Position numbers and translations under genes: made by a program. This document shows positions 1 to 64,000 of a stretch of 64,000 nt of DNA, in pieces. A model generated the notes under the pieces. The model saw nothing but the letters and a program-made list of their open reading frames with translations. It was not told the origin of the DNA and did not search any database. The DNA is taken from positions 37,735 through 101,734 of the forward strand of contig LAKY01000049.1 in assembly GCA_000987045.1 (NCBI GenBank), given 5' to 3'. Origin of the DNA: Clostridiales bacterium PH28_bin88. GTDB taxonomy: Bacteria > Bacillota > PH28-bin88. Within the stretch, counting starts at the first letter, position 1. Each line of letters starts with the position of its first letter.

Positions 1-291
1 CACGGCTACAGTTACCGAGATGAGGTAGACAAAGATAAGGGCTAAGGGCAGCCAGTCCAGGGGGTGATCCAGGCGGTCGGGATCAAGTCTAACGAGCCGG
101 TCAGCCAGGGACACGAGAAACGTCGCAGCCACCACCTGGTGGGTCAGGAGCATCTCGGGAGCGAAAAACAATCCCCTAAGAAAGGGTGGATAGAAAAAAA
201 GCAGTGCCAGCCCGAACACGGCGAAGGGTCGCAGGCTTAGATTCAAGACCGGGGGACTTTTCGCAGGTGCTACAGTTCCACTGGGTACCAT
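1..291 (-). CDS. O-antigen ligase/polymerase-like membrane protein, N-terminal part (gene runs off the left edge)
   Basis: Not in the ORF track because it is at the edge. The reverse strand reads GGAGG-N6-ATG (ATG at 291), then MVPSGTVAPAKSPPVLNLSLRPFAVFGLALLFFYPPFLRGLFFAPE. This is paralogous to the N-terminus of the 3824-6244 protein (FGLALLMFYPPYFRGLFFPPE). Confidence 0.5.
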   Translation of the reverse strand, partial: MVPSGTVAPAKSPPVLNLSLRPFAVFGLALLFFYPPFLRGLFFAPEMLLTHQVVAATFLVSLADRLVRLDPDRLDHPLDWLPLALIFVYLISVTVAV

Positions 292-402
292 ACGCTTCCT
301 CCGAAGGGTGACAAATTCTCATTATTTAGCCAAACTAGTATAATTTTTCAACTAAACTGGCGATAGGAATTCGGCATCTAAATATAACCATTAAATTAAT
401 GT

Positions 403-447
403 TAAAAGCGCAAGAGCCCCGTCTTCCACCCGGGACAACGGGGCTCT
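403..447 (-). terminator. Rho-independent terminator of the 470-2239 gene
   Basis: Stem AGAGCCCCG / CGGGGCTCT at 413-447, followed on the minus strand by a T-run (plus-strand aaaagcg). Confidence 0.6.
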
Positions 448-469
448 AAATACCCCATTTTGACTGAAC

Positions 470-2239
470 CTAGATCTCGCCTACCTGGGCCAGCATCCGC
501 TTGATCATGACCACACTTTCAGCCCGGGTGGCGTTTACCAGCGGGGCTAACGTGGTAGCCGTGCGGCCCTTGGCGATGCCGGTGTTGACGGCCACCGCAA
601 CAGCGATGCGGGCCCAGGCCTTGATGCCGGATGCATCAGCATAACCAGCCAAGGCTTGTTCCACCTCGGCACCGGTCAAGGCAACCGGCTTGCCGGCTAC
701 TTCCAGGGCACGGGTAACCATGGCCGCCATCTCCTGGCGGGTGATCTTCTGGTCCGGCCTGAAGGTGTTGTCCTCGTAGCCGACCACCAGGCCTACCCGG
801 CGGGCGGTTTCCACCTCGCCAAAGTACCACTTGTCAGCGGATATATCCGCGAAGGTGGCCTTGGCCGACTTCTCCGCCTTGTACCCGAGGGACCTTAACA
901 GCAGGGCCGCGAACTCGGCACGGGTGATCTCCCGGTCAGGCTCGAAGCGGGTGGAATCCACACCCTGGGCGACGTGCCTGGCCGCCATGATCTCGATGTC
1001 CTTCCAGCCCCAGTGGCCCTTGATGTCGGCAAAGGTCTTGTCGTAGGCCATCACGGTGTACTTGCTGAAGGAACTCAGACCCACGGATACCGTCCCATCG
1101 GCATTAACTTTACCGCCCACGTAGTCCCACGTTCCGGTGGTTTCGTTGTAACGGTAGACACCCAGCTTCCATGCGGGCACATCGCCCAGCTTACCCTTGT
1201 CAACGGGTAGGGTAACCCATACCCGCTGGGTAAAGGAACTGATCCTGGTCGACGTCCCGGTAGCGCTAACCACGTTCAGGTTAAACTCCAGGACTTTACC
1301 CGCGGGAACCGCTTCGGGAGCCTTGGTTTCCAGCAATGGCGCGGCCTGGGTATCTTCCACCACCTTGGCGGCCAGCTCCAGTTTGGCGCCGGTTACCAGG
1401 AGGTTCTTGACCTCCGGTGCGGCCAGTAAGGCCGGGGGCAGCAGGAAGGTACCCACCTGGGTTTCCACCCGGATGGCTTTCTGGGCGTTAGCCACGGCCG
1501 TTACCGCCTGGGCGGGAATCTGGGTTTTCACCTCGGAAACGCCGGCGGTTTCAGGCACCTTGATGGCAATCGCCGTGGCCTGACTGTCCTGCTTCAACTG
1601 TTTTGTCACTGACTCGGCATCCACAGTGGCCGTGGCGGTATTGCCGCTGACCACCGGTTTGGTCTCGATGGGCTGTCCGGGTGTGACTGCCGGAGGTGCG
1701 GCTATACCGCCGCCACCACCGCCCTCAGGTGGTTTCCCCTTGAACTCGAGGTAGACGCTTTTCAGGTTTCCGCTGTCGTCGTAGAAAGCGAGTTCATAAA
1801 CCCCTGGGGGGAAGACCTGGCCGTCGCAAACAAAAGTGTAGACCAGCTCGTAAACAGCATAACCGGTATAGGTGGCGCCACTAACATCCTCCAGGTAAAC
1901 AGTCTGGTAAACAAAGCTGCCAACCTTAAGCTGCATCCACATGTTCTCAAACTCCGTGGGAGTAACGGGTTGCAACTTGATCTTCACCTTGTACTCCTTA
2001 CCCTGGCTGTCGGACTGGTAGATGGTGGCCAGCGATTCCTGAGTGGGATTCTCCGTGTTTTGGGAACCCTTCGACGGGTTGCCTTCATCACTAATAGTCA
2101 CTTTCCCATTGGAATCTTTCAAACCGGCATGCGCGGCGTCTACCCCGACGGTGGAAAACACCATGGAGAAAAGGAGGGCCGCAAAGACAATCAGGCAGAC
2201 GTTGCCCGCCCATTGCTTATTGAGGCGTAAGATGCTCAT
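470..2239 (-). CDS. Secreted cell-surface protein with three C-terminal SLH domains
   Basis: N-terminal signal peptide and a poly-Gly linker. Three SLH repeats are present (FADIKGHWGWKDIEIM...ITRAEFAALLLRSLG; FADISADKWYFGEV...ITRQEMAAMVTRAL; NATRAESVVMIKRML). Confidence 0.85.
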   Translation of the reverse strand: MSILRLNKQWAGNVCLIVFAALLFSMVFSTVGVDAAHAGLKDSNGKVTISDEGNPSKGSQNTENPTQESLATIYQSDSQGKEYKVKIKLQPVTPTEFENMWMQLKVGSFVYQTVYLEDVSGATYTGYAVYELVYTFVCDGQVFPPGVYELAFYDDSGNLKSVYLEFKGKPPEGGGGGGIAAPPAVTPGQPIETKPVVSGNTATATVDAESVTKQLKQDSQATAIAIKVPETAGVSEVKTQIPAQAVTAVANAQKAIRVETQVGTFLLPPALLAAPEVKNLLVTGAKLELAAKVVEDTQAAPLLETKAPEAVPAGKVLEFNLNVVSATGTSTRISSFTQRVWVTLPVDKGKLGDVPAWKLGVYRYNETTGTWDYVGGKVNADGTVSVGLSSFSKYTVMAYDKTFADIKGHWGWKDIEIMAARHVAQGVDSTRFEPDREITRAEFAALLLRSLGYKAEKSAKATFADISADKWYFGEVETARRVGLVVGYEDNTFRPDQKITRQEMAAMVTRALEVAGKPVALTGAEVEQALAGYADASGIKAWARIAVAVAVNTGIAKGRTATTLAPLVNATRAESVVMIKRMLAQVGEI

Positions 2240-2378
2240 TTTCTCACCTCCTTTCTTCCTGCTATAGCTTTTTTAAACTATTCATAAAAATAATACCACA
2301 GTTGGTCCCTTTTTCCAAGACATTTCTCAACATTATTAAGGCCTTCCCCGCTTTTTTTAGGAAGGCCCTCTCATTGCG

Positions 2379-3680
2379 TTATGAACTTGCCGTCCTCCCG
2401 CCAGCGGCATTGGTTGCAGGCGCGGAGGTGCGCCAGTACTCCAGGAAGTAGGCCAGGAACACGCTCACCATTACCCCCAGCACCCCGGCAATGGCCACGT
2501 TCAGCATCTTCCGGGGAGCTACCGGGTGTTTGGGTTCCATGGCCGGGGCAGCCACGCTGATCTGGGTGTCGCTCCGCTCCAGGGAGCCGGCGATGCGGGA
2601 CTCCTCGTACTTGGAGGAGAGCAGGTTGTAATTGCCTCTAAGCTGGTTGATCTTGGTAAGCAGCTTATCCTGTTCCGCCTGCTTTTGCGCCAGCTCCACC
2701 TGCAGGCCTTCCAGTTCCTGCCGGGTGGCCTTGATAGCCTCTTGAACGGCTTTCTCCTCGGCTTTTAACTGGGTAACGCGCAGGTTAAAGTCATTGATCT
2801 TTTGCTCCAGGTTTATGTAAGTAGGATTGATCTCCTCGCTCCGCATGTTGACAAGGGCAGCTTCTTCGGGTTTGGCCTGGAGCCTTTCCCGGACTACCTC
2901 CTGCAGGAAGGGGTCGTCGGACAGACTCTTACTTGTAACGAGCTTGTCCGGGGTCTGTTTTAGCCGCGCGCGGGCCTCTTCCAATCCCCTGATGTTGCTC
3001 TCCAGCTCTACCTGGTTGGTAACAGTTCTCGACTTGAATTCAGTGAGAAGCTTGGTCTTGGCTTCAATTTCCTGCTGGATCTCCGCTACACCCCGGGGCT
3101 GGCTGAGAAACTGCTTGTACCTGTCCATGGCAGCGTTAAGTTCCTCTTCCTCCTTTGTCACCTGGACCTTCAACACCTCGGTGGAGGTAGACAAAAGCTT
3201 GCGGTTTTCGCTGTTGACATAGGTGACAAACTCCTCGGCCACGGTGTTGGCCAGCTGCTGGGCCAGTTTGGGGTCATCAGACCTAACGATCACTCGCAGC
3301 AGGTTGGTGTCTTTCGGGGCTTCTATGGTGATGGCCTTCTGCAGCGATTCCACGTCGTATTTCCCGGGATCCAACTGCAGCTTGCTGATCACCTGATTTA
3401 AGACCACCGGGTTGCGGGCGATAAATTTGTATGATTCCATGGACATCTGCCAGTTCTGGGCCAGAGACTCCACAATGGCAGTGAGCGAGGTGGCGGCCTC
3501 GTCCCGGATCTTCAGATTGGGCAGGTTAACCCAGAGGGTGGCCCTGGCTTCGTAGGTGGGGGCAAGGACAAAAAAGCTCAACACCCCGCTGGTCAACACG
3601 GCAACTATTGTCAGGATGGCGATCATCCATTTCCACTTGAGCAGTACCTCGATCAATTCTCTCAGGGATACTTCTTCCAT
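2379..3680 (-). CDS. Wzz/polysaccharide co-polymerase (chain-length determinant) family protein
   Basis: N-terminal Wzz motif and TM segment (LKWKWMIAILTIVAVLTSGVLSFFVLAPTYEA), a long coiled-coil periplasmic region, and a C-terminal TM segment. Confidence 0.75.
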   Translation of the reverse strand: MEEVSLRELIEVLLKWKWMIAILTIVAVLTSGVLSFFVLAPTYEARATLWVNLPNLKIRDEAATSLTAIVESLAQNWQMSMESYKFIARNPVVLNQVISKLQLDPGKYDVESLQKAITIEAPKDTNLLRVIVRSDDPKLAQQLANTVAEEFVTYVNSENRKLLSTSTEVLKVQVTKEEEELNAAMDRYKQFLSQPRGVAEIQQEIEAKTKLLTEFKSRTVTNQVELESNIRGLEEARARLKQTPDKLVTSKSLSDDPFLQEVVRERLQAKPEEAALVNMRSEEINPTYINLEQKINDFNLRVTQLKAEEKAVQEAIKATRQELEGLQVELAQKQAEQDKLLTKINQLRGNYNLLSSKYEESRIAGSLERSDTQISVAAPAMEPKHPVAPRKMLNVAIAGVLGVMVSVFLAYFLEYWRTSAPATNAAGGRTASS

Positions 3681-3823
3681 TTACCCCGGCTCCTCTCTTC
3701 CTTTGCTGCTTTGCTGCAACGTCCCCTTGCATAGGTTTCTACAGTTACCCCGGATCTCCTGCCAAAAATCCAGTTAAATTGAGGCAACACCCACCAGCCA
3801 AGTACTTTTCTAGTGGAGTGCCG

Positions 3824-6244
3824 TTAAGGAATAACAGGAAGCTTCTTCAGGTTTTCAAACTCTTTTACCATAGTGGAACCGGCTTCAATGGACTGCTGGA
3901 AGAATTTTTTTGCTTCCTCGGTCTTGCCCTGCTTTTCCCGCAGAAGACTTAGCCACAGAAGAGCGTCGCCTTTCGTGGTCTGGTTTTTGGACGCTGCGCT
4001 CAACTGGGCTTCAGCCTCTTTCCACTGGTTGAGGAAGTAGTTGCTGATACCGGCGCTCAGCTGCACCCGGGGGGCGTTTTGGAAGCTCTTCCACCCCGGC
4101 CAGAGTTTCTTTTCGGTCTCGCCCAAATTTGTCGCTCTGCCGGCCATTTCACCCGGGAGGGCGGCGGCTTTGCGTAAATAGTCCTTCGCCTTACCGGCGT
4201 CTCCCCCAGCCAGGGAATTGATACCAGAGATGGTGTAGGCCCAGGCGAGGTTCTCCCACGGGTCATCCAGCCAGGGGGCCAGGTCCCTGGCTTCCTCCAG
4301 CAGGGCCATCCCCTGCTCCGGCTCCCGGTTGTTGAATACTATTTCCGCCTTGATGGCGGGCATTTTCCAGTTCATCCGATCCTTGGAAATAGCTTGGTCA
4401 ATCAGCTGCATTGCTTTATCCCGCTTGCCCTGGGCGGCATAGAATTTACCCAGGTCCGCCAGGTAGCTGGCCGAAAAACGGTCGTATACCCTTGCTTTTT
4501 CAAACATGGCGATAGACTGTCCCAGGTTGTTGTTATTCAGCTCTGTAATTCCTTTTCTTGCATAGGAATTCCCTGCCAATAGCGTACCTGCCACTATTAC
4601 CAGGAGCAGAGAGGCGGCCGCAGTACCACCCAGGTATCCCCACCGGCTGCTGAAAAACTGCCTGGCAGGCAGGGCCGTTCCAGCGGGTTCCGTGGTCCGC
4701 TGCTCCGCCCTGGTGAGGCCGAATAACGCCCATAATAATATGGCTACGGAGGACAACGCCAGGTCGAAGTCGATGAAGGCATGGGCCCCCAGGCTCACCA
4801 TAGCAGCCAAAACCGCCCCCTGGCGCAGCCGCTCAGAAGGAGAGCCACGGCGGTAGTTCCGCCACCCGGTGTATAAAGTGAGCAGCCACACACCTATAAA
4901 CAGCAACAGCCCGATGGTGCCCACTTCCAGCCACAACTGCACCCAGTCGTTGTGCACCTGGGTGGAGTTATACTGGTAGCCCTGGTAGCTGCGGTAGGTA
5001 GCCTCCCAGGCCCCCCCGCCCAGGCCCACCACCGGGTTTTGCTTCAAGATCCTCAAGGCGTCTTTGGTCCAGTAGATCCGGTCCTGGCTGCTCTTGGTCT
5101 CCAGGCTGATGTCCTGGATCCTTGCGAGCACTTGCTTGGGGAGCACTTTTTGCGCCAGGGTACCTTCCGCCTTCAGGTCAATCCTGGAACCCGTCACGGC
5201 AATACCGGCGACGAAAACAGCCACCAGTCCTATTGCAACAATAATTTTGCCAAACTTGACTCTTTCAATCAACAACCGCACTAGTAAAAGAAGTGCCTGT
5301 CCCACCAGGGCCGCAGCCGCCCCCAGACCCACCCAGGTCCAGGCGCCGGCCATGTTCTTGGCCAAGATCGAGGGGAGCATCTTGTAGTTGCCAATTACGG
5401 CAGCGAGGGCGGTCAAGGCCATATGGGCTGCCAGGTACCCCCAATATACCCGCGGTGTCAGGGCGAATAAAAGGATTACCGCCAGGGGATAGACCAGGTA
5501 GCCGCCCCGGGAACCGGTGGCGATAAAGATCAACAGCAGGATATAGTTGCCCACCGCATAGGGGAAGCGCCAGGGAGTAGATGCCTTACCCCACAGGTAG
5601 AACCCCAGGAGGCTGACCGCGCCCAGGTAGCTGGCTAAAGTGTTGGGGTACTGCATGGTGGAAAAAATCCGCCCGCCGACGAAGCCGTCTTTGATATGTA
5701 CTACACCCACGGCGGTGAGGAAACCAGCCGCCGCCACCCCGACGGCGCTTAGGTAGATGACGTTAATCAGGACGTCCGCCCGGCGGCTGTCCCTCGCCAG
5801 CTGGGATACCAGCCAGAAGACCAGGAAGTAGATGGAGGCCTTGACGGCGCCGTCCACCGCCAGGCGCTTGTTGGCGGCCCAGAAGACAGCCAGCCAGTAG
5901 AGCACGGCCAGCCCCACGGCCAGCCAGTCCACCGGCCGGGCTAAAAATGAGACCTCCCGCCGGCTGAGCTTCCACAGCCAGGTGACAAAGAAAAGGACTG
6001 AAGCGACAATGAGCGTCCATTCCTGCTCGGGCGGGAAGAAAAGACCGCGGAAATACGGGGGGTAAAACATGAGTAACGCTAGGCCGAAAAATGCGATTTC
6101 GTAGAAGATGGGATTACCCTTAACGCTGCCGGATGCGGCGTGTTTCACGCCGGTCTTTTCAGGAGCAGAGTCCGGCGTCGCTCCGACAGTTTTTTTCCCT
6201 TTGCTAACTTTACCCGTATTACCTTTACTCGCCGCTTTAACCAT
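3824..6244 (-). CDS. O-antigen ligase/polymerase (Wzy_C) family membrane protein with C-terminal TPR repeats
   Basis: Polytopic membrane protein with a GSRGGYL motif and a TPR-like C-terminus. I prefer the start MVKAASKG at 6244 (GGAGG upstream) over the track start at 6331. Confidence 0.7.
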   Translation of the reverse strand: MVKAASKGNTGKVSKGKKTVGATPDSAPEKTGVKHAASGSVKGNPIFYEIAFFGLALLMFYPPYFRGLFFPPEQEWTLIVASVLFFVTWLWKLSRREVSFLARPVDWLAVGLAVLYWLAVFWAANKRLAVDGAVKASIYFLVFWLVSQLARDSRRADVLINVIYLSAVGVAAAGFLTAVGVVHIKDGFVGGRIFSTMQYPNTLASYLGAVSLLGFYLWGKASTPWRFPYAVGNYILLLIFIATGSRGGYLVYPLAVILLFALTPRVYWGYLAAHMALTALAAVIGNYKMLPSILAKNMAGAWTWVGLGAAAALVGQALLLLVRLLIERVKFGKIIVAIGLVAVFVAGIAVTGSRIDLKAEGTLAQKVLPKQVLARIQDISLETKSSQDRIYWTKDALRILKQNPVVGLGGGAWEATYRSYQGYQYNSTQVHNDWVQLWLEVGTIGLLLFIGVWLLTLYTGWRNYRRGSPSERLRQGAVLAAMVSLGAHAFIDFDLALSSVAILLWALFGLTRAEQRTTEPAGTALPARQFFSSRWGYLGGTAAASLLLVIVAGTLLAGNSYARKGITELNNNNLGQSIAMFEKARVYDRFSASYLADLGKFYAAQGKRDKAMQLIDQAISKDRMNWKMPAIKAEIVFNNREPEQGMALLEEARDLAPWLDDPWENLAWAYTISGINSLAGGDAGKAKDYLRKAAALPGEMAGRATNLGETEKKLWPGWKSFQNAPRVQLSAGISNYFLNQWKEAEAQLSAASKNQTTKGDALLWLSLLREKQGKTEEAKKFFQQSIEAGSTMVKEFENLKKLPVIP

Positions 6245-6373
6245 AATAAAATAATACCTCCACTGACTCCGCAAAGTTATAAAATGAGCTTTCAGGTAGT
6301 TTTCGTTTCGCTCAATCAAATCCAAAGCCATCGGTTTTAATTCTGCATTATGTACTTTTCTCCTTTTTTCGGG

Positions 6374-7816
6374 TTAAGAAAAATGTTGGATTAGGATGCT
6401 CAATACGGGAAAACAAAGAGGGACCAGCCCGACCGGCCTGTCCTCTTCCCAGCCTTTTAAAATGCGGTACATCTCATCCTGGCGGGAAGCCATCACCTGT
6501 TGCCATTCCTTGATGCCCTTGTATTCCTCTCTGAAATGTTCCTGATCCTGTCTGATAAGATACGTGTAGGTCACAACCGGTGACGATACCGGCAGGTGGC
6601 GCAGTTTGGACCATGCGCCGGCGCCGTCCAGCGCCCCGGCCCCTGCTTCCACAGGGTTAAAGTGATCAATTGGGCGTGCGCCGGCGATAATGGCCTGTTT
6701 GATAGAAGCAGGCGACGTCTTTAGACCAGACCTGGAGGCACTGTCCAGAAGAAGGGCGACCACGCCCGCCGTGTGGGCGGATGCGATACTGGTCCCCTCT
6801 ACCAGGGAGTAACCGGTGCCCTTCCAGGTCGGGAAGGTGGAAACAGCGCCTCCCGGGGCAATCACTGTAGGTCCCATCATCCCATCCTGCCTGGGCCCCA
6901 CGGAACTGAAGTACCACAAGGTCTCGCGGGGCACCTGGTAACCGTAGTCTTCCTGCCACATGGCCGGGGATATGTACGCCCCCACGCCGATAGCGCTCCT
7001 GGCATTTCCGGGAGTCGCCAGCGAAGCAAGACCCGGCCCCTTGTTGCCAGCCGCGACGGTAAAAACGACGCCATATTGCTCCGTAACCTTGTCAACCAGT
7101 TGGGTAAGGGTATTGTAACCGGAAGTTAAGTCCCTGTAGTCAGCAAGGCTGAGGTTAATCACCCTCGCACCCGCCTGGGCAGCATAACGAATGGCTTCCG
7201 CCACTTTATCCCAGTCCGACTTCCCGTTTTTGTCGAGAGCCTTAATAACCAGAAGTTGGGCGCCCGGGGCAACACCTTTGACGGTACCGTTAGCGGCCAC
7301 CACGCCAGCAACCTGGGTGCCGTGACTGTTTCCGTCGAACCCCAGGATTACCTCGCGAGCCCCGGTTTTTATCTCACTGATCACGAAGGAAATACCCATA
7401 TTTCCGCTGGAGCCCGGAAAACTGGCGGTTCCCTGGGCTAACCGGTACTCGCGGAGCGGAACCTCGTTGCCCAGGTTCCGGTCACCATCGGTGTCGACAT
7501 ACACCAGGTCAAAACGGCCCGCCTCCCACGGGTCGGTCACTACCACCAGGAACCGGTCTGAAGTTACACCGTTGTTATTCAAGTCCAGTCCAGCTCTGGC
7601 TTCCTCCCAAAACCCGTAATAGAAACTGCCGCTCTGGGAGTACAGTCTTTTAAAGTTATACTGCTGTCCACCAATGGTATAGCTGTCTTGCCCAGAAGCG
7701 ACCCTTTGGCCGTTTAATAATGTGAACCCCATCTTGCCCGATTTTCCATCCACACTTTCCAGTTCACCATAAAAATCATATTTACTTCCAAACTGCTCCA
7801 TCAAGCGGTTGACCAT
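6374..7816 (-). pseudogene. Fragment of an SLH/S8 subtilisin-like protease paralogue; lacks the SLH domains and the Asp-box region and has a divergent C-terminus
   Basis: Aligns to residues of roughly 195-690 of the 10066-13299 protein (MVNRLMEQFGSKYDFY..., GHGTQVAGV, GTSIASAHTAG). The segment carrying IAIIDTGID is missing. Homology stops abruptly near 7850, where a PIN fragment on the other strand begins. Confidence 0.7.
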
Positions 7817-8033
7817 GGCCGCGGCCTCAGCCCTGGTGGCTAACTCGCTGCGGAGGTTGCAAGAGGCCGGATTAACGGCTATGGACGCCCTTCACATATC
7901 ATGTGCCGAAAAAGGTAAAGCCGACGCCTTGCTCACTACCGATGACAAGTTGGTCCGACAGTCTGCGCGAACGAAAGCTCTGATCAAAATCAAGGTAGCA
8001 AATCCGATTAACTGGCTAATGGAGGTGCTTTGA
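7809..8033 (+). pseudogene. C-terminal fragment of a PIN-domain nuclease (copy of 16987-17427)
   Basis: From LQEAGL onward (about 7856) it is near-identical to the C-terminal third of the 146-aa PIN protein. The N-terminal catalytic part is absent. Confidence 0.75.
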
Positions 8034-8239
8034 TGATACAGGATCAAGCCGCAACTCCCAATCAAATCAGGAAAGCCGGGATAGATGCCTTATCTAAAAC
8101 CCTCGGTCCCGTAGGGATGACACGGTTTTTACAGCAGTTCGACCCAGGAAAAGGTGATTATACCAAAGAAAGAGAGCAGTGGCTTGGCGGAATAAGCATC
8201 GAACAGGTCGTCAAAGAGGTTCATCGAGAGATGGATTAA
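8030..8239 (+). CDS. Small protein partnered with the PIN nuclease (putative antitoxin), orphan copy
   Basis: 69 aa, near-identical to 17428-17634. Its start overlaps the stop of the PIN fragment (TGATG). Confidence 0.6.
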   Translation: MMIQDQAATPNQIRKAGIDALSKTLGPVGMTRFLQQFDPGKGDYTKEREQWLGGISIEQVVKEVHREMD

Positions 8240-8352
8240 CCAGTCTTCTGGGGAGCAACTTGGCCTATTACCAGGTCCGAATTTTCGATTTGAAGGTCGG
8301 GATCAGAGAGTTGCCTTGATGCTATGACACCTAACGTATTCTTCTTATGATA

Positions 8353-8386
8353 GGGCTTACCTTTAATTCAAGGGAAAGCCCTTTTC
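8353..8386 (+). terminator. Rho-independent terminator after 8030-8239
   Basis: GGGCTTACC...GGGAAAGCCC stem followed by TTTT. The equivalent structure follows the second copy at 17643-17680. Confidence 0.6.
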
Positions 8387-8589
8387 ACATCGCAAGGAGG
8401 ACCTTCAAGCATAATAACAGTTGCTCCGAATGGGGGAATGCGGTATCGCCCATCCCGTCTGAAGGTTGCGGCTACTGCCGCTGCCGCGAGTGGCCGCCAT
8501 GTTTGTACGCACTGTGCTCAAATTTTATTCGCGCTATCTTCGCCATCTTTAATCACCCACTAAACTTCTATCTTCTATCAAAACTTCTA

Positions 8590-9054
8590 TCGAAACCGCC
8601 CATTCACCTCTCGCCTCTATAGGCGAGAGGATAAATGGGCGGTCGGGCGTTAGCCCGGTAATGTTTGTTGATAATTGCTAAAAGTTGCTGAAAATATAAT
8701 CAGTAACTCATTCGCTAAAGTTCTGGTGTAATAATGAAACTTGACAGCAATTATCATTCAGTGTTCAAGCTGACTTATCACCTTGTCCTGGTGGTCAAGT
8801 ACCGCCGGAAGGTGATTAACGACCAGGTTGCTGCACGCATCAAGGAAATTGGCGAGTATATCGCGCCAAGTTACGCCAAAGGGAAAAGATTGAATCCCCA
8901 TAGTCCTGGCGCACGCGACTTCGTTCTTCTGGGTCAATCGAAAATTTTGCCAGCAGGTAGTAGGTATAAGAATTATGGCTCAACAATCAGTAAATACCTG
9001 ACTATTGAGCCTTTTACGCAAAACTTCCGATTGTCCCCTCTAAGAACCGTCCCG
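8590..9054 (+). mobile_element. Degenerate IS200/IS605-family element (left-end hairpin, truncated tnpA, conserved right-end module)
   Basis: Long imperfect palindrome CCGCCCATT..CTCTCGCC-tctata-GGCGAGAG..AAATGGGCGG at about 8598-8645. A tnpA N-terminal fragment follows, then a module (8839-9054) that recurs at 14283-14437 and 17811-18030. Confidence 0.55.
8734..8880 (+). pseudogene. tnpA: IS200/IS605 Y1 transposase TnpA, N-terminal about 48 aa only
   Basis: MKLDSNYHSVFKLTYHLVLVVKYRRKVINDQVAARIKEIGEYIA matches the conserved YHxVxxxKYRRKV start of IS200-type TnpA. The HUH and catalytic Tyr regions are absent. Confidence 0.6.
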
Positions 9055-9060
9055 ATTCCC

Positions 9061-9399
9061 TTAAACAATTTCAACAAACCCTATTAAAATATCTGCCACT
9101 TCTTTCACGATGTCTTTTGGTGCTTTTTCATAAAAAGATACATTTCTAGCGTGTATGTCTAAAGCTTTTACCTGTTCACATATAATAACTCCTGTTGTTT
9201 TAGTTCTTTCATCCAGTTCTATATGAAGAGGAAAATCTCTGTTTGTGTTAGTAATAGGGCATACCATGGCTATTTTAGTAAATTTATTATAGGAATTATT
9301 ACTAACAACCAATGCAGGTCTTGTTCCTTTTTGTTCATGTCCTGCTTGTGGATCAAATTCTAAAAATACAATATCACCTTGCTCTGGTATATATCCCAT
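9061..9399 (-). CDS. mazF: MazF/PemK-family endoribonuclease toxin
   Basis: YIPEQGDIVFLEFDPQAGHEQKGTRPALVVSNNSYNKFTKIAMVCPITN is the classic MazF/PemK signature. The region is AT-rich. Confidence 0.9.
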   Translation of the reverse strand: MGYIPEQGDIVFLEFDPQAGHEQKGTRPALVVSNNSYNKFTKIAMVCPITNTNRDFPLHIELDERTKTTGVIICEQVKALDIHARNVSFYEKAPKDIVKEVADILIGFVEIV

Positions 9400-9647
9400 T
9401 AAAACACCTCTTTACCCGTTGGTTTTCCAGTATCCCATTCGCTACACGTATAATCTCCTTTATACTCGGCTATTCTTTCTTCTAATGTTTTATGTTTTTT
9501 AACGGGAACAATGACCAGATTGCCATCTATAACTTTTATTTCTACCTTATCATTTTCATTGAGTTGTGCCATTTCAAGAATAGCCTTCGGGAGTCTTACC
9601 GCCTGACTATTTCCCCACTTTTGAATTGTGGTATACATATCCATCAC
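9399..9647 (-). CDS. mazE: MazE/AbrB-fold antitoxin
   Basis: IQKWGNSQAVRLPKAILEMAQL is a SpoVT/AbrB swapped-hairpin motif. Its stop overlaps the mazF start. Confidence 0.85.
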   Translation of the reverse strand: MMDMYTTIQKWGNSQAVRLPKAILEMAQLNENDKVEIKVIDGNLVIVPVKKHKTLEERIAEYKGDYTCSEWDTGKPTGKEVF

Positions 9648-9658
9648 CTCTCACTCGA

Positions 9659-9687
9659 AGTATATACCTTGTATCTACATCTGTCAA
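9659..9687 (-). promoter_or_regulatory. Sigma-A type promoter of mazEF
   Basis: The minus strand reads TTGACA-17 nt-TATACT about 12 nt upstream of the mazE ORF region. Confidence 0.6.
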
Positions 9688-9741
9688 TGATTGTTTTGCC
9701 TTAAAACATGTCTCGGAGTACCAGTCACCATCTCCAATAGG

Positions 9742-9808
9742 CTATCTTTCCTGTTTAATTTTTTCTGCCAACCACAACTTAATCATGGTCTGATAAAGGT
9801 TCCCTTTA
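9742..9808 (-). pseudogene. 3-prime fragment of a BrnA-like antitoxin gene
   Basis: Nucleotide-level copy of the last 65 nt or so of 16155-16484. It is fused at about 9809 to a DUF4258 fragment. Confidence 0.55.
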
Positions 9809-9960
9809 CCTCGGGAGGCAGAGAGAGTTGAACATGTAAAGGTCTTCCCTTCTTTGTTTGACGTAAATAAGGCAGCTTGGTGAATATTTATCTTCAGGAT
9901 ACTCTTCGACAATTTCTCCGGTTAAAATCACTTCTTCTACTTCCAACCTATCGATCGACC
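9809..9960 (-). pseudogene. DUF4258-family toxin fragment (1-nt deletion, 3-prime end missing)
   Basis: Copy of the internal part of 15664-15960 (DRLEVEEVILTGEIVEEYPEDKYSPSCLIY). A frameshift follows, and the C-terminal IVVITIYEPDP part is lost. Confidence 0.65.
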
Positions 9961-9980
9961 TCCGGTGATTGTTTTCAGTG

Positions 9981-10048
9981 CCTGCAAGACACAGGAACCG
10001 TCCCCATGTCTTCTGCCTGCAAGACACCGGGAACCGTCCCCATGTCTT
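9981..10048 (+). repeat. Two tandem units of the GAACCGTCCCCATGTCTT arm motif
   Basis: cctgcaagacacaggaaccgtccccatgtctt followed by ctgcctgcaagacaccgggaaccgtccccatgtctt. Confidence 0.9.
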
Positions 10049-10065
10049 AAGCACAATATGCACAA

Positions 10066-13000
10066 CTAGTTGATGCTAATGGTTATATCCTTGGATGAAG
10101 GGGTAATGGGAAAAGTAACCCGCCCCCTCTGCACTTCCATCACCCGACCGTCAATCTCCAGCACCGTGTCGACGGGACGCAGGGTCTGGGGGTCGCGCAC
10201 CTGGAGGGTGACATAGGTGGGTCTGCCAGGAACCAGTTCCCGGGGAAGCAACCCGATCACCCAGCGAGGCTTAAGGCTGTCCTTTTCATTGATCTCATCC
10301 AGTTGAACAGCCAGTTGGTAAGAAGAAAGGTCTTTGCCGAACAAGCTCAAAGCAGCTGAACTGTACACCACCATTTCCCAGTTGCCCGGCTTGGGATTCT
10401 CCACCGTTTTGGTAACATACCCCTGCACGATAGTGCCCTCAGGTCCCAGGCCGACATAATCGCTCATGATTACTTCCTGCCCGTCGGGGCTGATCAGGTG
10501 AAAACGCACCCGTCCCTCGTACTGGCCCTGGGTCAGCGGGACTTTAAGGCTAAAGGTAGCACGGTTTGTACCCGGGGGAACGCGGAAGAAGTACCTGCGA
10601 TGCTGGCCCGCCTCCAAACCCCCCTCCAGCTCTTGCCGGAAGTCGTTTTGTGGTGTCAAAAGGTACGGTCGAATGACCGTGGACATTAACCTCAATTCCA
10701 TTCCAGGGGTAGTTGGCACTATTCCCTTGATAAAACCTGTGTACACACCCGGTTCATCCGGTACCTGGTACTCCAATGCCACCCTGCGGTTAATACCGGT
10801 TGGCAGCAAGGTCTGGCGCGGCACTGTACGCATCCATGGAACCATGGTTTCCCAGAAAACTGTGATGGGTTCGTTTCCCTGGTTAACCATGTTATAGGAC
10901 AACTGCCCGGGGATAAAATCCCTGGCGTACAGCCCTTCCCCCATACCTAATTGGCGGTTATAGGTATAAGCTACGACCGGAGAAGTAGGAGGGAGGTCAC
11001 GCAACTTGGTCCAGGCAGCGGCTGCATCCAGCGCCCCGGCGCCTGCTTCTACAGCATTAAAATGCTTAATCGCGCGTGCCCCGGAGATAATCGCCTGTTT
11101 AATAGAAGCGGGTGAGACATTAAGTTTCGACCTGGAGGCACTGTCCAACAACATGGCGGCCACCCCTGCCGTGTGGGCGGCAGCAACACTGGTCCCCTCT
11201 ACCAGGGAGTACCCGGTCCCCATCCAGGTGGGAGAAGTGGAAACAGTGCTGCCCGGGGCCACCACCGTAGGTCCCATCATCCCGTCCTGCCGGGGCCCTA
11301 CGGAACTGAAATACCACAAGGTCTCGCGGGGCACCCGGTACCCGTAGTCTTCCAGCCACATGGCCGGAGAGATGTACGCCCCCACGCCGATAGCGCTCCT
11401 GGCATTTCCCGGGGTCGCCAGGGAAGCAAGCCCGGGCCCCTTGTTGCCCGCCGCGACAGTAAAGACGATTCCATTTTGTGCCGAAACCCGATCCACAAGT
11501 TGGGTGAGGCTGTTGTAGCCTGAAGTCATGTCCTGGTAGTTGGCGAGGCTGAGGTTAATGACCTTCGCCCCCGCCTGGGCGGCATACCGGATGGCTTCCG
11601 CCAACCTGTCCCAGGCCGCCTGCCCGTTTTTGTCCAGGGCTTTAATAACCAACAGCTGCGCTCCTGGGGCAACGCCTTTGACGGTACCGTTCGCGGCAAC
11701 CACGCCAGCAACCTGGGTACCGTGCCCGTTTCCGTCAAAACCCAGGACTACCTCACGCGCCCCGGTTTTGATCTCGCTGATGACAAAAGATACACCTGTT
11801 GCCTGGCCGGTAGAAGGGAAGCTGGCTGTTCCGCGGGCCAAACGGTACTCGCGCAGCGGGACCTCGTTGGCAAGGTTGCGATCACCATCGGTATCTACAT
11901 ATACCAAGTCATAACGGCCCGCTTCCCACGGGTCGGTTACTACCACCAGGAACCTGTCCGAGGTTGAACCGTTACCATTTAAGTCTACGCCGGCCCTGGC
12001 TTCTTCCAGGAATCCGTAACGGAAATTCCCGCTCTGGGAGTACAATCCCTTAAAACTGTACTGCTGACCGCCAATGGTATAGCTCTCATGACCGGACGGC
12101 AAGGTTCCGGCAGTCGCCACACGTCCCTCGTCAGTATAGTCTTTAAAGTCAACCACCTTGCCCGAACCTGTGCTGGTAACCTGCAGGTCCGGGTGGGTAG
12201 GATCAATCCCGGTGTCAATAATAGCAATAAGCACACCCCGGCCGTCGGCGCCGGTAAGGGAGGCCAACTTGCTGGCACCGGCTTCCTGTTTGGTGATCTC
12301 CAGGCTCCGCCCCGGGGATGCTGCCGATAGCTCTCCCGAGGCGCTCACTATCTCTTCTCCGAGCTTACGGGTATAATTTGTTGCTTCAGAGCTAAACCCA
12401 GCCGCCGAAGAGGACCACTTCAGTTGAACAGCGTCATCCAGCGGTGCGGTCAGTACCTGGACAAAAGTGGCGGCACCCTCCGAGTCCAGATTAACAAAGG
12501 CGGGCCGGGGTAGGTCCTTCGCTGCATCTTCCAACCGGGCAGGCTGACCGCCGAGATAAGTTTTGGCCTTTGCAGAAAGGTTCACCTCGACCCTTTGGCC
12601 GTTTAATGTAAAACCAATCTTGCCGGATTTCCCATCCACACTTTCCAAGTTGCTGTAAAAATCATATTTAGATCCGAACTCATCCATCAGGCGGTTGACC
12701 ATTGCCGCAGCTTCGGCCCTGGTGGCCAGCTCACGAGGTCGAAAGGTATTGTCGGGGAACCCCCCTACCAGCTTTCTTTCAGAAGCAATCGTGATGTCAT
12801 GCTGTGCCCATGCCGGAATCTGAGCCGCATCTGTATAAGCCGGGAGCACACCGCTTTGTCCATCAATTCGCAGCGCCCGCACCAGCATAGTGGCCATGTC
12901 CATCCGGCGGATATAGTCCCCCGGGCGGAAGCTGCCGTCGTCAAACCCCCGGATAATGCCCAGTTCATAAGCCAACTGAATATATCCCCTGGCCCAGTGC

Positions 13001-13299
13001 TCAGCCCCCACGTCCCTGAAGACAGACGGCACAGTTTCCAGCGTCCAGACCTCGTCCTCCGCACCCAGGGCTTTAATGAGGATCTTGGCGAACTCAGCCC
13101 TGGTCACGTAATTTTTTGGCTGGAAAGCGCCGTTGGTATAGCCGTCGATTACCCCGTGACTGGACAGTAGATCTATATCAAGTTGCGCCCAGTGGCCTTT
13201 GACGTCTTCGAAGGCCAGGGCAGAACCAGCAACGAGAAAAACATAACCTGTCAAACAAAAAGCCAGGAAGAAGCCAACAAATGCAATCCGGCGTTTCAT
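10066..13299 (-). CDS. Cell-wall-anchored subtilisin-like (S8) serine protease with three N-terminal SLH domains
   Basis: Signal peptide, SLH repeats, Asp box IAIIDTGID, His box GHGTQVAGV, Ser box GTSVAAAHTAG, and a long C-terminal beta-rich region. Confidence 0.9.
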   Translation of the reverse strand: MKRRIAFVGFFLAFCLTGYVFLVAGSALAFEDVKGHWAQLDIDLLSSHGVIDGYTNGAFQPKNYVTRAEFAKILIKALGAEDEVWTLETVPSVFRDVGAEHWARGYIQLAYELGIIRGFDDGSFRPGDYIRRMDMATMLVRALRIDGQSGVLPAYTDAAQIPAWAQHDITIASERKLVGGFPDNTFRPRELATRAEAAAMVNRLMDEFGSKYDFYSNLESVDGKSGKIGFTLNGQRVEVNLSAKAKTYLGGQPARLEDAAKDLPRPAFVNLDSEGAATFVQVLTAPLDDAVQLKWSSSAAGFSSEATNYTRKLGEEIVSASGELSAASPGRSLEITKQEAGASKLASLTGADGRGVLIAIIDTGIDPTHPDLQVTSTGSGKVVDFKDYTDEGRVATAGTLPSGHESYTIGGQQYSFKGLYSQSGNFRYGFLEEARAGVDLNGNGSTSDRFLVVVTDPWEAGRYDLVYVDTDGDRNLANEVPLREYRLARGTASFPSTGQATGVSFVISEIKTGAREVVLGFDGNGHGTQVAGVVAANGTVKGVAPGAQLLVIKALDKNGQAAWDRLAEAIRYAAQAGAKVINLSLANYQDMTSGYNSLTQLVDRVSAQNGIVFTVAAGNKGPGLASLATPGNARSAIGVGAYISPAMWLEDYGYRVPRETLWYFSSVGPRQDGMMGPTVVAPGSTVSTSPTWMGTGYSLVEGTSVAAAHTAGVAAMLLDSASRSKLNVSPASIKQAIISGARAIKHFNAVEAGAGALDAAAAWTKLRDLPPTSPVVAYTYNRQLGMGEGLYARDFIPGQLSYNMVNQGNEPITVFWETMVPWMRTVPRQTLLPTGINRRVALEYQVPDEPGVYTGFIKGIVPTTPGMELRLMSTVIRPYLLTPQNDFRQELEGGLEAGQHRRYFFRVPPGTNRATFSLKVPLTQGQYEGRVRFHLISPDGQEVIMSDYVGLGPEGTIVQGYVTKTVENPKPGNWEMVVYSSAALSLFGKDLSSYQLAVQLDEINEKDSLKPRWVIGLLPRELVPGRPTYVTLQVRDPQTLRPVDTVLEIDGRVMEVQRGRVTFPITPSSKDITISIN

Positions 13300-13511
13300 A
13301 CCGATAACCCCATTTCAACCCGTCCTGTCAGAATCAAAGACATCTGTTTAATTCTTCACAAGGCGCTGTTCTCCTCTTACCGGGCCAGGAAAAATATTGG
13401 GAATAACCCCATTTCTTATTAAACGCTAAAGAAAACTCGGCTTGCGCTAAAAAGACTTGCCCATTTATGGGATTAGTCGCGTTGATGCCTCCACAAAGGA
13501 ATAGCCAATTT

Positions 13512-13712
13512 CTAGGTGCGGAAGCCTAGTTGCACAAAAATATATCGGCCTAATCCGCTCTGACCATAAGCATAGTATCTTCCATCCCGGCCTTTGCGAA
13601 TCAGGGGCTGACGATAGAAAACTTCTTCTACCTCTTCTACGCTAATACCTTGGCGCACAGGTTTCCAGTAGTGATTTAATTTCATAAATTCACATTCAAG
13701 AACCGCCCCCAA
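13512..13712 (-). pseudogene. BrnT-like (DUF497-type) toxin, C-terminally truncated copy
   Basis: YWKPVRQGISVEEVEEVFYRQPLIRKGRDGRYYAYGQSGLGRYIFV matches the 16444-16727 copy. It then diverges and lacks the ...RPITARGMTDDER end. Confidence 0.5.
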
Positions 13713-13860
13713 TGTGTTTTTCTAGACAGACAAGATGAAGAGAGCCGAAGCTCTCCTTTGGAAAGGTTTGTGCGGACGATCCCACTACCTGTGCAAGACA
13801 GGAGAACCGTCGCCATGTCTCCCATGTCTCCTGTCTCCCCAAAACTTCCGATTGTCCCCT

Positions 13861-14133
13861 CTAAGAACCGTCTCCTGCGTTAATCGCATAATGGAGCATC
13901 ATTCGAATAAATGCAGTATAACCAAGTCCATGTTTTCTGGCGACCCTCTTAATAGCCACCAAGTCTTCCTTCGGGATCCTAACAGTAATGTGAACCATTT
14001 CCGGCCTTTCAAACTCTATTTGGCTATCTTGCCATTCTAGTTCTTCTGTGTCTATACTGTCAAAGTACTCTGCCATCTCCTCAACACCAGCAAACTTTGG
14101 CATCTGTCTGTTATTGTTTTCTCCTTCCATCAT
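13861..14133 (-). CDS. BrnA/CopG-like RHH antitoxin
   Basis: C-terminus ITVRIPKEDLVAIKRVARKHGLGYTAFIRMMLHYAI resembles BrnA antitoxins (isiRl...K..A...G.gYQt). It lies downstream of a toxin fragment. Confidence 0.55.
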   Translation of the reverse strand: MMEGENNNRQMPKFAGVEEMAEYFDSIDTEELEWQDSQIEFERPEMVHITVRIPKEDLVAIKRVARKHGLGYTAFIRMMLHYAINAGDGS

Positions 14134-14154
14134 AGCGCCTCCTTTCAGAAGTAG

Positions 14155-14282
14155 TCATATCTCTTGCGTAACCGGATAGATGATACCATGACCTTCGTAG
14201 ATGAAAATAAAGGTTATGTACCTGCCTTCACCCGTTTTACCCAGGAAGCGATATGCTTTTTCCTTCGGGTTGCGATCAGCTA
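14155..14282 (-). pseudogene. C-terminal fragment of a BrnT-like toxin, truncated by the 155-nt repeat module
   Basis: KEKAYRFLGKTGEGRYITFIFIYEGHGIIYPVTQEI. The upstream part of the track ORF (14283-14373) is repeat-derived. Confidence 0.5.
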
Positions 14283-14437
14283 ATCCCCATAGTCCTGGCG
14301 CACGCGACTTCGTTCTTCTGGGGCCAATCGAAAATTTTGCCAGCAGGTAGTAGGTATAAGAATTACGGCTCAACAGTCAGAAAACACCTGACTATCGAGC
14401 CTTTTTGACGGGCAAAACTTCCGATTGATCCCTGTAC
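14283..14437 (+). repeat. Copy b of the conserved IS-associated module
   Basis: About 155 nt, near-identical to 8885-9054 and 17857-18030. It includes the hairpin GGCTCAACAGTCAG-aaaacac-CTGACTATCGAGCC plus TTTTT. Confidence 0.9.
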
Positions 14438-14461
14438 GAACCGTCCGCAATAACCCATAGT

Positions 14462-14761
14462 TTAGGAGTGCCAGGCACCATCCGACCCTTTTAAGTAAAT
14501 CGAATCAGGACAGATATCCAGAATTCTACCGTCCAACTCCCAGGTAATTGCTCCGTTTCCTTTGGAAATGAACACACGCTTGAATTTGTTCCAATCCTTT
14601 AAGGGTTCAAAAACTCCATATAGTTTGTCCTTCATATGGTATTTCCTTATTTCGCCATTATTAAATTCCACGACAAGTGTGTAATCGGGCCTGGCTTCAA
14701 CTCTGGTAGCCTTCTTTATTCCGGTTTCGAAATACTTCTTGGCAATAGCAATCTCGTCCAT
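14462..14761 (-). CDS. DUF2442-family protein
   Basis: VEARPDYTLVVEFNNGEIRKYHMKD...FEPLKD...ITWELDGRILDICPDSIY fits the DUF2442 pattern. Confidence 0.7.
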   Translation of the reverse strand: MDEIAIAKKYFETGIKKATRVEARPDYTLVVEFNNGEIRKYHMKDKLYGVFEPLKDWNKFKRVFISKGNGAITWELDGRILDICPDSIYLKGSDGAWHS

Positions 14762-14773
14762 CTTTCTTCACTC

Positions 14774-15034
14774 CTATTTTAGACCTTCAATGGGGAATAA
14801 TTCCTGATTTTTCGAAGCCAAATTCCACTCTTCAAAAAGCTCTTCTTGATGCAACGCCGCCCACCCTAAGACCATCTTTTCAATCTTGTTTGGAAGTTTA
14901 CCATGTAGTATTTCCAGTTCTCTTATATCAACTACCGCTTCTTGACCGGCATACTCAGCATGAAAATGTGGAGGCAAATGGTCTTCCCAGTACATGTAAA
15001 TCTTAATGCCTCTAAACTGGCAGATTATTGGCAA
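14774..15034 (-). CDS. DUF4160-family protein
   Basis: FRGIKIYMYWEDHLPPHFHAEYAGQEAVVDI is the DUF4160 signature. It is paired with a downstream DUF2442 gene, as is usual. Confidence 0.75.
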   Translation of the reverse strand: MPIICQFRGIKIYMYWEDHLPPHFHAEYAGQEAVVDIRELEILHGKLPNKIEKMVLGWAALHQEELFEEWNLASKNQELFPIEGLK

Positions 15035-15175
15035 TGGCTGTTACCTCCTTTTCTTGCCTTATTTTCTATTATACCATAAAAACTAGTGGAAACAACAAAT
15101 CCCTCCACGGCTCTACGGCCGGGGCGCCAAAAGGAAAAGGGATCCGCCCGAAGTCCGAACCCCTTCCCCTGTAAT

Positions 15176-15243
15176 AACCTTCCCCATGTCTTCCTCAATG
15201 TGTTTCCTGCCTGCAAGACAGCGGAACCGTCCCCCTTGTCTCA
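15176..15243 (+). repeat. Solo arm motifs of the GGGGAC-hairpin family
   Basis: ttccccatgtcttcc ... cctgcctgcaagacagcggaaccgtcccccttgtctc. Confidence 0.8.
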
Positions 15244-15400
15244 ATCGCCTCAAACAAGCCATAATCGCCGAAAATGGAACTTGACAAAATGGTGTGATGG
15301 TGTTCTCGCTGGGAGAGGTGTAAGAAATAATCCTGAGGATGGCCTCGAAACTATTGATTTAACAAGGGGTTGTATTTTTCGGCAATGGCTCTAAGGAGAA

Positions 15401-15658
15401 TTAAGGAGTACTAGGCACCGTCCCTCGTTTTTTCTGGCTATAATCGAAAACCGGTACCATAACCTTTTTCACTGGCTTATATTCCTGCTTCGCAAACTTC
15501 AGCAACATGTCCGTAACATCACAAGAATAAGTTCTCTCCCCGCATTTAGTGCAAACATCAGCAGGTACATTTTCCACAAAAATATACTTTCCGTCATCTT
15601 CATAACTAAATGTTACAGTTCGCTTTTCGGTTTTACCTCCGCAGAAAACACACTGCAT
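15401..15658 (-). CDS. YgiT/MqsA-type zinc-finger protein (putative antitoxin)
   Basis: CVFCGG...VENVPADVCTKCGERTY is a four-Cys YgiT-type finger. Confidence 0.7.
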   Translation of the reverse strand: MQCVFCGGKTEKRTVTFSYEDDGKYIFVENVPADVCTKCGERTYSCDVTDMLLKFAKQEYKPVKKVMVPVFDYSQKKRGTVPSTP

Positions 15659-15663
15659 AGCAA

Positions 15664-15960
15664 TTACCTCCTGATTTTATAGTCAATCCACTGTCCAGGA
15701 TCAGGTTCATAAATTGTAATAACTACTATCCTGGGAGGCAGAGAGAGTTGAACATGTAAAGGTCTTCCCTTCTTTGTTTGACCGTAAATAAGGCAGCTTG
15801 GTGAATACTTATCTTCAGGATACTCTTCGACAATTTCTCCGGTCAAAATCACTTCTTCTACTTCCAACCTATCGACCTGTCCCCATGTCTCTATAATGGT
15901 TCTCCCGAACCGTTGACATGACATGACTAGATCAACGGAATTCCATTGTATTAAAAACAT
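15664..15960 (-). CDS. DUF4258-family protein (putative toxin); N-terminus partly repeat-derived
   Basis: LEVEEVILTGEIVEEYPEDKYSPSCLIYGQTKKGRPLHVQLSLPPRIVVITIYEPDPGQW. The codons ETWGQV upstream are the gagacatggggaca repeat motif, so the true start is uncertain. Confidence 0.6.
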   Translation of the reverse strand: MFLIQWNSVDLVMSCQRFGRTIIETWGQVDRLEVEEVILTGEIVEEYPEDKYSPSCLIYGQTKKGRPLHVQLSLPPRIVVITIYEPDPGQWIDYKIRR

Positions 15961-16154
15961 CAGACTCTTTCAATTCACATTGAAGAAACATCCCCAATAT
16001 GCTGTTATTTTCAATCCAGTAACTGTTTTGAATGATAAATGAAGATAATTTCTATAATTCCCGTTTTTTTTAACCGGTAGACTATCCGAAATGGGTGAAG
16101 TAAGACATGGGAACTGTCCCCTTGTCTCCCTCCCAAAGTATTCTGTCTTTCCCC

Positions 16155-16484
16155 CTATCTTTCCTGCTTAATTTTCTCTGCCAACCACATCTTGATCATG
16201 GTCTGATAAGGGATCCCTTTACCCTCGGCGATTTTTTTTATTTGATTTAGATGCTTACTGTTGACCCGTATGTTTATTCTTGTAGTAGTGGGCCTTTCCC
16301 CTTCCATCTCGAAATCTACCGGCTCCAGTTGATTCCAATATGGTGCTGTGGAATGCGTTTCCCAATATTCGGCCGCCTGCTCGTCATCATGAATTCGGGG
16401 CATCTCAGGCACATTTTTCTTTTCTGGAAAGTTTTCTCCTTTTCTACCCACGTTGATGCTCCCTCCTGTAGAGTTTTCTTTCAT
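16155..16484 (-). CDS. BrnA/CopG-like RHH antitoxin
   Basis: INIRVNSKHLNQIKKIAEGKGIPYQTMIKMWLAEKI matches the BrnA C-terminal pattern. Confidence 0.6.
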   Translation of the reverse strand: MKENSTGGSINVGRKGENFPEKKNVPEMPRIHDDEQAAEYWETHSTAPYWNQLEPVDFEMEGERPTTTRINIRVNSKHLNQIKKIAEGKGIPYQTMIKMWLAEKIKQER

Positions 16485-16727
16485 CGTCAGTCATTCCCCT
16501 GGCAGTGATTGGTCTGATTATTCCTCTACCCTTGTACACAAATACCACAAAAATATATCGCCCTAATCCGCTCTGACCATAAGCATAGTACTATATCTTT
16601 CATCACGTCCTTTGCGAATCATGGGCTGATGATAGAAAACTTCTTCTGCCTCTTCTACGCTAATACCATGGCGTACAGGTTTCCAGTAGTTTGCTTCGTC
16701 CCATTTAAACGTCCTGCCCTTCAACAT
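16444..16727 (-). pseudogene. BrnT-like toxin with an internal frameshift (about 5-nt insertion)
   Basis: MLKGRTFKWDEANYWKPVRHGISVEEAEEVFYHQPMIRKGRDERY, then a stop. The shifted frame continues YAYGQSGLGRYIFVVFVYKGRGIIRPITARGMTDDERKLYRR. It overlaps the brnA-like start. Confidence 0.6.
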
Positions 16728-16986
16728 CAATTACCCCAACACCGCTGTACGTACATTGTACCCACGCATAAGACATTTGTCAACAACCAGCAGAAAGACA
16801 CTTCTTTGAAGTTATGAAGTTGTCTGTGACTTAATTTCGAAATTCACATTCAAGTACCGTCCCCATGTCTCCTCACACTCAACAATTTCTTTATTTTATT
16901 GGGATATGGATATGGAAAAGCTTCAGCGAAAGTACTATAATATAATAAGTAGAAGGGTTGACCCTGATTGAGGGGAATGACTTTTC

Positions 16987-17427
16987 GTGAGAATCTATCT
17001 TGATGCTTGCTGTCTCAACCGCCCTTTTGACGATCAGACCCAAGACCGAATCAGGTTGGAATCGGAGGCGGTTCTTTCAATTTTGAACCGTTGCCAGATG
17101 GGAGAATGGCAATTAATAGGCAGCGAAGCCCTAGATTATGAAATATTCAAGATACCGGATGATGACCGTAAGCAAAAAGTATTGATCCTCGCTGGTCTTG
17201 TCCAGTCGAAGGTATTCCTTGACGTAAAGGTGGTGCAACAGGCCAACCTGTTGCAGGAGGCCGGGTTAGCGGCTTTAGACGCCCTTCACATATCATGTGC
17301 CGAAAAAGGTGGGGCCAACGCCTTGCTTACTACTGATGACAGGTTGGTCCGACAGGCTGCGCGAACGAAAGCTCTAATCAAAATCACGGTGGCAAATCCG
17401 ATTAGCTGGCTAATGGAGGTGTTTTGA
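16987..17427 (+). CDS. PIN-domain nuclease (146 aa, GTG start)
   Basis: MRIYLDACCLNRPFDD... and ...LDALHISCAEKGGANALLTTDDRL show PIN-like acidic residues. Confidence 0.7.
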   Translation: MRIYLDACCLNRPFDDQTQDRIRLESEAVLSILNRCQMGEWQLIGSEALDYEIFKIPDDDRKQKVLILAGLVQSKVFLDVKVVQQANLLQEAGLAALDALHISCAEKGGANALLTTDDRLVRQAARTKALIKITVANPISWLMEVF

Positions 17428-17634
17428 ATGATACAAGATCAAGCCGCAACTCCCAACCAAATCAGGAAAGCTGGGATAGATGCCTTATCTAAAACCCTCG
17501 GTCCCGTAGGTATGACACGGTTTTTACAGCAGTTTGACCCAGGAAAAGGTGATTATACTAAAGAAAGAGAGCAGTGGCTTGGCAGAATAAGCATTGAACA
17601 GGTCGCCAAAGAGGTTCAGCGAGAGAAGGAGTAA
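17428..17634 (+). CDS. 68-aa partner of the PIN nuclease (putative antitoxin encoded downstream)
   Basis: The ATG follows the PIN stop with no gap. It is near-identical to 8030-8239. Confidence 0.55.
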   Translation: MIQDQAATPNQIRKAGIDALSKTLGPVGMTRFLQQFDPGKGDYTKEREQWLGRISIEQVAKEVQREKE

Positions 17635-17642
17635 AAATAAAT

Positions 17643-17680
17643 GGCCTTACCCTCAATTCAATGGGAAGGCCTTTTTTTTT
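17643..17680 (+). terminator. Rho-independent terminator
   Basis: GGCCTTACCC...GGGAAGGCC stem followed by T9. Confidence 0.75.
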
Positions 17681-17810
17681 GATAAGGTGGACCTTTTCGT
17701 CTTAGAGGTACCAGACCCTCCCGCCATTTACCAGGGTGTTCTTTTGTCGAATTTTTGGATTATCAGGTACCATTCTTTACGCGCAAGGGGAACCGTCCCC
17801 ATGTCTTCAC

Positions 17811-18030
17811 ATCAAGGAAATTGGCGAGTATATCCCGCCAAGTTACGCCAAAGGGAAAAGATTGAATCCCCATAGTCCTGGCGCACGCGACTTCGTTCTT
17901 CTGGGCCAATCGAAAATTTTGCCAGCAGGTAGTAAGTACAAGAATTACGGCTCAACAGTCAGTAAACACCTGACTATTGAGCCTTTTTGACGGGCAAAAC
18001 TTCCGATTGATCCCTGTAAGAACCGTCCCC
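17811..18030 (+). repeat. Copy c of the IS-associated module (includes tnpA codons IKEIGEY...)
   Basis: Near-identical to 8839-9054. It starts immediately after a gaaccgtccccatgtcttcac motif. Hairpin plus T5 at 17949-17988. Confidence 0.9.
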
Positions 18031-18791
18031 AGTGTCTCATGCACGGTCTGCCGTCCCCATGTCTTTGTAGACAGGAGAACCGTCCCCTTGTCTCCCAACT
18101 GTATCCATATCTTTCTAGATACTTCATCAATACCTTCCAGGCTGCCGTAAAAATCGTATTTTGTTCCATAAATATGCATCATTCGGTTGACCATAGCTAC
18201 GGCCTCAGCTCTAGTGGCTAGATGACGAGGGCGAAAGGTTTTGTCGGGGAACCCCCCTACCAGCTTTCTTTCAGAGGCAATCGCGATGCTTTGCTGTGCC
18301 CAAGCCGGAATTTGTTCTAAGTCTGCGTAAGCTGGTAGTACGGAGCGTTCTTCTTCAATCCGCAGGGCCCTCACCAGCATAACGGCCATGTCCATCCGGC
18401 GAATGTTTTCATTCGGCCGAAAGGTTCCATCGTCAAACCCCCTGATCATGCCTAGTTCGTAAGCGAGTTGAATATAACCCCTTGCCCAATGCTCGGCTCC
18501 CACGTCCCCAAAAACGGAAGGTACCGTTTCTAGAGCCCAGACCTCGTCCTCCATACCAAGCGCCTTAATTAGGATTTTGGCGAACTCTGCGCGAGTTATG
18601 TTATTTTTAGGTAGGAAAGTACCATTAGGATAACCGTCAACTACCCCCTGACTAGAAAGCAAGTCTATATCAAGCTGAGCCCAATGACCCTTTACGTCAT
18701 CAAAGGCAAGGGCAGCACCAGCAATACTAAACGTAGCACCAAGCAAACATAAAGAAAGGAAAAGACCAAGAAATATGAGTCTACGAGTCAT
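17952..18791 (-). pseudogene. N-terminal (signal peptide plus three SLH domains) fragment of an SLH/S8 protease paralogue
   Basis: Aligns to residues 1-225 or so of the 10066-13299 protein. Homology ends near 18095, where the reading frame runs into GGGGAC-family repeats. Confidence 0.7.
18017..18100 (+). repeat. Cluster of three GAACCGTCCCC-type arm motifs
   Basis: gaaccgtccccagtgtctc, ctgccgtccccatgtctt, gagaaccgtccccttgtctcc. Confidence 0.85.
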
Positions 18792-18895
18792 AATAAGCTC
18801 AACCCCGTCTCAAATAGTCTCAGCAAATCAAAATACATCTGTTTAATTCTTCATCAGACACTTTTCTCCTTTTATCAGGCTGGGAAAAATATTGA

Positions 18896-18938
18896 CAAAA
18901 AAGAAGGGCTCCAGGTAGAAACCTGAAACCCCTCTTCT
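18896..18938 (-). terminator. Probable terminator of the S-layer gene
   Basis: The minus strand shows an imperfect stem GAAGAGGGGTTTCAGG / CCTGGAGCCCTTC followed by T6. Confidence 0.5.
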
Positions 18939-18975
18939 ACTCGCCTCCGGTATTTCCTGTCCGGAAATTCCTTGG

Positions 18976-21546
18976 TTAGTTCTTGATGATGAGGTAGCGC
19001 AGGATGTTGTTGGTGTCGGACATTTCGGATCCGTCACCCTTGTCGATCGGGGTCAGAGAGTTGACCTTGTTGCCTTCAAAGATTTCGTCGAAGGCGATCG
19101 TCTTGGGCGTACCGGTCACGTCGTAGAGCTGAGTATCGCTGTTGACAAAGTACCATTCTCCGCCGATCTTAACAGCCTTGCTGCTGTAGTTGATTTCCTC
19201 AACAGTGTAAACAGTGTTTGACACGTCAATCTTGGTCACACTGGTGAGGTCGGTGCCGCTGGCCTGGAAGGTCACGAAGCTCTTGTAAGCAGAGTTAGTG
19301 TAACCAGCCGTCTCATCAACATCGTCGGCGTCGTAACGGGATACGGTGCCGTTCACGTTAAGCTTCAGGTAGTAGCCGTCAGCATCCCTACCCTTTTCTT
19401 GAACGACCGCGAACTTAGCCGCAGCAGCCGGGTTGCCAGAGAGTACCAAGTACTGCAGGTCTACACCGTCAGCCTTGAAGTAGTAGTAGGCATTGGCACC
19501 GTAAGTCTTCAACTCGGTCCAGTTGGAAACCTTCGGATCGGAAGCAACGTTCTTGAAGATTACGGTGCTGTCGGTCACGTTGTAGAAGGTTCCGTTGAGT
19601 TTCACGCGCTTGTTGTCGGTGTCGTAGCCGCCTACGTTACCATCGCTGGTGTTGGCATCCAGGATTTCAAGATTGTCGATGGCGCCATCGCTGGTGAGGT
19701 CGTACTTCACGAAGTAGCCCTTAACGATTTCGGCTACCGCGGCAACATCGTCACCGTCGTAAACAGTGCCGCCAACAGTCTTGATATTACTGTCAGCATT
19801 GACAGTGTAGGTCACCTTGCTGCCGTCGCCCAGTAAGAGCTTCACGTTGGCCAGGATGTCATAGGCAGCGCCGCCCTTGTAGACGAGGTCACGGCCGCGG
19901 ATAACGCCATACTGCTTGCTGGCAGCGCCGGTGTTACCTTTTACGAATTCGACATCGCCGTTGCTGTTCAGGGTCAGGGTAACAGCCTTGCCAAGCAGGC
20001 TCTCGAGGTCAGCCGTCATGGAAGCATTGGACTTATAGGTTTCGCCGCCGTCCAGAGAAACTATTGTCCGCTGAGCGGTGCCGTTGCTGGTGGCGAGTTC
20101 GTACTTGGTACCAGTTACCTTAATCCTCCAAGCACTGTCGGAGTCGTATTCCATGGACTCGAGGGTACCTTCTACCTTCTTGCCGCCGATGGTGACCTTG
20201 TAGTCAAGACCTTCGGCAGTGTTAGGGGAAATGCTAATGGTGTCGCCAGCCTGGATGGCGTCGAAACCAACTTCCTTGCCGCCCTTGAAGATCTTGTAGA
20301 CAGTCTCGTCGTCGCTGGCGTCGGTATTGAAGTTAGCCAGGTTAGCGTTCGTAGTTCCGGAAACAACAGTGATCCGCTTGGTGGTGGTGTTCACGCTCTT
20401 CACAATACCCGGTTGTGTCCCAGGGCTGCCCAGGCCGATGTAGTAAACCTGGTTGTCCTTGTTGAACTGCAGGGTGATGCTCGGAGCTTCGAGAGCGTAT
20501 GAGTAAGTACTACCACTTACAGTCAGAGTCCCCAGGCTTCCGGAGAGAATAGCATTGGTGGCCACAGTATAAGTCTTGTCGTCGTTCTTAACCTTAAAGC
20601 CACTGTTGGTCCCGCTGACAAATGCGCCAGTACCTTCCAAGGTGGCAGTAGCGTAGTCACTATTGCTCTTATCTTGTTCAGTGTCCTTCACTACGGTGAA
20701 ATCCTGAACGGTGGCAACAGCCACTTCGCCGTCCTTGTTGAGAACGAAGTCAACAAACTTGTTCTTCAGGCCATCGATGTTGCTTGCACCTGCGAAAGTG
20801 ACGGTCTTAGCAGCCTTCTTAGAGCCGCCAACGTAGCTGATGGTGTATTCGCCGTTACTTACGGTCCAGCCAGTCACGAAAGCGTCATCAATGACAGAAC
20901 CCTTGTAGTTCTTAACAACCAACTTTTCGGCCGGGGTCTTCCCGTCAACAAAGCTGTCGGTGTCTTTGTCGTACTTGACCCAGTTTTGGTCTAGTGTTGC
21001 GTCAACAATAGCAAACACATCGCCACGTACCGAAGGAGCCTTGGCATCGAAGCTCAGGTCATCGGTAATCCCAAGCTCAACGGCCTTTGCGAGGTAATCT
21101 ACCGGCCAACTGCCAGGTAGGTTGTCGTTGTAGCCAAGGATGCGCAGTACGACTGTCAGAACCTCGGCGTAGCTGATTTTGTCGTTGGGACGGAAGGTAC
21201 CAGCAGGATCGCCCTTCACAAACCCTTTTGCAGCTGCCAGGTTAATCCAACCAGTATACCATTCGCCGGTCTTAACGTCGCTGAACTGGGAAGGAGTATT
21301 CTTCATCAGGTCAGCAGCTTCTTTTAGACCTGCAGTCACTATTGCAACTTTAGCAAATTCTGCACGAGTAATGTTCTTGTCTAGGCCAAAGGTCCCATCG
21401 GGATACCCTTCAACGATTCCCATCGCGTTCAGCTTAGTAGCGGCGTTTTCTTGAATGGTAGCCGCGCCAGCCGTCATGGGAACAGCCAAGCTGAGAACGA
21501 AGGTTAGTGCGACGATTAGAGCGATGAGTTTCTTGTGGCTCTTCAT
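18976..21546 (-). CDS. S-layer protein (three N-terminal SLH domains, large Thr/Gly/Asp/Val-rich body)
   Basis: Signal peptide ending AGA. SLH repeats are present (GIVEGYPDGTFGLDKNITRAEFAKV; FSDVKTGEWYTGWINLAAAKGFVKG). The acidic low-complexity body is typical of S-layer proteins, and there is a long upstream untranslated region. Confidence 0.8.
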   Translation of the reverse strand: MKSHKKLIALIVALTFVLSLAVPMTAGAATIQENAATKLNAMGIVEGYPDGTFGLDKNITRAEFAKVAIVTAGLKEAADLMKNTPSQFSDVKTGEWYTGWINLAAAKGFVKGDPAGTFRPNDKISYAEVLTVVLRILGYNDNLPGSWPVDYLAKAVELGITDDLSFDAKAPSVRGDVFAIVDATLDQNWVKYDKDTDSFVDGKTPAEKLVVKNYKGSVIDDAFVTGWTVSNGEYTISYVGGSKKAAKTVTFAGASNIDGLKNKFVDFVLNKDGEVAVATVQDFTVVKDTEQDKSNSDYATATLEGTGAFVSGTNSGFKVKNDDKTYTVATNAILSGSLGTLTVSGSTYSYALEAPSITLQFNKDNQVYYIGLGSPGTQPGIVKSVNTTTKRITVVSGTTNANLANFNTDASDDETVYKIFKGGKEVGFDAIQAGDTISISPNTAEGLDYKVTIGGKKVEGTLESMEYDSDSAWRIKVTGTKYELATSNGTAQRTIVSLDGGETYKSNASMTADLESLLGKAVTLTLNSNGDVEFVKGNTGAASKQYGVIRGRDLVYKGGAAYDILANVKLLLGDGSKVTYTVNADSNIKTVGGTVYDGDDVAAVAEIVKGYFVKYDLTSDGAIDNLEILDANTSDGNVGGYDTDNKRVKLNGTFYNVTDSTVIFKNVASDPKVSNWTELKTYGANAYYYFKADGVDLQYLVLSGNPAAAAKFAVVQEKGRDADGYYLKLNVNGTVSRYDADDVDETAGYTNSAYKSFVTFQASGTDLTSVTKIDVSNTVYTVEEINYSSKAVKIGGEWYFVNSDTQLYDVTGTPKTIAFDEIFEGNKVNSLTPIDKGDGSEMSDTNNILRYLIIKN

Positions 21547-22054
21547 TCTTTCTAAATCCCCCTTTTTTGGTTTCTCACTTTCCCAAACACTTTAGACTAC
21601 GAGCGACATTTAGAACCTGTTTCCCTTTTTGGGGCCATCACTCCCTCCGGGTAGATTTTATGCAATTAACCTAAAGGCTCTTTTATTATCAGTGATTGCG
21701 ATGGTCACAATCACCAATAACCTATTGAAAATGAAGTAAAGCGATTTAAGCGGTATTTGGTTTTCAAAGAGCTTTGGATTTGTCCACTCACCAATTAACT
21801 ACGCGAGGGGGGGTGGAAAACTTGCAGGTTTTTTTCAAGTTTCCCAAGGAATTTTTTGCCCTAAAATATGACATCCCCGCGTGGAACCAAGTTATGTTAA
21901 GGTTGCCGAAGGTTGCTATGTTATACTTTTTCTCTACTGGCGGGGAGGTGCAAATTCCGCCGATTTTAGCCTACACTGATCATTATAGCCAACCGCGTGG
22001 GACAAGTCAATTACCTTTAAGTAAGGTTTTGCCAGGGAAATAATGTTAGTTAGG

Positions 22055-22783
22055 TCATTTTTTCAAGGATTCTTTGAGGACGAGCAAAGCGAACTTGGGG
22101 AGGGCCAGCATGCGGCCGGCGCGCCTGGGTTCTTTTAAGAGGCGGTAGAGCCACTCCAGTTTAAGCCTCTGGAAGGCCTCGGGGGCGCGTTTGGCCTTGC
22201 CCGCCAGCACGTCCAGGGTGCCGCCGATGCCGATGAGGACCGGGACCTTAAGTTGGTCCATGTGCTCCCGGATCCAGTACTCCTGCTTGGGCGCCCCCAG
22301 GGCGACCAGGAGGATGTCGGGTTTTGTTTTTTGTATACTGCTCAACAGGCCTTTTTGCCCCTGGGCGTCCAGGTAGCCGTGGGAGGTGCCCGCGATCTGG
22401 ATGCCGGGGTATTCCTCCACCATTTTACGGGCGGCTTCCTCGGCGACGCCGGGGGCGGCGCCGTAGAGGAAGATGCGCCAGCCCTTGATGGCCGCGGTGG
22501 GGAGGATGGCCTGCACCAGGTCGATGCCGGTCACCCGCTCGGGTACGGGGGTACCCAGTTTTCCGGCGGCCCACACCACCCCGGCCCCGTCGGGGGTAAC
22601 CAGGTGGGCGGAGTTGATGATATCCTTTAAAGCGGGCTCGTGCTGGGCCCGATAAATGATTTCGGCGTTAAGGGTGATGATGTGGTGGGGGGTACCTTCC
22701 TTGATATACTCCTCCACCTTTTCCAGGGTACCTTGCATGTCCACGGGGTCAACCAGGGTCCCCAGGACGGATACTTTCTTCAT
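22055..22783 (-). CDS. tagA: WecG/TagA/CpsF family (GT26) glycosyltransferase
   Basis: VTPDGAGVVWAAGKLG, LLVALGAPKQEYWI, LEWLYRLLKEPRR. I prefer the start MKKVSVLG at 22783. Confidence 0.85.
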   Translation of the reverse strand: MKKVSVLGTLVDPVDMQGTLEKVEEYIKEGTPHHIITLNAEIIYRAQHEPALKDIINSAHLVTPDGAGVVWAAGKLGTPVPERVTGIDLVQAILPTAAIKGWRIFLYGAAPGVAEEAARKMVEEYPGIQIAGTSHGYLDAQGQKGLLSSIQKTKPDILLVALGAPKQEYWIREHMDQLKVPVLIGIGGTLDVLAGKAKRAPEAFQRLKLEWLYRLLKEPRRAGRMLALPKFALLVLKESLKK

Positions 22784-22813
22784 TCCCACTTCTAACCTCT
22801 CACTTCTCACTTC
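22784..22813. repeat. Tandem heptamers (minus strand GAGAAGT x3-4) filling the LCP-tagA spacer
   Basis: cccacttctaacctctcacttctcacttct. Confidence 0.8.
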
Positions 22814-23794
22814 TCAATTGGCTGCCATCTTGTTGACTATTTCTTTCGTCTTTTCGTCGGAAGGGACCCAGTAGCTGATGCCCTTGATGTACTCGGGGTT
22901 GCCGGGCAGGGTGGCGGTTTCTATCTTGGCGGCGCCGGCGTCCTTGAACACCTTGGCCAGGCCAAGCATTTCTTTGAAGTTCAGGTCGGTGCGCACCTGG
23001 GCCTGCACTTCCTTGATCAGTTCGGGCAGCTTCCACACGGTGCTGATGCTTAAAGCCTGGTCCGCCAGGGCAACCAGGAACTTCTGCTGGCGTTTGATGC
23101 GGGTGGTATCGTCCCCGTCATTCCTGTAGCGGACGTACTGCAGGGCCTTATCCCCGTCCAGGCGCTGGAGGCCGGGGTAGAGGTCGATGCCCTCAAGGGC
23201 GTACTCCATGCGCTTCTCCACCTCTATTTCCACTCCGCCCAGGATGTCGATCACCGCGGCAAAGCCCTGGAAATTGACCTCCACAGACCGCTTGACGTCT
23301 ATGTCCAGGAAGTCTTCCACCGTCTGGGCCAAGAGACTTGGCCCGCCATAGGCGTGGGCGTGGCCGATCTTCTCCTTGCTGGACCTGCCGGGGATCTTGA
23401 CATAGGTGTCCCGGGGGATGGAGAGGACGCTGATCCTGGATTCCTTGTCGTCGATAAAGGCCACCATGATGGTGTCCGCCCGGGAAGGCTCGTTGGCGCG
23501 CTGGTCGACCCCTATTAAAAGGATGCCGCCGGGCCGCTTTTCTTCGGCGGGCGTGCCGGTTTTATCCGGTTTTTGGGAATCATCGGGATCGTTAATTACG
23601 CTGCCGATAAAGTTGTCCGCCAGCTGGTACCCCACGTAGGCGAAGGCGAAAAAGGCAAGCAGGATTAACGCTAAAGCAGGTAAAATATAAGAAGACTTTC
23701 TCCGCTTCTTTTTTCTCAGTTGCGGACGCCGCGGGGAATCGCCCCAGAATTCGTCGTATTCGTAATGCCTGTAGTCTTTGGGCACGGGATACAC
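22814..23794 (-). CDS. LytR-CpsA-Psr (LCP) family cell-wall polymer transferase
   Basis: TM anchor, then ILLIGVDQRANEPSRADTIMVAFIDDKESRISVLSIPRDTYV. GTG start with a GGGGGG RBS. Confidence 0.85.
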   Translation of the reverse strand: MYPVPKDYRHYEYDEFWGDSPRRPQLRKKKRRKSSYILPALALILLAFFAFAYVGYQLADNFIGSVINDPDDSQKPDKTGTPAEEKRPGGILLIGVDQRANEPSRADTIMVAFIDDKESRISVLSIPRDTYVKIPGRSSKEKIGHAHAYGGPSLLAQTVEDFLDIDVKRSVEVNFQGFAAVIDILGGVEIEVEKRMEYALEGIDLYPGLQRLDGDKALQYVRYRNDGDDTTRIKRQQKFLVALADQALSISTVWKLPELIKEVQAQVRTDLNFKEMLGLAKVFKDAGAAKIETATLPGNPEYIKGISYWVPSDEKTKEIVNKMAAN

Positions 23795-23804
23795 CCCCCA
23801 TTTT

Positions 23805-23833
23805 GTGACTGGCTGCTAGTGACCGGTGACTAT
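23805..23833. repeat. Heptamer-type repeats (GTGACTN)
   Basis: gtgactggctgctagtgaccggtgactat, directly upstream of the LCP RBS. Confidence 0.7.
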
Positions 23834-24003
23834 GGAGACATGGGGACTGGAGACATGGGCGAGACATGGGGACGGTTCCATCGTCTTCCCGATTAAGGAA
23901 TGGGGACACACCTGCTGAAGCCCGGGCTGGTCTTTGGGGACAGGAATGTCCCCAACTATGCTTCGCTACGCTCCGGGGACAATCGAACCGTCCCCATGTC
24001 TCC
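23834..24003 (+). repeat. GGGGAC-hairpin palindromic element, full form with extra left-arm units
   Basis: gagacatgggg x3, then GGGGACGGTTCCATCG...central module...GGGGACAATCGAACCGTCCCCATGTCTCC. Confidence 0.9.
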
Positions 24004-24093
24004 TTCAGTATAATGATAGCCGGTTACGTTTTATAGTAGACGTTTGATGAGACCGGTTTGTTCCCGGAACGCATAAATTTTTTCTCTGGGAGT

Positions 24094-24708
24094 TTATGGG
24101 TAGATGCTGGCGGTGCGGGTGTTATTGTCCCACTCCACCCTTGCTCCCAGGAGTTCGCTGATGGCCCTCAAGGGGACCATGGTACGGTTGTTGACCAGCT
24201 GGGGCGGGGAGTCCAGCTGCACTTTCCTGCCGTCCACGGTGGCGGTCGGGCTGCCGATCCGCATGGTGACCGTCCGGCCGCCCAGGCGGTAGATGACGCT
24301 CCGGGTGCTGTTCTCCCAGTCCACCTGGGCCCCGAGGGCCTCCCCCAGGAAACGGAAGGGGAGCATGGTCCGCCCGCTGTCACTCAAGTACGGGGGGGCA
24401 TCCAGGGTTTTGGGCTTGTTGCCGATATAGGCGACGTTGTTTCCTATTGTCAAGGTGACCCGCAGCTCAAGGCGGGCCTTTAACGGGGCGACCCGCTTCT
24501 CCAGTTCCACCACTTTGGCACTCAGGTCCTCCACCTGCTGGACCAGGGGGCTTAACTGCTCGGCCAGGTATAGCTGCAAGAACGCCCTGGAGACAAAGGG
24601 GTCGGCCTCGCTGCCGGCAGGGGCCGCCAGCACCGCCCGCCCTAATATGTAGGAAAGGGAAAATAGGAGAACGGCCGCTGAAGTTAGCCGTATAAGACGC
24701 GATGTCAT
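24094..24708 (-). CDS. Secreted protein with copper-amine-oxidase N-terminal-like (stalk) domain
   Basis: TMLPFRFLGEALGAQVDWENSTRSVIY and RTMVPLRAISELLGARVEWDNNTRTASI. I prefer the start MTSRLIRL at 24708 (GGAGG-N9). Confidence 0.7.
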   Translation of the reverse strand: MTSRLIRLTSAAVLLFSLSYILGRAVLAAPAGSEADPFVSRAFLQLYLAEQLSPLVQQVEDLSAKVVELEKRVAPLKARLELRVTLTIGNNVAYIGNKPKTLDAPPYLSDSGRTMLPFRFLGEALGAQVDWENSTRSVIYRLGGRTVTMRIGSPTATVDGRKVQLDSPPQLVNNRTMVPLRAISELLGARVEWDNNTRTASIYP

Positions 24709-24742
24709 CGAAAGAGTCCTCCGCACTCACGCGCACGCTACG

Positions 24743-24877
24743 CCACGGGGACGGTTCCATCGTCTCCCCGATTAAGGAATGGGGACACACCTGCTGAAGC
24801 CCGGGCTGGTCTTTTGGGACAGGAATGTCCCCAACTATGCTTCGCTTCGCTCCGGGGACAATCGAACCGTCCCCATG
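24743..24877 (+). repeat. GGGGAC-hairpin palindromic element, full about 135-bp form
   Basis: CCACGGGGACGGTTCCATCGTCTCCCCGATTAAGGAATGGGGACAC...TGTCCCC...GGGGACAATCGAACCGTCCCCATGG. Near-identical to 49778-49913. Confidence 0.95.
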
Positions 24878-25238
24878 GCTCCGCTCGCATACTCGCGCAT
24901 ACTTTAGATTAGATTTCCTGTTAGCTGCCGCTATATAGGTTTCGACAGCAGGCGGGGTTTTCCTGTCCGCTCCGATGGGAAAATCCATGGTACATCAGGA
25001 AAAAATCAGCTTAAAAAAATTTTTAAAAAAATTAAAATTGGAGAAGGATTCTTAGCAAGCAAGTGGAATATAATAAACCGAGAGAAGTTTGGTAGTGTAG
25101 AGATTTGTACTAGTTTTCACTTAGTCAGCGCTACCGTCACAGTAACAACTTTTTATTTATCCGTGGTTTGTGCTTGTGTTCACATGTTTTAACAGTCTTA
25201 CCGAAGTCTTACTTAAATCGAAAGGGGGCGTTGGAGAG

Positions 25239-25406
25239 ATGAAAGATCCGTTCGCAGCACTCAGAAAAGAGCGTAACTACCTGCTTAACCAGTGGATCAA
25301 CGCCAGAGACCATGAGAAAGCCACGATCCTGGTCAAAATCATGGACATTGACGAACAGTTGGAAGCGGCGAAGCCGAAGATCCGGAAACGCAAGCAGGTG
25401 AGCTAG
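25239..25406 (+). CDS. Small hypothetical protein (55 aa, helical, basic C-terminus)
   Basis: AAAGGGGG RBS, then ATG at 25239 (MKDPFAALRKERNYLLNQWINARDHEK...). A strong terminator follows. Confidence 0.45.
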   Translation: MKDPFAALRKERNYLLNQWINARDHEKATILVKIMDIDEQLEAAKPKIRKRKQVS

Positions 25407-25410
25407 AAGT

Positions 25411-25434
25411 TAGTGACTAGTGACTGGTGACTGG
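25411..25434. repeat. Tandem heptamers GTGACTA/GTGACTG
   Basis: tagtgactagtgactggtgactgg, between convergent gene ends. Confidence 0.85.
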
Positions 25435-26403
25435 CAAAGGACGCGAAAACGCGTCCTTTTCTCTTTTGGTAAGGTCGTAGATGATGCCGCCGAGCCAGGT
25501 GGAGGGAATCAGGAGCACCGGTTCCCCCGCCTGCAAAGTAACGGTCCCCCAGGCGACCACCTTGGGGATGGCGGCGGTGTCCACCTCCCGGGCAATGCGG
25601 TAATGGAGCCAGAGGTTTTCCGGGTTGATGGCGAAGTCGGTCTCCAGGTAGCGGTGAAAGGCCAGCACCAGCGCGGGCAGGTGGATAAAGTACACCCGGG
25701 GGCGGGTGAGTTCGGCCAGGAGGGCTCCCAGGATGCGGTCGTCCCGGGGGCTGATCTCCATGGTAAAAAGGTTTTCCAGCTCCACCTCCTGGCCGTCCAC
25801 CACGATCGGGTTGACAAACTTTTTGACCTCGGACAGGACCCGGCGGTCGATGCGGACGTAGTACGCAATGTCCACTGAAAGTGCTTCCTCCAACAGCGGC
25901 ACGAGGGCTTTTGGTCCGGCTTCCCGGAAAACGCTTTCCAGGGGGGACGTCCGGTCAAGGGCCGTCCTGACCGGGAAAAAGACCGCCCCGGAACGGAAGT
26001 CTTCCTTATAATTGATGCTGTACACCGCGGTCATGAGCAGTTGGTCGCCGTCGGCCCCCAGGAAGAGGACGTTCAGGTTGTCGGTTTCCCGGTTCCTTAG
26101 CGGCAGGTTTGGCGCGAGTTGGGCCGGTTGTTTCACCGGCAGGGGGGTAGCATTGTCTGGCCGGGCTGAAGTGACGGGGTTAATGGGAGCAGGCGCCGGG
26201 GGTGCCGCCACCTCCGGGGGTTCCGGGACGGTGGACGGCGAAGACTCCGGTTCGGTAAATTTGTATTCCGCCAGGGTGATCGTACCGGCAGGCGGGTATG
26301 AAGGGGGAGCGGCGTGTTTCGTTTGAAACGACAGGGGTTCCGGACCTGCCAGGGTGATGACAAGAAACAGGCTGAAAGAAATAAGCCATCCGGCTTTTTT
26401 CAT
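25417..26403 (-). CDS. Secreted/membrane-anchored protein with a divergent LCP-like region
   Basis: Start MKKAGWLISFSLFLVITLAG (GGGAGG RBS), a Pro-rich linker, then NVLFLGADGDQLLMTAVYSINYKEDFRSGAVFFPVRT, which resembles the LCP core. The 3-prime end reads through the heptamer and terminator sequence, so the stop is uncertain. Confidence 0.5.
   Translation of the reverse strand: MKKAGWLISFSLFLVITLAGPEPLSFQTKHAAPPSYPPAGTITLAEYKFTEPESSPSTVPEPPEVAAPPAPAPINPVTSARPDNATPLPVKQPAQLAPNLPLRNRETDNLNVLFLGADGDQLLMTAVYSINYKEDFRSGAVFFPVRTALDRTSPLESVFREAGPKALVPLLEEALSVDIAYYVRIDRRVLSEVKKFVNPIVVDGQEVELENLFTMEISPRDDRILGALLAELTRPRVYFIHLPALVLAFHRYLETDFAINPENLWLHYRIAREVDTAAIPKVVAWGTVTLQAGEPVLLIPSTWLGGIIYDLTKREKDAFSRPLPVTSH
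25436..25468 (+). terminator. Rho-independent terminator
   Basis: AAAGGACGCG-aaaa-CGCGTCCTTT followed by TCTCTTTTGG. Confidence 0.75.
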
Positions 26404-26442
26404 GATATCCTCCCACTCTACGTCATGGGGACTACGCCAAGG

Positions 26443-26595
26443 GAGACACGGGGACGGTTCCATCGGGAGAGACACGGGGACGGTTCCATCGTCTTCCCTT
26501 CGGCCCTTCGCTACGCTTCGGGGACGCTCGAACCGTCCCCATGTCTCCTCGAACCGTCCCCATGTCTCCTCGGGACGATCGAACCGTCCCCATGG
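26443..26595 (+). repeat. GGGGAC-hairpin element, short form (2 left arms, no central module, 3 right arms)
   Basis: gagacacggggacggttccatcg x2 ... cgaaccgtccccatgtctcct x2, then cgaaccgtccccatgg. Confidence 0.9.
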
Positions 26596-26720
26596 CTACG
26601 CTTTCTTTTTGCTTTGGGCAATTCTTTCCTATTTTTTACCTCCCCTGTGCTTCATATACATGGGATTCCGGGCATACTGGTGTATAATAGAGGTATTATA
26701 AGCCAAAGGAGTTGGAAGAG

Positions 26721-27338
26721 ATGAAACGGATCCTGATCCTGGGTTTCCTGGCCCTGCTGATTGCCCTGGTGTTGATTTCCCCGGTAACCGCCTCCAACCC
26801 CGTGAAGGTGTTGCTGAACGGGCTGGAGTCCCCGGTGGACGGCCTCCTGATCGAGGACCGCACCTACGTCCCCTTGAGGTGGGTTTCGGAGCAGATGGGC
26901 GCCTATGTGGAGTGGAAAGACGGGCAGGTGCGGATCAGCACCACGGACCACCCCATCGCCAAGGACCTGGCGGCCGACCTGAAGGTGCTGGGCGCCGGTG
27001 AATACATGGAGGTCGGAGGCATCCGGTACCGGGTTGACAAGGTGATCTTCGAGACCAAGAACGGCAAAGACTACGCGGCGGTTACCTGGATTGAGGAAGG
27101 GAACGTGAATACTGAGTTCGGCGCCCTGCCTGCCTTCGCTTACGAGATCCAGGGTCTGGACCGGCCCATGAAGCTGGCGGAGTACTCGGTGACGGTCAAC
27201 TCGTCGTTCAACAACAAGACCCAGCGCAGTCTCACCTACACCTTCGCCGTGCCGGGAACGCTCTCTTCCGTTATCTACTTCCCGAACGGCAGTAAGGACC
27301 TGAACGCCAGGCCCATCGCCAAGTGGCGGACGTGGTAA
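26721..27338 (+). CDS. Secreted protein with copper-amine-oxidase N-terminal-like domain
   Basis: AAGGAG-N9-ATG, a signal peptide, and VKVLLNGLESPVDGLLIEDRTYVPLRWVSEQMGAYVEWKDGQVRI. Confidence 0.7.
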   Translation: MKRILILGFLALLIALVLISPVTASNPVKVLLNGLESPVDGLLIEDRTYVPLRWVSEQMGAYVEWKDGQVRISTTDHPIAKDLAADLKVLGAGEYMEVGGIRYRVDKVIFETKNGKDYAAVTWIEEGNVNTEFGALPAFAYEIQGLDRPMKLAEYSVTVNSSFNNKTQRSLTYTFAVPGTLSSVIYFPNGSKDLNARPIAKWRTW

Positions 27339-27420
27339 CGAAAACTTTAAGGCAGCCCAGGGGGCTGCCATTTTGCTAACTGAATCATGTTTTAATTATT
27401 GGGATGCAACCAGAGCGGGT

Positions 27421-27870
27421 TTAACGGATGAACATGGGTATCAAGATGCCGGCAAAGCCGACTACCAGCGCCACAAAAATCCCGATGATCCAGCGGCTGA
27501 TTGAATGGATCTCTTGATGCAAGGAGTCCACTTTCTGATCGACTGTTTTAATTTCGCCGCGGAGCTTCGCTTCTACGATATCAATTTTGTTGCTTAAGGA
27601 TTTTTCTACGTTGTCAATCCGGTTGCTTAAGGATTTTTCTACGTTATCAATTCTGTTGCTCAAGGATGTTTCAACGTTATCAGTTCTGTTGCCTAGAGAA
27701 TCGATCCTTGCACTTAATTTTTCGTCAAATGCCTTGATTTCGCTACGGAGATTCGCTTCCATGGTGTCCATACGGTGGAGCAGGTATCCCAGGAAATCGA
27801 AGCCCCGTGGAAACCTGGGAAAATCGTCGTCAGTCCCGGCGGCTATTTCCTTTCTGGTCTCATCCGGCAT
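27421..27870 (-). CDS. Coiled-coil protein with 11-residue tandem repeats and a C-terminal TM anchor (DUF1640-like)
   Basis: GGGAGGGAGG RBS, then MPDETRKE. Repeats SNRIDNVEKSL x3-4. C-terminal IIGIFVALVVGFAGILIPMFI. Confidence 0.6.
   Translation of the reverse strand: MPDETRKEIAAGTDDDFPRFPRGFDFLGYLLHRMDTMEANLRSEIKAFDEKLSARIDSLGNRTDNVETSLSNRIDNVEKSLSNRIDNVEKSLSNKIDIVEAKLRGEIKTVDQKVDSLHQEIHSISRWIIGIFVALVVGFAGILIPMFIR
27589..27707. repeat. 33-bp in-frame tandem repeat (3.6 units)
   Basis: gttgcttaaggatttttctacgttgtcaatccg repeated with a few substitutions. Confidence 0.9.
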
Positions 27871-27987
27871 TGCCAGGGCACCTCCCTCCCTTACGCCCAT
27901 CATAACATGTTTGAACCCTTGCTACAATGTTAGACGATCTTCCTGGTGGCGGCCACCAGGCCGTTGTTCTGGAGCACCAGCTATTAT

Positions 27988-28398
27988 TCATTCTTTCCCC
28001 ATCCATATTACCGAAATCGTGCTCTCAAGGTGGGAAAATTCCGGGTCTCCGGTCACAACCGGAAGGTCTCCACGCTGGGCCAATGCGGCGGCAAAAGCAT
28101 CAGCATACGATATGGGGTACTCCGCCTTAATACGCGAAGCCGCTAAGGTCAATTCCCTGTCGGCATTAATGACTTTGATGGGCAAGTACCCGAGCATGGC
28201 CAGCATTTCCTCAGCCCGCTGCTTACCGAAACTCCGAGCTGTGATATAATACACCTCTCCCAGGTTGACAACCGTCATCTCTACCGAGAACTTGCCACTG
28301 GCCGCTCTGCGAAGAAACTCCTTTACCTCCAAAGCGCCTTGCTCCCCTTGCAGGTAAGCAAGCAAGGCAAAACTGTCTAAAACCACTCCATCAGCCAT
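27988..28398 (-). CDS. vapC: VapC-type PIN-domain toxin
   Basis: VVLDSFALLAYL..., YADAFAAALA, VVTGDPEF: PIN acidic residues in the standard order. Confidence 0.8.
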   Translation of the reverse strand: MADGVVLDSFALLAYLQGEQGALEVKEFLRRAASGKFSVEMTVVNLGEVYYITARSFGKQRAEEMLAMLGYLPIKVINADRELTLAASRIKAEYPISYADAFAAALAQRGDLPVVTGDPEFSHLESTISVIWMGKE

Positions 28399-28401
28399 GT
28401 A

Positions 28402-28680
28402 TCAGTCACCTTTTCCTGAACGTGAAGGTGATTGAATGAGCTTCCGTTCTTCGAGAGTTCTTTCTTCCTGCCTGGAACGCAGCAATTCTTTCGTAAGTGA
28501 TGTTCTCCCTCTCAACATTCCCATTGCTTCTTCCACAGGATCCTCCGGAACCAATCGCAACATGATACGATCCCCGCCGTCTATTACCTCCACTACCGAG
28601 CCAGGACCTATACCATACTTCTTGCGTAATGGCGCAGGTATGACAATTTGACCTTTAGGCGACAACTTGACCTTCCCCAT
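28402..28680 (-). CDS. vapB: AbrB/SpoVT-fold antitoxin (VapB)
   Basis: KLSPKGQIVIPAPLRKKYGIGPGSVVEV. It lies immediately upstream of vapC. Confidence 0.8.
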   Translation of the reverse strand: MGKVKLSPKGQIVIPAPLRKKYGIGPGSVVEVIDGGDRIMLRLVPEDPVEEAMGMLRGRTSLTKELLRSRQEERTLEERKLIQSPSRSGKGD

Positions 28681-28762
28681 GTTTAACTTCCTCCCCTCAT
28701 GTTAAACTTTTGTGCTATCAGTTTAACACAAAGAACTTTGTTGAGCAATAACAACTCTGAAG

Positions 28763-29797
28763 TTATACAATCTTCCGGGTGGCGGCGACGACGCCGCTGG
28801 ACTGGAGGACGTGGAGCATGGAGAGGGCCTTGCCGGTGCCCAGGGCGACGCAGGAGATGGCGTCGTCGGCCACGTGGACCGGGAGGCCGGTGCGCTTGCT
28901 GAGGAGGGTGTCCAGGCCGTTCAACAGGGACCCCCCGCCGGTCAGGACGATGCCCTTGTTGATGATGTCCGAGGCCAGTTCGGGCGGGGTGCGCTCCAGC
29001 ACCTCTTTCACCCCGGCGATCACCGCTTCCACCGGCTCCTGCATGGCTTCCCAGGCCTGCTGGGAGGTGACGGTGACCGTCTTGGGCAGCCCGCTGACCA
29101 GGTCGCGGCCGCGGATCTCCATGGAGGTTTCCCCCACCTTGCCCTCCGGGAAGGCGGTGCCCACGGTGATCTTCAGTTCTTCGGCGGTGCGTTCGCCCAC
29201 CATCAGGTTGTACTCCCGGCGGATGTAGCGGACGACGGCCTCGTCAAACTTGTCCCCGCCCACCCGCAGGGACTTGGAAACAACAATGCCCCCCAGGGAC
29301 AGCACCGCGATGTCGGCGGTGCCGCCGCCGATGTCCACCACGATGGAGCCGCTGGCCTCGGAGATGTCCAGCCCGGCGCCCAGGGCCGCCGCCAATGGTT
29401 CCTCGATGAGGTAGGCCTGTTTGGCCCCCGCCTGCATGGTGGCCTGGCGCACCGCCCGCTCCTCCACGCTGGTGACGCCCGCCGGGATGCAGACCATCAC
29501 CCGGGGCCGGAAGAACATCCGCCGGCCGCAGGCCTTTTCGATAAAATACCGGAGCATGCGTTCAGTGGTGTCGTAGTCGGCGATAACCCCCTCCCGCAGG
29601 GGCCGGATGGCCACGATGTTACCCGGGGTGCGCCCCAGCATGCGGCGGGCGTCCTCCCCTACCGCGATGATCTGTCCCGTGGTTTTGTCGATAGCCACCA
29701 CGGAGGGCTCATTCAGAACAATCCCCTTCCCCTTGACGTACACCAGCACGCTGGCCGTCCCCAGGTCCACCCCGATGTCCATGTTCCACCCGAACAT
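28763..29797 (-). CDS. mbl: Rod-shape-determining actin homologue MreB/Mbl
   Basis: DIGVDLGTASVLVY, DIGGGTADIAVLSLGG. Its position next to spoIIID matches mbl in Bacillus. Confidence 0.9.
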   Translation of the reverse strand: MFGWNMDIGVDLGTASVLVYVKGKGIVLNEPSVVAIDKTTGQIIAVGEDARRMLGRTPGNIVAIRPLREGVIADYDTTERMLRYFIEKACGRRMFFRPRVMVCIPAGVTSVEERAVRQATMQAGAKQAYLIEEPLAAALGAGLDISEASGSIVVDIGGGTADIAVLSLGGIVVSKSLRVGGDKFDEAVVRYIRREYNLMVGERTAEELKITVGTAFPEGKVGETSMEIRGRDLVSGLPKTVTVTSQQAWEAMQEPVEAVIAGVKEVLERTPPELASDIINKGIVLTGGGSLLNGLDTLLSKRTGLPVHVADDAISCVALGTGKALSMLHVLQSSGVVAATRKIV

Positions 29798-29840
29798 GCG
29801 CCCGACTCCCTTCTCGCATTAGTGACTAGCTGTTAAGTAC

Positions 29841-29880
29841 GCCATGCTACGCTTCGGGGACGCTCGAACCGTCCCCATGG
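29841..29880 (+). repeat. Solo right-arm hairpin of the GGGGAC family
   Basis: gctacgcttcGGGGACgctcgaaccGTCCCCatgg, 44 nt upstream of the mbl start. Confidence 0.85.
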
Positions 29881-30040
29881 CTCCCGTTGGAAATTTGAAA
29901 TGAGAAGATGAAGAAAATGAGAAAAGTCCCGAGAAAGCGTTCCGATTGCAGGCTGTGGGTGCTTGTCTACCGTAAGCCTCTCCTGAACGCTCTAGGACTT
30001 TTCTATTTCGGCAGAAGGGAGGGAAATTCCTCCAAAATTT

Positions 30041-30298
30041 TTAGGAAACTGAGGTTTCTTTGTATTTTTTTCGCGTGGCTTCGCCGCCCCGGATGTGCCG
30101 CTCCGCCTTGTTCACGTCCAGGATGTTGCGGACCTTTTCCGCCAGTTCCTCGTTCATTTCCGGCAGCCGCTCGGTAACATCCTTGTGCACGGTGCTCTTG
30201 CTGACCCCAAAGACAAGGGCAGTCTGGCGCACCGTGGCGTTAGAATCGAGTATGTAGGCGCTGATTTCCATAACCCGCTTGCGAATATACTCCTGCAT
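30041..30298 (-). CDS. spoIIID: Stage III sporulation transcriptional regulator SpoIIID
   Basis: FGVSKSTVHKDVTERLPEMNEELAEKVRNILD...RHIRGGEATRKKY is near-identical in pattern to B. subtilis SpoIIID. Confidence 0.95.
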   Translation of the reverse strand: MQEYIRKRVMEISAYILDSNATVRQTALVFGVSKSTVHKDVTERLPEMNEELAEKVRNILDVNKAERHIRGGEATRKKYKETSVS

Positions 30299-30369
30299 AG
30301 GGCGGCCTCCCCCTCTGCTGTACGTTTTTGCTTAATGTATATGAGGGGGGCGGGGAAAAAAGACCTAGG

Positions 30370-31260
30370 TTATGGGAGCAGGTACCTGGCGGGGTCGAGG
30401 GGTTTACCGTCCTGGCGCAGCTCGAAGTGCAGGTGGGTGCCGTCGCGCTGTTCTTCCAGGCCGGGTTCGCCGACAAGGGCCATGGTTTCACCTGCCGGCA
30501 CCCGCTGGCCTTTACGGACCTGGACCTGGTCGACGTGGGCATAGCGGGTCTGCCAGCCGTCGCCGTGGTCAAGGGTGATCCGGTAGCGGAACAGGTCGCT
30601 GTACTCCACCGCCTCCACACGGCCGTCCAGCACCGCGTTTACAGGCGTTCCCTTGGGGGCGCCCAGGTCGATCCCCGCGTGCAGCCGGTAGTCCCCGTAC
30701 AGGTCAGAGAACTGGAAGCCGAAGCTCCGCAACAGGTCGCCTTCCACCGGGGCCAGCATGGCGCCGGGTTCGACCACCGGTCCGGTGGGTAGGGCCTCGG
30801 GGGCAGCAGGCTGGGCCGGGGCTGTTTCCGCCACAGGCGCCTGGTTAACCTCCACCGGTTTGTTCACGGAAGGGGCGCTGGGGGACCCTGAAGGTTTGGG
30901 ACCCACCGGCTGGGGCATTTCAGCCAGAGGCCTGGAAAAATCGTTTTGGGGTTGAGTCTCCACCGTGACGGTGGGGGTTACAGGCCTGCCGCGAAAGATG
31001 GCGTTATTGGTGATGAGCCATACATCCGCCGCCACCAGTACCAGGACCATCGCCACCCAGTACCACCGGCGGCGCAGTAAGGACGCGCCCCGCCGGAGAA
31101 AACTCCAGGCGGACTTAACCCCCGCCGCGACCACAGCCGGGCGAAAAGGGGTCTTGAAGGGTCTTGCCAGGGAATTAATCAGGGCTGAAGGTTTTAACAC
31201 TTTGCCAATCACCTCAGCCCTAGTATATCCCATATTTTTCCTGACTAAACCCGGCGTCAT
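30370..31260 (-). CDS. M23/LytM peptidase with N-terminal TM anchor (SpoIIQ-like by position)
   Basis: YRLHAGIDLGAPKGTPV and GTHLHFELR zinc-site motifs. It lies between spoIID and spoIIID, as spoIIQ does in clostridia. Confidence 0.65.
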   Translation of the reverse strand: MTPGLVRKNMGYTRAEVIGKVLKPSALINSLARPFKTPFRPAVVAAGVKSAWSFLRRGASLLRRRWYWVAMVLVLVAADVWLITNNAIFRGRPVTPTVTVETQPQNDFSRPLAEMPQPVGPKPSGSPSAPSVNKPVEVNQAPVAETAPAQPAAPEALPTGPVVEPGAMLAPVEGDLLRSFGFQFSDLYGDYRLHAGIDLGAPKGTPVNAVLDGRVEAVEYSDLFRYRITLDHGDGWQTRYAHVDQVQVRKGQRVPAGETMALVGEPGLEEQRDGTHLHFELRQDGKPLDPARYLLP

Positions 31261-32237
31261 TTGCCGTACTGGGTGATTTGAGTGCCTGTGTAGTAGTGGG
31301 CCAGGATCTGGCGGAAGTCCTTGCCCTCTTTGGCCATGCCGTTCGCCCCGTACTGGCTCATGCCTACCCCGTGGCCGTTGCCCACGGTGGTGAAAACCAG
31401 GCGGCCGTCCTTCACTTCCCAGGTAAGATTGGTGGAGTTTAAACCCAGGAGGCGGCGCAGGTCGTTACCGGTAAAGGGTTTACCGGTGATCCTTACCTCC
31501 TTGATCCTGCCGGTGGCGCTGTAGGATGTAACCTGGAGGGCGGGCGCCTTGGGGCCGGTGAGCTTGGCCACCGGCTGGGCGGCCAGGGAGGTCCCCAGCT
31601 TCCGGTCGACCTCTTCCAGGGTATAGGAGGTCACGTTCTGCAGCCTGGGTGCTTCCTTGTCCCACGGGGAATCTACGCTGCGCAGGTAGGGAATCTTATA
31701 CTTCCACACGTCCTCGGAGTTTTCGGTACGCCCGCCGGCGTTGGAATGGTATACCGGGTCGATGAGCTGGCCCTGGTAGCTGATCACCATGTTCCTGGTG
31801 GCAAATACCGCCATGTCCATCTTTTCCTTGTATCCGATATAGCGCCAGAGGCCCCAGCGCTTTTGCATCTCATCCGTCGAGACCCACCCCTGGCAGTGGG
31901 CGGGGTTGGTACAGACGTCGGCTTCCGGGTGATGCGGGTTGGGCGTCCCCAGCATCACCTTTTTCAGCACATAGGTGCGGGAGGCCACCGCCTGGGCCTT
32001 TAAGGCCTCCAGTTCAAATTCGGCAGGCATTTCCGCCGCCACAACTCCCACCAGGTACTGCTCCAGCGGCACTTCCCTGATCTGGCCGGTTTCGTGGAAC
32101 AGCACCTTGATGCTGGGACCCCCCAACTCTACCCGGACGCCGGTACCGGGCAGGCGGAGCAGGTGCACCACGGCGGCGGGAATGATGATGACCACCATGA
32201 AGACCAGAACGATAATCAGGGCCATGTAGCGTTTCAC
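31257..32237 (-). CDS. spoIID: Stage II sporulation lytic transglycosylase SpoIID
   Basis: ALKAQAVASRTYVL, VCTNPAHCQGW, HSNAGGRTENSEDVW, GHGVGMSQYGANGMA. Confidence 0.9.
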   Translation of the reverse strand: MKRYMALIIVLVFMVVIIIPAAVVHLLRLPGTGVRVELGGPSIKVLFHETGQIREVPLEQYLVGVVAAEMPAEFELEALKAQAVASRTYVLKKVMLGTPNPHHPEADVCTNPAHCQGWVSTDEMQKRWGLWRYIGYKEKMDMAVFATRNMVISYQGQLIDPVYHSNAGGRTENSEDVWKYKIPYLRSVDSPWDKEAPRLQNVTSYTLEEVDRKLGTSLAAQPVAKLTGPKAPALQVTSYSATGRIKEVRITGKPFTGNDLRRLLGLNSTNLTWEVKDGRLVFTTVGNGHGVGMSQYGANGMAKEGKDFRQILAHYYTGTQITQYGK

Positions 32238-32539
32238 GCCAGGGACCTCCTATTTGTACAGGCCTTTTGGGACATGTTTATGCGCCGGAGAGAGCAGTTA
32301 TGCTCTATTTCCAATTTTTAGGGGTGATAAAAAGTTCAGCAGGCAGGGATTGGTTTCCTGCCTGCTGCTTAAGTTTATTAACCAAACATCTGTTCCCGTT
32401 TTTTATTGTAGCCCGTAGCATATTATGGTAAGATGTAGGCAAGGCTTGCAGGTGCCCCGCAGTATAATGACAGCAACAAATAGCTCCTCCTCTCATCCCG
32501 TGGGTTGGCTGAGGGACAGGTAACGAGAGGAGGAAGCCT

Positions 32540-32638
32540 ATGGTAGAAGTGACGATTACAGTCAAAGTCGTTGCGTTGGCGATCGTAGTAGTACCTATGA
32601 TCACCGTCATCGCAGTAATGCGTCGTTACAAAAGATAA
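32540..32638 (+). CDS. 32-aa hydrophobic peptide with basic tail (candidate type-I toxin, locus L1)
   Basis: GAGAGGAGG-N6-ATG; MVEVTITVKVVALAIVVVPMITVIAVMRRYKR. An upstream CTCCTCCTCTC (32484-32494) can pair with the SD. Confidence 0.5.
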   Translation: MVEVTITVKVVALAIVVVPMITVIAVMRRYKR

Positions 32639-32728
32639 CGGGTATCGCGACATACCCGTCTAAGTAAAAAAAACACTCAAATAAACCTGCACCTCAGCCA
32701 ACCCTTTTCAGGGCCGGCATCCGGCTCT
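32628..32728 (-). ncRNA. Candidate cis-antisense small RNA (antitoxin-like) of L1
   Basis: Minus-strand promoter TTGACG-17-TAAAAT (32758-32763 / 32735-32740). Hairpin ACGGGTAT-N6-ATACCCGT (32638-32659) followed by TATCTTTTGT. It overlaps the 3-prime end and UTR of the peptide mRNA. Confidence 0.4.
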
Positions 32729-32741
32729 GTTTTTATTTTAC
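32711..32741 (+). terminator. Terminator of the L1 peptide mRNA
   Basis: GGCCGG-cat-CCGGC stem followed by TGTTTTTATTTT. Confidence 0.55.
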
Positions 32742-32983
32742 CCTTATTATTCCTCTTCGTCAATATTCCAAAACTCCGGCTGGACGCATATACACTCACA
32801 ATCTATGCGTGTCTTATAACGTGCCGAACTTTTGTTCGCTTTCATCTTGTCCACGATTGCGTACTATAGTAAAATAAAGGCAGGGCCTGCAGGTGCCCCG
32901 CAGCATAGCTACATCAAAAGAAAAACCCTCCTCTCTATCATGGGTTGGCTGAGTGAACAGCAGGTAACGAGAGGAGGGGGCGG

Positions 32984-33078
32984 ATGATCGAAGTAACCAT
33001 CACCGTTAAACTGGTTGCGCTGTAGTCATAGTACCTATGATTGCCGTTGTCAGAACCGTTAATCGCAAAAAGAAGTAG
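32984..33078 (+). pseudogene. Disrupted paralogue of the L1 peptide (locus L2)
   Basis: MIEVTITVKLVAL, then TAG. The -1 frame continues VVIVPMIAVVRTVNRKKK, consistent with a 1-nt deletion relative to L1. Confidence 0.5.
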
Positions 33079-33174
33079 CGGGTATGTTGCCGTATGCATA
33101 CCCGCCAAACCCAAGATAATACCCTAAAATAAACCTGCACCTCAGCCAACCCCTTATGGATCAGCTTTAGTGTC
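33066..33174 (-). ncRNA. Candidate cis-antisense small RNA of L2
   Basis: Promoter TTGACG-17-TACAAT (33204-33209 / 33181-33186). Hairpin GCGGGTATG...CATACCCGC (33078-33104) followed by TACTTCTTTTTG. The stem changes relative to L1 are compensatory. Confidence 0.4.
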
Positions 33175-33228
33175 ATTATTATTGTAACCATATTATTCCC
33201 ATTCGTCAACCAGATCAACAAATATGGC

Positions 33229-34512
33229 TCAGTCGCACAGGCGGCATTCTTCGCCGTCCCGCTCCTCGCGGGTGATGTCGGCGCCGACGGCCTGCAGCTT
33301 TTGCACCATGTTCTCGTAGCCCCGGTCGATGTGCTGCACCGCGGCGATCTCGGTCTCCCCGTCGGCCATCAGTCCGGCCACCACCAGGGCCGCCCCGGCC
33401 CGCAAATCGGTGGCCTTTACCTTCGCCCCGGTGAGCCGCGGCACCCCTTTCACCACCGCGCTGTGGCCCTCGATGATGATGCTGGCCCCCATGCGTTTCA
33501 GTTCGTTGACGTGCATAAACCGGTTTTCAAACACCGTTTCGGTGACCACGCTGGTTCCCTGGGCACCGGTCATCAGGGCCATTGTCTGGGCCTGCATGTC
33601 GGTGGGGAAACCGGGGTAGGGGAGGGTCTTGATGTCTACCGCGCACAGCGGCCGGGAACTCCTCACCCGGATGCCGGAACCCTCTTCCTTTACCTGCACT
33701 CCCGCCTCGGCCAGCTTGGCCACCACCGGCTTCAGGTGGTCGGTGATGACGTTGTCCACCAGCACGTCCCCGCCGGTGGCGGCAGCCATCACCATGTAGG
33801 TACCCGCCTCAATGCGGTCGGGGATCACGCCGTGGGTAACCCCCCGCATGTGTTTAACACCTTCGATTTTGATGATCTTGGTACCGGCGCCCATCACCCG
33901 CGCGCCCATGCTGCATAAAAAGTTGGCCAGGTCGACGATTTCCGGTTCCTCGGCGGCGTTTTCAATCACCGTGACACCTTTAGCCAGGGCGGCGGCCATC
34001 ATGATATTCTCGGTGGCACCCACACTGGGGAAGTCCAGGTAAACCCGGGCCCCGACCAGTTCAGGCGCCGTGGCTTCGATGCTGCCGTGGCCGATGCTGA
34101 TGCTTGCCCCCAGGGCGGCAAACCCTTTTAGATGGAGGTCGATCGGCCGGGTGCCAATAGCACAGCCTCCGGGCAGGGACATGCGCGCCCTTCCCACCCG
34201 GGCCAGCAGCGGTCCCATGACAAGGAAGGAAGCCCGCATGCGGCGCACGTACTCGTAGGGGGCTTCCACGCTGGTGATCTCGCTGCAGTCTATCTCCATC
34301 TCCTGGGGGCCTTCGGGCACAATGCGGCCCCCCAGGAAGCCGAGCACTTCCGACATGGTTGTCACGTCCGCCAGGCGAGGAATGTCCATCAGCCGGCAGG
34401 GACCTTCGGCCAGGAGGGAGGCGGCCATAATGGGCAGCACGGCGTTCTTGGCGCCGCTGACCGTGATGGTACCCTTTAAGGGGTTGCCGCCGTTAATGAT
34501 GATTTTTTCCAA
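33229..34512 (-). CDS. murA: UDP-N-acetylglucosamine 1-carboxyvinyltransferase
   Basis: [61 protein letters not shown] start with a GGGAGG RBS. Confidence 0.95.
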
Positions 34513-34530
34513 GCTGATTGCCTCCCGATT

Positions 34531-34550
34531 CAGTGACTGGTGACCAGTGG
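34531..34550. repeat. Heptamer-type repeats just upstream of the murA RBS
   Basis: cagtgactggtgaccagtgg. Confidence 0.7.
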
Positions 34551-34640
34551 GACAGGAACATAGACGAAACCGTTATTTATGTTCAACAAAAGGTTGCTTG
34601 TTCCTGCCATACTTGTCCCCATATTCTCAAATTTAGCCTG

Positions 34641-35378
34641 TTAATATTCTCCACCCAAAAGCGGCGACCCCACCTGCAGGTAGGTGCGATTGTCAGTGGC
34701 ATGGTACCGGAGGGCGACCTGGATGTTGATCAGCCGCCCCGCCACCTGCAGGGGACCGGAAACGGCGGGTGTGTAGCCGCTGGTACTCACCATTTCTCCT
34801 TCCGCAATGCCCTCCACCCGCTTGGTCCCGACCGCGCCAAAGGCCTGGTCCACCCGCTCCTCCATCTCTTGCCGGGACAGGCGGCCGGGGAAGCTACCGG
34901 TAATCGCTACCGCCAGGTGAGGGCTGACACCCTCCTCCCGGAAGGCCTGTTCAACCTTATCCCGCCATATGGAAAGGGCATCAGGCGCACCCCGGTTAGT
35001 TATGTTAACCACCAGGTAGGTCTGGTCCAGGGACGCAAGCGATACCAGCAGGTGGGTGTTTGCATCCAGGTCACCTGCCAGGGAATATCCCCGGGAGTTA
35101 TGGCCCGTGTTGCCGGCGGAGGTAAATTCCCCCGAAGCCCCCAGGAGGGAAGCCACACGGGTTACCAGCTCCTTCCCCCTGCTTTCCGGCACAGGCTGCG
35201 GGTCTACCGCCGCCCACCCGGTGACCCTGGATTCAACGAATTCGGCCCCGGTGGCGTTAAAGGCCCGGTAGACCGGTGCTGCCTGGGTGCCGTTGGTGCT
35301 GAACCGGCTGGCCTGGGGGTTGATCAAGATTAAAGCGCCAATCACCGGTAAAATGACGGCAAGACGTCTTTTGGGCAA
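34641..35378 (-). CDS. YwmB-like (DUF1779) secreted protein
   Basis: About 245 aa with a signal peptide, directly next to murA as ywmB is in Bacillus. TTG start after GGAGGGAGG. This is a call from position and size, with no strong motif. Confidence 0.5.
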   Translation of the reverse strand: MPKRRLAVILPVIGALILINPQASRFSTNGTQAAPVYRAFNATGAEFVESRVTGWAAVDPQPVPESRGKELVTRVASLLGASGEFTSAGNTGHNSRGYSLAGDLDANTHLLVSLASLDQTYLVVNITNRGAPDALSIWRDKVEQAFREEGVSPHLAVAITGSFPGRLSRQEMEERVDQAFGAVGTKRVEGIAEGEMVSTSGYTPAVSGPLQVAGRLINIQVALRYHATDNRTYLQVGSPLLGGEY

Positions 35379-35530
35379 CCCTGTCCCTCCCTCCGGGAGA
35401 CATTACTACCTCTAGTCTTGCCACAAGTTACCTGGTTATTCCCCCCGTTCCTGTTCATGTTGAAAAACAAACCCCGTTTAAGTCGTTATGTAAATAATTC
35501 GTAACGACCACCGAAAGGCTGTCCGTAAGC

Positions 35531-35562
35531 ACAAAAATCGCCGCTCTTTTTCCAGGCGGCGA
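35531..35562 (-). terminator. Rho-independent terminator after vapC
   Basis: The minus strand reads TCGCCGCC-tggaaaaaga-GCGGCGA followed by TTTTTGT. Confidence 0.65.
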
Positions 35563-35587
35563 CTCCGGATAGCTACCGGCAAAGGGA

Positions 35588-35983
35588 CTACTTTAAAGGG
35601 TTTACCACAAGCAAATTGGGAATGTATTTGAAGTGTTTTTCATTTCGCGTAAGCAGGACCGCATCTGATCGAATGGCTGTGGCCGCAATGAGGGCATCCA
35701 CAGGCTCCAGGCCGTGAGACTTCTGGTACATGGCAATAAGCTTTCCGGCTGTTTGGGCGATAAATAAGTCTACCGGTACTATCACGTGAAATATTTCTAA
35801 CAGACGAGAAATCTTTTCTATGTTTTCAGGGCCAAGCTTTGGGGCGGCATATAGCTCCATCACCGTTAACACACTTATTGCGCCCTCCATGTTACCATCC
35901 TCTATACCGGCAAGGTAACGGGATGCCTCTGGAATTCCTCTTAAGTGATCAATAAGAATGTTTGTGTCAACTAAAATCTTCAA
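35588..35983 (-). CDS. vapC: VapC-type PIN-domain toxin
   Basis: MKILVDTNILIDHLRG..., PVDALIAATA, LLTRNEKHF. Confidence 0.85.
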   Translation of the reverse strand: MKILVDTNILIDHLRGIPEASRYLAGIEDGNMEGAISVLTVMELYAAPKLGPENIEKISRLLEIFHVIVPVDLFIAQTAGKLIAMYQKSHGLEPVDALIAATAIRSDAVLLTRNEKHFKYIPNLLVVNPLK

Positions 35984-36257
35984 GTTCCTCTAACCTCCTT
36001 CCGGAGGCTTTCCGCAACTCGTCCACATAATCAGGATCAATGTCGTCGTTTTTCCAAAGCCCCGCGGTTTCCGCAACAATGCTACCGCCCTTTTTGTTGG
36101 ACCTGAGGGATTTCGGCCGCAAGCCGATAACCAGTTTTTGGTCATCAACGAATTCAACGTAAAGTTCGTCTCCCTGCTTGATATTAAGTTTTTCTCTGAT
36201 ACTTTTAGGCAGGGTTACCTGCCCCTTACTGGTAACTTTAATCCCCACTCTGGTCAT
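35967..36257 (-). CDS. vapB: AbrB/SpoVT-fold antitoxin (VapB)
   Basis: KVTSKGQVTLPKSIREKLNIKQGDELYV. It overlaps the vapC start. Confidence 0.8.
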   Translation of the reverse strand: MTRVGIKVTSKGQVTLPKSIREKLNIKQGDELYVEFVDDQKLVIGLRPKSLRSNKKGGSIVAETAGLWKNDDIDPDYVDELRKASGRRLEELEDFS

Positions 36258-36384
36258 TCTTACCTCTCCTTACTTGGTATGCTTTCTCTTACTTCTGATA
36301 ATACCTCACGGATTGATTCTAATCAAGTATTAAAACCTATAGATTATAATAGATTCCGCAGGCCGGTAGTTGTCCGTTAAGAGG

Positions 36385-36417
36385 CAAAAAAACCGCCGCT
36401 CCTTTGGGGAAGCGGCA
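36385..36417 (-). terminator. Probable terminator of the opp operon
   Basis: The minus strand reads GCCGCTTCC-ccaaa-GGAGCGGC followed by GGTTTTTTT. Confidence 0.6.
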
Positions 36418-36453
36418 ACAAAGAGGTACGATTAAGAAAGTTACAGAGGTTTG

Positions 36454-37419
36454 CTACATCAAATGGCAGGCCACCCAGTGGTTCTCCGTCTTCTGTACCA
36501 GCCGGGGTTCTTCTACCTCGCACCTGCCATAGGCATAGCGGCACCGGGTACGGAAACGGCAGCCGCTGGGAGGGTCGACGGGGCTGGGGACATCCCCTTC
36601 CAGCACGACCCGTTCAAGCTTAATGTCTACACTGGGAATTGGTATGGCCGACAGGAGCGCCTGGGTATAAGGGTGGCATGGGTTTTGAAAAAGTTCTTTT
36701 TTGCCGGCAAGCTCCACCAGTTTCCCCAGGTACATGACAGCGACCCGGTCGCTGATATACTTGACCACGCTCAGGTCGTGGGAGATGAAGATATAGGTCA
36801 GCCCGAACTCCCGTTGGAGTTTCTTTAACAGGTTGATCACCTGGGACTGGATGGACACGTCCAGGGCTGATACCGGTTCGTCACACACGATCAGCCTGGG
36901 ATGCAGGGCCAGCGCCCTGGCGATGCCGATGCGCTGCCGCTGGCCCCCGCTGAATTCATGGGGGTATTTCTTGGCGTGCCCGGGCGTCAGGCCAACCACT
37001 TCCAGCAGGTAGTTGACCCGTTCCTCTCTCGCTTTGCGGTCCTTCACGCCGTTAACCAGCATGGGTTCCCCGATAATGGAGCCCACGGTCATCCGGCTGT
37101 TAAGGGAGGCATAGGGGTCCTGAAAGATTATCTGCATGCTGCGGCGCAACTGCCGCAGCTCATTCTTGTCCAGCTCAAAAATGTTCCTGCCTTCAAAGAA
37201 GGCCTGCCCGCCGGTGGGTTCCAAAAGCCGCAAGATCACCCTGCCCAGGGTGCTCTTGCCGCACCCGCTCTCGCCCACGATGCCGAAGGTTTCCCCGGGG
37301 TTGACGTGGAAGCTGACCCCGTCTACCGCCTTGACAAAGCGCTGCTGCCGGGCCAGGAGACCCGCCTCTACCGGAAACCACTTCTTCAAGTCCTTGACTT
37401 GCAGTAACCCTTGCTGCAT
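36454..37419 (-). CDS. oppF: Oligopeptide/dipeptide ABC transporter ATP-binding protein
   Basis: Walker [10 protein letters not shown], signature [15 protein letters not shown], and C-terminal oligopeptide-type CxxxC motifs. Confidence 0.85.
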
Positions 37420-37420
37420 C

Positions 37421-38407
37421 TCACGCCACCTGCCTGCCCGGTTGATCTTTCAGCCAGCACCTGACCCAGTGCCCCTCGGCTGCTTGACGCAACGGGGGTT
37501 CCTCTTTAACGCAACGGTCTTGCTTGTAGGAACAGCGCGGGTTAAAGCGGCAGCCCGGGGGCATGTGGAGCGGACTGGGAACGGTCCCCGGAATGGCATG
37601 CAGTTGCTCGTTGTCCTGAGCCAGGTAGGGGATGGACCGCATCAGGCCCTCGGTGTAGGGGTGCATCGGGCTGCGAAAAAGGGTGGGCACATCGCTCTCC
37701 TCCACCACCTTACCGGCATACATGACCACCACCCGCTGGGCCATTTCGGCCACCACACCAAGGTCGTGGGTGATCAGCATGATAGATGTATGAAGGTCTT
37801 CTTTCAACTTTTTCATTAATTGCAGTATCTGGGCCTGGATGGTTACATCCAGGGCGGTGGTCGGCTCATCGGCGATCAGAAGCTTCGGGTTGCATGACAG
37901 GGCCATGGCAATCATCACCCTCTGCCGCATCCCGCCCGACAACTGGTGGGGGTATTCCTTTACCCGGCGGTCAGGAAGGGGTATGCCCACCATCTTCAGG
38001 GCTTCAACGGCTTTTTCGATGGCCTCTTTTTTATTCAGGCCCTGGTGCAACCGGATGGCCTCGGCTACCTGGTCTCCGACAGTGTAAACCGGGTTCAGGG
38101 AGGTCATGGGCTCCTGGAATATCATGGAGATGTCGTTGCCCCTGATACCCCTCATCTCGGCCGCGGTCTTGGTCACCAGGTCTTCGCCCTGGAACAGGAT
38201 GCGCCCGCCCACGATGCGGCCCGCGTAGGGCAGCAGCCGCATGACGGACAGGGCGGTGATGCTCTTGCCGCACCCGCTCTCGCCCACAACGCCCAGGGTT
38301 TCACCCCGGTTAATGCGGAAGCTGACCCCGTCTACCGCCGGGACTACTCCTTCATCGGTATGGAAGTGTGTGCGCAGATCCTGGATGTCTACCAGTGGAT
38401 GGTCCAT
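37421..38407 (-). CDS. oppD: Oligopeptide/dipeptide ABC transporter ATP-binding protein
   Basis: [36 protein letters not shown]. Confidence 0.85.
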
Positions 38408-38424
38408 GATCTTCCCTCCCTTCC

Positions 38425-39330
38425 CTAATTCTTCTTCTTTCTGATCTTAGGATCTAGAATGTCCCGCAGCCCGTCGCCAAACATGTTCAACGACAACACG
38501 CACAGGGTGATGGCCAGCCCGGGAAAGATGCTGACCCACGGGGCGCGCCACATAAACACCCTTCCCTCGTTGAGGGTGGCGCCCCAGCTGGGGATCTCCG
38601 GCGGGACCCCGACGCCGAGAAAGCTCAAGGATGCCTCCGCCAGGATGGAGTAGGCGAAGATCATGGTTGCCTGGACGATCACGGGGGCGATACAGTTGGG
38701 CAGGATATGCAGCAGGTTGATCCTGAGGTCGGAAGCCCCGATAGCCCTGGCGGCCTCCACGTACTGCTGTTCCCGCTGCACCAGCACCGCGCTCCTGACC
38801 ACCCTGGCCATCCGGGGGGCGTACACGATGGATAAGGCCATAATCACGTTGGACAGCCTGGCCCCCAGGGCGGCCATGATGGCGATCTGCAGGATGATGG
38901 CGGGAAAGGCCATCAAGCCGTCCAGAACGCGCATCAGGATGTTGTCCAGTTTGCGGTAGTAACCGGCCAGCAACCCCAGAATGATGCCCAAAGCGGTGGT
39001 GACCACCACCACGCTGCCGCCTACGGCAAGAGAGATGCGGGTGCCGAAAATGACCCTGGACAGGATGTCCCGGCCAAAACCGTCCGTGCCGAAGACATGC
39101 TCACCACCCGGCGGGAGCAGCCGCCGGCCCGGCTGGATGTCCCCCGGGTCAAAGGGGCTGATGAGAGGAGCGCCGGCGGCAACCAGTACCAGCAGGCAAA
39201 ACACCACGGCCCCTGCCAGGGCGCCCTTGTTCTTGCTCAAAAGCCACAGCCAGTACCGGAAAGTCCCCGGGGATGGGGCTGACAGTATGCGCTTTTGCTC
39301 CCGCGCTGCGATTTCTGCCATGGGCCTCAC
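38425..39330 (-). CDS. oppC: ABC transporter permease (OppC/DppC type)
   Basis: Six TM segments and EAA-like loop [23 protein letters not shown]. Confidence 0.8.
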
Positions 39331-39338
39331 TCACCTAG

Positions 39339-40280
39339 TCAGATTTTAATCCTCGGATCTACGTACATGTAAACGATGTCCACGATGAGATTGATGAGCA
39401 CGTAAGCGGCCGCGATGTACAGGACAATCCCCTCGATCACCGGGTAATCCCGCCCGGCCACCGAGGTGATGAGCAGCCGGCCGATGCCCGGAATGTTGAA
39501 GATCTGTTCGGTCACCACCGCGCCGCCCATCAGGTTGGCAAAGGTCAGCCCGATAACGGTGATGGTCGGTATCAGGGCGTTTTTCAGGGCGTGTTTGAAG
39601 ATAACAATCCTCTCTACCAGACCCTTGGCCCGGGCGGTCCTGATATAGTCGTTCTGCAGCACTTCCAGCATGTTGGCCCTGGTCATCCTGGCGATGACCG
39701 AGGCCTGGCCCAGGGCCAGCGCCAGGGCGGGCAGCGCCAGGTAGCGTAGGGTCAAGGGAACCCCTTTACTTAACGGGGCGTAGCCCGCTACCGGCAGCCA
39801 GCCCAGCGTCAGGGCAAAGACCAGGATGAACATCAACCCCAGCCAGAAATTGGGAACGGCCACGCCCAGCGAGGTCAGGAACATCACCAGTTGGTCCAAG
39901 AATTTGTTGTGCCGCACGGCGGCGATCACCCCGGCCACAATGCCGATGGTCACTGACAGCAAGAGAGACAGTCCCGTCAGCAGGAGAGTGGCCTGCAGGT
40001 GTTCATAAATGGCCCGGTTGACGCTGCGGTTTAAAAAAATGGATTCCCCCATGTCTCCCCGCAGGATCCTGGCGAACCACTCCACCATCTGCTGGGCCAG
40101 CGGCTTGTTGAGACCCATCTCTTCCCGCAGCCTGTCGATGGCTTCCTGGGTAGCCTCCTGGCCCAAAATGGCGGCAGCCGGGTCCCCCGGAGCCACGTGC
40201 ATGACCACAAACACCACCAGGCCCACGATCAGCATTACCGGGACGAGAGCCATGACGCGCTTCAACAAAAAGGATGGCAA
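39339..40280 (-). CDS. oppB: ABC transporter permease (OppB/DppB type)
   Basis: N-terminal FLLKRVMALVPVMLIV and YIRTARAKGL motifs. Confidence 0.8.
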   Translation of the reverse strand: MPSFLLKRVMALVPVMLIVGLVVFVVMHVAPGDPAAAILGQEATQEAIDRLREEMGLNKPLAQQMVEWFARILRGDMGESIFLNRSVNRAIYEHLQATLLLTGLSLLLSVTIGIVAGVIAAVRHNKFLDQLVMFLTSLGVAVPNFWLGLMFILVFALTLGWLPVAGYAPLSKGVPLTLRYLALPALALALGQASVIARMTRANMLEVLQNDYIRTARAKGLVERIVIFKHALKNALIPTITVIGLTFANLMGGAVVTEQIFNIPGIGRLLITSVAGRDYPVIEGIVLYIAAAYVLINLIVDIVYMYVDPRIKI

Positions 40281-40351
40281 CGGTTATCTCACTCCCTGGG
40301 TGAAAAGGGGCTGGCGGCGGGTCCAGTGCTCCGGCCACCAGCCCTACCCGT

Positions 40352-41926
40352 TTATTTCTTCAGCCATACGTTCCAGAAGAAGAGGTCCATCTTGTTGGCA
40401 AAACCCTCGACTTCGTCTGAATAAATCCGCAAGTTGGAGTAGTCCCCGATCTTGACGGCGGGAACCTCCTCGTAGAAGAGGGTCTGCACCTGCTTCCAGA
40501 GCTCATAACGCTTCTGGAAGTCCGATTCTTTACGCAGCTGGTCCATCAGGGCCTCCAGCTGGTCGTTTTCCCACCAGCCCGCGTATGATGAACTCACGAT
40601 CACCATCTGGGTGGGGTCGGGGCGAGCGGTCATCCCGGTGCTGAAGGCGTCCCACTGCTCCGGTTTACCGCGCTTGTCGGTGAGAGTTGCCCACTCCATC
40701 GACTGCAGGTCGATGTTAAACCCGGCTTTCTCCAGCTGGCTTTTGGCCGCCAGGGAAAAGTTATACTCCAGGGGGCCGGTCATCCAGCGGACGGGCTCGC
40801 CCTTGTACCCCGCTTCCGTCAACAACTGTTTAGCTTTCTCGATATTCTTCTGGTTGTACTTGTCCGCGCCGGCATCGGTCCACCAGGCCTGTTCCTTGAA
40901 CATGATGCTGGGGTCCAGGCGCCAGAAGTCCTTGTGGCCGTACCCGGCTGTCATGATGGGATCCATGTCCAGGGCGGCGAGGAACGCCTGCCGGATGAGC
41001 TTATCGCTCATAATGCCCTGCTTTTTGTTAAAGACCACGGCGAACCATCCCCTGGGCTGGGAGGCTACCGCCTTGATACCCTTGGCGGATTTCAAGCGGT
41101 CGTACTCGTCCACGGGGACGAAATCCGCGAAGTGGTACTCCTTACCTTCCACCCCGGCCACCCGTACCGCGGCATCGGAAATGGGAACGAACAGGATCTC
41201 GTCCAAGTAAGCCACCTTCTTACCGCCGTAACCCGTGGCCTCAAAGTCAACCGGCTGGTAATCGTCATACCGCTGGAGCTTGATATGCTGGTTGGGTACC
41301 CATTCCACAAACTTGTACGGGCCGGTGCCGATGAACTCCTTCACAGGTTCAGCCCCCGCGGCTTCCACGATTTCCTTCGGGTAGATGACCGCGCCGCCGT
41401 TGGGCATGGCCAGGAAGACCAGCAACAGGTTGGTGGGCTGGGATAAAGTGATCTTCACGCCGTATTTACCGTCGGGCTCCACCGAAGAAATGCTCTTGAA
41501 AATGCTTTTTCCATTGCTGGAGGTTTCCCCCCATCTTTTAAGGGATGCCACCACGTCCTCGGAGGTGAGTTCTTTGCCGTTATGGAACTTCACCCCTTCG
41601 CGCAGGGCGATGCTGTACACCAGGCCGTCCCCGCTGACCTGGTGATCCTTGGCCAGCATGGGAATGACTTCCCACTTGTCGTTTAGCGTGAACAACCCTT
41701 CAAAGATGTGCCAGCCCACCTGGAATACCAGGTTGGTGGTGGAGAGGTGGGAGTCCAGGGTGGGAGGCGCCGCATCGATAACCACCTTCAGACTCCCGCC
41801 CATCTTCGAGTCAACGCCTGGTGCGGCCGTCCCGCCGTCCTTGGGAGACCCACAGGCGGTCACCAAAAACACCGCTAACAGCATCAACACCGCCAGTTTC
41901 GTTAATGTTGTCTTTCTCACTCTCAC
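40352..41926 (-). CDS. oppA: Family-5 extracellular solute-binding lipoprotein (peptide/nickel/opine type)
   Basis: Lipobox LVTACGS and SBP_bac_5-like length and composition. Confidence 0.8.
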   Translation of the reverse strand: MRVRKTTLTKLAVLMLLAVFLVTACGSPKDGGTAAPGVDSKMGGSLKVVIDAAPPTLDSHLSTTNLVFQVGWHIFEGLFTLNDKWEVIPMLAKDHQVSGDGLVYSIALREGVKFHNGKELTSEDVVASLKRWGETSSNGKSIFKSISSVEPDGKYGVKITLSQPTNLLLVFLAMPNGGAVIYPKEIVEAAGAEPVKEFIGTGPYKFVEWVPNQHIKLQRYDDYQPVDFEATGYGGKKVAYLDEILFVPISDAAVRVAGVEGKEYHFADFVPVDEYDRLKSAKGIKAVASQPRGWFAVVFNKKQGIMSDKLIRQAFLAALDMDPIMTAGYGHKDFWRLDPSIMFKEQAWWTDAGADKYNQKNIEKAKQLLTEAGYKGEPVRWMTGPLEYNFSLAAKSQLEKAGFNIDLQSMEWATLTDKRGKPEQWDAFSTGMTARPDPTQMVIVSSSYAGWWENDQLEALMDQLRKESDFQKRYELWKQVQTLFYEEVPAVKIGDYSNLRIYSDEVEGFANKMDLFFWNVWLKK

Positions 41927-41952
41927 TTGACCTCCTTTGAAGAAATATGGGG

Positions 41953-43401
41953 CTAAGCGCTCGGTTCCTGTGCAGCCTGCCTTCCCGCTCCCTCCTTCCC
42001 TAGAAAGTAGGTGCTGTTGTCAAGGTCTATTTGCTGGTATGGAGCCTGCCGTTTCCGCATGTAGTTGACGCCTCTTTCGGTGGTCAGGATTTTACCCGGG
42101 TGGTTAATCAGCACCCCGGAAACCATGCATACTTTCCCGCCGATCATGGTCAGCGCCGCCTCACCGGTGTCCGGGTCCACCACGGCGACGTCCGCGTCGG
42201 CGCCCGGGCCCAGGTGGCCCTTGTTAATTAAACCAAACATCCGGGCCGGCTCGGATGAGCTTTTGGCTACCAGTTCCGCCAGGGTAAGGGCCCCGAAATG
42301 CACCAGGGCCATGCCGTAAGTCAGGATGCAGTTCCTGGGAATCATCCCCCCGTCGCTGCTCAGGGCATCCACCACGAACCGCCCGCCGTCATCTTTGGCG
42401 GTGGCGCAGACCATGGCGGTAACCCGCAGGTTGACCGGGAAGGAAAGGCCGGCCCTGGTGTTGTTTCTTTCCCACGCCAGCACCGCCTGCTCTCCCCACA
42501 ACTGCCTCACTTCGGCGCCCACGGGCACGTAGACGGAGGCGTACCCGTCCATGATCGCCTGCCTGATACCCTCCTGGGTCACGGGGTAGCCGCGTTTCCG
42601 CAAGCAGTTGCGGGTGACATGGCTGGCCGGTACCCCGTTTTCACATCGCCCGCTGGTCCCGTTAAAGGGAGCCAGGTGCGATTCGGAAACAACATTTGGC
42701 GACCGGGCAAGAAGGTCCATGGCCTGTCTCAGTTCCTCCAGGGGATCGCTGACCATACCCCTGCAGTAAGCGTTGATGTGGGCAATATGTACCGGAAAAC
42801 CCGCGGCCAGCCGGACCGCCTGTTCCAGCCCCAGGATGTCGCTTCCCGCCGTGGTGCTGCCCGCGTGAAAGGCGACGTACCCTCTCTCCCGGTAAGTAAG
42901 CTCGATGATTTTACTGATGGTGTCGGGGCTCAGCGGGTAGTGCCCACCCAGCACCTTCATCCCCAAAGCGCCGTGATCCATGGCCAGGTCGATGGCTGTT
43001 CGGATTTCCTCTTCCGTCCCCTCCTGCCCGGCCAACCCTTTCCCCGGCCAGATTCCTTCCAACACCGCCATGTTGAGGCCGGAACCATAGGCGGCGATCT
43101 CCTCGATCACCACGTCCACAGGTCCCTCCATGTCCACCGCCGTGGTCACTCCCGCCTTCACCAGCATCCGGTAGCCCGCCCCTCTGGCTTCGGGCCGGGC
43201 GGTGTGCACATGAGTATCCACCACCCCCGGGATCACCAGTTTGCCTGTCACGTCGATCACTTCGGCGCCCGGCGCGGCGCCGGCGCCGTGGTCCAGTCCG
43301 ACCACTTTGCCTTCCTGGATGACCAGGTTCCCGATGGTATCCACCCCGTTGGCAGGGTCGACAATTCTTCCTCCACTGAGGACAAGACAGGTAGCATGCA
43401 T
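41953..43401 (-). CDS. Amidohydrolase-superfamily metallohydrolase (dihydroorotase/deacylase-like)
   Basis: RIVDPANG...GKVVG...VIDVTGKLVIPGVVDTHVH is a typical amidohydrolase N-terminus. Confidence 0.7.
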   Translation of the reverse strand: MHATCLVLSGGRIVDPANGVDTIGNLVIQEGKVVGLDHGAGAAPGAEVIDVTGKLVIPGVVDTHVHTARPEARGAGYRMLVKAGVTTAVDMEGPVDVVIEEIAAYGSGLNMAVLEGIWPGKGLAGQEGTEEEIRTAIDLAMDHGALGMKVLGGHYPLSPDTISKIIELTYRERGYVAFHAGSTTAGSDILGLEQAVRLAAGFPVHIAHINAYCRGMVSDPLEELRQAMDLLARSPNVVSESHLAPFNGTSGRCENGVPASHVTRNCLRKRGYPVTQEGIRQAIMDGYASVYVPVGAEVRQLWGEQAVLAWERNNTRAGLSFPVNLRVTAMVCATAKDDGGRFVVDALSSDGGMIPRNCILTYGMALVHFGALTLAELVAKSSSEPARMFGLINKGHLGPGADADVAVVDPDTGEAALTMIGGKVCMVSGVLINHPGKILTTERGVNYMRKRQAPYQQIDLDNSTYFLGKEGAGRQAAQEPSA

Positions 43402-43420
43402 GAGTAAAACGCCTCCCGGT

Positions 43421-44275
43421 TTAGAGGTAAAAATCGAATTCTTTGTTGGCCTCGTCCAGGCCGGCCAGGGCGCGGGCCGCCTTTTCCTTGTTGTCCAGCG
43501 CGATGTTAAGCACCAGCGCGTCCAGGATCACCATGGTGGCCGCGTAGGAGTTGGCAAACCCCGTGGGGTTGGTGCTCTTGGCGGCAAGCACCAGATCGGC
43601 GCCCTGGCCAATGGGGGAGTGCATGTTATCGGTGATGGCGATAACCGAAGCTCCTTTCTTCTTTGCAAATACCATTCCTCTCAGGGTATCCCTGGAGTAC
43701 CTGGGGTAGCTGATGACCACCAAAACGTCTCCCGGCTGGAGGGTGCCCAGGGTTTCGAACATCCAAAATCCACCGGAGGTGATCTTCTCCACCGGCAGTC
43801 CCAACCTTTTCAGGTGAAAGCCCAAAAACTCCGCCAGGGAGGCGCAGCTGCCCACTCCCAAGAGGAGTATCCGGTGCGCTGTGGACAGCCTGCCGACAGC
43901 GGCCGCAAAGCTCCGGTGATCGAAAGCGGAAAAGGTTTTTTCTATGTTGGACAGGACATCTTTAAAGACCATGGCTACCGCTTCGTTCTTTTCTTTTACG
44001 TTCATCAGGGTCTTTTGCATTTTAATGGACGGGGGCTCTTCCTGCTTGACAATTTCATAAATCTCGTCTTTAAGCTGGCTGTAGCCGGAAAAGCCCACAG
44101 ACTGGCAGAACCTGATGACGCTGGCGTCACTTACCCCCACTCTTTCCGCGACTTCCTGAGCACTGAGAGAGGGGATATCCTTGTAGTTCCGCAGGATATA
44201 TTCGGCGATCGCCTGGTGGCCGGTTGAAAGTCCAGGTATTTTCTGTTCGATGATCTGGAACACGGGAGCAGCCAC
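43421..44275 (-). CDS. RpiR/MurR-family transcriptional regulator (HTH_6 plus SIS domain)
   Basis: GHQAIAEYILRNYKDIPSLSAQEVAERVGVSDASVIRFCQSVGFSGYSQLK, followed by a SIS-like domain. GTG start. Confidence 0.8.
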   Translation of the reverse strand: MAAPVFQIIEQKIPGLSTGHQAIAEYILRNYKDIPSLSAQEVAERVGVSDASVIRFCQSVGFSGYSQLKDEIYEIVKQEEPPSIKMQKTLMNVKEKNEAVAMVFKDVLSNIEKTFSAFDHRSFAAAVGRLSTAHRILLLGVGSCASLAEFLGFHLKRLGLPVEKITSGGFWMFETLGTLQPGDVLVVISYPRYSRDTLRGMVFAKKKGASVIAITDNMHSPIGQGADLVLAAKSTNPTGFANSYAATMVILDALVLNIALDNKEKAARALAGLDEANKEFDFYL

Positions 44276-44383
44276 GTTATCACTCCTTGTAGTGTTTACT
44301 ATGTTTTATGTCGTCCTGTAGCGCGTGCTACATGTTATTCGACCAGCATCGTCCATATTCCTGCCTGGCCGGGAACTATTTTC

Positions 44384-44418
44384 GAAAAATTAGCCCCCGG
44401 GGGACGAACCCCGGGGGT
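44384..44418 (-). terminator. Rho-independent terminator of the sigma-54 activator gene
   Basis: CCCCCGGGG-ttcgt-CCCCCGGGGG followed by CTAATTTTT on the minus strand. Confidence 0.75.
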
Positions 44419-44444
44419 GGGAAGTGAATTAAGATGTTCTGTTG

Positions 44445-46154
44445 TCAGGTGACAGGCTGCTCCAGGTCGTAGGCCTTCAGTTTCAGGTACAGGGTGGAGA
44501 GGGAGATGTCCAGCGCCCTGGCAGCGGCCCGTTTGCCCCGCACCGTCCAGCCGTATTTTTTCATGGCCCGCTCGATCATCAACCTCTCCGTCTGCTTTAA
44601 TGAAAGCACCTGGTCATCCCTGTCCTCCCCCACGTCGGGCAGTTCCAGGTGGGCGGTCACCCACCAGGCGGTGATGGATCCCTCGCCTACCAGCAGCACC
44701 GCCCGTTCCAGGAAGTTTTCCAGTTCCCGCACGTTGCCCGGCCAGGGGTAGCGCCGCAGGATCTCCATCGCCTCCGGCTCCACGCCGCGGACCAACTTGC
44801 CGAGCTTCCGGTTCATCTGCCGGATGAAGTGGTCGGCCAAGAGGGGCAGGTCGTCTTTCCTCTCCCTGAGGGGCGGGATTTCCAGCTTCAAGACATTCAG
44901 GCGGTAGTACAGGTCCTTCCGGAAGGTCCCTTCCTCTACCATCTTCTCCAGGTTCCGGTTGGTGGCGGCAATGATGCGCACATCCGCCCGGATGGTCTCG
45001 TTGCCCCCCACCCGTTCGAACTCCCGCTCCTGCAGCACCCTGAGCAGCTTGGCCTGCAGGTAGGGCGACATGTCCCCGATCTCGTCGAGGAAGATGGTCC
45101 CCTCGTGGGCCAGCTCGAACTTGCCCACCTTGGTGCGGGTGGCCCCGGTAAAGGCGCCTTTTTCATAGCCAAAGAGTTCGCTCTCCAGGAGGTTCTCGGG
45201 GATGGCGGCGCAGTTGATCTTGACAAAGGGCCGTTCCCGCCGCTGGCTGGCGTGGTGGATGGCCTGGGCCAGCACCTCCTTGCCGGTGCCGCTCTCCCCC
45301 AGCAGTAAAACAGTGGAGTTGGACTCGGCGGCGGATTCCGCCAGGGATAACAACGCCACCAGGGAAGGGCTGCATCCGATAATGTCCTGGAAGGTGTAGC
45401 GGGTACTGGTGAACCGGTCCAGTTCCTCGTGCAGGTGACGGATGAGTTCGGTGCGCTGCTCCAGTTCCCGGGTCAGGCGCCGCAGTTCGGTGATGTCGTT
45501 GAAGATGACCACCGCTCCTTCCATCTTCCCATCCACCATGATGGGGGCGGCGTTGGAGATCACTTCGATGTCCGTCCCTGTGACGGAGTTGCGCCACCGC
45601 CGCACCATCCGGCCGGTGCGCAGCACCTGGGCCAGCGCCCCCCGGGGGGAGACGTCGTACACGCTTTTCCCGATGCGCTGCTCCGCCGGGATGCCGGTGA
45701 TCTCGGTGAAGGCGGGGTTGACGTACTTTACCAGCCCGTTTTTGTCGGCGACCTGGATCCCCTCCTGGGCCGAGTTGAGGATGGTGCTAAGTTCCTCCTG
45801 GATCTCCTTGATGTGCAGCAGCCGCTCCCGGTCCTCGATGAGGGTCATCATCAGGTTGGCGGCCTCGGCCTCCATGACGGTAACGGTGGGCGGCGCCGCC
45901 TCCCGGATGGCCTGCTGCACTTCCGGACTGCCGGTGGCCTCGATCAGGACGTTCAGCCCCGGGATACTGAGGATGTCCCTGAAGCCGGCGGAGTAGAAGA
46001 TGCCCAGTTCCCGGGCCAGGGCCACCCCTGGCGCCTCCGGGTTGATGTCAGCCGCCCCCACCACCTGGATACGCTCTACGCCCTTCAAGTTTTTCAGGAT
46101 GGAGGTGCCGCCCTTGCCCAGACCCACAATGCCGGCTTTGATGGTGCGGGACAC
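44445..46154 (-). CDS. Sigma-54-dependent transcriptional activator (N-terminal Rossmann-like domain, PAS, AAA+, Fis-type HTH)
   Basis: [14 protein letters not shown]-terminus and a PAS region. AAA+ motifs GESGTGKE and the GAFTGA loop (EKGAFTGA). C-terminal [20 protein letters not shown]. Confidence 0.9.
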
Positions 46155-46233
46155 ATCATTTCCTCCTCACGTTTCCGATTTTCATAAATGTTTTTCGACA
46201 CCAACCCCCAAACCCCTGCAGGAACATTTACGG

Positions 46234-46257
46234 AAAAAGGGAGGGCCTAGCCCTCCC
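46234..46257 (-). terminator. Rho-independent terminator after the symporter gene
   Basis: The minus strand reads GGGAGGGC-tag-GCCCTCCC followed by TTTTT. Confidence 0.75.
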
Positions 46258-46279
46258 ACTCTTGATTGCCGGTGAAGTT

Positions 46280-47719
46280 TTACTCGTCCTTGGTGGCCGC
46301 GACCTGTTCCACCGCCTGCAGGGCGGGCTGGGTGAACAGGGAGACCGCTACGGCAGACGCCGCCGAGGCGGCCACGCCCCAGAGGATGCCGTAAGAGGAC
46401 AGGGAGACGACAGCGCCGACCACCAGGCCCACCCGGGCGCCCCAGGGGGTGAGGCGGCTGTTGTGCACGCCCATCTTGAAGGCCTCGCCGGCGTTGCGCT
46501 TCCACAGGAGGCCCACCAGGAGGACCGGCACCACACTGCCGCCGGCCATGGTATAGGCCTTGGAGAACAGCCCGATGATGCTGCTGGCGTAAATGGCGGC
46601 GATGGCGGCAAAGATACCGACAATGACGGTCAGCCACTTGGCGTAGGTTACCAACTGCTTGTCATCGGCCTTGACAAAGGGCCGGATCAGGTCGTTGACG
46701 ATGATGACCGCCGCCGAGTTCAGGTTGGAGTCGGCGCTGGACATGGCCGCCGCCAGGATGAGGGTGAACACCACGGCGGTAACCCACATGGGCACCACGT
46801 TCATCATCAGCCAGGGCATGGCCTGCCCGGGGTCGCCGGTCGGGTTCAACGCGGCGGAAACCATCCCGACGATGGCGGTCAGGCTCACGGCCACCACGGC
46901 AAAGATACCGCTGAACAGCATCCCGTTGCGGGCGGTCCGGGCGTCCTTGGCGGCGAAGCAGCGCTGCCAGTAGATCTGGGCGGCCAGGTTGCCGAAGCAC
47001 CCGGTAACGAACATGGTAAGGATCTTTTTCAAGGGGATGGCGGTCTGGGTAATGCCCGTGAGGCCGGCCTCGGCCAGTTTCTGGTTCAGGACAGCGAAGC
47101 TGAAGTTAACTGGGGCTAAAGCGTAGGCGTAAAAGAGGACGCCGAACACCACCACGATGATGCCCTGCAGCAGGTCGGTCCACACCACGGCATAAATCCC
47201 GCCCAGCATGGTATAGAGGATGAAGACGGCGGAGAAGAACAGGATGACCGGCAGCGGGTCCATACCGGTAAAGGTGGCGAAGATCTGGCCCAGGCCCTTG
47301 CCCTGGCCGCCCACCCAGGCGATCATGATGGAAGCTGTCAAAAGGCCCACGATGGCACGGGTGACCTTGTCCCGGACCAGCAGGTCGTCCATCATCTCGG
47401 AGATAGTGTTATAGGTAAAGCGGCCGGCCAGGCCGGCGAACACCAGGGCGAAGATGATCTTGGAACCCTGCTCGCCGAATACGAAAGCGATCTGGCTGTA
47501 GCCGTTTTTGAAGGCGGCGGTGGCGTGGCCCATGAAATTGCCCGCCCCCATGATGGTTGCGATGTCGGTAAATAAGACCAGGATCAGGGGCAGGGTGCCG
47601 CCGGCGATGGCGAACTGAGTAAAGCTGGCGCTGGCCTCGTCCTTGGTCCTCAAGGCAATCCAAAGAAATACTCCACAAAAGATAATGGTAATGATCCAGG
47701 TGATTGCTCCTAAACTCAT
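46280..47719 (-). CDS. Sodium:solute symporter (SSS) family transporter
   Basis: About 13 TM segments. N-terminal and GG/AG-rich helix patterns are typical of the PutP/PanF-like SSS family. Confidence 0.75.
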   Translation of the reverse strand: MSLGAITWIITIIFCGVFLWIALRTKDEASASFTQFAIAGGTLPLILVLFTDIATIMGAGNFMGHATAAFKNGYSQIAFVFGEQGSKIIFALVFAGLAGRFTYNTISEMMDDLLVRDKVTRAIVGLLTASIMIAWVGGQGKGLGQIFATFTGMDPLPVILFFSAVFILYTMLGGIYAVVWTDLLQGIIVVVFGVLFYAYALAPVNFSFAVLNQKLAEAGLTGITQTAIPLKKILTMFVTGCFGNLAAQIYWQRCFAAKDARTARNGMLFSGIFAVVAVSLTAIVGMVSAALNPTGDPGQAMPWLMMNVVPMWVTAVVFTLILAAAMSSADSNLNSAAVIIVNDLIRPFVKADDKQLVTYAKWLTVIVGIFAAIAAIYASSIIGLFSKAYTMAGGSVVPVLLVGLLWKRNAGEAFKMGVHNSRLTPWGARVGLVVGAVVSLSSYGILWGVAASAASAVAVSLFTQPALQAVEQVAATKDE

Positions 47720-47799
47720 CTCTTAACCTCCTTCTCTAATTTTGCCGCTATTTCGCATTCCTTCCCTGATCAGTTCCCTTTTCCCAGGCATCACCTCCT

Positions 47800-48045
47800 T
47801 TAGCCGCCGCCCAGGGGCGGCAACAGCGCTATCTCATCCCCGTCGGCCAGGGGGCGCAGGGTTTCGGCCCGGCGCCCGTTCACCAGCACCAGCATTACCT
47901 CGCCGCGGGGAATGGAAAACCTGTCCAGGAGGTCACCCACGGTGACCCCTTCCTCTATCTCCAGGGCGGCCGCATTGTGATGGTAGCGCCGCCGCACATA
48001 TTCGCCCAGGGTGGCAATCCCTTTAACCCGCACTCGCATCTTCAC
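47800..48045 (-). CDS. MoaD/ThiS-family ubiquitin-like small protein
   Basis: 81 aa ending ...LLPPLGGG. Its ATG overlaps the AOR stop (ATGA). Confidence 0.7.
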   Translation of the reverse strand: MKMRVRVKGIATLGEYVRRRYHHNAAALEIEEGVTVGDLLDRFSIPRGEVMLVLVNGRRAETLRPLADGDEIALLPPLGGG

Positions 48046-49751
48046 GCACCCCCGTATACCGCGTCCAGTTCTTCTTCCGGAACGTCAAACACCGTCTCGT
48101 GGGGGTGCAGCCTCTCTTCCCCGAAGAACTCGGGCAGCCGGTCGTGAGCCCGGTCAAACCCCGCCCGCCGGTTGAAGCCCCTTTCCACTTCAATCACTCG
48201 AGCGCTTACGGCTTCCAGGTCCCCGGTCGTCCACTCCCGCCCGGTGAAGCCGCTCAGCAGTTCCGCAATTAGGCGCCGGTCTTCCAGGAAGGGTGCCCGG
48301 GTAAACCAGCAGAGGCCCAGGGTATCGAAGAGGGCGTGGGCCAGGCCGAAGAAGCGGGCGTACTCCCGCTGTCCCCCGGCCCCCAGGGGGTCTACCTTGC
48401 CCCCCAGGCCGTTGCCGTTGGTGTGGTCCGCCCCCATGGGAGACGTGGCGTAGGTGACGCCGGCCCCCTTCAAGGCCCTGGGGTCGTAGGCGGCCATACT
48501 CTGGCCCTTGACCACCGGCACCCGCCGCACCCCCAGCACCCGGCCGGTGATGGCGGCACCCTGGCCCAGGATCTTTCCCAGGTAGGTGCCCTGGACCATC
48601 TCCTCGATGAGTTCCCGCATCCCGCGGGAGTCGCCGAAGGGCAGCACGCCGGCCTCCATGGCTACCGCCAGGGCGGCCCCCACCTCCATGGTGTCCAGGC
48701 CCAAGTCGTCGCACAGTCGGTCCATGGCGGCGATGGCGTCCAGGTCGTCCACCCCGCAGTTGGACCCCAGCATGCCGATGGTCTCGTATTCCAACCCGGA
48801 GGTCAGGTAGCGCCCTGCCGCGTCGTTGTATACGTTGGAACACCTGATGATGCAGCCCGGGTGGCAGGGGTGGCCGGCTACGCCGCCCCGCTCCCTGACC
48901 AGCCGGAGAAAGGTGTCCCCGTTGATGCGGGAAGCCCCTTCGAACCGGCCGGTAGAATAGTTGCGGGTGGGCAGTGCGCCCGCTTCGTTGACAATATCCA
49001 CCAGGGCGGTGGTGCCGTAGGTAGGTAGGACCTTGGCGGTGGTGGGGTTGGTCCTCAAGGCGCTCACGAAACCCCGAAGCGCCTCCCGGAACCTTTCCGG
49101 GTCGCGGGGAGCTACCTGGCCGGGGGAGGGCTTGTCCAGCACAACGGCCTTGATCCCCTTGGACCCCAGGACGGCCCCCATTCCGCCCCTGCCCGCGTGG
49201 CGGGAGGGCTGGCCCTCGGTGTTGGTGACCGCCACACTGGCCAGGGGCAGCATCCGCTCGCCGGCAGGCCCGATGGAGATGACGGAAACCTGCCGGCCGT
49301 ACCACTCACGCAGGGCGGCGACCAGGTCGTAGTTGCCCAGCCCCACCAGGTCTCCGGCCGGCTCCAGCCTGGCCCCCTCCGGGGATATATATAAAAGATG
49401 CCAGTGCCCCGGCTCCGGGGAACCCGCAAAAACCACCGCCCGGTAACCCAGGCGCGCCAGCCGCTGGCCGGCGGTACCCCCCACATTGCTCTCCTTGATG
49501 GTCCCGGTAAGGGGGCTCTTCCCGCCCACGGAAAGCCGGCCGGAGCAGGGCACGGCGGACCCGGTCAACAGGCCGGGGGCGATGACCACCTTGTTGTGCC
49601 GGCCCAGGGGGTGGGCGGTTGGAGGCACTTCCCGGGCCACCAGGCGGGAGGCCAACCCCCGCCCTCCCAGGTGTTCCCATTCCGCGTCCAGGGGGTGGCT
49701 GGTTATGTTGCCTTTCTCTGTATTTACTCTTAATACCTGCAAAGAACTCAA
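48042..49751 (-). CDS. aor: Aldehyde:ferredoxin oxidoreductase (tungstopterin AOR family)
   Basis: N-terminus LRVNTEKGNITSHPL..., GGRGLASRL, and a 4Fe-4S ligand region. About 570 aa. The real start is probably the TTG at 49742 (GGGGG-N9). Confidence 0.8.
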   Translation of the reverse strand: MSSLQVLRVNTEKGNITSHPLDAEWEHLGGRGLASRLVAREVPPTAHPLGRHNKVVIAPGLLTGSAVPCSGRLSVGGKSPLTGTIKESNVGGTAGQRLARLGYRAVVFAGSPEPGHWHLLYISPEGARLEPAGDLVGLGNYDLVAALREWYGRQVSVISIGPAGERMLPLASVAVTNTEGQPSRHAGRGGMGAVLGSKGIKAVVLDKPSPGQVAPRDPERFREALRGFVSALRTNPTTAKVLPTYGTTALVDIVNEAGALPTRNYSTGRFEGASRINGDTFLRLVRERGGVAGHPCHPGCIIRCSNVYNDAAGRYLTSGLEYETIGMLGSNCGVDDLDAIAAMDRLCDDLGLDTMEVGAALAVAMEAGVLPFGDSRGMRELIEEMVQGTYLGKILGQGAAITGRVLGVRRVPVVKGQSMAAYDPRALKGAGVTYATSPMGADHTNGNGLGGKVDPLGAGGQREYARFFGLAHALFDTLGLCWFTRAPFLEDRRLIAELLSGFTGREWTTGDLEAVSARVIEVERGFNRRAGFDRAHDRLPEFFGEERLHPHETVFDVPEEELDAVYGGA

Positions 49752-49777
49752 CCCCCTTTGCTCAGAATTCAGCTACG

Positions 49778-49913
49778 CCATGGGGACGGTTCCATCGTCT
49801 CCCCGATTAAGGAATGGGGACACACCTGCTGAAGCCCGGGCTGGTCTTTTGGGACAGGAATGTCCCCAACTAAGCTTCGCTACGTTTCGGGGACGCTCGA
49901 ACCGTCCCCATGG
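49778..49913 (+). repeat. GGGGAC-hairpin palindromic element, full form, inside the operon
   Basis: CCATGGGGACGGTTCCATCG...GGGGACGCTCGAACCGTCCCCATGG. Near-identical to 24743-24877. Confidence 0.95.
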
Positions 49914-49945
49914 CTCCGCTTACTTTTACCAAACCGTTCTCTCAT

Positions 49946-49965
49946 TCTGACTCCTGACTCCTGAA
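49946..49965. repeat. Tandem heptamers (minus strand TCAGGAG)
   Basis: tctgactcctgactcctgaa, directly after the stop of 49966-51150. Confidence 0.8.
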
Positions 49966-51150
49966 TCAGGATGCTTCCTGCCTGGTTTGAAAACGGGTAA
50001 TGCTGAAGGGCCGCAGGGTTTCCGGCACCTGCCCGGCGGCCAGGCACTCCGCCATCAGCATCCCGGTAACCGGCGCCAGGGCAACCCCGTCTCCCTCGTG
50101 GCCGGCGGCCATGTAGAAACCTTTGATCTCCGGCACCGGGCCCAGGATGGGCAGGCCGTCGGGGGTGTAGGGCCTGAGGCCCGCAAAGGTACGGATCAGG
50201 TTGATGTGCTTGATGGCCGGCACCAGCCGGACGGCGTTGGTGGCGATAGCGGTGAGGGCGCCGTAGGTGGTACCGCGATCGTACCCCACGAACTCCCGGG
50301 TAGCCCCGATGAGGAGGTTGCCGCTGTGGGTCTGGCCGAGGGAAAGCCCCACCCCCATCCGGGCGGCCTTGCCCGTGGCCCTGGCCACCAGAGCCGGGTT
50401 GTGCTTGGCCACAATGTACTTGGCGCTCAAGATGTCCCCGTGGATGAGTTTGGGCACCGGTTCCGACACCAGGATCTGGCCCCGGCGGGGTTTGATGGGG
50501 ATCTCCAGCCCCACCATGCGGCCCACTTCGGGGGCATAGGCCCCGGCGCAGTTAACCACCTGCCGGGCCCGGATTTCGCCCCGGTCGGTAACCACCCCGG
50601 TTACCCGGCCCTGCTCCGTCAGGATGCCGGTAACATTGGTCCCCAGGGCGATCCGGGCGCCCAGCCGGCGGGCGGCCCGGGCAAAGGCCAGGGTGAGGTT
50701 GATGGGGTTCACCTCAGCGTCCATGGCGCTGTGGGTAGCGCCTACGATGTGCCGGCTCAGGGCAGGCTGGCGCGTGAGCGCCTCCTCCCTGTCCAGCAGG
50801 TCCACCGAGAGGCCAATCTCTTGCTGGCGGCGGACAAAATCCCGCATTACCGCCAGTTCTTCTTCGGTCTCGATGACGATCATGCCGCCGTCCCGGGAGT
50901 ATTCCAGGTCCGCACCCAGTTCATCCCCCAGAGCCGGGTAGATGGCGGCGCTTTTCAGGGCCAGCTGCAGGTGCAGGCCCGGGTTTTTGGACTGGAGGAT
51001 GACCGCCTTGTCGCACGCCCCGGAGGAACCAGCGGCCAGGTCGGCCCTCTCTACCAGCAGCACCTCGCGGCCCTGCCTGGCCAGGTAGTAAGCGATGGAG
51101 GTGCCGATGGCCCCACCGCCGATGATCACTGTTTCCGCAGCCGTCATCAC
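49966..51150 (-). CDS. FAD-dependent oxidoreductase, DAO family (beta/HcnC/OoxB-like subunit)
   Basis: VIIGGGAIGTSIAYYLARQGREVLLVE is a dinucleotide fold. The length and C-terminal HEGDG region are typical of sarcosine-oxidase-beta, proline-dehydrogenase-beta or HcnC proteins. Confidence 0.8.
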   Translation of the reverse strand: MMTAAETVIIGGGAIGTSIAYYLARQGREVLLVERADLAAGSSGACDKAVILQSKNPGLHLQLALKSAAIYPALGDELGADLEYSRDGGMIVIETEEELAVMRDFVRRQQEIGLSVDLLDREEALTRQPALSRHIVGATHSAMDAEVNPINLTLAFARAARRLGARIALGTNVTGILTEQGRVTGVVTDRGEIRARQVVNCAGAYAPEVGRMVGLEIPIKPRRGQILVSEPVPKLIHGDILSAKYIVAKHNPALVARATGKAARMGVGLSLGQTHSGNLLIGATREFVGYDRGTTYGALTAIATNAVRLVPAIKHINLIRTFAGLRPYTPDGLPILGPVPEIKGFYMAAGHEGDGVALAPVTGMLMAECLAAGQVPETLRPFSITRFQTRQEAS

Positions 51151-51428
51151 TCATCGTCTCCTTCCAGGAGAATGCCTATGGGGATGGTCCGCACCGGCGG
51201 GCGGCTGGTGGGCGGCAGCAGGTCCTCCACCTTTTGCCCGGTGGCCCCCGCCAGGATACCGGCTACCTGCTTGCGGCAGGTGCGGCCCTGGCACAGGCCC
51301 ATGCCGGCCCGGGTACGGCGCTTGACCCCGTTCAGGGTGACTGCGCCGTCGGCGACGGCTTCTTCTATCTCCCGCCGGGAGACTTCCTCGCAGCGGCAGA
51401 TGATTATCTCCTTATTCACGAGTTGCAC
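51147..51428 (-). CDS. BFD-like (2Fe-2S)-binding small subunit
   Basis: IIICRCEEVSRREIEEAV...RTRAGMGLCQGRTC. Confidence 0.75.
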   Translation of the reverse strand: MQLVNKEIIICRCEEVSRREIEEAVADGAVTLNGVKRRTRAGMGLCQGRTCRKQVAGILAGATGQKVEDLLPPTSRPPVRTIPIGILLEGDDE

Positions 51429-51931
51429 CTCCCCAGCCTGGCCATAGACCGGACCTGATCGGCGAACTCGCGGGGTACCGCCAGGGAAACCACCGCGGTG
51501 CCGTCGTTCCTGTCGGGTTTTCTCACCTTGATCACTTTACCGCCGGTGACCACCCGGCCGCCCCGGTCGGTGGCCTGTACCTCGTCCCCCTCGCGGGGAA
51601 GAGGCAGGTACTCGTAGGGGAAGGACACCAGGGCCTGCCCGTCCCCGTGGTTGTAGTCCACCTGGAAGATGGCCAGCCCGGGGCAGGCCGGTATGCAGGC
51701 GCCGCAGCCGGTGCACTTCTCCTCGTCCAGCCGGGGCAGCCCGGTGATGGGAACACCCACCCGGATGGCTCCCCGGGGGCAGGAGTACTCGCAGGGGTTG
51801 CACGGGATCTCCTGGACGCATTCAATCACCGCCACCGGCCCCCGCTCCAGCCGCCCGGGGCTGGGCCTCCCGGGGCACCGGGACAGTTCTTCCGCTGAGG
51901 GTTCACCTGTATAGACAATGCCTGACTTCAT
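51416..51931 (-). CDS. 4Fe-4S dicluster ferredoxin-like subunit
   Basis: I prefer the start MKSGIVYTG at 51931 (ATGA overlap with the upstream stop). Motifs CNPCEYSCP and CTGCGACIPACP. The longer track ORF to 52336 is an Arg/Gly-rich artefact. Confidence 0.75.
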   Translation of the reverse strand: MKSGIVYTGEPSAEELSRCPGRPSPGRLERGPVAVIECVQEIPCNPCEYSCPRGAIRVGVPITGLPRLDEEKCTGCGACIPACPGLAIFQVDYNHGDGQALVSFPYEYLPLPREGDEVQATDRGGRVVTGGKVIKVRKPDRNDGTAVVSLAVPREFADQVRSMARLGRCNS

Positions 51932-53019
51932 GCCTGACACCTCGCCTTGATCAGTTCCTGCTTGGCGTCCTGCCGGTGCTGCCCGAAGGGGCCGGTCCGC
52001 AGGGCCGCCAGTCTCTCGAGAACGGCTGTCTTTTTCTCCGCGGCCCGCTCCGGCGGGCAGCAGCCCAGGGCTTCCGCCGCGGCCACCCCGGCCAGCCGGC
52101 CTTCTTCCATGGCGGAGGAAGCCTCTTCCACGCCGGTGATGTCTCCGGCCACGTAGATGCCCTTGACGGTGGTCTCCATGTTCCCGTCGTGCAGGGGCAC
52201 GTGCCCGCCCAGTTTGGGGATGTAGGCAAAACGGCAGCCCGCCATCCAGGCCATTTCCGCCAGGGGGGTCAACCCTACCGCCAGGCAGACGGTGTCCACT
52301 TCCAGGGTTTTTTCGGTGCCGGGTACGGGGCGGCACCCCTCGTCCAGTTCCACGATGGTGGCGCTCTCCACTTCTTGGGAGCCGGACACCTCCCGGACAG
52401 TGTGAGAGGTAAGGATGGGCACGCCCGCCCGGCGTACCTTGGCGGCGTGCACCCCGTAGCCGCTGATGTGCGGCGCCGCCTCCACCAGGGCGACCACGTC
52501 AGCCCCCGCCTGCATCAACTGGTAGGAAACAATCAAACCCACGTTGCCCGATCCCACCATCAGCACCCGCCGGCCGGGCAGCACCCGGTGCAGGTTGATC
52601 AGGGTCTGGGCCGCCCCGGCGGTCATCACCCCCGGCAGGGTGGAACCGGGGAAGGAAAGGGCGTTCTCCGACGCCCCGGTGGCCAGGATCAGGGCCCCTG
52701 CCTGGTACAGGCTGCTGGCCATGTTTTCCATCACCGCCAGCTGCCTGTGCTGGTACAGCCCGTAGACGGTGGCGTTCAGGTGAACGTCCACCCCCAGCCT
52801 CCTGGTTTCCGCCAACAGATCTTCTCCTATCTTGAAACCCCTAGTCCCGGCCTGGTGTTCCCGGGAACCGAAGAACTTGTGGATCTGCTTGAAGAGCTGC
52901 CCTCCCGGCAGTCCGTTCTCGTCAAACACCGTCACCCGGGCCCCCGCCGCCGCGGCCTCGATGGCCGCCGCCAGCCCCGCCGGACCCGCGCCTACCACGG
53001 CAACCTGGATGTTTTTCAC
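51928..53019 (-). CDS. NAD(P)/FAD-dependent oxidoreductase (alpha/HcnB/OoxA-like subunit)
   Basis: VAVVGAGPAGLAAAIEAAAAGARVTVFDE plus a second dinucleotide fold VLMVGSGNVGL. Confidence 0.8.
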   Translation of the reverse strand: MKNIQVAVVGAGPAGLAAAIEAAAAGARVTVFDENGLPGGQLFKQIHKFFGSREHQAGTRGFKIGEDLLAETRRLGVDVHLNATVYGLYQHRQLAVMENMASSLYQAGALILATGASENALSFPGSTLPGVMTAGAAQTLINLHRVLPGRRVLMVGSGNVGLIVSYQLMQAGADVVALVEAAPHISGYGVHAAKVRRAGVPILTSHTVREVSGSQEVESATIVELDEGCRPVPGTEKTLEVDTVCLAVGLTPLAEMAWMAGCRFAYIPKLGGHVPLHDGNMETTVKGIYVAGDITGVEEASSAMEEGRLAGVAAAEALGCCPPERAAEKKTAVLERLAALRTGPFGQHRQDAKQELIKARCQA

Positions 53020-53336
53020 GCGCTGTCACCCCACCGTCCCAGGCCCAGTTGGGTCTCGATGACCATGCCGCCGCGCACCGGGGTGACGCAGGTCCGCACG
53101 TTGGGAACCCCGTCCACCGTCATCATGCAGTCGGTGCAGCGGCCGATACCGCAAAAGACACCCCTGGGTTCTCCTTTTTTGTGAGTGCGGCGGAACACCC
53201 GGATGCCCGCCGCCATTAACGCGGCGGCAATGGGCTCTCCCTCGTAGGCCTCGACAGGACGCCGGTCAACGGTAATGGTTACTCTGGTCCGTTCTGCAGG
53301 TAGTGCGCCCAATACTGGATGGTCTGTTACCCGCAC
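53016..53336 (-). CDS. (2Fe-2S)-binding small subunit (HcnA / sarcosine-oxidase-alpha N-terminal type)
   Basis: GTG start at 53336, 10 nt after AAAGGAGG. Motif GVFCGIGRCTDCMMTVDGVPNVRTC. The track extension to 53756 has non-coding character. Confidence 0.75.
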   Translation of the reverse strand: MRVTDHPVLGALPAERTRVTITVDRRPVEAYEGEPIAAALMAAGIRVFRRTHKKGEPRGVFCGIGRCTDCMMTVDGVPNVRTCVTPVRGGMVIETQLGLGRWGDSA

Positions 53337-53407
53337 GACAAGTGCGCCTCCTTTTAGCGTGTTGAGCAGTATAATTTGCTTTGTTACGACAAGCGTGTAT
53401 TTCTTAT

Positions 53408-53423
53408 TGCAAGATCCGTTCCA
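53408..53423 (-). promoter_or_regulatory. Sigma-54 (-24/-12) promoter
   Basis: The minus strand reads TGGAACGGATCTTGCA, against the consensus TGGCACG-N4-TTGCA. GG and GC have the exact spacing. It lies about 72 nt upstream of the GTG at 53336. Confidence 0.7.
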
Positions 53424-53542
53424 CGGCCTGCTGAGAGGGCAAATAAAAATACCAGGGCCCCTGGGAGCCTGGTATGACTGGCTCGGCCTGGTTGGCGGCA
53501 ATTGCCGGCCCAGTCCTCTCCGGTTGTTCCCGGTCGGCCTAT

Positions 53543-53557
53543 TTCCGATTTTCGGAA
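53543..53557. promoter_or_regulatory. Palindromic candidate enhancer (UAS) site 1
   Basis: TTCCGA-ttt-TCGGAA perfect inverted repeat, about 125 nt upstream of the sigma-54 promoter. Confidence 0.5.
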
Positions 53558-53599
53558 CTATCCGGGTACCCACCCCACTATACCACGCGACTGTTATCA

Positions 53600-53614
53600 T
53601 TCCGATAATCGGAA
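53600..53614. promoter_or_regulatory. Palindromic candidate enhancer (UAS) site 2
   Basis: TTCCGA-taa-TCGGAA. A third partial site, GATTATCGGAA, is at about 53624-53634. Confidence 0.5.
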
Positions 53615-53735
53615 ATATATTATGATTATCGGAAAAGGGCATCAGGGGGTACCCCCTCAACAACCCACACGGATCAAGAAAAAATAATCTGCAAAATGGG
53701 ATTGAAAGCTGAAGGAAAAAGGTTATAATATAAGC

Positions 53736-53861
53736 AAAGGGAAGGTGGTTACACACCCTCCCCGGCTTTGGGCAATGCGGCCCGGAGCACCAAACTCCAT
53801 TTGTGGTCTATTTACTGCGGGAAGAAGGACGTTTTGAGCGGAACGTCCTTCTTCTTTTTTT
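53736..53861 (+). ncRNA. Candidate about 125-nt small RNA (antitoxin-like, locus L3)
   Basis: TTGAAA-16-TATAAT at 53702-53729. Strong terminator GAAGAAGGACGTT-N8-AACGTCCTTCTTC plus T7 at 53821-53861. No convincing ORF. It overlaps the 3-prime 54 nt of the minus-strand small ORF. Confidence 0.45.
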
Positions 53862-53942
53862 CGCCCCGTTTCCGGAACGCCGGATCAAAGCCACAATAAC
53901 CTGGAAAACCCCAGTAATTATCGCGGCAGCGATTTGCGTCAT
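53808..53942 (-). CDS. 44-aa hydrophobic peptide with a highly basic tail (candidate type-I toxin, locus L3)
   Basis: GGAGG-N9-ATG at 53942; MTQIAAAIITGVFQVIVALIRRSGNGAKKRRRTFRSKRPSSRSK. An upstream CTTCCTCCTCTCTCCC (plus-strand coordinates 54011-54026) can sequester the SD. Promoter TGGTCA-17-TATAAT at 54076-54081 / 54053-54058. Confidence 0.4.
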   Translation of the reverse strand: MTQIAAAIITGVFQVIVALIRRSGNGAKKRRRTFRSKRPSSRSK

Positions 53943-54140
53943 AGGCCACCACCTCCTCTCCCCACAACTCCGAAGTACCGCCATACTCCGGGCTGCGCAC
54001 TGCCCCACGCGGGAGAGAGGAGGAAGCCGGAGGAAACATATTCCTAAAAAGCATTATAACCTATCCTTAAGATGGTGACCAGAGTAAAAATTGAAACACG
54101 CTTATAGGGCGGCTTGAAAGGCATCGTTTCCTGAACGGGC

Positions 54141-54175
54141 TAAAAACACGAATGCCGCGGTTTTTTGCCGCGGCG
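54141..54175 (-). terminator. Probable terminator of the saccharopine-dehydrogenase-like gene
   Basis: The minus strand reads GCCGCGGC-aaaaaa-CCGCGGC followed by ATTCGTGTTTTT. Confidence 0.55.
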
Positions 54176-54316
54176 CCCGTGCCCTTAGGTTAATTGCTTT
54201 GGTTAAAAGCAATCATACTACTAGTTCTACCCCTCGGCCGAATCTCCTGCCTGTCCACAGTGGTAATTTCTTATTATCTTGGGAAGACGCAGGGGCAAAT
54301 GACGACGTGGAAGAGG

Positions 54317-55429
54317 TTACTTAAGCCCCTGGGTACAGTGCACGTTGATGTTCCGTTCGGCCAGGGCGGCGATAAAGGCGTCAGGATCCACCGCCCCGGG
54401 AGCCTCGGGGGCGAAGACTCCCGCCCGCCGGATCTGGCCCCGGCCCAGCATCAGCGCGCCGATGGCCAGGGGCACCCCGGTAAGATTGTTCATGTGGTCA
54501 GCGGCCTGGTAAACCAGGTGCTGTGATTGGCCGGCCCGCTCGCCCTTGATATCCACCCGGATGCCCGAAATGGGCACACCCGGTTTGCCGACTTTCTCCA
54601 GGGCCGGCAGGATGGTCTTGATTATCTTGCCGACCACCTGTTTCTTGCGGCGGGTGTTGGTCAGCCGGAGGCGGGCGATGGCCACTGCCAGGCTGTTCAA
54701 GAACTCTTCCGTAAGCCCGCCCTTCAGGGTGACTGTTTTGACTCCGGGAATATAGCGGGGAAGGGTGACCGGTTCGGGGTGGCCCAGGTGAAACATGGAT
54801 ACCCGGCCCAGGGGCTCGATAAACTCCACCCGCTCCTTGCCGCTGCCCGCCGCTACCCGCACCTGCCGGCCGCCAGTAAAGCTGGGGACCTGCCCGGTAA
54901 AGATGTGGATGGTGTGCAGGACCACCGCAAATCCGGTGGAATCGGCGGAGGCTCCGGCCCAGTAGATATTGATCTCGTCCACCCGGTCCAACTGGTCTGC
55001 TCCTTTGCGGGCCAGCACGTTGCTAAGACCGGGCGTCCACCCCATGCCGGTCAGTACCTTGACCCCCAGTTCCCCGGCCCGCCCGTCCAGCGGCAGGATG
55101 CTTTCCACCGCGTCGTAGTCGTCGCAGATGCTGGTGTAGTTGACCCGGGCCTCCAAAGCGGCCTCCACCATCACCTTTTCGTACCTGTAAAAGGGACCGA
55201 TGGCGCCGGCGGCCACATCGTGACCGCGCATCGCCTCCACCAGGGTGCGGGGTTGGTTGGCATCCACCTGAACTACCTTGACCTTCTCCCCCGACTCCGA
55301 GGCAAGCTTCCTGGCGGCGGCTAGGTTAAGGTCGGCGATGGTCAACTCCGTCACTTCCGGCTGGCGCGCCAGGTCCCGCACCGCCCGGCTGCCCATGTCC
55401 CCCGCCCCGCCCAGTACCACGACTTTCAT
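54317..55429 (-). CDS. Saccharopine dehydrogenase family NAD(P)-binding enzyme
   Basis: MKVVVLGGAGDMGSRAVRDLARQPEV N-terminal Rossmann fold. The 370-aa length and C-terminal domain pattern fit the Sacchrp_dh family. Confidence 0.7.
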   Translation of the reverse strand: MKVVVLGGAGDMGSRAVRDLARQPEVTELTIADLNLAAARKLASESGEKVKVVQVDANQPRTLVEAMRGHDVAAGAIGPFYRYEKVMVEAALEARVNYTSICDDYDAVESILPLDGRAGELGVKVLTGMGWTPGLSNVLARKGADQLDRVDEINIYWAGASADSTGFAVVLHTIHIFTGQVPSFTGGRQVRVAAGSGKERVEFIEPLGRVSMFHLGHPEPVTLPRYIPGVKTVTLKGGLTEEFLNSLAVAIARLRLTNTRRKKQVVGKIIKTILPALEKVGKPGVPISGIRVDIKGERAGQSQHLVYQAADHMNNLTGVPLAIGALMLGRGQIRRAGVFAPEAPGAVDPDAFIAALAERNINVHCTQGLK

Positions 55430-55710
55430 ATCCGCTTTTTCCTCCCCTCCGGTTGTTTTATGTTCCGCCTATGAGCCTCCCTCCCGGCTGCCCTGCATTA
55501 ACAGCCGGCTGAAAATCCTGGATACCTGTCTCAGCTCTGGAGCAGCCATCTTAATAAAAAGGCACCGGAGCTGTCATCCCGGTACCTACACCATATAATT
55601 TAGTCTCATAGTCGGTTGCTCCTTGCTTATCTGTTTTTAGAACTCACCAAATCTTGGTATTATTATATCACAATTACATTCCCCGGCAAACAGGTTTATA
55701 CCCTCTAAAG

Positions 55711-55753
55711 AAAAAAGCCGGGTGACTCTGCTGTTAGAGCACCTGGCTTTTTC
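55711..55753. terminator. Bidirectional-looking terminator after atpC
   Basis: AAAAAAGCCGGGTG...CACCTGGCTTTTTC: a stem flanked by A6 and T5. Confidence 0.7.
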
Positions 55754-55788
55754 TTTAAAATATTACCTTATAACCTTCCGGTTTATAA

Positions 55789-56193
55789 TCACTTGCCGGC
55801 AGCCCGGATGCGGGCAAGGGATCTCTGCAGGGCCGTCTCGGCCCTGGCCACGTCCAGGTCCGCGGTCCGCTCCTGCAGGCGCCGCTCGGCTCGTTCCTTG
55901 GCCCGGATGGCCCTGGCCACGTCGATCTCTTCCGCCCGCTCGGCGGTATCCGCCAGGAGCACCGCCTTGTTGTCTTTTACCTCCATGAAGCCGCCGCTCA
56001 CCGCCATGCGCTTGACTTCGCCGTTTACCCGGTACTTCACTACCCCGGGTTTCAGGCCGGTAACCAGGGGAGCATGGTCCGGCAAAACACCCAGGTAGCC
56101 CTGGGCAGCGGGCACCACCAGGGAGTCCACTTCCTCGCGGAGCACTAGGCGTTCGGGGCTGACAACCTCCATGGTGATTATTTTATCCGCCAT
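55789..56193 (-). CDS. atpC: F1 ATP synthase epsilon subunit
   Basis: Last gene of the atp operon; VVSPERLVLREEVDSLVVPAAQGYLGVLPDHAPL. Confidence 0.95.
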   Translation of the reverse strand: MADKIITMEVVSPERLVLREEVDSLVVPAAQGYLGVLPDHAPLVTGLKPGVVKYRVNGEVKRMAVSGGFMEVKDNKAVLLADTAERAEEIDVARAIRAKERAERRLQERTADLDVARAETALQRSLARIRAAGK

Positions 56194-56206
56194 ATTCCTT
56201 ACCTCC

Positions 56207-56264
56207 TGATTCGGTCGTCGGAAGTCAGATGTCAGAATTCAGGGTTCCTAATTCAGGGTTCCTG
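56207..56264. repeat. Heptamer/14-mer tandem repeats in the atpD-atpC spacer
   Basis: The minus strand reads AGGAACCCTGAATT x2, then CTGACAT CTGACTT CCGACGA CCGAATC, running into AGGAGG. Confidence 0.85.
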
Positions 56265-56269
56265 GCCCG

Positions 56270-56298
56270 CCATGGGGACGCTCGAACCGTCCCCATGG
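56270..56298. repeat. Minimal GGGGAC hairpin (10-bp stem)
   Basis: CCATGGGGAC-gctcgaacc-GTCCCCATGG. Confidence 0.95.
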
Positions 56299-56350
56299 CT
56301 CTGGTCGGGTTTCCCCTCCAACCTCCGACCTCTCACTTCCCACTTCCCAA

Positions 56351-58650
<2,300 letters not shown>

Positions 58651-58663
58651 ATCTTATCACCAC

Positions 58664-60740
<2,077 letters not shown>

Positions 60741-60744
<4 letters not shown>

Positions 60745-61247
60745 TGCAGATCGCCCACCTCTTGTACAAATTCTTTAGCCAGGCGCTCGTGATCCTCCGA
60801 GGTCAGGGAGCGCCCGATGACCTTGCCGGCGGCCAGTACCGCCAGGGTAGCCACCTCTTCCCGGATGGCTGAAAGGGCCTTGGCTTTTTCGCCCTCGATC
60901 TCCGCCTTGGCGCGGGTCACGGTCCGCTCGGCCTCCTGCCTGGCGCCGGTGACGATCTCTTCCCGCATTTCTTCACCCAGCTTGGTAGCCCGGGCCAGGA
61001 TTTCCTGAGCCTCCTGCTTGGCCCCTTTTACCTGGGTCTCGTACCGGGACAGCAGTTCCTCGGCGTTCTTCTTGGCCTCCGCGGCATCCGCCAACTGACT
61101 CTCGATGCGGTGTTCGCGTTCCTCCACCATCTTGGTGATGGGTTTGTACATAATTACGTATAAAAGGCCCATGACGACCAGCAGGTTGATGACCTGGAAC
61201 AAAAACGTCCACGGGTTCAGGTTTAAGGCTTGAAAGACAGCCGCCAA
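60741..61247 (-). CDS. atpF: Fo ATP synthase subunit b
   Basis: A single N-terminal TM segment followed by a long charged helix. TTG start after GGGAGG. Confidence 0.9.
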
Positions 61248-61266
61248 AACAATGAACCTCCCTTCT

Positions 61267-61300
61267 TAGTGGTCAGTAGTCAGGAGTCAGTAGTCAGGGG
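61267..61300. repeat. Tandem heptamers upstream of the atpF RBS
   Basis: The minus strand reads CTGACTA CTGACTC CTGACTA CTGACCA CTAAGAA GGGAGG. Confidence 0.9.
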
Positions 61301-61514
61301 AAAAAACCAAAAGACTGGAAAAGGAGCAACTTGAAACACCAGTCTTCGGTGGCTGACCACTGGCCACGATGAATGTTATCAGCAGCCGGTCCGCGAACCT
61401 GAAGCTAGCGTAACCGGCCAGTATTCCGGATCAGTGGGAAACAGCATTTGGGCGAATAAGAGTGGATCCCGGGGAAGCGCCTCTTATTCGCCCATGGTTC
61501 CTGCATCCTTCGAT

Positions 61515-61739
61515 TTAGAGCTTGGTCCACATCAGGATGGCAATAACGAAGGAAAAGAGCGTCAGCGCTTCCATGAACGCCAGAGACAGCAACAGTATGG
61601 TTTGGATGTTACCGGAGGCCTCCGGTTGACGGGCAATACCCTCCATGGCCCGGGCAGCGGCATTACCTTGACCCAGGGCAGACCCCAGAGCGGCCATACC
61701 GATAGCCAGACCTACACCGATGAAACCAAGAGCTTCCAT
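61515..61739 (-). CDS. atpE: Fo ATP synthase subunit c
   Basis: 74-aa hairpin proteolipid with ARQPE loop and conserved carboxylate helix (AFMEALTLF). Confidence 0.95.
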
Positions 61740-61766
61740 TGTATCGTTTCCCCCCTTTCAGATTCC

Positions 61767-61809
61767 AGTGACTAGTGACTAGTGACTGGTGACTAGTAGT
61801 GGTGACTAA
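61767..61809. repeat. Heptamer array GTGACTA x6 (left arm of inverted arrays)
   Basis: agtgactagtgactagtgactggtgactagtagtggtgactaa. Confidence 0.9.
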
Positions 61810-61974
61810 TAACCGTTAAGGTTATTAGTCGGGTTGAGGCTTTTAGCAGCTCCTGTATTAAAGAGCTTTTCAGTTGGGAAAAGCCGCCTACTCCAGTTAA
61901 CTTGACAGCCCCCCAACTTGTCCGCACGCGACCTTTCTGCTTCTCCTTGTGCCTAACTCTTCGCGCCCCCTGGG

Positions 61975-62009
61975 AACTAGTCACTAGTCACCAGTAACTA
62001 GTCACTAAC
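61975..62009. repeat. Heptamer array TAGTCAC x4 (right arm, inverted relative to 61767-61809)
   Basis: aactagtcactagtcaccagtaactagtcactaac. Confidence 0.9.
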
Positions 62010-62708
62010 TTAGTGCCCGTGCAAGTGGGTGGCGATGTAGGTTGTGGTTAGCAGTGTAAAGACGAAGGCCTGGATGAAACCCATTAATACCCCCAGGAGT
62101 TGCACCATGGTGGGAACAAACAGGGGGATCAGGATAAACAGGATAACCACCACCATCTCCTCCCCGAACATGTTACCGAAAAGACGGAGGGACAGGGATA
62201 CCGGCTTGACCAGTTCCTCGATGATGTTCAGGGGAGCCATCAGCGGGTTCGGGGCGAACCAGTGCTTGATATACGACTTGAGCCCTTTTTCCTTGATGTG
62301 AATTAACTGCACCAGGATAATGGTGGTTACGCCGAAGGCGGCGGTGGTGCTAAGGTCCATGGTAGGAGGCTTCATGCCCGGAATTACCCAGGACAGGTTG
62401 AGGAACAGGATAAAAATGAACAGGGTGCCCACCAGCGGCAGGAACTTGCGGCCGTGATGGCCCATCAGGTTTTCCAGAACGGACCAGATAAACTGCACCG
62501 CCAGTTCCGGCAGGTGCTGCCAGCCCCTGGGCTTGTCCTTTAAATTCCTGGTTACCAGGAAGGCGACCGCCAACAGGACCGCCATCATGATCCAGGTGTT
62601 CACCACCGTGGTAGTCACAGGGATATCGCCAATGTAAAAGACCGGTTGCGGTTTCAGGTGATTCATTACCTCTGCCAGTTGATGGAGTTTTTCTTCCATA
62701 CGTCTCAC
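62010..62708 (-). CDS. atpB: Fo ATP synthase subunit a
   Basis: LSLRLFGNMFGEEMVV (conserved Arg helix); polytopic. Confidence 0.95.
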   Translation of the reverse strand: MRRMEEKLHQLAEVMNHLKPQPVFYIGDIPVTTTVVNTWIMMAVLLAVAFLVTRNLKDKPRGWQHLPELAVQFIWSVLENLMGHHGRKFLPLVGTLFIFILFLNLSWVIPGMKPPTMDLSTTAAFGVTTIILVQLIHIKEKGLKSYIKHWFAPNPLMAPLNIIEELVKPVSLSLRLFGNMFGEEMVVVILFILIPLFVPTMVQLLGVLMGFIQAFVFTLLTTTYIATHLHGH

Positions 62709-63040
62709 CCCCTTTGATGGCGGCGAAATACCTGCCAGGCGTCTATGAAATAAGTCAGCATCTGGGTTGCCAGGGCCATGGCCACCCCAACCACAAACTC
62801 AACCCCCACCAGGGCGGCCACACCCAGGGTTACCATGGCGATCAGCATCCGGCTCATCGCCCGCCCCATGAATACAGCCTGGGCCCGCATGGGGTCGCCG
62901 GCCGGGGCCTTTTGTATGGCGGAAGCCACCAGCCAGTAGTTCAGAAAGCCCACCGGAAGGCCTGCCGTCACTCCCAGCGCCGCTTGCGGGAACCCCAGCA
63001 AGTAGGCTGCCGCACCCATCCCCAACCCCAGGAAGGTCAT
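62705..63040 (-). CDS. atpI: ATP synthase protein I
   Basis: Small four-helix membrane protein immediately upstream of atpB. Confidence 0.75.
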   Translation of the reverse strand: MTFLGLGMGAAAYLLGFPQAALGVTAGLPVGFLNYWLVASAIQKAPAGDPMRAQAVFMGRAMSRMLIAMVTLGVAALVGVEFVVGVAMALATQMLTYFIDAWQVFRRHQRG

Positions 63041-63094
63041 CTGGAGTATCTTCTTCCGGTCACCCTTAGTCAGGCCATAATCCCCCAGTCTGTA

Positions 63095-63113
63095 TTAGTG
63101 GTCAGTGGTCGGG
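63095..63113. repeat. Heptamer-type repeats
   Basis: ttagtggtcagtggtcggg. Confidence 0.7.
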
Positions 63114-63220
63114 AAAGCGTCTCATGGGAGGTTAGCCGGGGTACGGGTTTCCCCCACGAAAAAAGGGCTGCGCCCTTGGTTGGGCTATGGCACTTGACGG
63201 CTCCTGCCTGGATATTCTGC

Positions 63221-63484
63221 CTAGTTTTCTTTATCCGGCGGTTCCGGCCGGTCCTGCCGCGTCATTTTGGAAGTCACCTGGAGCATCTTGAGTTCAGTGA
63301 ATAGGCTGTAAAATGAAGCCGCCACTCCCAACAGGAGTCCCACCACCATCAGCAGCGGAGAAGTCCCCAATTTTGTGTCCAGCCAGTTGCCTCCGTAATA
63401 GCCCAGAAACAAACTGGCGGCCATGGTTACGCCGAAGGAAAAAGCAAAGTTGGCATAACGGGCGTATTCCAGGTAGCGTTTCAT
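63221..63484 (-). CDS. atpZ: AtpZ/AtpI-family small membrane protein
   Basis: YANFAFSFGVTMAASLFLGYYGGNWLDTKLGTSPLLMVVGLLLGVAASFYSL matches the AtpZ pattern. It is the first gene of the atp operon. Confidence 0.8.
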   Translation of the reverse strand: MKRYLEYARYANFAFSFGVTMAASLFLGYYGGNWLDTKLGTSPLLMVVGLLLGVAASFYSLFTELKMLQVTSKMTRQDRPEPPDKEN

Positions 63485-63576
63485 GGTTAAGCCCTCTTGG
63501 CAAGTTTATTCCATTTGAAGTTAAATTCTCCGTGGTGGAATGGAATTATGCATCCCGGCGTTTCCCCGGCGTTGTC

Positions 63577-63605
63577 AGTATACACAGTTTGGTATTATTC
63601 GACAA
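63577..63605 (-). promoter_or_regulatory. Sigma-A type promoter of the atp operon
   Basis: The minus strand reads TTGTCG-17 nt-TATACT, about 90 nt upstream of atpZ. Confidence 0.55.
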
Positions 63606-63660
63606 GGGTAAGACAAATCCTTTTTTCGCTCGTAAAAAAGTTTTGCCGTACCACGGCCGG

Positions 63661-63795
63661 TTATGGGAGGAAGCCCAGGGCGGCCAGGATCGGAAGGGCC
63701 ACCAGCAGGGCCAGGATGGCCAGAGGAAGCAAGAAGGCCACCACTAACACGGCGGCATAGATCAGTGAAGTGAGGTGTCCGATCTTGGCCTTCAC
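63661..63795 (-). CDS. 44-aa hydrophobic small membrane protein (below the ORF-track cutoff)
   Basis: AAAGGAGG-N6-GTG; VKAKIGHLTSLIYAAVLVVAFLLPLAILALLVALPILAALGFLP. Confidence 0.45.
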   Translation of the reverse strand: MKAKIGHLTSLIYAAVLVVAFLLPLAILALLVALPILAALGFLP

Positions 63796-63810
63796 GGGCT
63801 CGCCTCCTTT

Positions 63811-63836
63811 TAGTGGTTAGTGGCCACTGGTAGCGG
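63811..63836. repeat. Heptamer-type repeats upstream of the small ORF RBS
   Basis: tagtggttagtggccactggtagcgg. A further tcagatgtcaggagg is at 63906-63922. Confidence 0.7.
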
Positions 63837-64000
63837 TACGATGTGAGCGGGATGATGTCCCGGGACTTCCCGGGGGTTGGTTTGCCCGGTTGTCCTGGAC
63901 TAATGGGTCAGATGTCAGGAGGAAAATTAGAGTAAAACCGCATATTCTTTAGGTAAACCCTTTACCGGAATGCGCCGTAAAGCCTCTGGCTTTAGCCATG

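What the first reader, a model, noticed from the sequence alone, without database searches (positions are those of the whole stretch)
32406..33209. Two tandem type-I toxin-antitoxin-like modules in the spoIID-murA spacer
The 1-kb spacer contains two paralogous units.

Unit L1 has these parts:
- a promoter (TTGTAG-17-TAAGAT, 32406-32434) and a 5-prime UTR of about 100 nt;
- CTCCTCCTCTC (32484-32494), which can pair with the SD GAGAGGAGG (32525-32533);
- a 32-aa ORF (MVEVTITVKVVALAIVVVPMITVIAVMRRYKR), a single TM helix with a basic tail;
- a 13-nt 5-prime UTR box GGGTTGGCTGAGG (32502-32514), exactly complementary to a 3-prime UTR box CCTCAGCCAACCC (32692-32704);
- on the opposite strand, a good promoter (TTGACG-17-TAAAAT) and a hairpin plus T-tract that would give an antisense RNA of about 100 nt overlapping the ORF 3-prime end and UTR.

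Unit L2 keeps the UTR boxes and a stronger sense promoter (TTGTCC-17-TAAAAT, 32847-32875). It also keeps the antisense promoter (TTGACG-17-TACAAT) and the antisense terminator with compensatory stem changes. Its peptide ORF is broken by a 1-nt deletion.

Sequestered SD, 5-prime/3-prime fold-back and a convergent sRNA are hallmarks of hok/Sok-, AapA/IsoA- and TxpA/RatA-type systems. I do not recognise the peptide.
Basis: partly seen in the sequence, partly recalled or inferred. Interest (0 to 1): 0.75.

Follow-up and report, generated by a model that had tools for sequence, protein, structure and literature searches.

The report
Tandem type I toxin-antitoxin-like modules

Summary
The window comes from the uncultured Clostridiales bacterium PH28_bin88.

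I found two more copies of the module in a close relative (97% SpoIID identity). One of them carries an intact 31-aa ORF at the position where the window's L2 is frameshifted.

Comparing the four copies shows four things:
- The ORF is under purifying selection. pN/pS is 0.08-0.24 in the first 13 codons, with synonymous sites near saturation.
- The anti-SD:SD stem, the 5' box:3' box helix and the antisense terminator each carry a compensatory change.
- Both hexamers of the antisense promoter are conserved.
- Copy number and location differ between near-identical genomes.

Folding predicts that the SD is fully buried in nascent, 3'-truncated or antisense-blocked mRNA. It becomes partly accessible only when the 3' box pairs with the 5' box. 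This is the logic shown experimentally for B. subtilis bsrG/SR4, and the opposite of hok and AapA1.

No peptide or RNA homologue turned up in Pfam, NCBIfam, Rfam, plasmids, phages, or large protein and contig collections.

Verdict: a credible new family of a known kind. Transcription and toxicity are untested.

The parts
32406..32434 (+). L1 sense (toxin mRNA) promoter, TTGTAG-17-TAAGAT
   Evidence: Read directly. The promoter stretch is near-identical in the 97% relative, with both hexamers unchanged. Homologous promoters occur in L2 and M3. The -35 hexamer is weak.
32441..32738 (+). Predicted L1 toxin mRNA, about 298 nt. The ends are inferred from the promoter and the terminator.
   Evidence: MFE -101.1 kcal/mol, z = -4.16, and 0 of 200 shuffles fold as well.
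32485..32494 (+). L1 anti-SD, TCCTCCTCTC
   Evidence: Ten perfect pairs with 32525-32534 (I9); duplex -21.1 kcal/mol. The tenth pair is U-A here and C-G in L2 and M3.
32502..32521 (+). L1 5' box (13-nt core at 32502-32514, plus CAGGT). It lies inside the loop of the SD hairpin.
   Evidence: I1. Duplex with the 3' box is -38.6 kcal/mol.
32525..32534 (+). L1 Shine-Dalgarno region, GAGAGGAGGA, with 6 nt between GGAGG and the ATG
32540..32638 (+). L1 ORF of 32 aa, MVEVTITVKVVALAIVVVPMITVIAVMRRYKR: a hydrophobic core followed by a basic tail
   Evidence: Purifying selection across four copies.
32637..32660 (-). L1 post-stop hairpin, which serves as the antisense RNA terminator. Its T-tract is the complement of the Lys/Arg codons of the peptide tail.
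   Evidence: The first stem pair includes the third base of the stop codon and covaries: UAA..U in two copies, UAG..C in the other two.
32685..32704 (+). L1 3' box, ACCTGCACCTCAGCCAACCC. It sits within a 26-nt block that is identical in L1 and L2.
   Evidence: D3, I1.
32709..32739 (+). L1 sense terminator: 9-bp stem followed by TTTTTATTTT
32735..32763 (-). L1 antisense (antitoxin) promoter, TTGACG-17-TAAAAT, 10 of 12 matches
   Evidence: The -35 hexamer is invariant in all four copies.
32630..32728 (-). Predicted L1 antisense RNA, about 99 nt. It overlaps the last 9 nt of the ORF and the 3' UTR and contains a copy of the 5' box sequence.
   Evidence: MFE -38 kcal/mol, z = -3.92. The consensus fold of four copies has a terminator covariation and a 5' hairpin with G-U pairs.
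32847..32875 (+). L2 sense promoter, TTGTCC-17-TAAAAT, 9 of 12 matches
32926..32935 (+). L2 anti-SD, CCCTCCTCTC
   Evidence: I10.
32942..32953 (+). L2 5' box, GGGTTGGCTGAG. The thirteenth base is T, so the helix is 12 bp.
   Evidence: I3, I5.
32969..32978 (+). L2 Shine-Dalgarno region, GAGAGGAGGG
   Evidence: I10.
32984..33078 (+). L2 ORF remnant. A 1-nt deletion after codon 13 gives TAG at 33023-33025. The downstream frame still reads VIVPMIAVVRTVNRKKK*.
   Evidence: The copy at the same position in the relative is intact.
33078..33105 (-). L2 post-stop hairpin, the antisense terminator, followed by CTTCTTTTTG on the minus strand
33133..33152 (+). L2 3' box
   Evidence: I2, I3.
33181..33209 (-). 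L2 antisense promoter, TTGACG-17-TACAAT, 10 of 12 matches
33066..33174 (-). Predicted L2 antisense RNA, about 109 nt. It has a 29-nt perfect match to the 3' UTR of the L1 mRNA.

Best explanation
Each unit is a type I toxin-antitoxin-like module of a previously undescribed family.

Components:
- A weak promoter drives an mRNA of about 300 nt for a 31-32-aa hydrophobic peptide with a basic C-terminal tail. This peptide is the presumed membrane toxin.
- A strong convergent promoter drives a cis-antisense RNA of about 100 nt. It is fully complementary to the 3' UTR and the last codons. This RNA is the presumed antitoxin.

Proposed control, by three RNA states:
1. While the mRNA is being made, a 10-11-bp GC-rich anti-SD:SD hairpin buries the ribosome-binding site.
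2. Once the 3' box is transcribed, it can pair with the 5' box (12-13 bp plus 5 bp). The 5' box lies in the loop of the SD hairpin. In nested-structure models this pairing excludes the SD hairpin, so it is the only state with an accessible SD.
3. The antisense RNA carries the same sequence as the 5' box. It captures the 3' box, the SD hairpin re-forms, and the long duplex is a likely RNase III substrate.

L1 is intact. L2 has lost its ORF to a frameshift but keeps its promoters, boxes and antisense gene. It is therefore a decaying copy that may still supply antisense RNA able to pair with L1 mRNA.

Shown here: the sequence anatomy, coding selection, covariation and the thermodynamic predictions.
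Inferred: transcription of both strands, toxicity, neutralisation by the antisense RNA, and RNase III involvement.
For: Coding:
- In four copies, differences concentrate at codon positions 3 and 1.
- pN/pS is 0.23-0.60 overall and 0.08-0.24 in codons 1-13, with pS of 0.30-0.86.
- The hydrophobic core, the central Pro and the basic tail are kept.

RNA structure:
- The tenth pair of the anti-SD:SD stem changes from U-A to C-G.
- In copy M3 the 5' box is GGGTGGCTGAGG and the 3' box is CCTCAGCCACCC. This is a matched change on both strands that keeps a perfect 12-bp helix.
- Non-cognate box combinations are 3-7 kcal/mol weaker than cognate ones.
- The terminator pair changes from A-U to G-C in 2 versus 2 copies.

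Antisense gene:
- The promoter matches 10 of 12 positions in both units, and its -35 hexamer is invariant in four copies.
- The antisense 5' hairpin uses G-U pairs, which would be A-C mismatches on the sense strand.

Switch:
- In L1, L2 and M3 the SD hairpin is the MFE structure of every 5' fragment and of 3'-blocked mRNA.
- The full-length MFE has the box helix instead, and the two states lie within 0.3-3.1 kcal/mol of each other.
- P(GGAGG unpaired) is 0.17-0.40 for full-length mRNA. It is 0.00 when the 3' UTR is blocked, removed or scrambled.

Genetics:
- The modules are multi-copy and differ in place and number between genomes that share 97% SpoIID identity.
- One copy is a recombinant with its crossover at the 3' box.

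Precedent:
- In bsrG/SR4, a 5'-3' helix in the free toxin mRNA is broken when the antitoxin binds the 3' end. The SD stem then grows from 4 to 8 bp, and RNase III degrades the duplex (PMC3834814).
- Tandem repeats and hydrophobic small ORFs are recognised marks of type I loci (PMC8594479).
Against: - There is no expression, toxicity or rescue data.
- No sequence homology to any known toxin or antitoxin RNA family was found.
- The family was found in only two closely related genomes, so the covariation rests on 3-4 paralogues and single events.
- The sense promoter has a poor -35 hexamer.
- L2, M3 and M4 lack a clear sense terminator.
- RNAfold cannot model pseudoknots, so the SD hairpin and the box helix might coexist.
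- RNAalifold on the MAFFT alignment preferred a different long-range helix, between the extreme 5' end and the 3' block, together with the SD hairpin. That alignment misplaces the M3 5' box.
- The L2 frameshift could be a MAG assembly error.
Confidence: 0.62

Rival explanations
1. The same type I module, but with hok/AapA1-type logic. The 5'-3' pairing coexists with the SD hairpin as a pseudoknot, or the 3' block pairs with the extreme 5' end. Either way the full-length mRNA is locked in a stable, inert form. Nucleolytic processing then creates the translatable, antisense-sensitive species.
For: - The RNAalifold consensus of three mRNAs pairs the extreme 5' end (columns 4-16) with the 3' block (columns 263-273) while keeping the anti-SD:SD hairpin.
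- The forced SD-hairpin structure of L1 is only 1 kcal/mol above the MFE and contains that 5'-end:3'-block helix.
- In silico removal of 10-40 nt from the 5' end raises P(SD unpaired) in L1 from 0.40 to 0.58.
- Activation by 5' or 3' processing is documented for dinQ, hok and aapA1 (PMC5066626, PMC6733600; listed).
Against: - 3' truncation gives P(SD unpaired) = 0.00 in all three modules, so hok-like 3' trimming would silence the mRNA, not activate it.
- The box5:box3 helix is much stronger (-36 to -39 kcal/mol) than the interrupted 11-bp helix between the 5' end and the 3' block. That weaker helix shows no compensatory change, only one U-A to U-G change and one broken pair.
- The alignment misplaces the M3 5' box, which biases the consensus against the box helix.
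Confidence: 0.2
2. This is a harmless small membrane protein gene under cis-antisense control, not a toxin-antitoxin pair. The peptide might, for example, be a regulatory or accessory subunit of a membrane complex.
For: - Toxicity is untested.
- Many 30-aa single-pass peptides are not toxic (own knowledge).
- No match was found to any toxin family in Pfam, NCBIfam or PADLOC.
- All three genomic sites lie within the spoIID-spoIIID sporulation gene neighbourhood.
Against: - There is no partner gene in an operon. The module stands alone, convergent with murA and divergent from spoIID.
- Four features fit selfish TA loci better than a housekeeping subunit: multiple diverged copies, presence/absence differences between 97%-identical genomes, a pseudogenised copy, and two layers of translational repression combined with a strong antisense promoter.
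- The family is absent from other Bacillota.
Confidence: 0.13
3. This is a non-coding intergenic repeat. Its hairpins merely terminate murA and neighbouring genes, and the ORF, promoters and boxes are incidental.
For: - No terminator-like site was found on the minus strand between the murA stop and the L2 hairpin. The L2 antisense terminator is therefore the first candidate terminator for murA.
- M3 sits in the same way downstream of a 54-aa ORF.
Against: - The codon-position pattern and low pN/pS of the ORF.
- A perfect SD at the correct spacing.
- 12-13-nt complementary boxes 170-190 nt apart, kept by matched changes.
- A conserved near-consensus antisense promoter.

None of these is needed for a terminator repeat.
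Confidence: 0.03

Closest known systems
bsrG/SR4 (BsrE-G-H group) of Bacillus subtilis
   Same: - A toxin mRNA of about 295 nt for a small hydrophobic peptide with a Lys-rich end.
- A convergent antisense RNA complementary to the 3' end of the mRNA, from a promoter stronger than the toxin promoter.
- A long-range 5'-3' helix in the free mRNA.
- Antitoxin binding at the 3' end frees the 5' strand and increases SD sequestration, and RNase III degrades the duplex (PMC3834814).

The predicted behaviour here follows the same scheme.
   Different: - No peptide or RNA sequence similarity: no Rfam hit at E <= 10 in the region and none at gathering score in the whole window, and no Pfam or NCBIfam hit.
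- The antisense RNA is about 100 nt here against about 180 nt for SR4.
- The peptide is 31-32 aa here against 38 aa.
- Here the 5' partner of the long-range helix lies in the loop of a 10-bp anti-SD:SD hairpin, so the predicted contrast is all-or-none rather than 4 versus 8 bp.
- Nothing here has been tested experimentally.
TxpA/RatA and related Gram-positive 3'-overlapping type I systems (YonT, SprG/SprF)
   Same: [quoted passage not shown] The toxin is a single-pass hydrophobic peptide.
   Different: No sequence homology. Those systems are described mainly as degradation-driven. Here a conserved SD hairpin and a 5'-3' helix add translational control.
hok/Sok
   Same: A small membrane peptide; a highly structured mRNA with a 5'-3' fold-back; an SD that is hidden in nascent transcripts.
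   Different: - Sok lies 5' of the ORF and acts through a leader ORF, mok. Here the antisense RNA is at the 3' end and there is no leader ORF inside the predicted transcript.
- In hok, removing the 3' fold-back element activates translation. Here removing it is predicted to silence translation.
- No HOK_GEF Pfam match.
AapA1/IsoA1 of Helicobacter pylori
   Same: A long-distance 5'-3' interaction and successive SD-sequestering structures in a toxin mRNA for a peptide of about 30 aa (PMC6733600, listed).
   Different: IsoA overlaps the 5' UTR and the start of the ORF, and 3' trimming activates the mRNA. Here the geometry and the predicted effect of truncation are both the opposite.
dinQ/AgrB (mutually exclusive mRNA structures)
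   Same: Two alternative, mutually exclusive mRNA folds decide whether the SD is accessible (PMC5066626, listed).
   Different: AgrB is encoded upstream and does not overlap the mRNA. It is a Gram-negative system, and its activation is by 5' processing.

Membership tests
Type I toxin-antitoxin system (the class) | A small ORF (under about 60 aa) encoding a hydrophobic, membrane-directed peptide | tested here: met
   A 31-32-aa ORF with an 18-23-residue hydrophobic stretch and a basic tail. It is under purifying selection.
Type I toxin-antitoxin system (the class) | An antisense RNA gene whose product base-pairs with the toxin mRNA | tested here: inconclusive
   A conserved convergent promoter (10 of 12 matches) and a terminator define an overlapping RNA of about 100 nt in all four copies. 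Transcription has not been shown.
Type I toxin-antitoxin system (the class) | The peptide is toxic when over-expressed, and the antisense RNA neutralises it | not testable with these tools
   Needs expression experiments.
Type I toxin-antitoxin system (the class) | The toxin mRNA is structured so that translation is repressed during and after transcription | tested here: met
   The anti-SD:SD hairpin is the MFE structure of all 5' fragments in three modules, and it carries a compensatory change. This is a prediction only.
BsrG/SR4 (BsrE-G-H) family | Sequence homology of the toxin peptide or antitoxin RNA | tested here: not met
   No Rfam hit at E <= 10 in 32000-33500. No Pfam or NCBIfam hit at E <= 10.
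BsrG/SR4 (BsrE-G-H) family | A 3'-overlapping antisense RNA; a 5'-3' helix in the free mRNA; antitoxin binding increases SD sequestration | tested here: met
   Geometry. Helix. P(SD unpaired) falls from 0.17-0.40 to 0.00 when the 3' UTR is blocked. In silico only.
TxpA/RatA | Homology to TxpA or RatA | tested here: not met
   No Rfam, Pfam or NCBIfam match.
Hok/Sok | A Hok/Gef family peptide, an antisense RNA 5' of the ORF, and an overlapping leader ORF (mok) | tested here: not met
   No PF01848 match. The antisense RNA is at the 3' end. The only upstream ORF (32425-32523) starts before the predicted transcription start and is not conserved.
AapA/IsoA | The antisense RNA overlaps the 5' UTR and ORF start; the 5'-3' interaction locks the mRNA until 3' trimming | tested here: not met
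   The antisense RNA overlaps the 3' UTR. In silico 3' truncation buries the SD completely.
Fst/RNAII (par) | An Fst-type peptide, and direct repeats at the 5' ends of both RNAs that provide the interaction region outside the overlap | tested here: not met
   No PF13955 match. The boxes form an inverted repeat, not a direct repeat, so the antisense RNA carries the same sequence as the 5' box rather than its complement.

The most novel reading that the evidence does not exclude
The 3' UTR box acts as an obligatory activator, an anti-anti-SD. Only completed, undegraded transcripts can ever expose the ribosome-binding site. The antitoxin RNA works by mimicking the 5' box and competing with it for the 3' box. 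The frameshifted L2 is retained as a toxin-less antitoxin gene that protects against L1 in trans through a 29-nt perfect match, and that also terminates murA transcription.
Probability: 0.3. Interest if true: 0.5.

Novelty: new member of a known kind. Interest (0 to 1): 0.4.

Why it matters
It would add a type I toxin-antitoxin family from an uncultured, hydrocarbon-enrichment-associated Clostridia lineage where none is described. This class is badly under-annotated because the genes are tiny and evolve fast.

The four copies form a compact natural experiment. They contain matched changes in three helices, a recombinant copy and a fresh pseudogene.

The module also gives a clean, testable example of control through the 3' UTR. 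The same 13 nt decide between a translatable fold and a silent fold, and the antitoxin acts at a distance from the ribosome-binding site. So far this has been shown mainly for bsrG/SR4.

The practical consequence is limited: annotation of small ORFs and antisense RNAs in such genomes, and a possible compact RNA switch for synthetic biology.

Tried and rejected
Searches that found nothing related:
- Rfam on the region at E <= 10 gave only chance-level hits far below gathering scores. Rfam on the whole window at gathering score gave none.
- phmmer of the peptide against 1.84 billion representatives gave 0 hits at E <= 0.001. This negative is weak, because the two real relatives in the underlying collection were not reported either.
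- A profile padded to 40 aa with the in-frame SD translation found only those two relatives, P0243 and P0244, among 5.8 billion clusters. Both are singleton clusters.
- Exact look-ups of the window's MurA and of the peptide found nothing on record.
- Viral contigs with two patterns gave 0 hits. A third pattern gave 2 chance hits.
- The metagenome-contig scan with an SD-plus-peptide pattern gave 10 hits, all unrelated longer ORFs or chance matches.
- tblastn against plasmids and phages, and blastn against plasmids, gave no match. The low-complexity filter may hide hydrophobic peptides.
- Pfam, NCBIfam and PADLOC gave nothing meaningful.
- No LysR remnant was found in the spacer.

Errors on my side:
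- The genome-contig scan used ATGRTNGARGTNACNATHACNGTNAAR. The pattern was too strict: the relatives later showed T-I-K instead of T-V-K.
- One search used wrong coordinates for two antisense RNAs. It was redone.

Readings rejected:
- Riboswitch or leader: no family match, and the flanking genes are on the other strand.
- Membership of hok/Sok, AapA/IsoA or Fst: their defining features were not met.
Full report
**1. Observation**

The 991-bp spacer between spoIID (31257-32237, minus strand) and murA (33229-34512, minus strand) has 46% G+C, against 57% for the window. It contains two paralogous units of about 370 bp (blastn E = 2e-34; alignment).

- both sense promoters;
- both antisense promoters, each matching 10 of 12 consensus positions;
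- the anti-SD:SD complements, ten perfect pairs in each unit;
- the 13-nt 5' box and its exact complement in the 3' UTR, extendable to 20 nt at 90%;
- the sense terminator of L1;
- the minus-strand hairpin plus T-tract just after the stop codon;
- the 1-nt deletion that gives L2 a stop after codon 13.

The box complementarity is not chance. The longest perfect 5'UTR:3'UTR complement is 13, 12 and 12 nt in three modules. Shuffles give a mean of about 6.5 and a maximum of 10-11, and 0 of 1000 reach the observed value.

**2. Source and relatives**

MurA is 100% identical to KKM10767.1 of Clostridiales bacterium PH28_bin88, an uncultured MAG. Papers on hydrocarbon-degrading enrichments mention this genome.

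The nearest SpoIID is 97% identical and comes from a Logan assembly of SRR10029121. The next ones are only 62% identical or less.

In those 62%-level relatives a LysR gene occupies the murA-spoIID spacer. No LysR remnant is left in the window.

The 97% relative supplied the decisive comparative material:
- Contig L021 keeps the L1 promoter and the first nucleotides of the mRNA, then breaks off.
- Contig L025 carries the murA-proximal module, which I call M4. It has an intact 31-aa ORF, MVEVTITIKLVALVIIVPMIALAAATRRTKR.
- L021 also carries a complete third module, M3, at another site. It lies just after the M23-peptidase gene and encodes MIEVTITIKLVVLALILPIIAIVGTFSRKKK.
- M4 resembles L1 from the 5' box through the post-stop hairpin (32/34, 75/99 and 34/39 identical positions). 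It resembles L2 in the 3' flank (51/60 against 36/61). The switch coincides with the 3' box.

The modules therefore recombine, and they differ in number and place between near-identical genomes.

**3. The ORF is a real coding sequence**

Across the four copies, differences fall mainly on codon positions 3 and 1. For example, the counts at positions 1, 2 and 3 are 2, 0 and 9 for L2 versus M4 in the first 13 codons.

pN/pS is 0.23-0.60 over the whole ORF and 0.08-0.24 in codons 1-13. Synonymous sites are close to saturation in most pairs (pS 0.30-0.86).

The invariant positions are M1, E3, V4, T5, I6, T7, K9, V11, L13, a central Pro and basic residues near the end. The peptide is a single hydrophobic stretch followed by a basic tail.

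**4. The RNA elements are under selection**

- **Anti-SD:SD stem.** It has 10-11 bp and a stability of -21 to -24 kcal/mol. The tenth pair is U-A in L1 and C-G in L2 and M3.
- **Box helix.** M3 has GGGTGGCTGAGG and CCTCAGCCACCC. This matched change on both strands keeps a perfect 12-bp helix. Cognate helices reach -36 to -39 kcal/mol. Swapped M3/L1 partners are 3-7 kcal/mol weaker.
- **Post-stop hairpin.** Its first pair includes the third base of the stop codon. It reads UAA...U in L1 and M4, and UAG...C in L2 and M3.
- **Terminator T-tract.** The T-tract of this minus-strand terminator is the complement of the Lys/Arg codons of the peptide tail.
- **Antisense promoter.** The -35 hexamer is invariant in four copies and the -10 hexamer is TAAAAT or TACAAT.
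- **Antisense 5' hairpin.** The consensus fold of the antisense RNA has a 5' hairpin with G-U pairs. These would be A-C mismatches on the sense strand, a small strand-specific signal.
- **Invariant UTR blocks.** Synonymous sites in the ORF have largely turned over, yet the UTR blocks have not. CAGGTAACGAGAGGAGG and the 26-nt AAATAAACCTGCACCTCAGCCAACCC are identical in L1 and L2.

**5. Predicted mechanism**

The 5' box lies inside the loop of the anti-SD:SD hairpin. In nested structures the box helix and the SD hairpin therefore exclude each other.

In L1, L2 and M3:
- every 5' fragment, and the mRNA with its 3' UTR blocked, folds into the SD hairpin;
- the full-length MFE has the box helix with the SD released;
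- the two states differ by only 0.3-3.1 kcal/mol.

The ensemble figures agree:

| State of the mRNA | P(box helix) | P(GGAGG unpaired) |
|---|---|---|
| Full length | 0.69-1.00 | 0.17-0.40 |
| 3' UTR blocked (mimics antisense binding) | n/a | 0.00 |
| 3' UTR removed | n/a | 0.00 |
| 3' box scrambled | n/a | 0.00 |

My reading follows from this. The 3' box is needed for any translation. The antisense RNA necessarily carries the 5' box sequence, so it competes for the 3' box. The mRNA then returns to the silent fold, and the long duplex that forms is a likely RNase III substrate.

This scheme was demonstrated for B. subtilis bsrG/SR4 (PMC3834814). There, helix P1 joins 5' nt 1-35 to 3' nt 232-262. 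SR4 binds the 3' end, the 5' strand is released, and the SD stem grows from 4 to 8 bp.

It is the opposite of hok and AapA1, where removing the 3' element activates the mRNA.

Caveats:
- RNAfold ignores pseudoknots.
- RNAalifold on a MAFFT alignment that misplaces the M3 box preferred a helix between the extreme 5' end and the 3' block, together with the SD hairpin. That interrupted 11-bp helix has no compensatory support.
- It could still be a real locked state. I keep this as the main rival.

**6. L2**

L2's ORF is broken, but its promoters, SD hairpin, boxes and antisense gene are intact. Its antisense RNA has a 29-nt perfect match to the L1 mRNA.

It may therefore be a decaying copy that still supplies antitoxin.

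No other terminator-like site on the minus strand follows the murA stop before the L2 hairpin. The L2 hairpin may therefore also terminate murA transcripts.

An assembly error at the frameshift cannot be excluded.

**7. Comparison with known families**

The geometry matches the Gram-positive type I families TxpA/RatA, BsrE-G-H, YonT and SprG. In these the antisense RNA lies on the 3' side, overlaps the mRNA and reaches the ORF, as summarised in T1TAdb (PMC8594479).

Membership of any named family fails on sequence:
- no Rfam match;
- no Pfam, NCBIfam or PADLOC match.

The hok/Sok, AapA/IsoA and Fst/RNAII arrangements are not met. See the membership table.

No further members were found in any of the following:
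- 5.8 billion protein clusters;
- plasmids and phages;
- viral contigs;
- one metagenome scan;
- one genome scan, whose pattern was too strict.

**8. Verdict**

The type I TA-like interpretation is supported as far as sequence analysis can go.

It is best described as a new, narrowly distributed family of a known kind, working like bsrG/SR4. Type I loci are common and new families are predicted regularly, so the surprise is modest.

Its value lies in the unusually clear compensatory evidence and in a sharply testable 3'-UTR switch. Transcription, toxicity and rescue all remain to be shown.

Noticed in passing
window 32337-32367: A perfect hairpin (11-bp arms, I7; a 13-pair stem) sits between the L1 promoter and spoIID. 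It is followed by T-rich runs on both strands. It is 100% conserved in the 97% relative while its flanks vary. It is probably a bidirectional terminator that insulates spoIID from read-through.
   Followed up: partly
window 33105-33229, minus strand: murA has no terminator-like site of its own. The first hairpin plus T-tract downstream of its stop codon on the minus strand is the L2 antisense terminator. murA read-through would therefore contain the L2 antisense RNA sequence.
   Followed up: partly
L021 2155-2319 (+) and 2325-2700 (-): In the 97% relative, a 54-aa ORF with no Pfam match and a third complete module follow the M23-peptidase gene. In the window, spoIIID follows that gene directly. 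This is a local rearrangement or insertion between near-identical genomes.
   Followed up: partly
window 35588-36257, minus strand: A type II toxin-antitoxin pair lies about 2.4 kb from the modules: a PIN-domain (VapC-like) protein of 131 aa and a MazE/AbrB-type antitoxin of 96 aa with overlapping genes. The relative has the PIN gene at the same place.
   Followed up: partly
L022-L024 (relatives with 61-62% SpoIID identity): A LysR-family regulator gene occupies the murA-spoIID spacer in the next-closest genomes. No trace of it remains in the window.
   Followed up: yes
L021 position 1 and L025 position 3352: Both Logan contigs of the relative end inside the module, one in the 5' hairpin and one in the 5' box. 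This is as expected if the repeated modules break short-read assembly. Such loci are therefore likely to be under-represented in metagenome assemblies.
   Followed up: no
L001, L003-L020 (Bacteroidales-type genomes): The degenerate pattern for M[VI]EVTITVK hits what looks like one recurring conserved locus in 19 Bacteroidales-type genomes, in a reading frame that lacks an SD and does not give a small peptide. The twentieth hit, L002, is archaeal. This is an off-target trap for peptide-pattern scans and is unrelated to the finding.
   Followed up: yes
window 1-64000: No Rfam family reaches its gathering score anywhere in the 64-kb window, on either strand.
   Followed up: no

Follow-up and report, generated by a model that had tools for sequence, protein, structure and literature searches.

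Related Systems

Integration hot spots in chromosomes, and genomic islets that sit between conserved core genes without carrying mobility genes, are a familiar concept of comparative genomics. For the sigma-54 operon discussed below, three described systems serve as comparison. L-proline dehydrogenases of the Thermococcus profundus type are encoded in the order alpha-gamma-delta-beta, and their wider family includes the opine dehydrogenase OdhABC, the D-hydroxyproline dehydrogenase LhpBEF and HcnABC (PMC4364671; PMC4575208). The combination of DAAO, DHDPS and aldehyde dehydrogenase is an established signature of 4-hydroxyproline catabolism, the clusters comprising 4HypE, a D-hydroxyproline dehydrogenase (DAAO family), a Pyr4H2C deaminase (DHDPS family) and an alpha-KGSA dehydrogenase (ALDH) (PMC4113996). 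Sigma-54-controlled pairs of aor and moaD have been described in Clostridia (PMC6615313).

Here we describe the interval between ywmB and atpC in Clostridiales bacterium PH28_bin88, a metagenome-assembled genome with an estimated contamination of 6%. Positions refer to the window, the whole 64,000-nt stretch of DNA that was analyzed. The two flanks are separated by a vapBC pair and 17 more genes, all on the minus strand (Table 1). All 19 ORFs reported by the first-pass annotation were recovered in place and on that strand, and every gene family that it named is matched by Pfam or NCBIfam profiles. The regulators and terminators that it ascribed to the block are likewise present: an RpiR protein, a sigma-54 activator, and coding-strand terminator-like hairpins 3' of oppF, the activator gene, the symporter gene and the saccharopine-dehydrogenase-like gene. 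The block is real and lineage-specific, but its genes fall into four accessory units, unrelated to one another, that have gathered at a variable spot. As a kind of feature this is ordinary, and only one of the operons in the block is unusual.

Table 1. Features of the ywmB-atpC interval (window positions).
Feature	Position	Strand	Evidence and remarks
ywmB (DUF1779), left conserved flank	34641-35378	-	PF08680, 4.6e-28; adjoins atpC in most relatives
vapBC, type II toxin-antitoxin pair	35588-36257	-	VapC (PIN) 35588-35983; AbrB-type VapB 35967-36257
Module 1, seven genes: rpiR-amidohydrolase-oppA (SBP_bac_5)-oppB-oppC-oppD-oppF	36454-44275	-	Pfam
OppF, D, C, B, A	36454-41926	-	Pfam
Amidohydrolase	41953-43401	-	Pfam
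RpiR (HTH_6 + SIS)	43421-44275	-	Pfam
Sigma-54 enhancer-binding activator (PAS-AAA+-HTH_8), monocistronic	44445-46154	-	Sigma54_activat, 2e-75
Module 2 operon	46280-53336	-	Pfam; colinear in L027, L039-41 and L042
SSS symporter	46280-47719	-	Pfam
MoaD/ThiS	47800-48045	-	Pfam
AOR	48042-49751	-	Pfam
GGGGAC-hairpin repeat element filling the DAO-AOR gap	49752-49965	.	Inverted repeat I1 at 49766-49925
DAO	49966-51150	-	Pfam
BFD [2Fe-2S]	51147-51428	-	Pfam
Fer4	51416-51931	-	Pfam
Pyr_redox_2	51928-53019	-	Pfam
Fer2_4	53016-53336	-	Pfam
Sigma-54 promoter and two upstream palindromes	53408-53614	-	-24/-12 match; predicted promoter TGGAACGGATCTTGCA at 53423-53408
Saccharopine-dehydrogenase-like NAD(P) oxidoreductase, stand-alone	54317-55429	-	PF03435 + PF16653
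atpC, right conserved flank	55789-56193	-	ATP-synt_DE_N, 1.4e-27

A Variable Junction

The atpC-ywmB gap was compared across the 16 genomes, source genome included, that carry both genes on one contig. It measures 243, 358, 367, 552, about 760, 766, 779, 844, 912, 966, 1004, 1613, 3178, 5195 and 19195 bp, and 20414 bp (about 20.4 kb) in the source genome, so that it is no longer than about 1 kb in 11 of 16. The gap is mostly tight, and its interruption here is more than chance. The closest genomes compared represent three other species of the family, and the wider sample covers 57 other families; in none of these (0/3 and 0/57) do the block genes lie at this junction, which upholds the earlier view of the block as lineage-specific and leaves the ancestral alternative, for which synteny in related genera had been the proposed check, unsupported.

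Each of the family's other three species has different cargo at the junction, as do two unrelated families: two unknown ORFs in G001, a PIN protein and an altronate-dehydratase-like gene in G002, a YheO-type regulator, RidA, a PLP enzyme and a toxin-antitoxin-like pair in G003, MFS and HlyD genes in G023, and 19 kb with M20 peptidase, SDR, ABC-2, DnaJ and CitMHS genes in G048. Since different lineages hold different cargo there, atpC-ywmB is a variable hot spot. Like other integration hot spots, it has conserved core flanks (the atp operon and ywmB-murA-spoIID), lineage-dependent and patchily distributed accessory genes at a single junction, and a toxin-antitoxin pair at an edge of the block. 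Unlike them, the block lacks an integrase, tRNA, insertion sequence, att repeats and compositional signal, and it strings together four units that evolve separately instead of forming one element.

The block might instead be ancestral to the family, in which case the source genome would keep the old state and the other three species would have had it deleted or replaced. In favour of this, codon usage is fully host-like, and Module 1 is 75-83% identical to its colinear counterpart in G003, a sister-genus genome, which is at or above the level of housekeeping neighbours (60-86%) and agrees with Module 1 having been inherited vertically within the family. The history is nevertheless unlikely. 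The G003 cassette lies at a different locus (G003:C2), whose flanking genes have their orthologues on contig C47 of the source genome; G002, a congener of G003, has no Module 1; Module 2 and the saccharopine-dehydrogenase-like gene are missing from all three family members; and 11 of the 13 genomes from outside the family have a tight junction. Genome sizes (5.0 Mb in the source, 2.4-3.2 Mb in other family members) also fit gain better than loss elsewhere.

Four Units

The first-pass annotation had spoken of an acquired or lineage-specific metabolic island. Lineage specificity and the block's own control signals stand, while the single acquired island does not. That the whole block arrived as one genomic island in a single horizontal transfer is very unlikely, although its 19 genes are contiguous and co-oriented with their own regulators and terminators, a toxin-antitoxin pair lies at one edge, and all markers are patchy among relatives (orthologues in 0/60 for the symporter, 3/60 for the saccharopine-dehydrogenase-like gene and 2/60 for the amidohydrolase). 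No genome or contig examined holds two of the units together. Module 1 occurs alone in G003 and, at about 56% identity and again colinear, in GCA_036681025.1; Module 2 occurs alone in the Bacillota MAG Soudan_17 (L027), in rock-porewater contigs (L039-41) and in GCA_013178305.1 (L042); and the saccharopine-dehydrogenase-like gene is alone everywhere it was found. A search for an integrase or other mobility genes, a tRNA or flanking direct repeats found none. The block genes have GC3 values of 0.70-0.88, the same as the atp and murA flanks, and codon bias is likewise host-like; the exception is vapBC (GC3 0.47-0.52, 6th-10th percentile of genome ORFs), so that the proposed comparison with the flanks gave a compositional break at this pair only. 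Host-like codon usage is equally expected of an old, vertically inherited block.

In the preferred reading, four independent units lie side by side in the source genome, co-oriented with both flanks. The first is vapBC, whose genes overlap by 17 nt and match PIN (2.4e-17) and VapC NCBIfam models and the AbrB-family model TIGR01439 (1.1e-14). The fourth is the monocistronic saccharopine-dehydrogenase-like gene, with no conserved partners: its orthologues (68-79% identity) occur in unrelated contexts, its top PDB match is carboxyspermidine dehydrogenase (1.8e-9), and its terminator lies at 54174-54154. A further terminator-like hairpin follows atpC at 55587-55560.

The second unit, Module 1, is self-contained: a regulator of the RpiR/SIS type accompanies a binuclear-metal amidohydrolase from the D-aminoacylase/hydantoinase branch and an ABC importer of the Opp type, with a terminator 3' of oppF (36419-36392). 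The fold of the amidohydrolase is nearest to N-acyl-D-amino-acid deacylases, although the similarity is distant: it is shared, at TM 0.60-0.65, with D-aminoacylase (1M7J/1V4Y), N-acyl-D-Glu deacylase (3GIP) and related amidohydrolases (FwdA/FhcA, hydantoinases, OngB). Like these enzymes, it has an invariant HxH...K...H...H...D metal-site pattern, but identity to them is only 13-19%, with no characterized close relative, and unlike them it always comes with an importer of the Opp type and an RpiR regulator. At the position of its invariant metal-site lysine, D-aminoacylase has a cysteine. The weaker, distant PDB relatives of the binding protein include the opine-binding AgaA and AccA. The first-pass annotation had suggested a modified peptide or an opine/Amadori-like compound as candidate substrate. 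Module 1 may serve to take up and hydrolyze a compound of N-acyl or peptide-like nature.

The Sigma-54 Operon

The third unit is a sigma-54 operon, Module 2, with its own enhancer-binding activator. Its order is Fer2_4-Pyr_redox_2 (alpha)-Fer4 (gamma)-BFD (delta)-DAO (beta), then a repeat-filled gap of 214 bp, then AOR-MoaD-SSS symporter. The longest Fer2_4 ORF (to 53756) is an over-extension, as the domain is confined to the last 90 residues; the start is a GTG at 53336 with the ribosome-binding site AAAGGAGG, 3' of the sigma-54 promoter. Upstream of the promoter, the palindrome TTCCGA-N3-TCGGAA occurs at 53543-53557 and 53600-53614 (two found, 0.15 expected). Operon and activator are colinear in the same three relatives (56-72% amino acid identity in Soudan_17, where an activator orthologue 60% identical adjoins the operon); in Soudan_17 and the porewater contigs the palindrome recurs about 240 nt ahead of the first gene, and a -24/-12 match precedes the first gene in GCA_013178305.1. 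The source genome has rpoN, and terminators bracket the activator gene (46257-46239 before, 44417-44394 after). The activator would bind the palindromes and open the -24/-12 promoter.

Module 2 shares with the aor-moaD operons of Clostridia controlled by sigma-54 and AorR a MoaD-like gene directly after AOR, a promoter of the sigma-54 type and a cognate activator with PAS and AAA+ domains; here, however, the two genes sit inside an operon for amino-acid oxidation, and the putative activator motif differs from the TGT-N10-12-ACA reported for AorR and PrdR (PMC6615313). The activator's top NCBIfam model is PrdR, at 463 bits against a cut-off of 795; this shortfall and the different motif were counted against a proline-family substrate.

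Module 2 also resembles PDH1 of T. profundus and Pyrococcus horikoshii (1Y56). Subunit set and alpha-gamma-delta-beta order are identical, with a Pyr_redox_2 alpha, a two-cluster Fer4 gamma, a BFD-type delta and a DAO-family beta whose top PDB match (7e-47) is the corresponding beta subunit of the P. horikoshii L-proline dehydrogenase, 1Y56_B. Unlike PDH1, the complex comes from a bacterium, a gene of its own (Fer2_4) encodes the [2Fe-2S] domain that is otherwise N-terminal in alpha, and AOR, MoaD and the symporter are co-transcribed with it under predicted sigma-54 control. Symporter orthologues (57-73% identical) occur in Tepidanaerobacteraceae, Geosporobacter and Ammoniphilus, and the gene adjoins DAO-type genes in all seven neighbourhoods examined, six of them outside the source genome. 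Trees of the DAO and SSS proteins gave no resolved branching.

Most likely, the operon would import a proline-family imino acid, oxidize it with an L-proline-dehydrogenase-like complex and oxidize the resulting aldehyde with AOR. The symporter would bring in the cyclic imino acid; the flavoprotein/Fe-S complex, as a bacterial counterpart of the Thermococcus-type enzyme, would convert it to a cyclic imine, which would open to an omega-aldehyde. AOR, presumed to be tungsten-dependent and matured with the MoaD-like protein, would turn the aldehyde into the acid, with electrons presumably flowing to ferredoxin. If L-proline is the substrate, the route would be P5C to glutamate semialdehyde to glutamate. 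This sequence of imino-acid oxidation, ring opening and aldehyde oxidation parallels the 4-hydroxyproline clusters, and orthologous operons in other Bacillota combine DAO and DHDPS with AOR or ALDH; unlike those clusters, Module 2 has AOR in place of an NAD(P)-dependent aldehyde dehydrogenase, and the source genome has neither an operon DHDPS gene nor any epimerase (PMC4113996).

The same comparison raises a possible, if doubtful, alternative in which the family degrades a compound via aspartate semialdehyde or 2-oxoglutarate semialdehyde, a DHDPS-type lyase/deaminase making the aldehyde for AOR. Candidate substrates would be 4-hydroxyproline (by an Lhp-like pathway) or piperidine/pyridine-2,6-dicarboxylate, and the source copy would be a degenerate or re-purposed version. 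In both other AOR-bearing lineages (L027 with L039-41, and L042), a DHDPS-family gene fills the slot between DAO and AOR, and in two further lineages one adjoins DAO-type genes; in GCA_049323755.1 (L043) an Aldedh gene takes the place of AOR. The established signature of 4-hydroxyproline catabolism, DAAO with DHDPS and aldehyde dehydrogenase, was also counted in favour of this alternative (PMC4113996). The operon DHDPS gene passes the equivalog cut-off for DapA, and the L039 operon of the Soudan/porewater organism includes an aspartate ammonia-lyase; together these suggest that those relatives act on something other than proline. Against this, the source operon has no DHDPS, only a housekeeping dapA being found elsewhere in the genome; the source genome has no gene of the proline-racemase or hydroxyproline-epimerase family; and the nearest solved relative of beta is L-proline dehydrogenase. 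A search of the 214-bp gap found no DHDPS remnant, and an identical 28-nt copy of the gap repeat lies at 56274-56301. The DHDPS contrast was also counted against a proline-family substrate, and the absence of a proline-racemase-family gene against the proposed explanation.

Conclusion

Taken together, we consider it likely that four independent units gathered in a permissive atpC-ywmB interval and that the sigma-54 operon has the role proposed above. The likeliest route of arrival would be homologous or illegitimate recombination that needs no dedicated integrase. The interval between these two conserved transcription units is probably a permissive spot at which different lineages gather different accessory genes.

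Gene content of the ywmB-atpC interval

The genes between ywmB and atpC all lie on the minus strand, as do the atp operon and the murA-spoIID flanks. Two multigene units are distinguished below: Module 1, the rpiR-amidohydrolase-oppABCDF cassette (36454-44275), and Module 2, the operon from Fer2_4 to the SSS symporter (46280-53336). Every gene family named in the first-pass annotation was upheld by Pfam and NCBIfam, the sole correction being the start of Fer2_4, where the longest-ORF start at 53756 was dropped in favor of 53336. Next to ywmB, the genes for a PIN toxin and an AbrB-type antitoxin overlap by 17 nt and are predicted to form a type II toxin-antitoxin pair of the VapBC kind (35588-36257). 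An Rfam scan of 30-64 kb returned no riboswitch or RNA family.

Genes of the block and its two flanking genes, in window coordinates (AOR, aldehyde:ferredoxin oxidoreductase; DAO, beta-type flavoprotein subunit)
Gene or product	Position	Strand	Evidence
ywmB (DUF1779)	34641-35378	-	Pfam/NCBIfam
VapC (PIN)	35588-35983	-	PIN 2.4e-17
VapB (AbrB-type)	35967-36257	-	AbrB-type domain 1.1e-14
OppF, D, C, B, A	36454-41926	-	Pfam/NCBIfam
Amidohydrolase	41953-43401	-	Pfam/NCBIfam
RpiR/SIS regulator	43421-44275	-	Pfam/NCBIfam
Sigma-54 activator (PAS-AAA+-HTH_8)	44445-46154	-	Pfam/NCBIfam
SSS symporter	46280-47719	-	Pfam/NCBIfam
MoaD/ThiS-like protein	47800-48045	-	Pfam/NCBIfam
AOR	48042-49751	-	AFOR_N + AFOR_C
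DAO	49966-51150	-	Pfam/NCBIfam
BFD [2Fe-2S]	51147-51428	-	Pfam/NCBIfam
Fer4	51416-51931	-	Pfam/NCBIfam
Pyr_redox_2	51928-53019	-	Pfam/NCBIfam
Fer2_4	53016-53336	-	Pfam/NCBIfam; start revised
Saccharopine-dehydrogenase-like protein (Sacchrp_dh)	54317-55429	-	Pfam/NCBIfam
atpC	55789-56193	-	Pfam/NCBIfam

The spacer between atpC and the Sacchrp_dh-like gene (55560-55689, minus strand) carries a near-consensus extended -10 promoter, TTGCCG-16-TG-TATAAT, and, about 75 nt after it, a terminator with a 10-bp stem; there is no Rfam match there. These elements could be the terminator of the atp operon together with a short transcript or leader.

A repeatedly used junction

The atpC and ywmB genes were located in 60 relatives, sampled as a single species from each family of the phylum together with the other three species of the family under study, and the distance between them was compared in the 16 genomes, the one under study included, that carry both on one contig. 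Because the gap is small (243-1004 bp) in 11 of these 16 genomes, adjacency is taken as the ancestral state. Four others have gaps of 1.6, 3.2, 5.2, and 19.2 kb, and the gap here is 20.4 kb, which bears out the first-pass claim of an interrupted ywmB-atpC junction.

Within the family, the junction holds two unknown ORFs in one species (G001), and in the sister genus it holds either a YheO-type regulator, RidA, a PLP enzyme, a truncated racemase, and a small toxin-antitoxin-like pair (G003) or a PIN protein and an altronate-dehydratase-like gene up to the contig end (G002). The cargo of two genomes from unrelated families consists of MFS and HlyD genes (G023) and of M20 peptidase, SDR, ABC-2, DnaJ, and CitMHS genes (G048). 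Apart from a distant PIN protein, no homologues of block genes were found in the junction cargo of these five genomes. With flanks that are adjacent in most relatives and cargo that is different and unrelated, the atpC-ywmB junction is a variable site that has been used repeatedly. The toxin-antitoxin-like and PIN genes of the sister genus lie at 4902-5523 of locus L003 (G003:C12) and 3636-4106 of locus L008 (G002:C59), and since they recur at these junctions, the site may have held a toxin-antitoxin module before the larger cargo arrived. A metagenome scan with ywmB as query found no relatives, and an exact-sequence look-up of atpC gave no further record.

A mosaic rather than a single island

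Every ORF of at least 70 aa between 35378 and 55789 was assigned to a family other than integrase, recombinase, or transposase, no tRNA is present in the whole window, and no direct-repeat pair bracketing the block was found. The GC3 of the block (0.70-0.88) is at the level of the atp and murA flanks, codon bias likewise matches the flanks, and Module 2 and atpA/atpD both stand at about the 99th percentile of genome GC3. The sole compositional outlier is vapBC (GC3 0.47-0.52, 6th-10th percentile); the comparison of island with flanks that the first-pass annotation had proposed as a check was, with this exception, negative. On integrase, tRNA or direct repeats, and composition alike, the block is not a classical integrase-mediated genomic island.

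The distribution of its parts bears on the same question. Module 1 is colinear in G003 at 75-83% amino acid identity, on a different contig whose flanks match contig C47 of the genome under study and not the atp region, and it was not found in G002, a congener of G003. The seven-gene cassette also occurs in GCA_036681025.1 at about 56% identity. A 570-aa ORF at the C47 site, where G003 has Module 1, was considered as a repeated insertion sequence and rejected, being single-copy. Module 2 plus its activator gene is colinear in the Bacillota MAG Soudan_17 (56-72% identity), in rock-porewater contigs from essentially the same organism, and in GCA_013178305.1, and in none of these do atpC, ywmB, Module 1, or the Sacchrp_dh gene lie near Module 2.

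Presence of the units among relatives was scored by single-marker protein searches, in which an orthologue of the Module 2 symporter was absent from all 60; this protein shares 57-73% identity with proteins from Tepidanaerobacteraceae, Geosporobacter, Ammoniphilus, and other sources. The Sacchrp_dh-like gene was found in three of the 60 relatives, none within the family. Its orthologues, 68-79% identical, stand alone in unrelated neighborhoods, and the closest (79%) lies on short contigs that end just upstream. The block is thus lineage-specific and has regulators of its own, as had been proposed, but it is not the single acquired island that was also proposed, as Module 1, Module 2, and the Sacchrp_dh gene occur separately elsewhere and there is no transfer signature. 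It is a mosaic of independent units accreted at a hot spot, neither one island nor a functional unit.

The genome under study is a MAG with an estimated contamination of 6%. Its size, 4.98 Mb vs. 2.4-3.2 Mb for the three other species, makes it about 60% larger than its family relatives, which fits general gene gain in the lineage. A tblastn search of the block proteins against this genome gave 47 hits for the sigma-54 activator and 17 for the AOR, counted as local alignments, not genes. Identical copies of a 28-nt GGGGAC...GTCCCC hairpin lie in the atpC-atpD spacer (56274-56301) and in the gap between DAO and AOR (49889-49916), and this repeat family has entered a housekeeping operon and an accessory operon alike.

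Module 1: an importer and an amidohydrolase

Module 1 encodes an Opp/Dpp-type importer, with SBP_bac_5, two BPD_transp_1 permeases, and two ABC ATPases with an oligo_HPY tail. The invariant residues of the amidohydrolase are H64, H66, K149, H179, H205, H208, and D350, and its AlphaFold model is confident (pLDDT 90.7). The nearest folds (TM 0.60-0.65, 13-19% identity) are those of D-aminoacylases, N-acyl-D-glutamate deacylase, FhcA/FwdA, hydantoinases, and the GlcNAc1A deacetylase OngB. For the binding protein, the best PDB relatives are uncharacterized and weaker ones include the opine-binding AgaA and AccA and the peptide-binding AppA. Module 1 could reasonably serve to take up and hydrolyze a compound of N-acyl or peptide-like nature.

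Module 2: regulation

Module 2 is a predicted sigma-54-dependent operon for which promoter, adjacent AAA+ activator, upstream sites, and rpoN (C48:85263-85739) are all present. The candidate -24/-12 promoter, TGGAACGGATCTTGCA, lies at 53423-53408, 72 nt upstream of the first gene, and two perfect TTCCGA-N3-TCGGAA palindromes are found 120-190 nt upstream of it. In Soudan_17 and the porewater contigs this palindrome recurs about 240 nt ahead of the first gene of the operon, and GCA_013178305.1 has a -24/-12 match upstream of its operon. The activator gene adjoins the operon, and terminators set the two apart. The activator scores 463 bits against the NCBIfam PrdR model, for which the cut-off is 795. 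Assignment as PrdR was rejected on this score, on a palindrome that differs from TGT-N10-12-ACA, and on the absence of prd genes next to Module 2; the protein is best described as PrdR-like.

Module 2: a predicted flavoprotein complex coupled to an AOR

The five flavoprotein and Fe-S genes of Module 2 match the L-proline dehydrogenase of the Thermococcus profundus type, which was taken for comparison (PMC4364671; PMC4575208), both in their set of subunits and in their order, alpha-gamma-delta-beta, except that the N-terminal [2Fe-2S] domain of alpha is here a separate gene, Fer2_4. With a Pyr_redox_2 alpha, a DAO beta, a two-cluster Fer4 gamma, and a small delta, the products would form a four-subunit complex of the Thermococcales type. 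Among proteins of solved structure, the DAO subunit is most similar to 1Y56_B, the proline dehydrogenase beta subunit from P. horikoshii (7e-47), and it is this similarity that suggests L-proline activity. The AOR gene encodes a predicted member of its family, with full-length AFOR_N and AFOR_C domains (209 and 267 bits) and the AORs 9mqx and 1aor as best PDB matches. The corresponding frame in Soudan_17 (L027, 10001-11098) has only 336 aa, matching residues 204-566, and the near-identical porewater contig (L039, 7850-9556) has an intact AOR of 568 aa; the short frame reflects either a truncated gene or a misassembly of the MAG.

In all seven neighborhoods examined, that of the genome under study included, the symporter orthologue lies next to DAO-type genes. 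The slot between the two contains a DHDPS-family gene and an AOR in two lineages (with MoaD also in one), DHDPS alone in one lineage, an ordinary aldehyde dehydrogenase in GCA_049323755.1, and no gene in Geosporobacter and Ammoniphilus. That AOR and aldehyde dehydrogenase can occupy the same slot is the strongest clue to the chemistry, and suggests that the AOR would oxidize an aldehyde arising after the flavoprotein step.

The combination of DAAO, DHDPS, and aldehyde dehydrogenase is an established signature of 4-hydroxyproline catabolism (PMC4113996), and in the orthologous operons a DHDPS-family gene does lie between DAO and AOR (L039:6942-7820; GCA_013178305.1, L042:7232-8119; L027:9129-10007). 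At this position the genome under study has a 214-bp gap (49752-49965) filled by the GGGGAC-hairpin repeat, with no DHDPS remnant in it. The one close DHDPS homologue in this genome is the housekeeping dapA; a DHDPS-like gene on contig C71, considered as a relocated pathway gene, was rejected as this same dapA inside a dapB-dpaAB-asd-dapG-dapA cluster. Module 2 does not match an Lhp-type 4-hydroxyproline cluster: DAO is present, but the operon has no DHDPS, an AOR stands in place of an Aldedh gene, and the genome has no gene of the proline-racemase (Pro_racemase) family. Protein trees of SSS and DAO (8-12 taxa) branch without resolution and do not separate loss of DHDPS from its original absence.

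The minimal set of Module 2 would suit a substrate oxidized to an imine that spontaneously opens to give an aldehyde. We infer that L-proline is the best candidate, with pipecolate as an alternative; L-proline would be converted to P5C, then to glutamate semialdehyde, and finally to glutamate. In the relatives, the operon-linked DHDPS exceeds the equivalog cut-off for DapA, and an aspartate ammonia-lyase is encoded in the L039 operon as well. Those relatives may therefore use a route through aspartate semialdehyde, for substrates other than these. For the genome under study, our tentative proposal, to which we give somewhat less than an even chance, is that Module 2 may represent an undescribed, strictly anaerobic oxidation of imino acids of the proline/hydroxyproline family, in which the complex is coupled to a tungsten AOR in one sigma-54 operon. 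The AOR would replace P5C or KGSA dehydrogenase, and the aldehyde step would yield reduced ferredoxin, not NAD(P)H.

The same genome has a paralogous cluster (C55:148001-165140, locus L045) in which an AOR is again coupled to a heteromeric dehydrogenase of the DAO type. Its first part comprises a sigma-54 activator, a PucR-like gene, DAO, a LIV-type ABC importer, and a GntR/FCD regulator; further on are Fer2_4, Pyr_redox_2, Fer4, BFD, Fer4, a 722-aa AOR-family protein, an OCD/mu-crystallin gene, and a second DAO. In two unrelated genomes, a PRK07475-type Asp/Glu/hydantoin-racemase-like gene lies beside the five-gene flavoprotein complex (L011, G022:C1, 13480-15742; GCA_049323755.1, L043, 6551-7204), accompanied in G022 by an alanine-dehydrogenase-family gene.

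Implications

As a genomic feature, the block is an ordinary example of accessory genes at a permissive junction between conserved operons, and as an island it is of little importance, being one more such collection. The junction itself, a site of repeated variation in these spore-forming anaerobes, is useful for the comparison of MAGs. The conserved RpiR-amidohydrolase-Opp cassette, which is without a characterized member, offers a well-defined target for substrate discovery. What makes the block interesting is its sigma-54 operon, with an AOR coupled to a complex of the proline-dehydrogenase type. If the AOR does replace the aldehyde dehydrogenase of proline/hydroxyproline oxidation, this would provide a physiological substrate for one of the many orphan AORs in anaerobic Bacillota, and would show an oxidative amino-acid pathway rewired to ferredoxin.

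What the first reader, a model, noticed from the sequence alone, without database searches (positions are those of the whole stretch)
46280..53336. Predicted sigma-54 operon coupling an HcnABC/proline-dehydrogenase-like complex to a tungsten AOR, MoaD and a Na+ symporter
The gene order is 2Fe-2S subunit, NAD/FAD subunit, 4Fe-4S subunit, BFD-like subunit, DAO-family FAD subunit, AOR, MoaD-like, then SSS transporter. Translational overlaps (ATGA) occur within both halves. The five-subunit set resembles the heteromeric L-proline dehydrogenases of Thermococcales, opine oxidases (OoxAB), D-hydroxyproline dehydrogenase and HCN synthase. My hypothesis is that an imported amino or imino acid is oxidised to an imine that hydrolyses to an aldehyde (for example P5C/glutamate semialdehyde). 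The PutP-like symporter fits proline or a relative as the substrate. AOR would then oxidise the aldehyde to the acid with ferredoxin as acceptor, replacing an NAD-dependent aldehyde dehydrogenase. As far as I know, a genetic fusion of these two modules in one operon is not a described pathway.
Basis: inference. Interest (0 to 1): 0.65.

Follow-up and report, generated by a model that had tools for sequence, protein, structure and literature searches.

The report
Flavoprotein–tungsten AOR operon missing its aldolase
This is a real sigma-54-controlled operon that joins a five-subunit iron-sulfur flavoprotein dehydrogenase to a tungsten aldehyde oxidoreductase and a sodium symporter; the same coupling recurs in at least seven other lineages, always with a DapA-type aldolase between the two halves, and this copy has lost that gene, so the pathway is probably not the proline route first proposed.

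Summary
All eight genes lie on the minus strand at the stated coordinates and are tightly coupled. They sit behind a sigma-54 -24/-12 element with two upstream palindromes and end at a terminator; the activator gene follows.

The coupling of the flavoprotein complex to AOR is real. Seven other lineages carry it, and their AORs form one clade of a large, otherwise unlinked AOR subfamily.

In every one of those loci a DapA-type aldolase is also present, directly upstream of AOR in six. These aldolases pass the NCBIfam dapA equivalog cut-off and keep T44, Y107, Y133, R138 and K161. The window alone lacks the gene. Its 214-nt DAO/AOR gap holds a 136-nt dispersed palindromic repeat instead.

In related loci an ALDH plus aspartase, or Asd plus aspartate kinase, takes AOR's place. 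The aldehyde is therefore most likely aspartate semialdehyde, made by the aldolase, rather than P5C/glutamate semialdehyde.

The symporter is not PutP. The imported substrate is unknown; dipicolinate or diaminopimelate are speculative candidates.

I found no published description of this operon.

The parts
53600..53614 (.). Palindrome TTCCGATAATCGGAA, a candidate upstream activator site for the sigma-54 activator
   Evidence: two exact matches in the 64 kb window against 0.15 expected by chance. The same palindrome lies upstream of the orthologous operon in L083.
53543..53557 (.). Second palindrome, TTCCGATTTTCGGAA (candidate activator site)
53409..53423 (-). Sigma-54 -24/-12 promoter element TGGAACggatcTTGC(A)
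   Evidence: one mismatch to TGGCAC-N5-TTGC. Positionally equivalent elements precede the first gene in L083, L014, L175 and L176.
53016..53336 (-). 2Fe-2S subunit (Fer2_4), 106 aa, with the ribosome-binding site AAAGGAGG upstream
   Evidence: Pfam PF13510, 112 bits. 60-74% identical homologues head the same five-gene module in many loci.
51928..53019 (-). NAD(P)/FAD subunit (Pyr_redox_2), 363 aa
   Evidence: Pfam PF07992, 131 bits. It matches the middle part of the SoxA model (145 bits). The nearest solved structure is the sarcosine oxidase alpha subunit, 75 bits.
51416..51931 (-). 4Fe-4S ferredoxin-like subunit, 171 aa
   Evidence: Pfam Fer4 families. ATGA overlap with the preceding gene.
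51147..51428 (-). BFD-like 2Fe-2S / sarcosine-oxidase A3-like small subunit; the likely start is the GTG at 51419
   Evidence: Pfam PF04324 58 bits and PF17806 45 bits. Junction sequence.
49966..51150 (-). DAO-family FAD dehydrogenase, the catalytic beta-like subunit, 393-394 aa
   Evidence: Pfam PF01266, 253 bits. Nearest solved structure is 1Y56_B, P. horikoshii proline dehydrogenase beta. In a neighbour-joining tree it groups with L083 and L085, next to DAOs linked to DapA or DapB.
49778..49913 (.). 136-nt palindromic dispersed repeat filling the DAO/AOR gap, at the position where relatives carry the DapA-type aldolase gene
   Evidence: The terminal motif occurs 30 times in the window against 3.3 expected. 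It is near-identical to the copies at 23864-23999 and 24743-24878. The gap folds to -96 kcal/mol, z-score -5.4. No Rfam match. No DHDPS remnant in the window.
48042..49751 (-). Tungsten-type aldehyde:ferredoxin oxidoreductase, 569 aa
   Evidence: AFOR_N 209 bits and AFOR_C 267 bits. 259 bits to P. furiosus AOR 1AOR, with the cluster cysteines (C296, C300, C304, C481) and the Glu/His positions aligned. It belongs to the operon-specific AOR clade.
47800..48045 (-). MoaD/ThiS-like protein, 81 aa, with a C-terminal GG
   Evidence: Pfam PF02597 and PF14451. GTGA overlap with AOR. MoaD-like genes accompany 33 of the 80 related AOR loci.
46280..47719 (-). Sodium:solute symporter (SSS family), 479 aa, specificity unknown
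   Evidence: Pfam PF00474. PutP equivalog 57 bits against a cut-off of 515. Among the loci and L083, the 13 with a symporter at least 58% identical include 12 that also carry the DapA-type aldolase.
46239..46257 (-). Intrinsic terminator ending the operon
   Evidence: 8-bp GC-rich stem followed by TTTTT.
44445..46154 (-). Sigma-54 activator (Rossmann-like N-terminal domain, PAS, AAA+, HTH_8), 569 aa, with its own terminator at 44417..44394
   Evidence: Pfam. Best NCBIfam hit is PrdR, 463 bits, below the 795 cut-off. Homologues 50-60% identical flank the DAO-DapA-SSS units with or without AOR.

Best explanation
The locus is one sigma-54-dependent catabolic operon of a conserved, apparently uncharacterised type. 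The intact form reads: activator; Fer2_4 - Pyr_redox_2 - Fer4 - BFD - DAO (a five-subunit Fe-S flavoprotein amino/imino-acid dehydrogenase); a DapA-type aldolase; a clade-specific tungsten AOR (often with MoaD); and an uptake transporter.

Proposed sequence of events:
1. An organic anion is imported by the Na+ symporter (inferred).
2. It is oxidised, or redox-processed, at the DAO flavin. Electrons pass through the Fe-S subunits to the NAD(P)/FAD subunit or to ferredoxin (inferred from the domains).
3. In the intact operons the product is split by the DapA paralogue into pyruvate and an aldehyde. That aldehyde is most likely L-aspartate 4-semialdehyde (inferred from conserved DapA residues and from the alternative partner genes).
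4. AOR oxidises the aldehyde to the acid with ferredoxin as acceptor, doing the job that an ALDH or Asd plus aspartate kinase does in sister loci (inferred from synteny).

In this window the aldolase gene has been deleted and a 136-nt dispersed repeat sits in its place (shown by comparison). All other genes are intact. The operon therefore either depends on the housekeeping DapA in trans or is a recently crippled copy.
For: Operon anatomy:
- Domains, overlaps, promoter, palindromes and terminator are as described.
- Sigma-54 promoters are conserved in L083, L014, L175 and L176.

Coupling of AOR to the complex:
- L001/L002, L014, L083, L169/L170, L175, L176 and L177 all carry AOR with the complex or its DAO/DapA end.
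- These AORs form one clade in the neighbour-joining tree.
- AORs outside the clade are never linked to the complex. This holds for P0004 and P0012 and for the 80 metagenome loci, 0 of 80.

The aldolase:
- It is present in all seven other lineages and absent only here, and the window holds no remnant of it.
- The gap element is a dispersed repeat.
- The aldolases score 330-373 bits on the dapA equivalog, cut-off 206.
- Their best solved relative is Bacillus DapA, 311 bits.
- They keep T44, Y107, Y133, R138 and K161.
- The presumed hydroxyproline-pathway deaminase of S. meliloti scores only 100 bits and lacks T44, Y107 and R138.

Alternative partners pointing to aspartate semialdehyde and aspartate:
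- Asd plus aspartate kinase flank the GntR-type clusters L057, L062, L069 and L082, and occur only in DapA-containing loci.
- L025 has an ALDH plus an aspartate ammonia-lyase that passes its equivalog cut-off.
- The minimal activator-DAO-DapA-SSS islands in Tepidanaerobacteraceae encode no aldehyde-oxidising enzyme at all. This fits an aldehyde that is a central metabolite.

The window AOR looks catalytically intact.
Against: - No biochemistry exists for any member of this operon type.
- DapA is generally regarded as working in the synthetic direction (my knowledge). A retro-aldol role for the paralogue is an assumption.
- The imported substrate is unknown.
- The window itself lacks the aldolase, so its own AOR may see a different aldehyde, or none.
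- Asd and aspartate kinase next to some clusters may simply be housekeeping lysine-pathway genes. L057 also carries a second, housekeeping-like DapA plus DapB.
- The trees are neighbour-joining without support values.
- The closest DAO relatives also occur without DapA or AOR (L085, L171, L173, L003), so the complex can work on its own.
- The pSymB ORF used as the deaminase comparator was identified from my memory of the hyp cluster and from a DAO homologue 7 kb away, not from an annotation.
Confidence: 0.55

Rival explanations
1. The complex is a proline-, hydroxyproline- or pipecolate-type imino-acid dehydrogenase. Its cyclic imine opens spontaneously to an amino-semialdehyde such as glutamate semialdehyde. 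AOR oxidises that directly, with no aldolase needed, so the window's aldolase-less layout is a working variant.
For: - The DAO subunit's nearest solved relative is the P. horikoshii L-proline dehydrogenase beta subunit.
- The alpha/beta/gamma/delta-like subunit set resembles the Thermococcus profundus enzyme described in PMC4364671.
- Family members L011 and L046 sit beside an L-piperidine-6-carboxylate dehydrogenase equivalog, which is exactly this logic with an ALDH.
- The closest DAO homologue, L085 (66% identity), lies next to a PutA-type Pro_dh gene.
- All window genes are intact.
Against: - All seven other lineages that link AOR to the complex carry the DapA-type aldolase, directly upstream of AOR in six.
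- Among the loci and L083, 12 of the 13 with a symporter at least 58% identical to the window's also carry the aldolase. This argues that the window has the same substrate as the aldolase-containing operons.
- The PutP model scores 57 bits against a cut-off of 515.
- The Pyr_redox_2 subunit is only weakly like PDH alpha (48 bits, partial).
- No P5C dehydrogenase, proline racemase or epimerase was found among the annotated neighbours.
Confidence: 0.15
2. Two independent units that merely abut: a flavoprotein operon, and a generic AorR-type aor-moaD unit for aldehyde detoxification or acid reduction with its own sigma-54 activator.
For: - aor-moaD under a sigma-54 activator is a described regulon in Clostridium and Geosporobacter (PMC6615313).
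- AOR-MoaD pairs occur in many unrelated contexts (33 of 80 loci; L168).
- A 214-nt gap holding a very stable hairpin separates the two halves here.
Against: - There is no sigma-54 or sigma-70-like promoter and no terminator in the gap.
- In relatives AOR follows DapA with 0-30 nt spacing.
- The AORs in this context form their own clade.
- The activator is orthologous (50-52% identity) to those flanking DAO-DapA-SSS islands that have no AOR at all. It therefore belongs to the flavoprotein/transporter part of the operon.
Confidence: 0.06
3. A biosynthetic reading. AOR reduces aspartate to aspartate semialdehyde using reduced ferredoxin. DapA makes HTPA. The flavoprotein complex then oxidises dihydrodipicolinate to dipicolinate, acting as an alternative dipicolinate synthase (or feeds lysine/DAP synthesis). 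This would be analogous to the Bacillus subtilis spoVF-asd-dapG-dapA operon (my knowledge).
For: - The aldolase is a bona fide DapA by model score and residues.
- Asd, aspartate kinase and DapB neighbour some clusters.
- AORs can run in the acid-reducing direction, slowly (PMC6365974).
- The window organism is a spore former (SpoIID), and L083 has SpoVA genes nearby.
Against: - The operons carry uptake systems, including binding-protein-dependent TRAP-TAXI transporters (L176, L177, L025).
- They are governed by substrate-sensor-type regulators: a PAS sigma-54 activator or a GntR/FCD regulator.
- L025 includes aspartase and an ALDH, which are catabolic.
- Carriers include lineages not known to sporulate: Ignavibacteriales, Treponema and deltaproteobacterial MAGs.
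Confidence: 0.07
4. The window copy is a non-functional remnant. Loss of the aldolase broke the pathway and the remaining genes are decaying.
For: - The aldolase is absent only here.
- A mobile-looking repeat occupies its site.
- Lesions at the same junction occur in close relatives. L083's AOR lacks its N-terminal ~200 residues, and L169's AOR is split by a frameshift.
Against: - All eight remaining genes, the promoter, the palindromes and the activator are intact and full-length against homologues.
- Because the operon aldolases keep every DapA catalytic residue, the housekeeping DapA could plausibly substitute (inference).
- The lesions in the metagenome-derived relatives may be assembly errors.
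Confidence: 0.15

Closest known systems
Heteromeric dye-linked L-proline dehydrogenases of Thermococcales (P. horikoshii PDH1, PDB 1Y56; T. profundus alpha-beta-gamma-delta enzyme)
   Same: A DAO-family catalytic beta subunit is the nearest solved relative (164 bits). There is also an NAD/FAD alpha-like subunit, a ferredoxin-like gamma and a small delta-like subunit. The product is an imine.
   Different: - The system is bacterial, and similarity to the solved beta subunit is only moderate (164 bits).
- The alpha-like subunit is closer to the sarcosine oxidase alpha subunit than to PDH alpha.
- There is an extra Fer2_4 subunit.
- The operon context (DapA-type aldolase, AOR, symporter, sigma-54) is unlike the archaeal clusters.
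Bacterial 4-hydroxyproline pathway: D-hydroxyproline dehydrogenase (LhpBEF or HypO), Pyr4H2C deaminase (DHDPS family) and 2-oxoglutarate semialdehyde dehydrogenase (PMC4113996)
   Same: The three-step logic and protein superfamilies match: a DAO-type dehydrogenase (heteromeric with 2Fe-2S and Pyr_redox_2 subunits in LhpBEF), then a DHDPS-family enzyme, then an aldehyde-oxidising enzyme.
   Different: - The DHDPS-family member here is DapA-type, not deaminase-type.
- The aldehyde oxidiser is a tungsten AOR, not an ALDH.
- No hydroxyproline epimerase was found.
- The window lacks the DHDPS member altogether.
AorR / aor-moaD sigma-54 regulon of Clostridia (PMC6615313), and AOR operons with MoaD-like maturation genes (aorD/aorE, PMC6365974)
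   Same: AOR is followed by a MoaD-like gene, with an adjacent sigma-54 activator.
   Different: - Here there is no sigma-54 promoter directly upstream of aor.
- AOR is embedded downstream of a flavoprotein/aldolase operon.
- The activator co-occurs with DAO-DapA-SSS even where AOR is absent.
L-pipecolate oxidase / L-piperidine-6-carboxylate dehydrogenase (AmaA/AmaB-type) lysine-pipecolate catabolism
   Same: A DAO-family imino-acid oxidation is followed by oxidation of the ring-opened amino-semialdehyde. Relatives L011 and L046 encode a P6C dehydrogenase equivalog next to the complex.
   Different: The window clade has AOR instead of ALDH and an interposed DapA-type aldolase. Its DAO is not an AmaA equivalog (47 bits against a cut-off of 600).
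DapA (4-hydroxy-tetrahydrodipicolinate synthase) and the Bacillus spoVF-asd-dapG-dapA dipicolinate operon (the latter from my knowledge)
   Same: The relatives' aldolase is DapA by model score and catalytic residues. Some clusters are flanked by asd, aspartate kinase and dapB.
   Different: The context is catabolic-looking (importers, substrate-type regulators, aspartase or ALDH). The paralogues form their own group, 51-55% identical to each other against 42-47% to the other DapA copies.

Membership tests
Tungsten aldehyde:ferredoxin oxidoreductase (AOR family, AOR branch) | AFOR_N plus AFOR_C domain architecture | tested here: met
   PF02730 209 bits and PF01314 267 bits. 259-279 bits to solved AORs, against 73-77 bits to BamB and WOR5.
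Tungsten aldehyde:ferredoxin oxidoreductase (AOR family, AOR branch) | Four Cys ligands of the [4Fe-4S] cluster, and the Glu/His near the metal (P. furiosus numbering from my knowledge) | tested here: met
   C296, C300, C304 and C481 align with the Cys motif of 1AOR. The EYE and ADH motifs align with the P. furiosus Glu and His positions. These columns are invariant in the subfamily alignment.
Tungsten aldehyde:ferredoxin oxidoreductase (AOR family, AOR branch) | Tungsten-pyranopterin content and aldehyde-oxidising activity with ferredoxin | not testable with these tools
   Needs metal analysis and enzyme assays.
Heteromeric L-proline dehydrogenase (Thermococcales PDH) | Beta subunit orthologous to PDH beta | tested here: inconclusive
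   1Y56_B is the best solved hit, but at only 164 bits. Glycine oxidases follow closely at 153 bits.
Heteromeric L-proline dehydrogenase (Thermococcales PDH) | Alpha subunit orthologous to PDH alpha (NADH dehydrogenase) | tested here: not met
   1Y56_A scores 48 bits over a partial match. Sarcosine oxidase alpha (75 bits) and thioredoxin-reductase-like proteins score higher.
Heteromeric L-proline dehydrogenase (Thermococcales PDH) | L-proline as substrate, or genomic linkage to proline catabolism | tested here: not met
   No P5C dehydrogenase or proline racemase among the annotated neighbours. The PutP model scores far below its cut-off. Enzyme activity itself is not testable here.
Hydroxyproline pathway (LhpBEF/LhpC/LhpG type) | DHDPS-family Pyr4H2C deaminase of the HypD/LhpC type | tested here: not met
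   The gene is absent from the window. In relatives the DHDPS member is DapA-type. The presumed S. meliloti HypD is only 20-25% identical and lacks T44, Y107 and R138.
Hydroxyproline pathway (LhpBEF/LhpC/LhpG type) | Heteromeric DAO + 2Fe-2S + Pyr_redox_2 dehydrogenase | tested here: inconclusive
   The domain architecture matches. No LhpBEF sequences were available for direct comparison.
HCN synthase HcnABC | HcnA (2Fe-2S), HcnB (Pyr_redox_2) and HcnC (DAO) orthology | not tested
   Only the domain-level resemblance was seen. One homologue carries an automated 'HcnC' label (P0166). The extra Fer4 and BFD subunits and the operon context differ.
AorR / aor-moaD sigma-54 regulon | aor-moaD pair with an adjacent sigma-54 activator | tested here: met
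   Regulon description in PMC6615313.
AorR / aor-moaD sigma-54 regulon | Sigma-54 promoter immediately upstream of aor | tested here: not met
   No -24/-12 match with two or fewer mismatches in 49752-49965.
Na+/proline symporter PutP | Score above the NCBIfam PutP equivalog cut-off | tested here: not met
   TIGR02121 57 bits against 515.5; NF011948 27 bits against 955.
DapA (HTPA synthase); applies to the aldolase of the related operons, not to the window | dapA equivalog score plus the catalytic triad T44/Y107/Y133, the ASA-binding R138 and the Schiff-base K161 | tested here: met
   330-373 bits against a cut-off of 206. All residues are conserved in 17 of 17 cluster-associated copies.

The most novel reading that the evidence does not exclude
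The conserved operon, of which this window holds an aldolase-less copy, encodes an undescribed anaerobic pathway that runs the first steps of the diaminopimelate/dipicolinate pathway backwards.

An imported C7 compound from dead cells would be the substrate: dipicolinate from spores, or diaminopimelate from peptidoglycan. The Fe-S flavoprotein complex would convert it to dihydro- or hydroxy-tetrahydrodipicolinate. The DapA paralogue would cleave that to pyruvate plus aspartate semialdehyde. The dedicated tungsten AOR would oxidise the semialdehyde to aspartate.

For dipicolinate the overall reaction is redox-neutral: dipicolinate + 3 H2O gives pyruvate + aspartate. The low-potential ferredoxin reduced by AOR would supply the electrons needed to reduce the pyridine ring. 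That would explain why a ferredoxin-linked AOR, rather than an NAD-linked ALDH, is the conserved partner.
Probability: 0.15. Interest if true: 0.85.

Novelty: new variant of a known kind. Interest (0 to 1): 0.6.

Why it matters
Physiological substrates of bacterial tungsten AORs are mostly unknown, and they are usually treated as broad-range detoxifiers. Here one AOR clade is locked into a defined operon, which gives it a testable pathway role, probably oxidation of aspartate semialdehyde.

The operon also contains a DapA paralogue in a catabolic setting. That would be an unusual use of a textbook biosynthetic enzyme.

If the substrate proves to be dipicolinate or diaminopimelate, this would give a gene set for the anaerobic turnover of spore or cell-wall debris. 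Fermentative degradation of dipicolinate is on record (Seyfried and Schink 1990, cited in PMC8048543), but I found no genes assigned to it.

For annotation, the five-subunit 'sarcosine oxidase / HcnC-like' complexes of anaerobes are a mixed family. Their neighbours (aldolase, ALDH, P6C dehydrogenase, racemase, transporter type) can be used to split them by function.

Tried and rejected
- A molybdenum/tungsten-cofactor riboswitch or other known RNA in the DAO/AOR gap. Rfam gave nothing at gathering thresholds, and only chance-level hits at E up to 10. The structure is a dispersed repeat.
- A separate sigma-54 promoter, sigma-70-like promoter or terminator in the gap. None was found.
- A DHDPS pseudogene remnant in the window. 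None.
- Looking up the window's own contig through its AOR protein. It is not on record, so the rest of the genome, including any dapA elsewhere, could not be inspected.
- PutP identity for the symporter. Rejected.
- The hydroxyproline-type deaminase reading of the relatives' DHDPS gene. Rejected on model score and residues. Watanabe et al. 2012 (PMC3463351) could not be read, so I used the pSymB ORF as comparator instead.
- The activator's N-terminal sensor domain. It gives only generic Rossmann-fold hits and is uninformative.
- The neighbouring RpiR / amidohydrolase / Opp-like operon and the saccharopine-dehydrogenase-like gene. NCBIfam gave no specific assignment, and no link to the operon could be shown.
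- Literature searches joining AOR with hydroxyproline, aspartate semialdehyde or sarcosine-oxidase-like operons. They returned nothing relevant.

Full report
**1. What is in the window.**

All the genes of the finding lie on the minus strand at the stated coordinates. Pfam and NCBIfam assign them as follows:

| Gene | Coordinates | Assignment |
|---|---|---|
| 1 | 53336..53016 | Fer2_4 2Fe-2S protein |
| 2 | 53019..51928 | Pyr_redox_2 NAD/FAD protein; matches the central part of the SoxA model |
| 3 | 51931..51416 | 4Fe-4S ferredoxin-like protein |
| 4 | 51428..51147 | BFD-like / SO_alpha_A3 protein |
| 5 | 51150..49966 | DAO-family flavoprotein |
| 6 | 49751..48042 | AOR (AFOR_N + AFOR_C) |
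| 7 | 48045..47800 | MoaD/ThiS-like protein ending in GG |
| 8 | 47719..46280 | SSS transporter |

Five junctions have 4-nt start/stop overlaps, one ATGA and four GTGA.

A sigma-54 -24/-12 element, TGGAACggatcTTGCA, lies at 53423..53409, about 70 nt upstream of the first gene. Two TTCCGA-N3-TCGGAA palindromes lie 120-190 nt further upstream, against 0.15 expected by chance.

A clean intrinsic terminator at 46257..46239 follows the transporter. The sigma-54 activator gene (46154..44445; PAS, AAA+, HTH_8) follows with its own terminator.

**2. The gap between the two halves.**

The 214-nt DAO/AOR spacer has no sigma-54 site, no sigma-70-like site and no terminator. It matches no Rfam family.

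It folds very stably, at -96 kcal/mol with z-score -5.4. The reason is a 136-nt palindromic element at 49778-49913. The 15-nt terminal motif of this element occurs 30 times in the window, against 3.3 expected. The element is nearly identical to copies at 23864-23999 and 24743-24878. It is a dispersed REP- or MITE-like repeat, not a regulatory RNA specific to this operon.

**3. Does the coupling recur?**

Yes, but only in one clade.

*From the AOR side.* The protein belongs to a very large subfamily of roughly 576-aa AORs.
- Among the 80 closest AOR loci in metagenome contigs, none has the flavoprotein genes nearby. Thirty-three have a MoaD-like gene.
- Two homologues at 56% identity (P0004, P0012) sit in unrelated contexts.

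*From the DAO side.* Among the 80 closest loci in species-representative genomes, only L014 has a close AOR.

*Targeted look-ups.* These found the same linkage repeatedly:

| Locus | Arrangement |
|---|---|
| L001/L002 | AOR divergent from DAO-SSS-GntR-BFD-DHDPS-Fer2-PyrR-Fer4 |
| L014 | activator-Fer2-PyrR-Fer4-BFD-DAO-DHDPS-AOR-SSS |
| L083 | fully syntenic with the window, but with DHDPS between DAO and AOR |
| L169/L170 | BFD-DAO-DHDPS-AOR-MoaD |
| L175 | activator-Fer2-PyrR-Fer4::BFD-DAO-DHDPS-AOR-SSF |
| L176, L177 | ...DAO-DHDPS-AOR-MoaD-racemase-like, with a divergent TRAP-TAXI transporter |

In a neighbour-joining tree the AORs of the window, L170, L175, L014, L001, L176 and L177 form one clade. 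Every clade member whose context I could read lies in this operon.

Sigma-54 -24/-12 elements precede the first gene in L083, L014, L175 and L176. L083 also shares the TTCCGA-N3-TCGGAA palindrome.

**4. The missing gene.**

Every one of these seven other lineages has a DHDPS-family gene in the cluster. In six it lies directly upstream of AOR, with 0-30 nt spacing. In L001/L002 it lies inside the divergently transcribed cluster.

The window has none, and tblastn finds no remnant. The repeat element occupies the position.

The window and L083 are otherwise collinear from Fer2_4 to the activator, at 44-72% protein identity. Loss in the window lineage is therefore the parsimonious reading.

The same junction is damaged in two close relatives. 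L083's AOR lacks its N-terminal ~200 residues. L169's AOR is split by a frameshift. These may be real lesions or assembly errors.

**5. What kind of DHDPS protein.**

It is not the hydroxyproline-pathway deaminase.
- The operon copies score 330-373 bits on the NCBIfam dapA equivalog, whose cut-off is 206.
- Their best solved relative is Bacillus DapA, 311 bits.
- All 17 cluster-associated copies keep E. coli DapA residues T44, Y107, Y133, R138 (the aspartate-semialdehyde carboxylate binder) and K161.
- As comparator I took a DHDPS-family ORF from the hydroxyproline region of S. meliloti pSymB. I identified it from memory of the hyp cluster and from a DAO homologue 7 kb away.
  - It scores 100 bits on the dapA model.
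  - It is 20-25% identical to the operon copies.
  - It has S44, L107 and Y138 at the key positions.
- The operon copies are 51-55% identical to each other across sigma-54-type and GntR-type clusters, but 42-47% identical to the other DapA copies in these loci.

**6. Which aldehyde.**

Three lines of evidence point to aspartate semialdehyde.
- (a) The aldolase keeps the full DapA specificity set.
- (b) In sister clusters the slot that AOR fills is taken by other enzymes.
  - Asd plus aspartate kinase fill it in L057, L062, L069 and L082. These two gene clusters occur only in DapA-containing loci.
  - An ALDH plus an aspartate ammonia-lyase above its equivalog cut-off fill it in L025. An ALDH fills it in L035.
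- (c) The minimal activator-DAO-DapA-SSS islands of Tepidanaerobacteraceae sit among housekeeping genes and encode no aldehyde oxidiser. This makes sense if both aldolase products are central metabolites.

This is inference, and no enzyme has been assayed. DapA is normally considered a synthetic enzyme (my knowledge).

**7. The flavoprotein complex.**

The DAO subunit's best solved relative is the beta subunit of P. horikoshii L-proline dehydrogenase (164 bits). Glycine oxidases follow closely. It is below every NCBIfam equivalog cut-off. The Pyr_redox_2 subunit is closer to the sarcosine oxidase alpha subunit than to PDH alpha.

The wider family is functionally mixed. Loci carry TRAP-TAXI, ABC or SSS transporters, Asp/Glu-type racemases and various ALDHs. 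L011 and L046 carry an L-piperidine-6-carboxylate dehydrogenase equivalog, which suggests pipecolate dehydrogenases.

In the neighbour-joining tree the window DAO groups with L083 and L085, next to a clade of DAOs linked to DapA or DapB. The five-gene module also occurs without aldolase or AOR (L003, L171, L173).

**8. Transporter and regulator.**

The symporter is a generic SSS member. It scores 57 bits on the PutP equivalog (cut-off 515) and 79 bits on PanF (cut-off 328).

Among the loci and L083, 13 carry a symporter at least 58% identical to the window's. Twelve of the 13 also have the DapA-type aldolase. This argues that the window imports the same substrate as the intact operons.

Activators 50-52% identical to the window's flank DAO-DapA-SSS islands that lack AOR. 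The regulator therefore belongs to the whole pathway and is not an AorR-type regulator of aor alone. The known AorR/aor-moaD regulon (PMC6615313) and the MoaD-like genes in AOR operons (PMC6365974) explain the AOR-MoaD pairing.

**9. Mechanism proposed.**

| Step | Status |
|---|---|
| One sigma-54 operon with activator sites | Shown by sequence and comparison |
| AOR intact, with cluster and active-site residues | Shown |
| Clade-specific linkage of complex, aldolase and AOR | Shown |
| Aldolase deleted in this window | Shown by comparison |
| Substrate imported | Inferred |
| Substrate processed at the DAO flavin, electrons routed through the Fe-S subunits | Inferred |
| DapA paralogue yields pyruvate plus aspartate semialdehyde | Inferred |
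| AOR oxidises the aldehyde to aspartate, reducing ferredoxin | Inferred |

In this window the aldolase step must be supplied in trans by the housekeeping DapA, or the pathway is broken.

The substrate is unknown. Dipicolinate gives a redox-neutral conversion: dipicolinate + 3 H2O gives pyruvate + aspartate. Diaminopimelate/tetrahydrodipicolinate is the other candidate that would lead to a DapA substrate. Both are speculation. Fermentative degradation of dipicolinate has been reported (Seyfried and Schink 1990, cited in PMC8048543).

**10. Comparison and novelty.**

The logic matches two known routes in which a DAO-type dehydrogenase is followed by a semialdehyde dehydrogenase.
- The 4-hydroxyproline pathway (DAAO, DHDPS and ALDH superfamilies; PMC4113996).
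- The pipecolate / piperidine-6-carboxylate route.

It differs in three ways: a ferredoxin-linked tungsten AOR, a DapA-type aldolase, and a five-subunit Fe-S flavoprotein.

Searches of the held literature found no description of this operon. I rate it a new variant of a known kind. The window copy is an atypical, aldolase-less member.

Noticed in passing
window 9995-10045, 13700-13818, 15175-18091, 23864-26595, 29866-29880, 49778-49913, 56270-56298: A family of palindromic repeats of about 136 nt, with termini CCATGGGGACGGTTC, is scattered through intergenic regions. There are 30 terminal motifs in 64 kb against 3.3 expected. Copies at 23864, 24743 and 49778 are nearly identical, and around 26438-26603 several termini are stacked. 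It looks like a REP- or MITE-like element that is recently active in this genome.
   Followed up: partly
window 7856-10060 and 13530-18410: Two low-GC regions (0.42-0.44) flank a 1077-aa ORF (10066-13299). They share multiple duplicated blocks of 45-300 nt at 76-100% identity and are full of small ORFs of 80-117 aa. This may be duplicated toxin-antitoxin-like or mobile cassettes.
   Followed up: no
window 36454-44275 (minus strand): Immediately downstream of the activator lies a separate unit: a MurR/RpiR-family regulator (SIS domain), a 482-aa amidohydrolase with no specific family assignment, and a five-gene Opp/Dpp-type ABC transporter (SBP_bac_5, two permeases, two ATPases). A role in peptide or muropeptide uptake is conceivable but was not shown.
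   Followed up: partly
window 54317-55429 (minus strand): A saccharopine-dehydrogenase-family protein (370 aa) lies just upstream of the operon's regulatory region, with a terminator-like hairpin at 54174..54154. No NCBIfam model matches it. It is absent from the syntenic locus L083.
   Followed up: partly
L083 12068-13165; L169 3852-5145: In the two closest relatives the AOR gene is damaged at or near the DapA/AOR junction. L083's AOR lacks the whole N-terminal domain, and L169's AOR is split by a frameshift, whereas the near-identical L170 is intact. Together with the window's aldolase loss this suggests either a fragile junction or relaxed selection. Assembly error cannot be excluded.
   Followed up: partly
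L057 600-15259; L069 7438-16636; L062; L082: GntR-type versions of the cluster (DAO-SSS-GntR-BFD-DapA-Fer2-PyrR-Fer4) are flanked by aspartate-semialdehyde dehydrogenase, aspartate kinase and DapB genes. L057 has two Asd, two DapB and a second DapA within 15 kb.
   Followed up: partly
L011 5335-6891; L046 6160-7692: Some five-subunit 'sarcosine oxidase/HcnC-like' complexes of anaerobes sit beside an L-piperidine-6-carboxylate dehydrogenase equivalog, a TPP enzyme and a TRAP-TAXI transporter. This suggests heteromeric L-pipecolate dehydrogenases.
   Followed up: no
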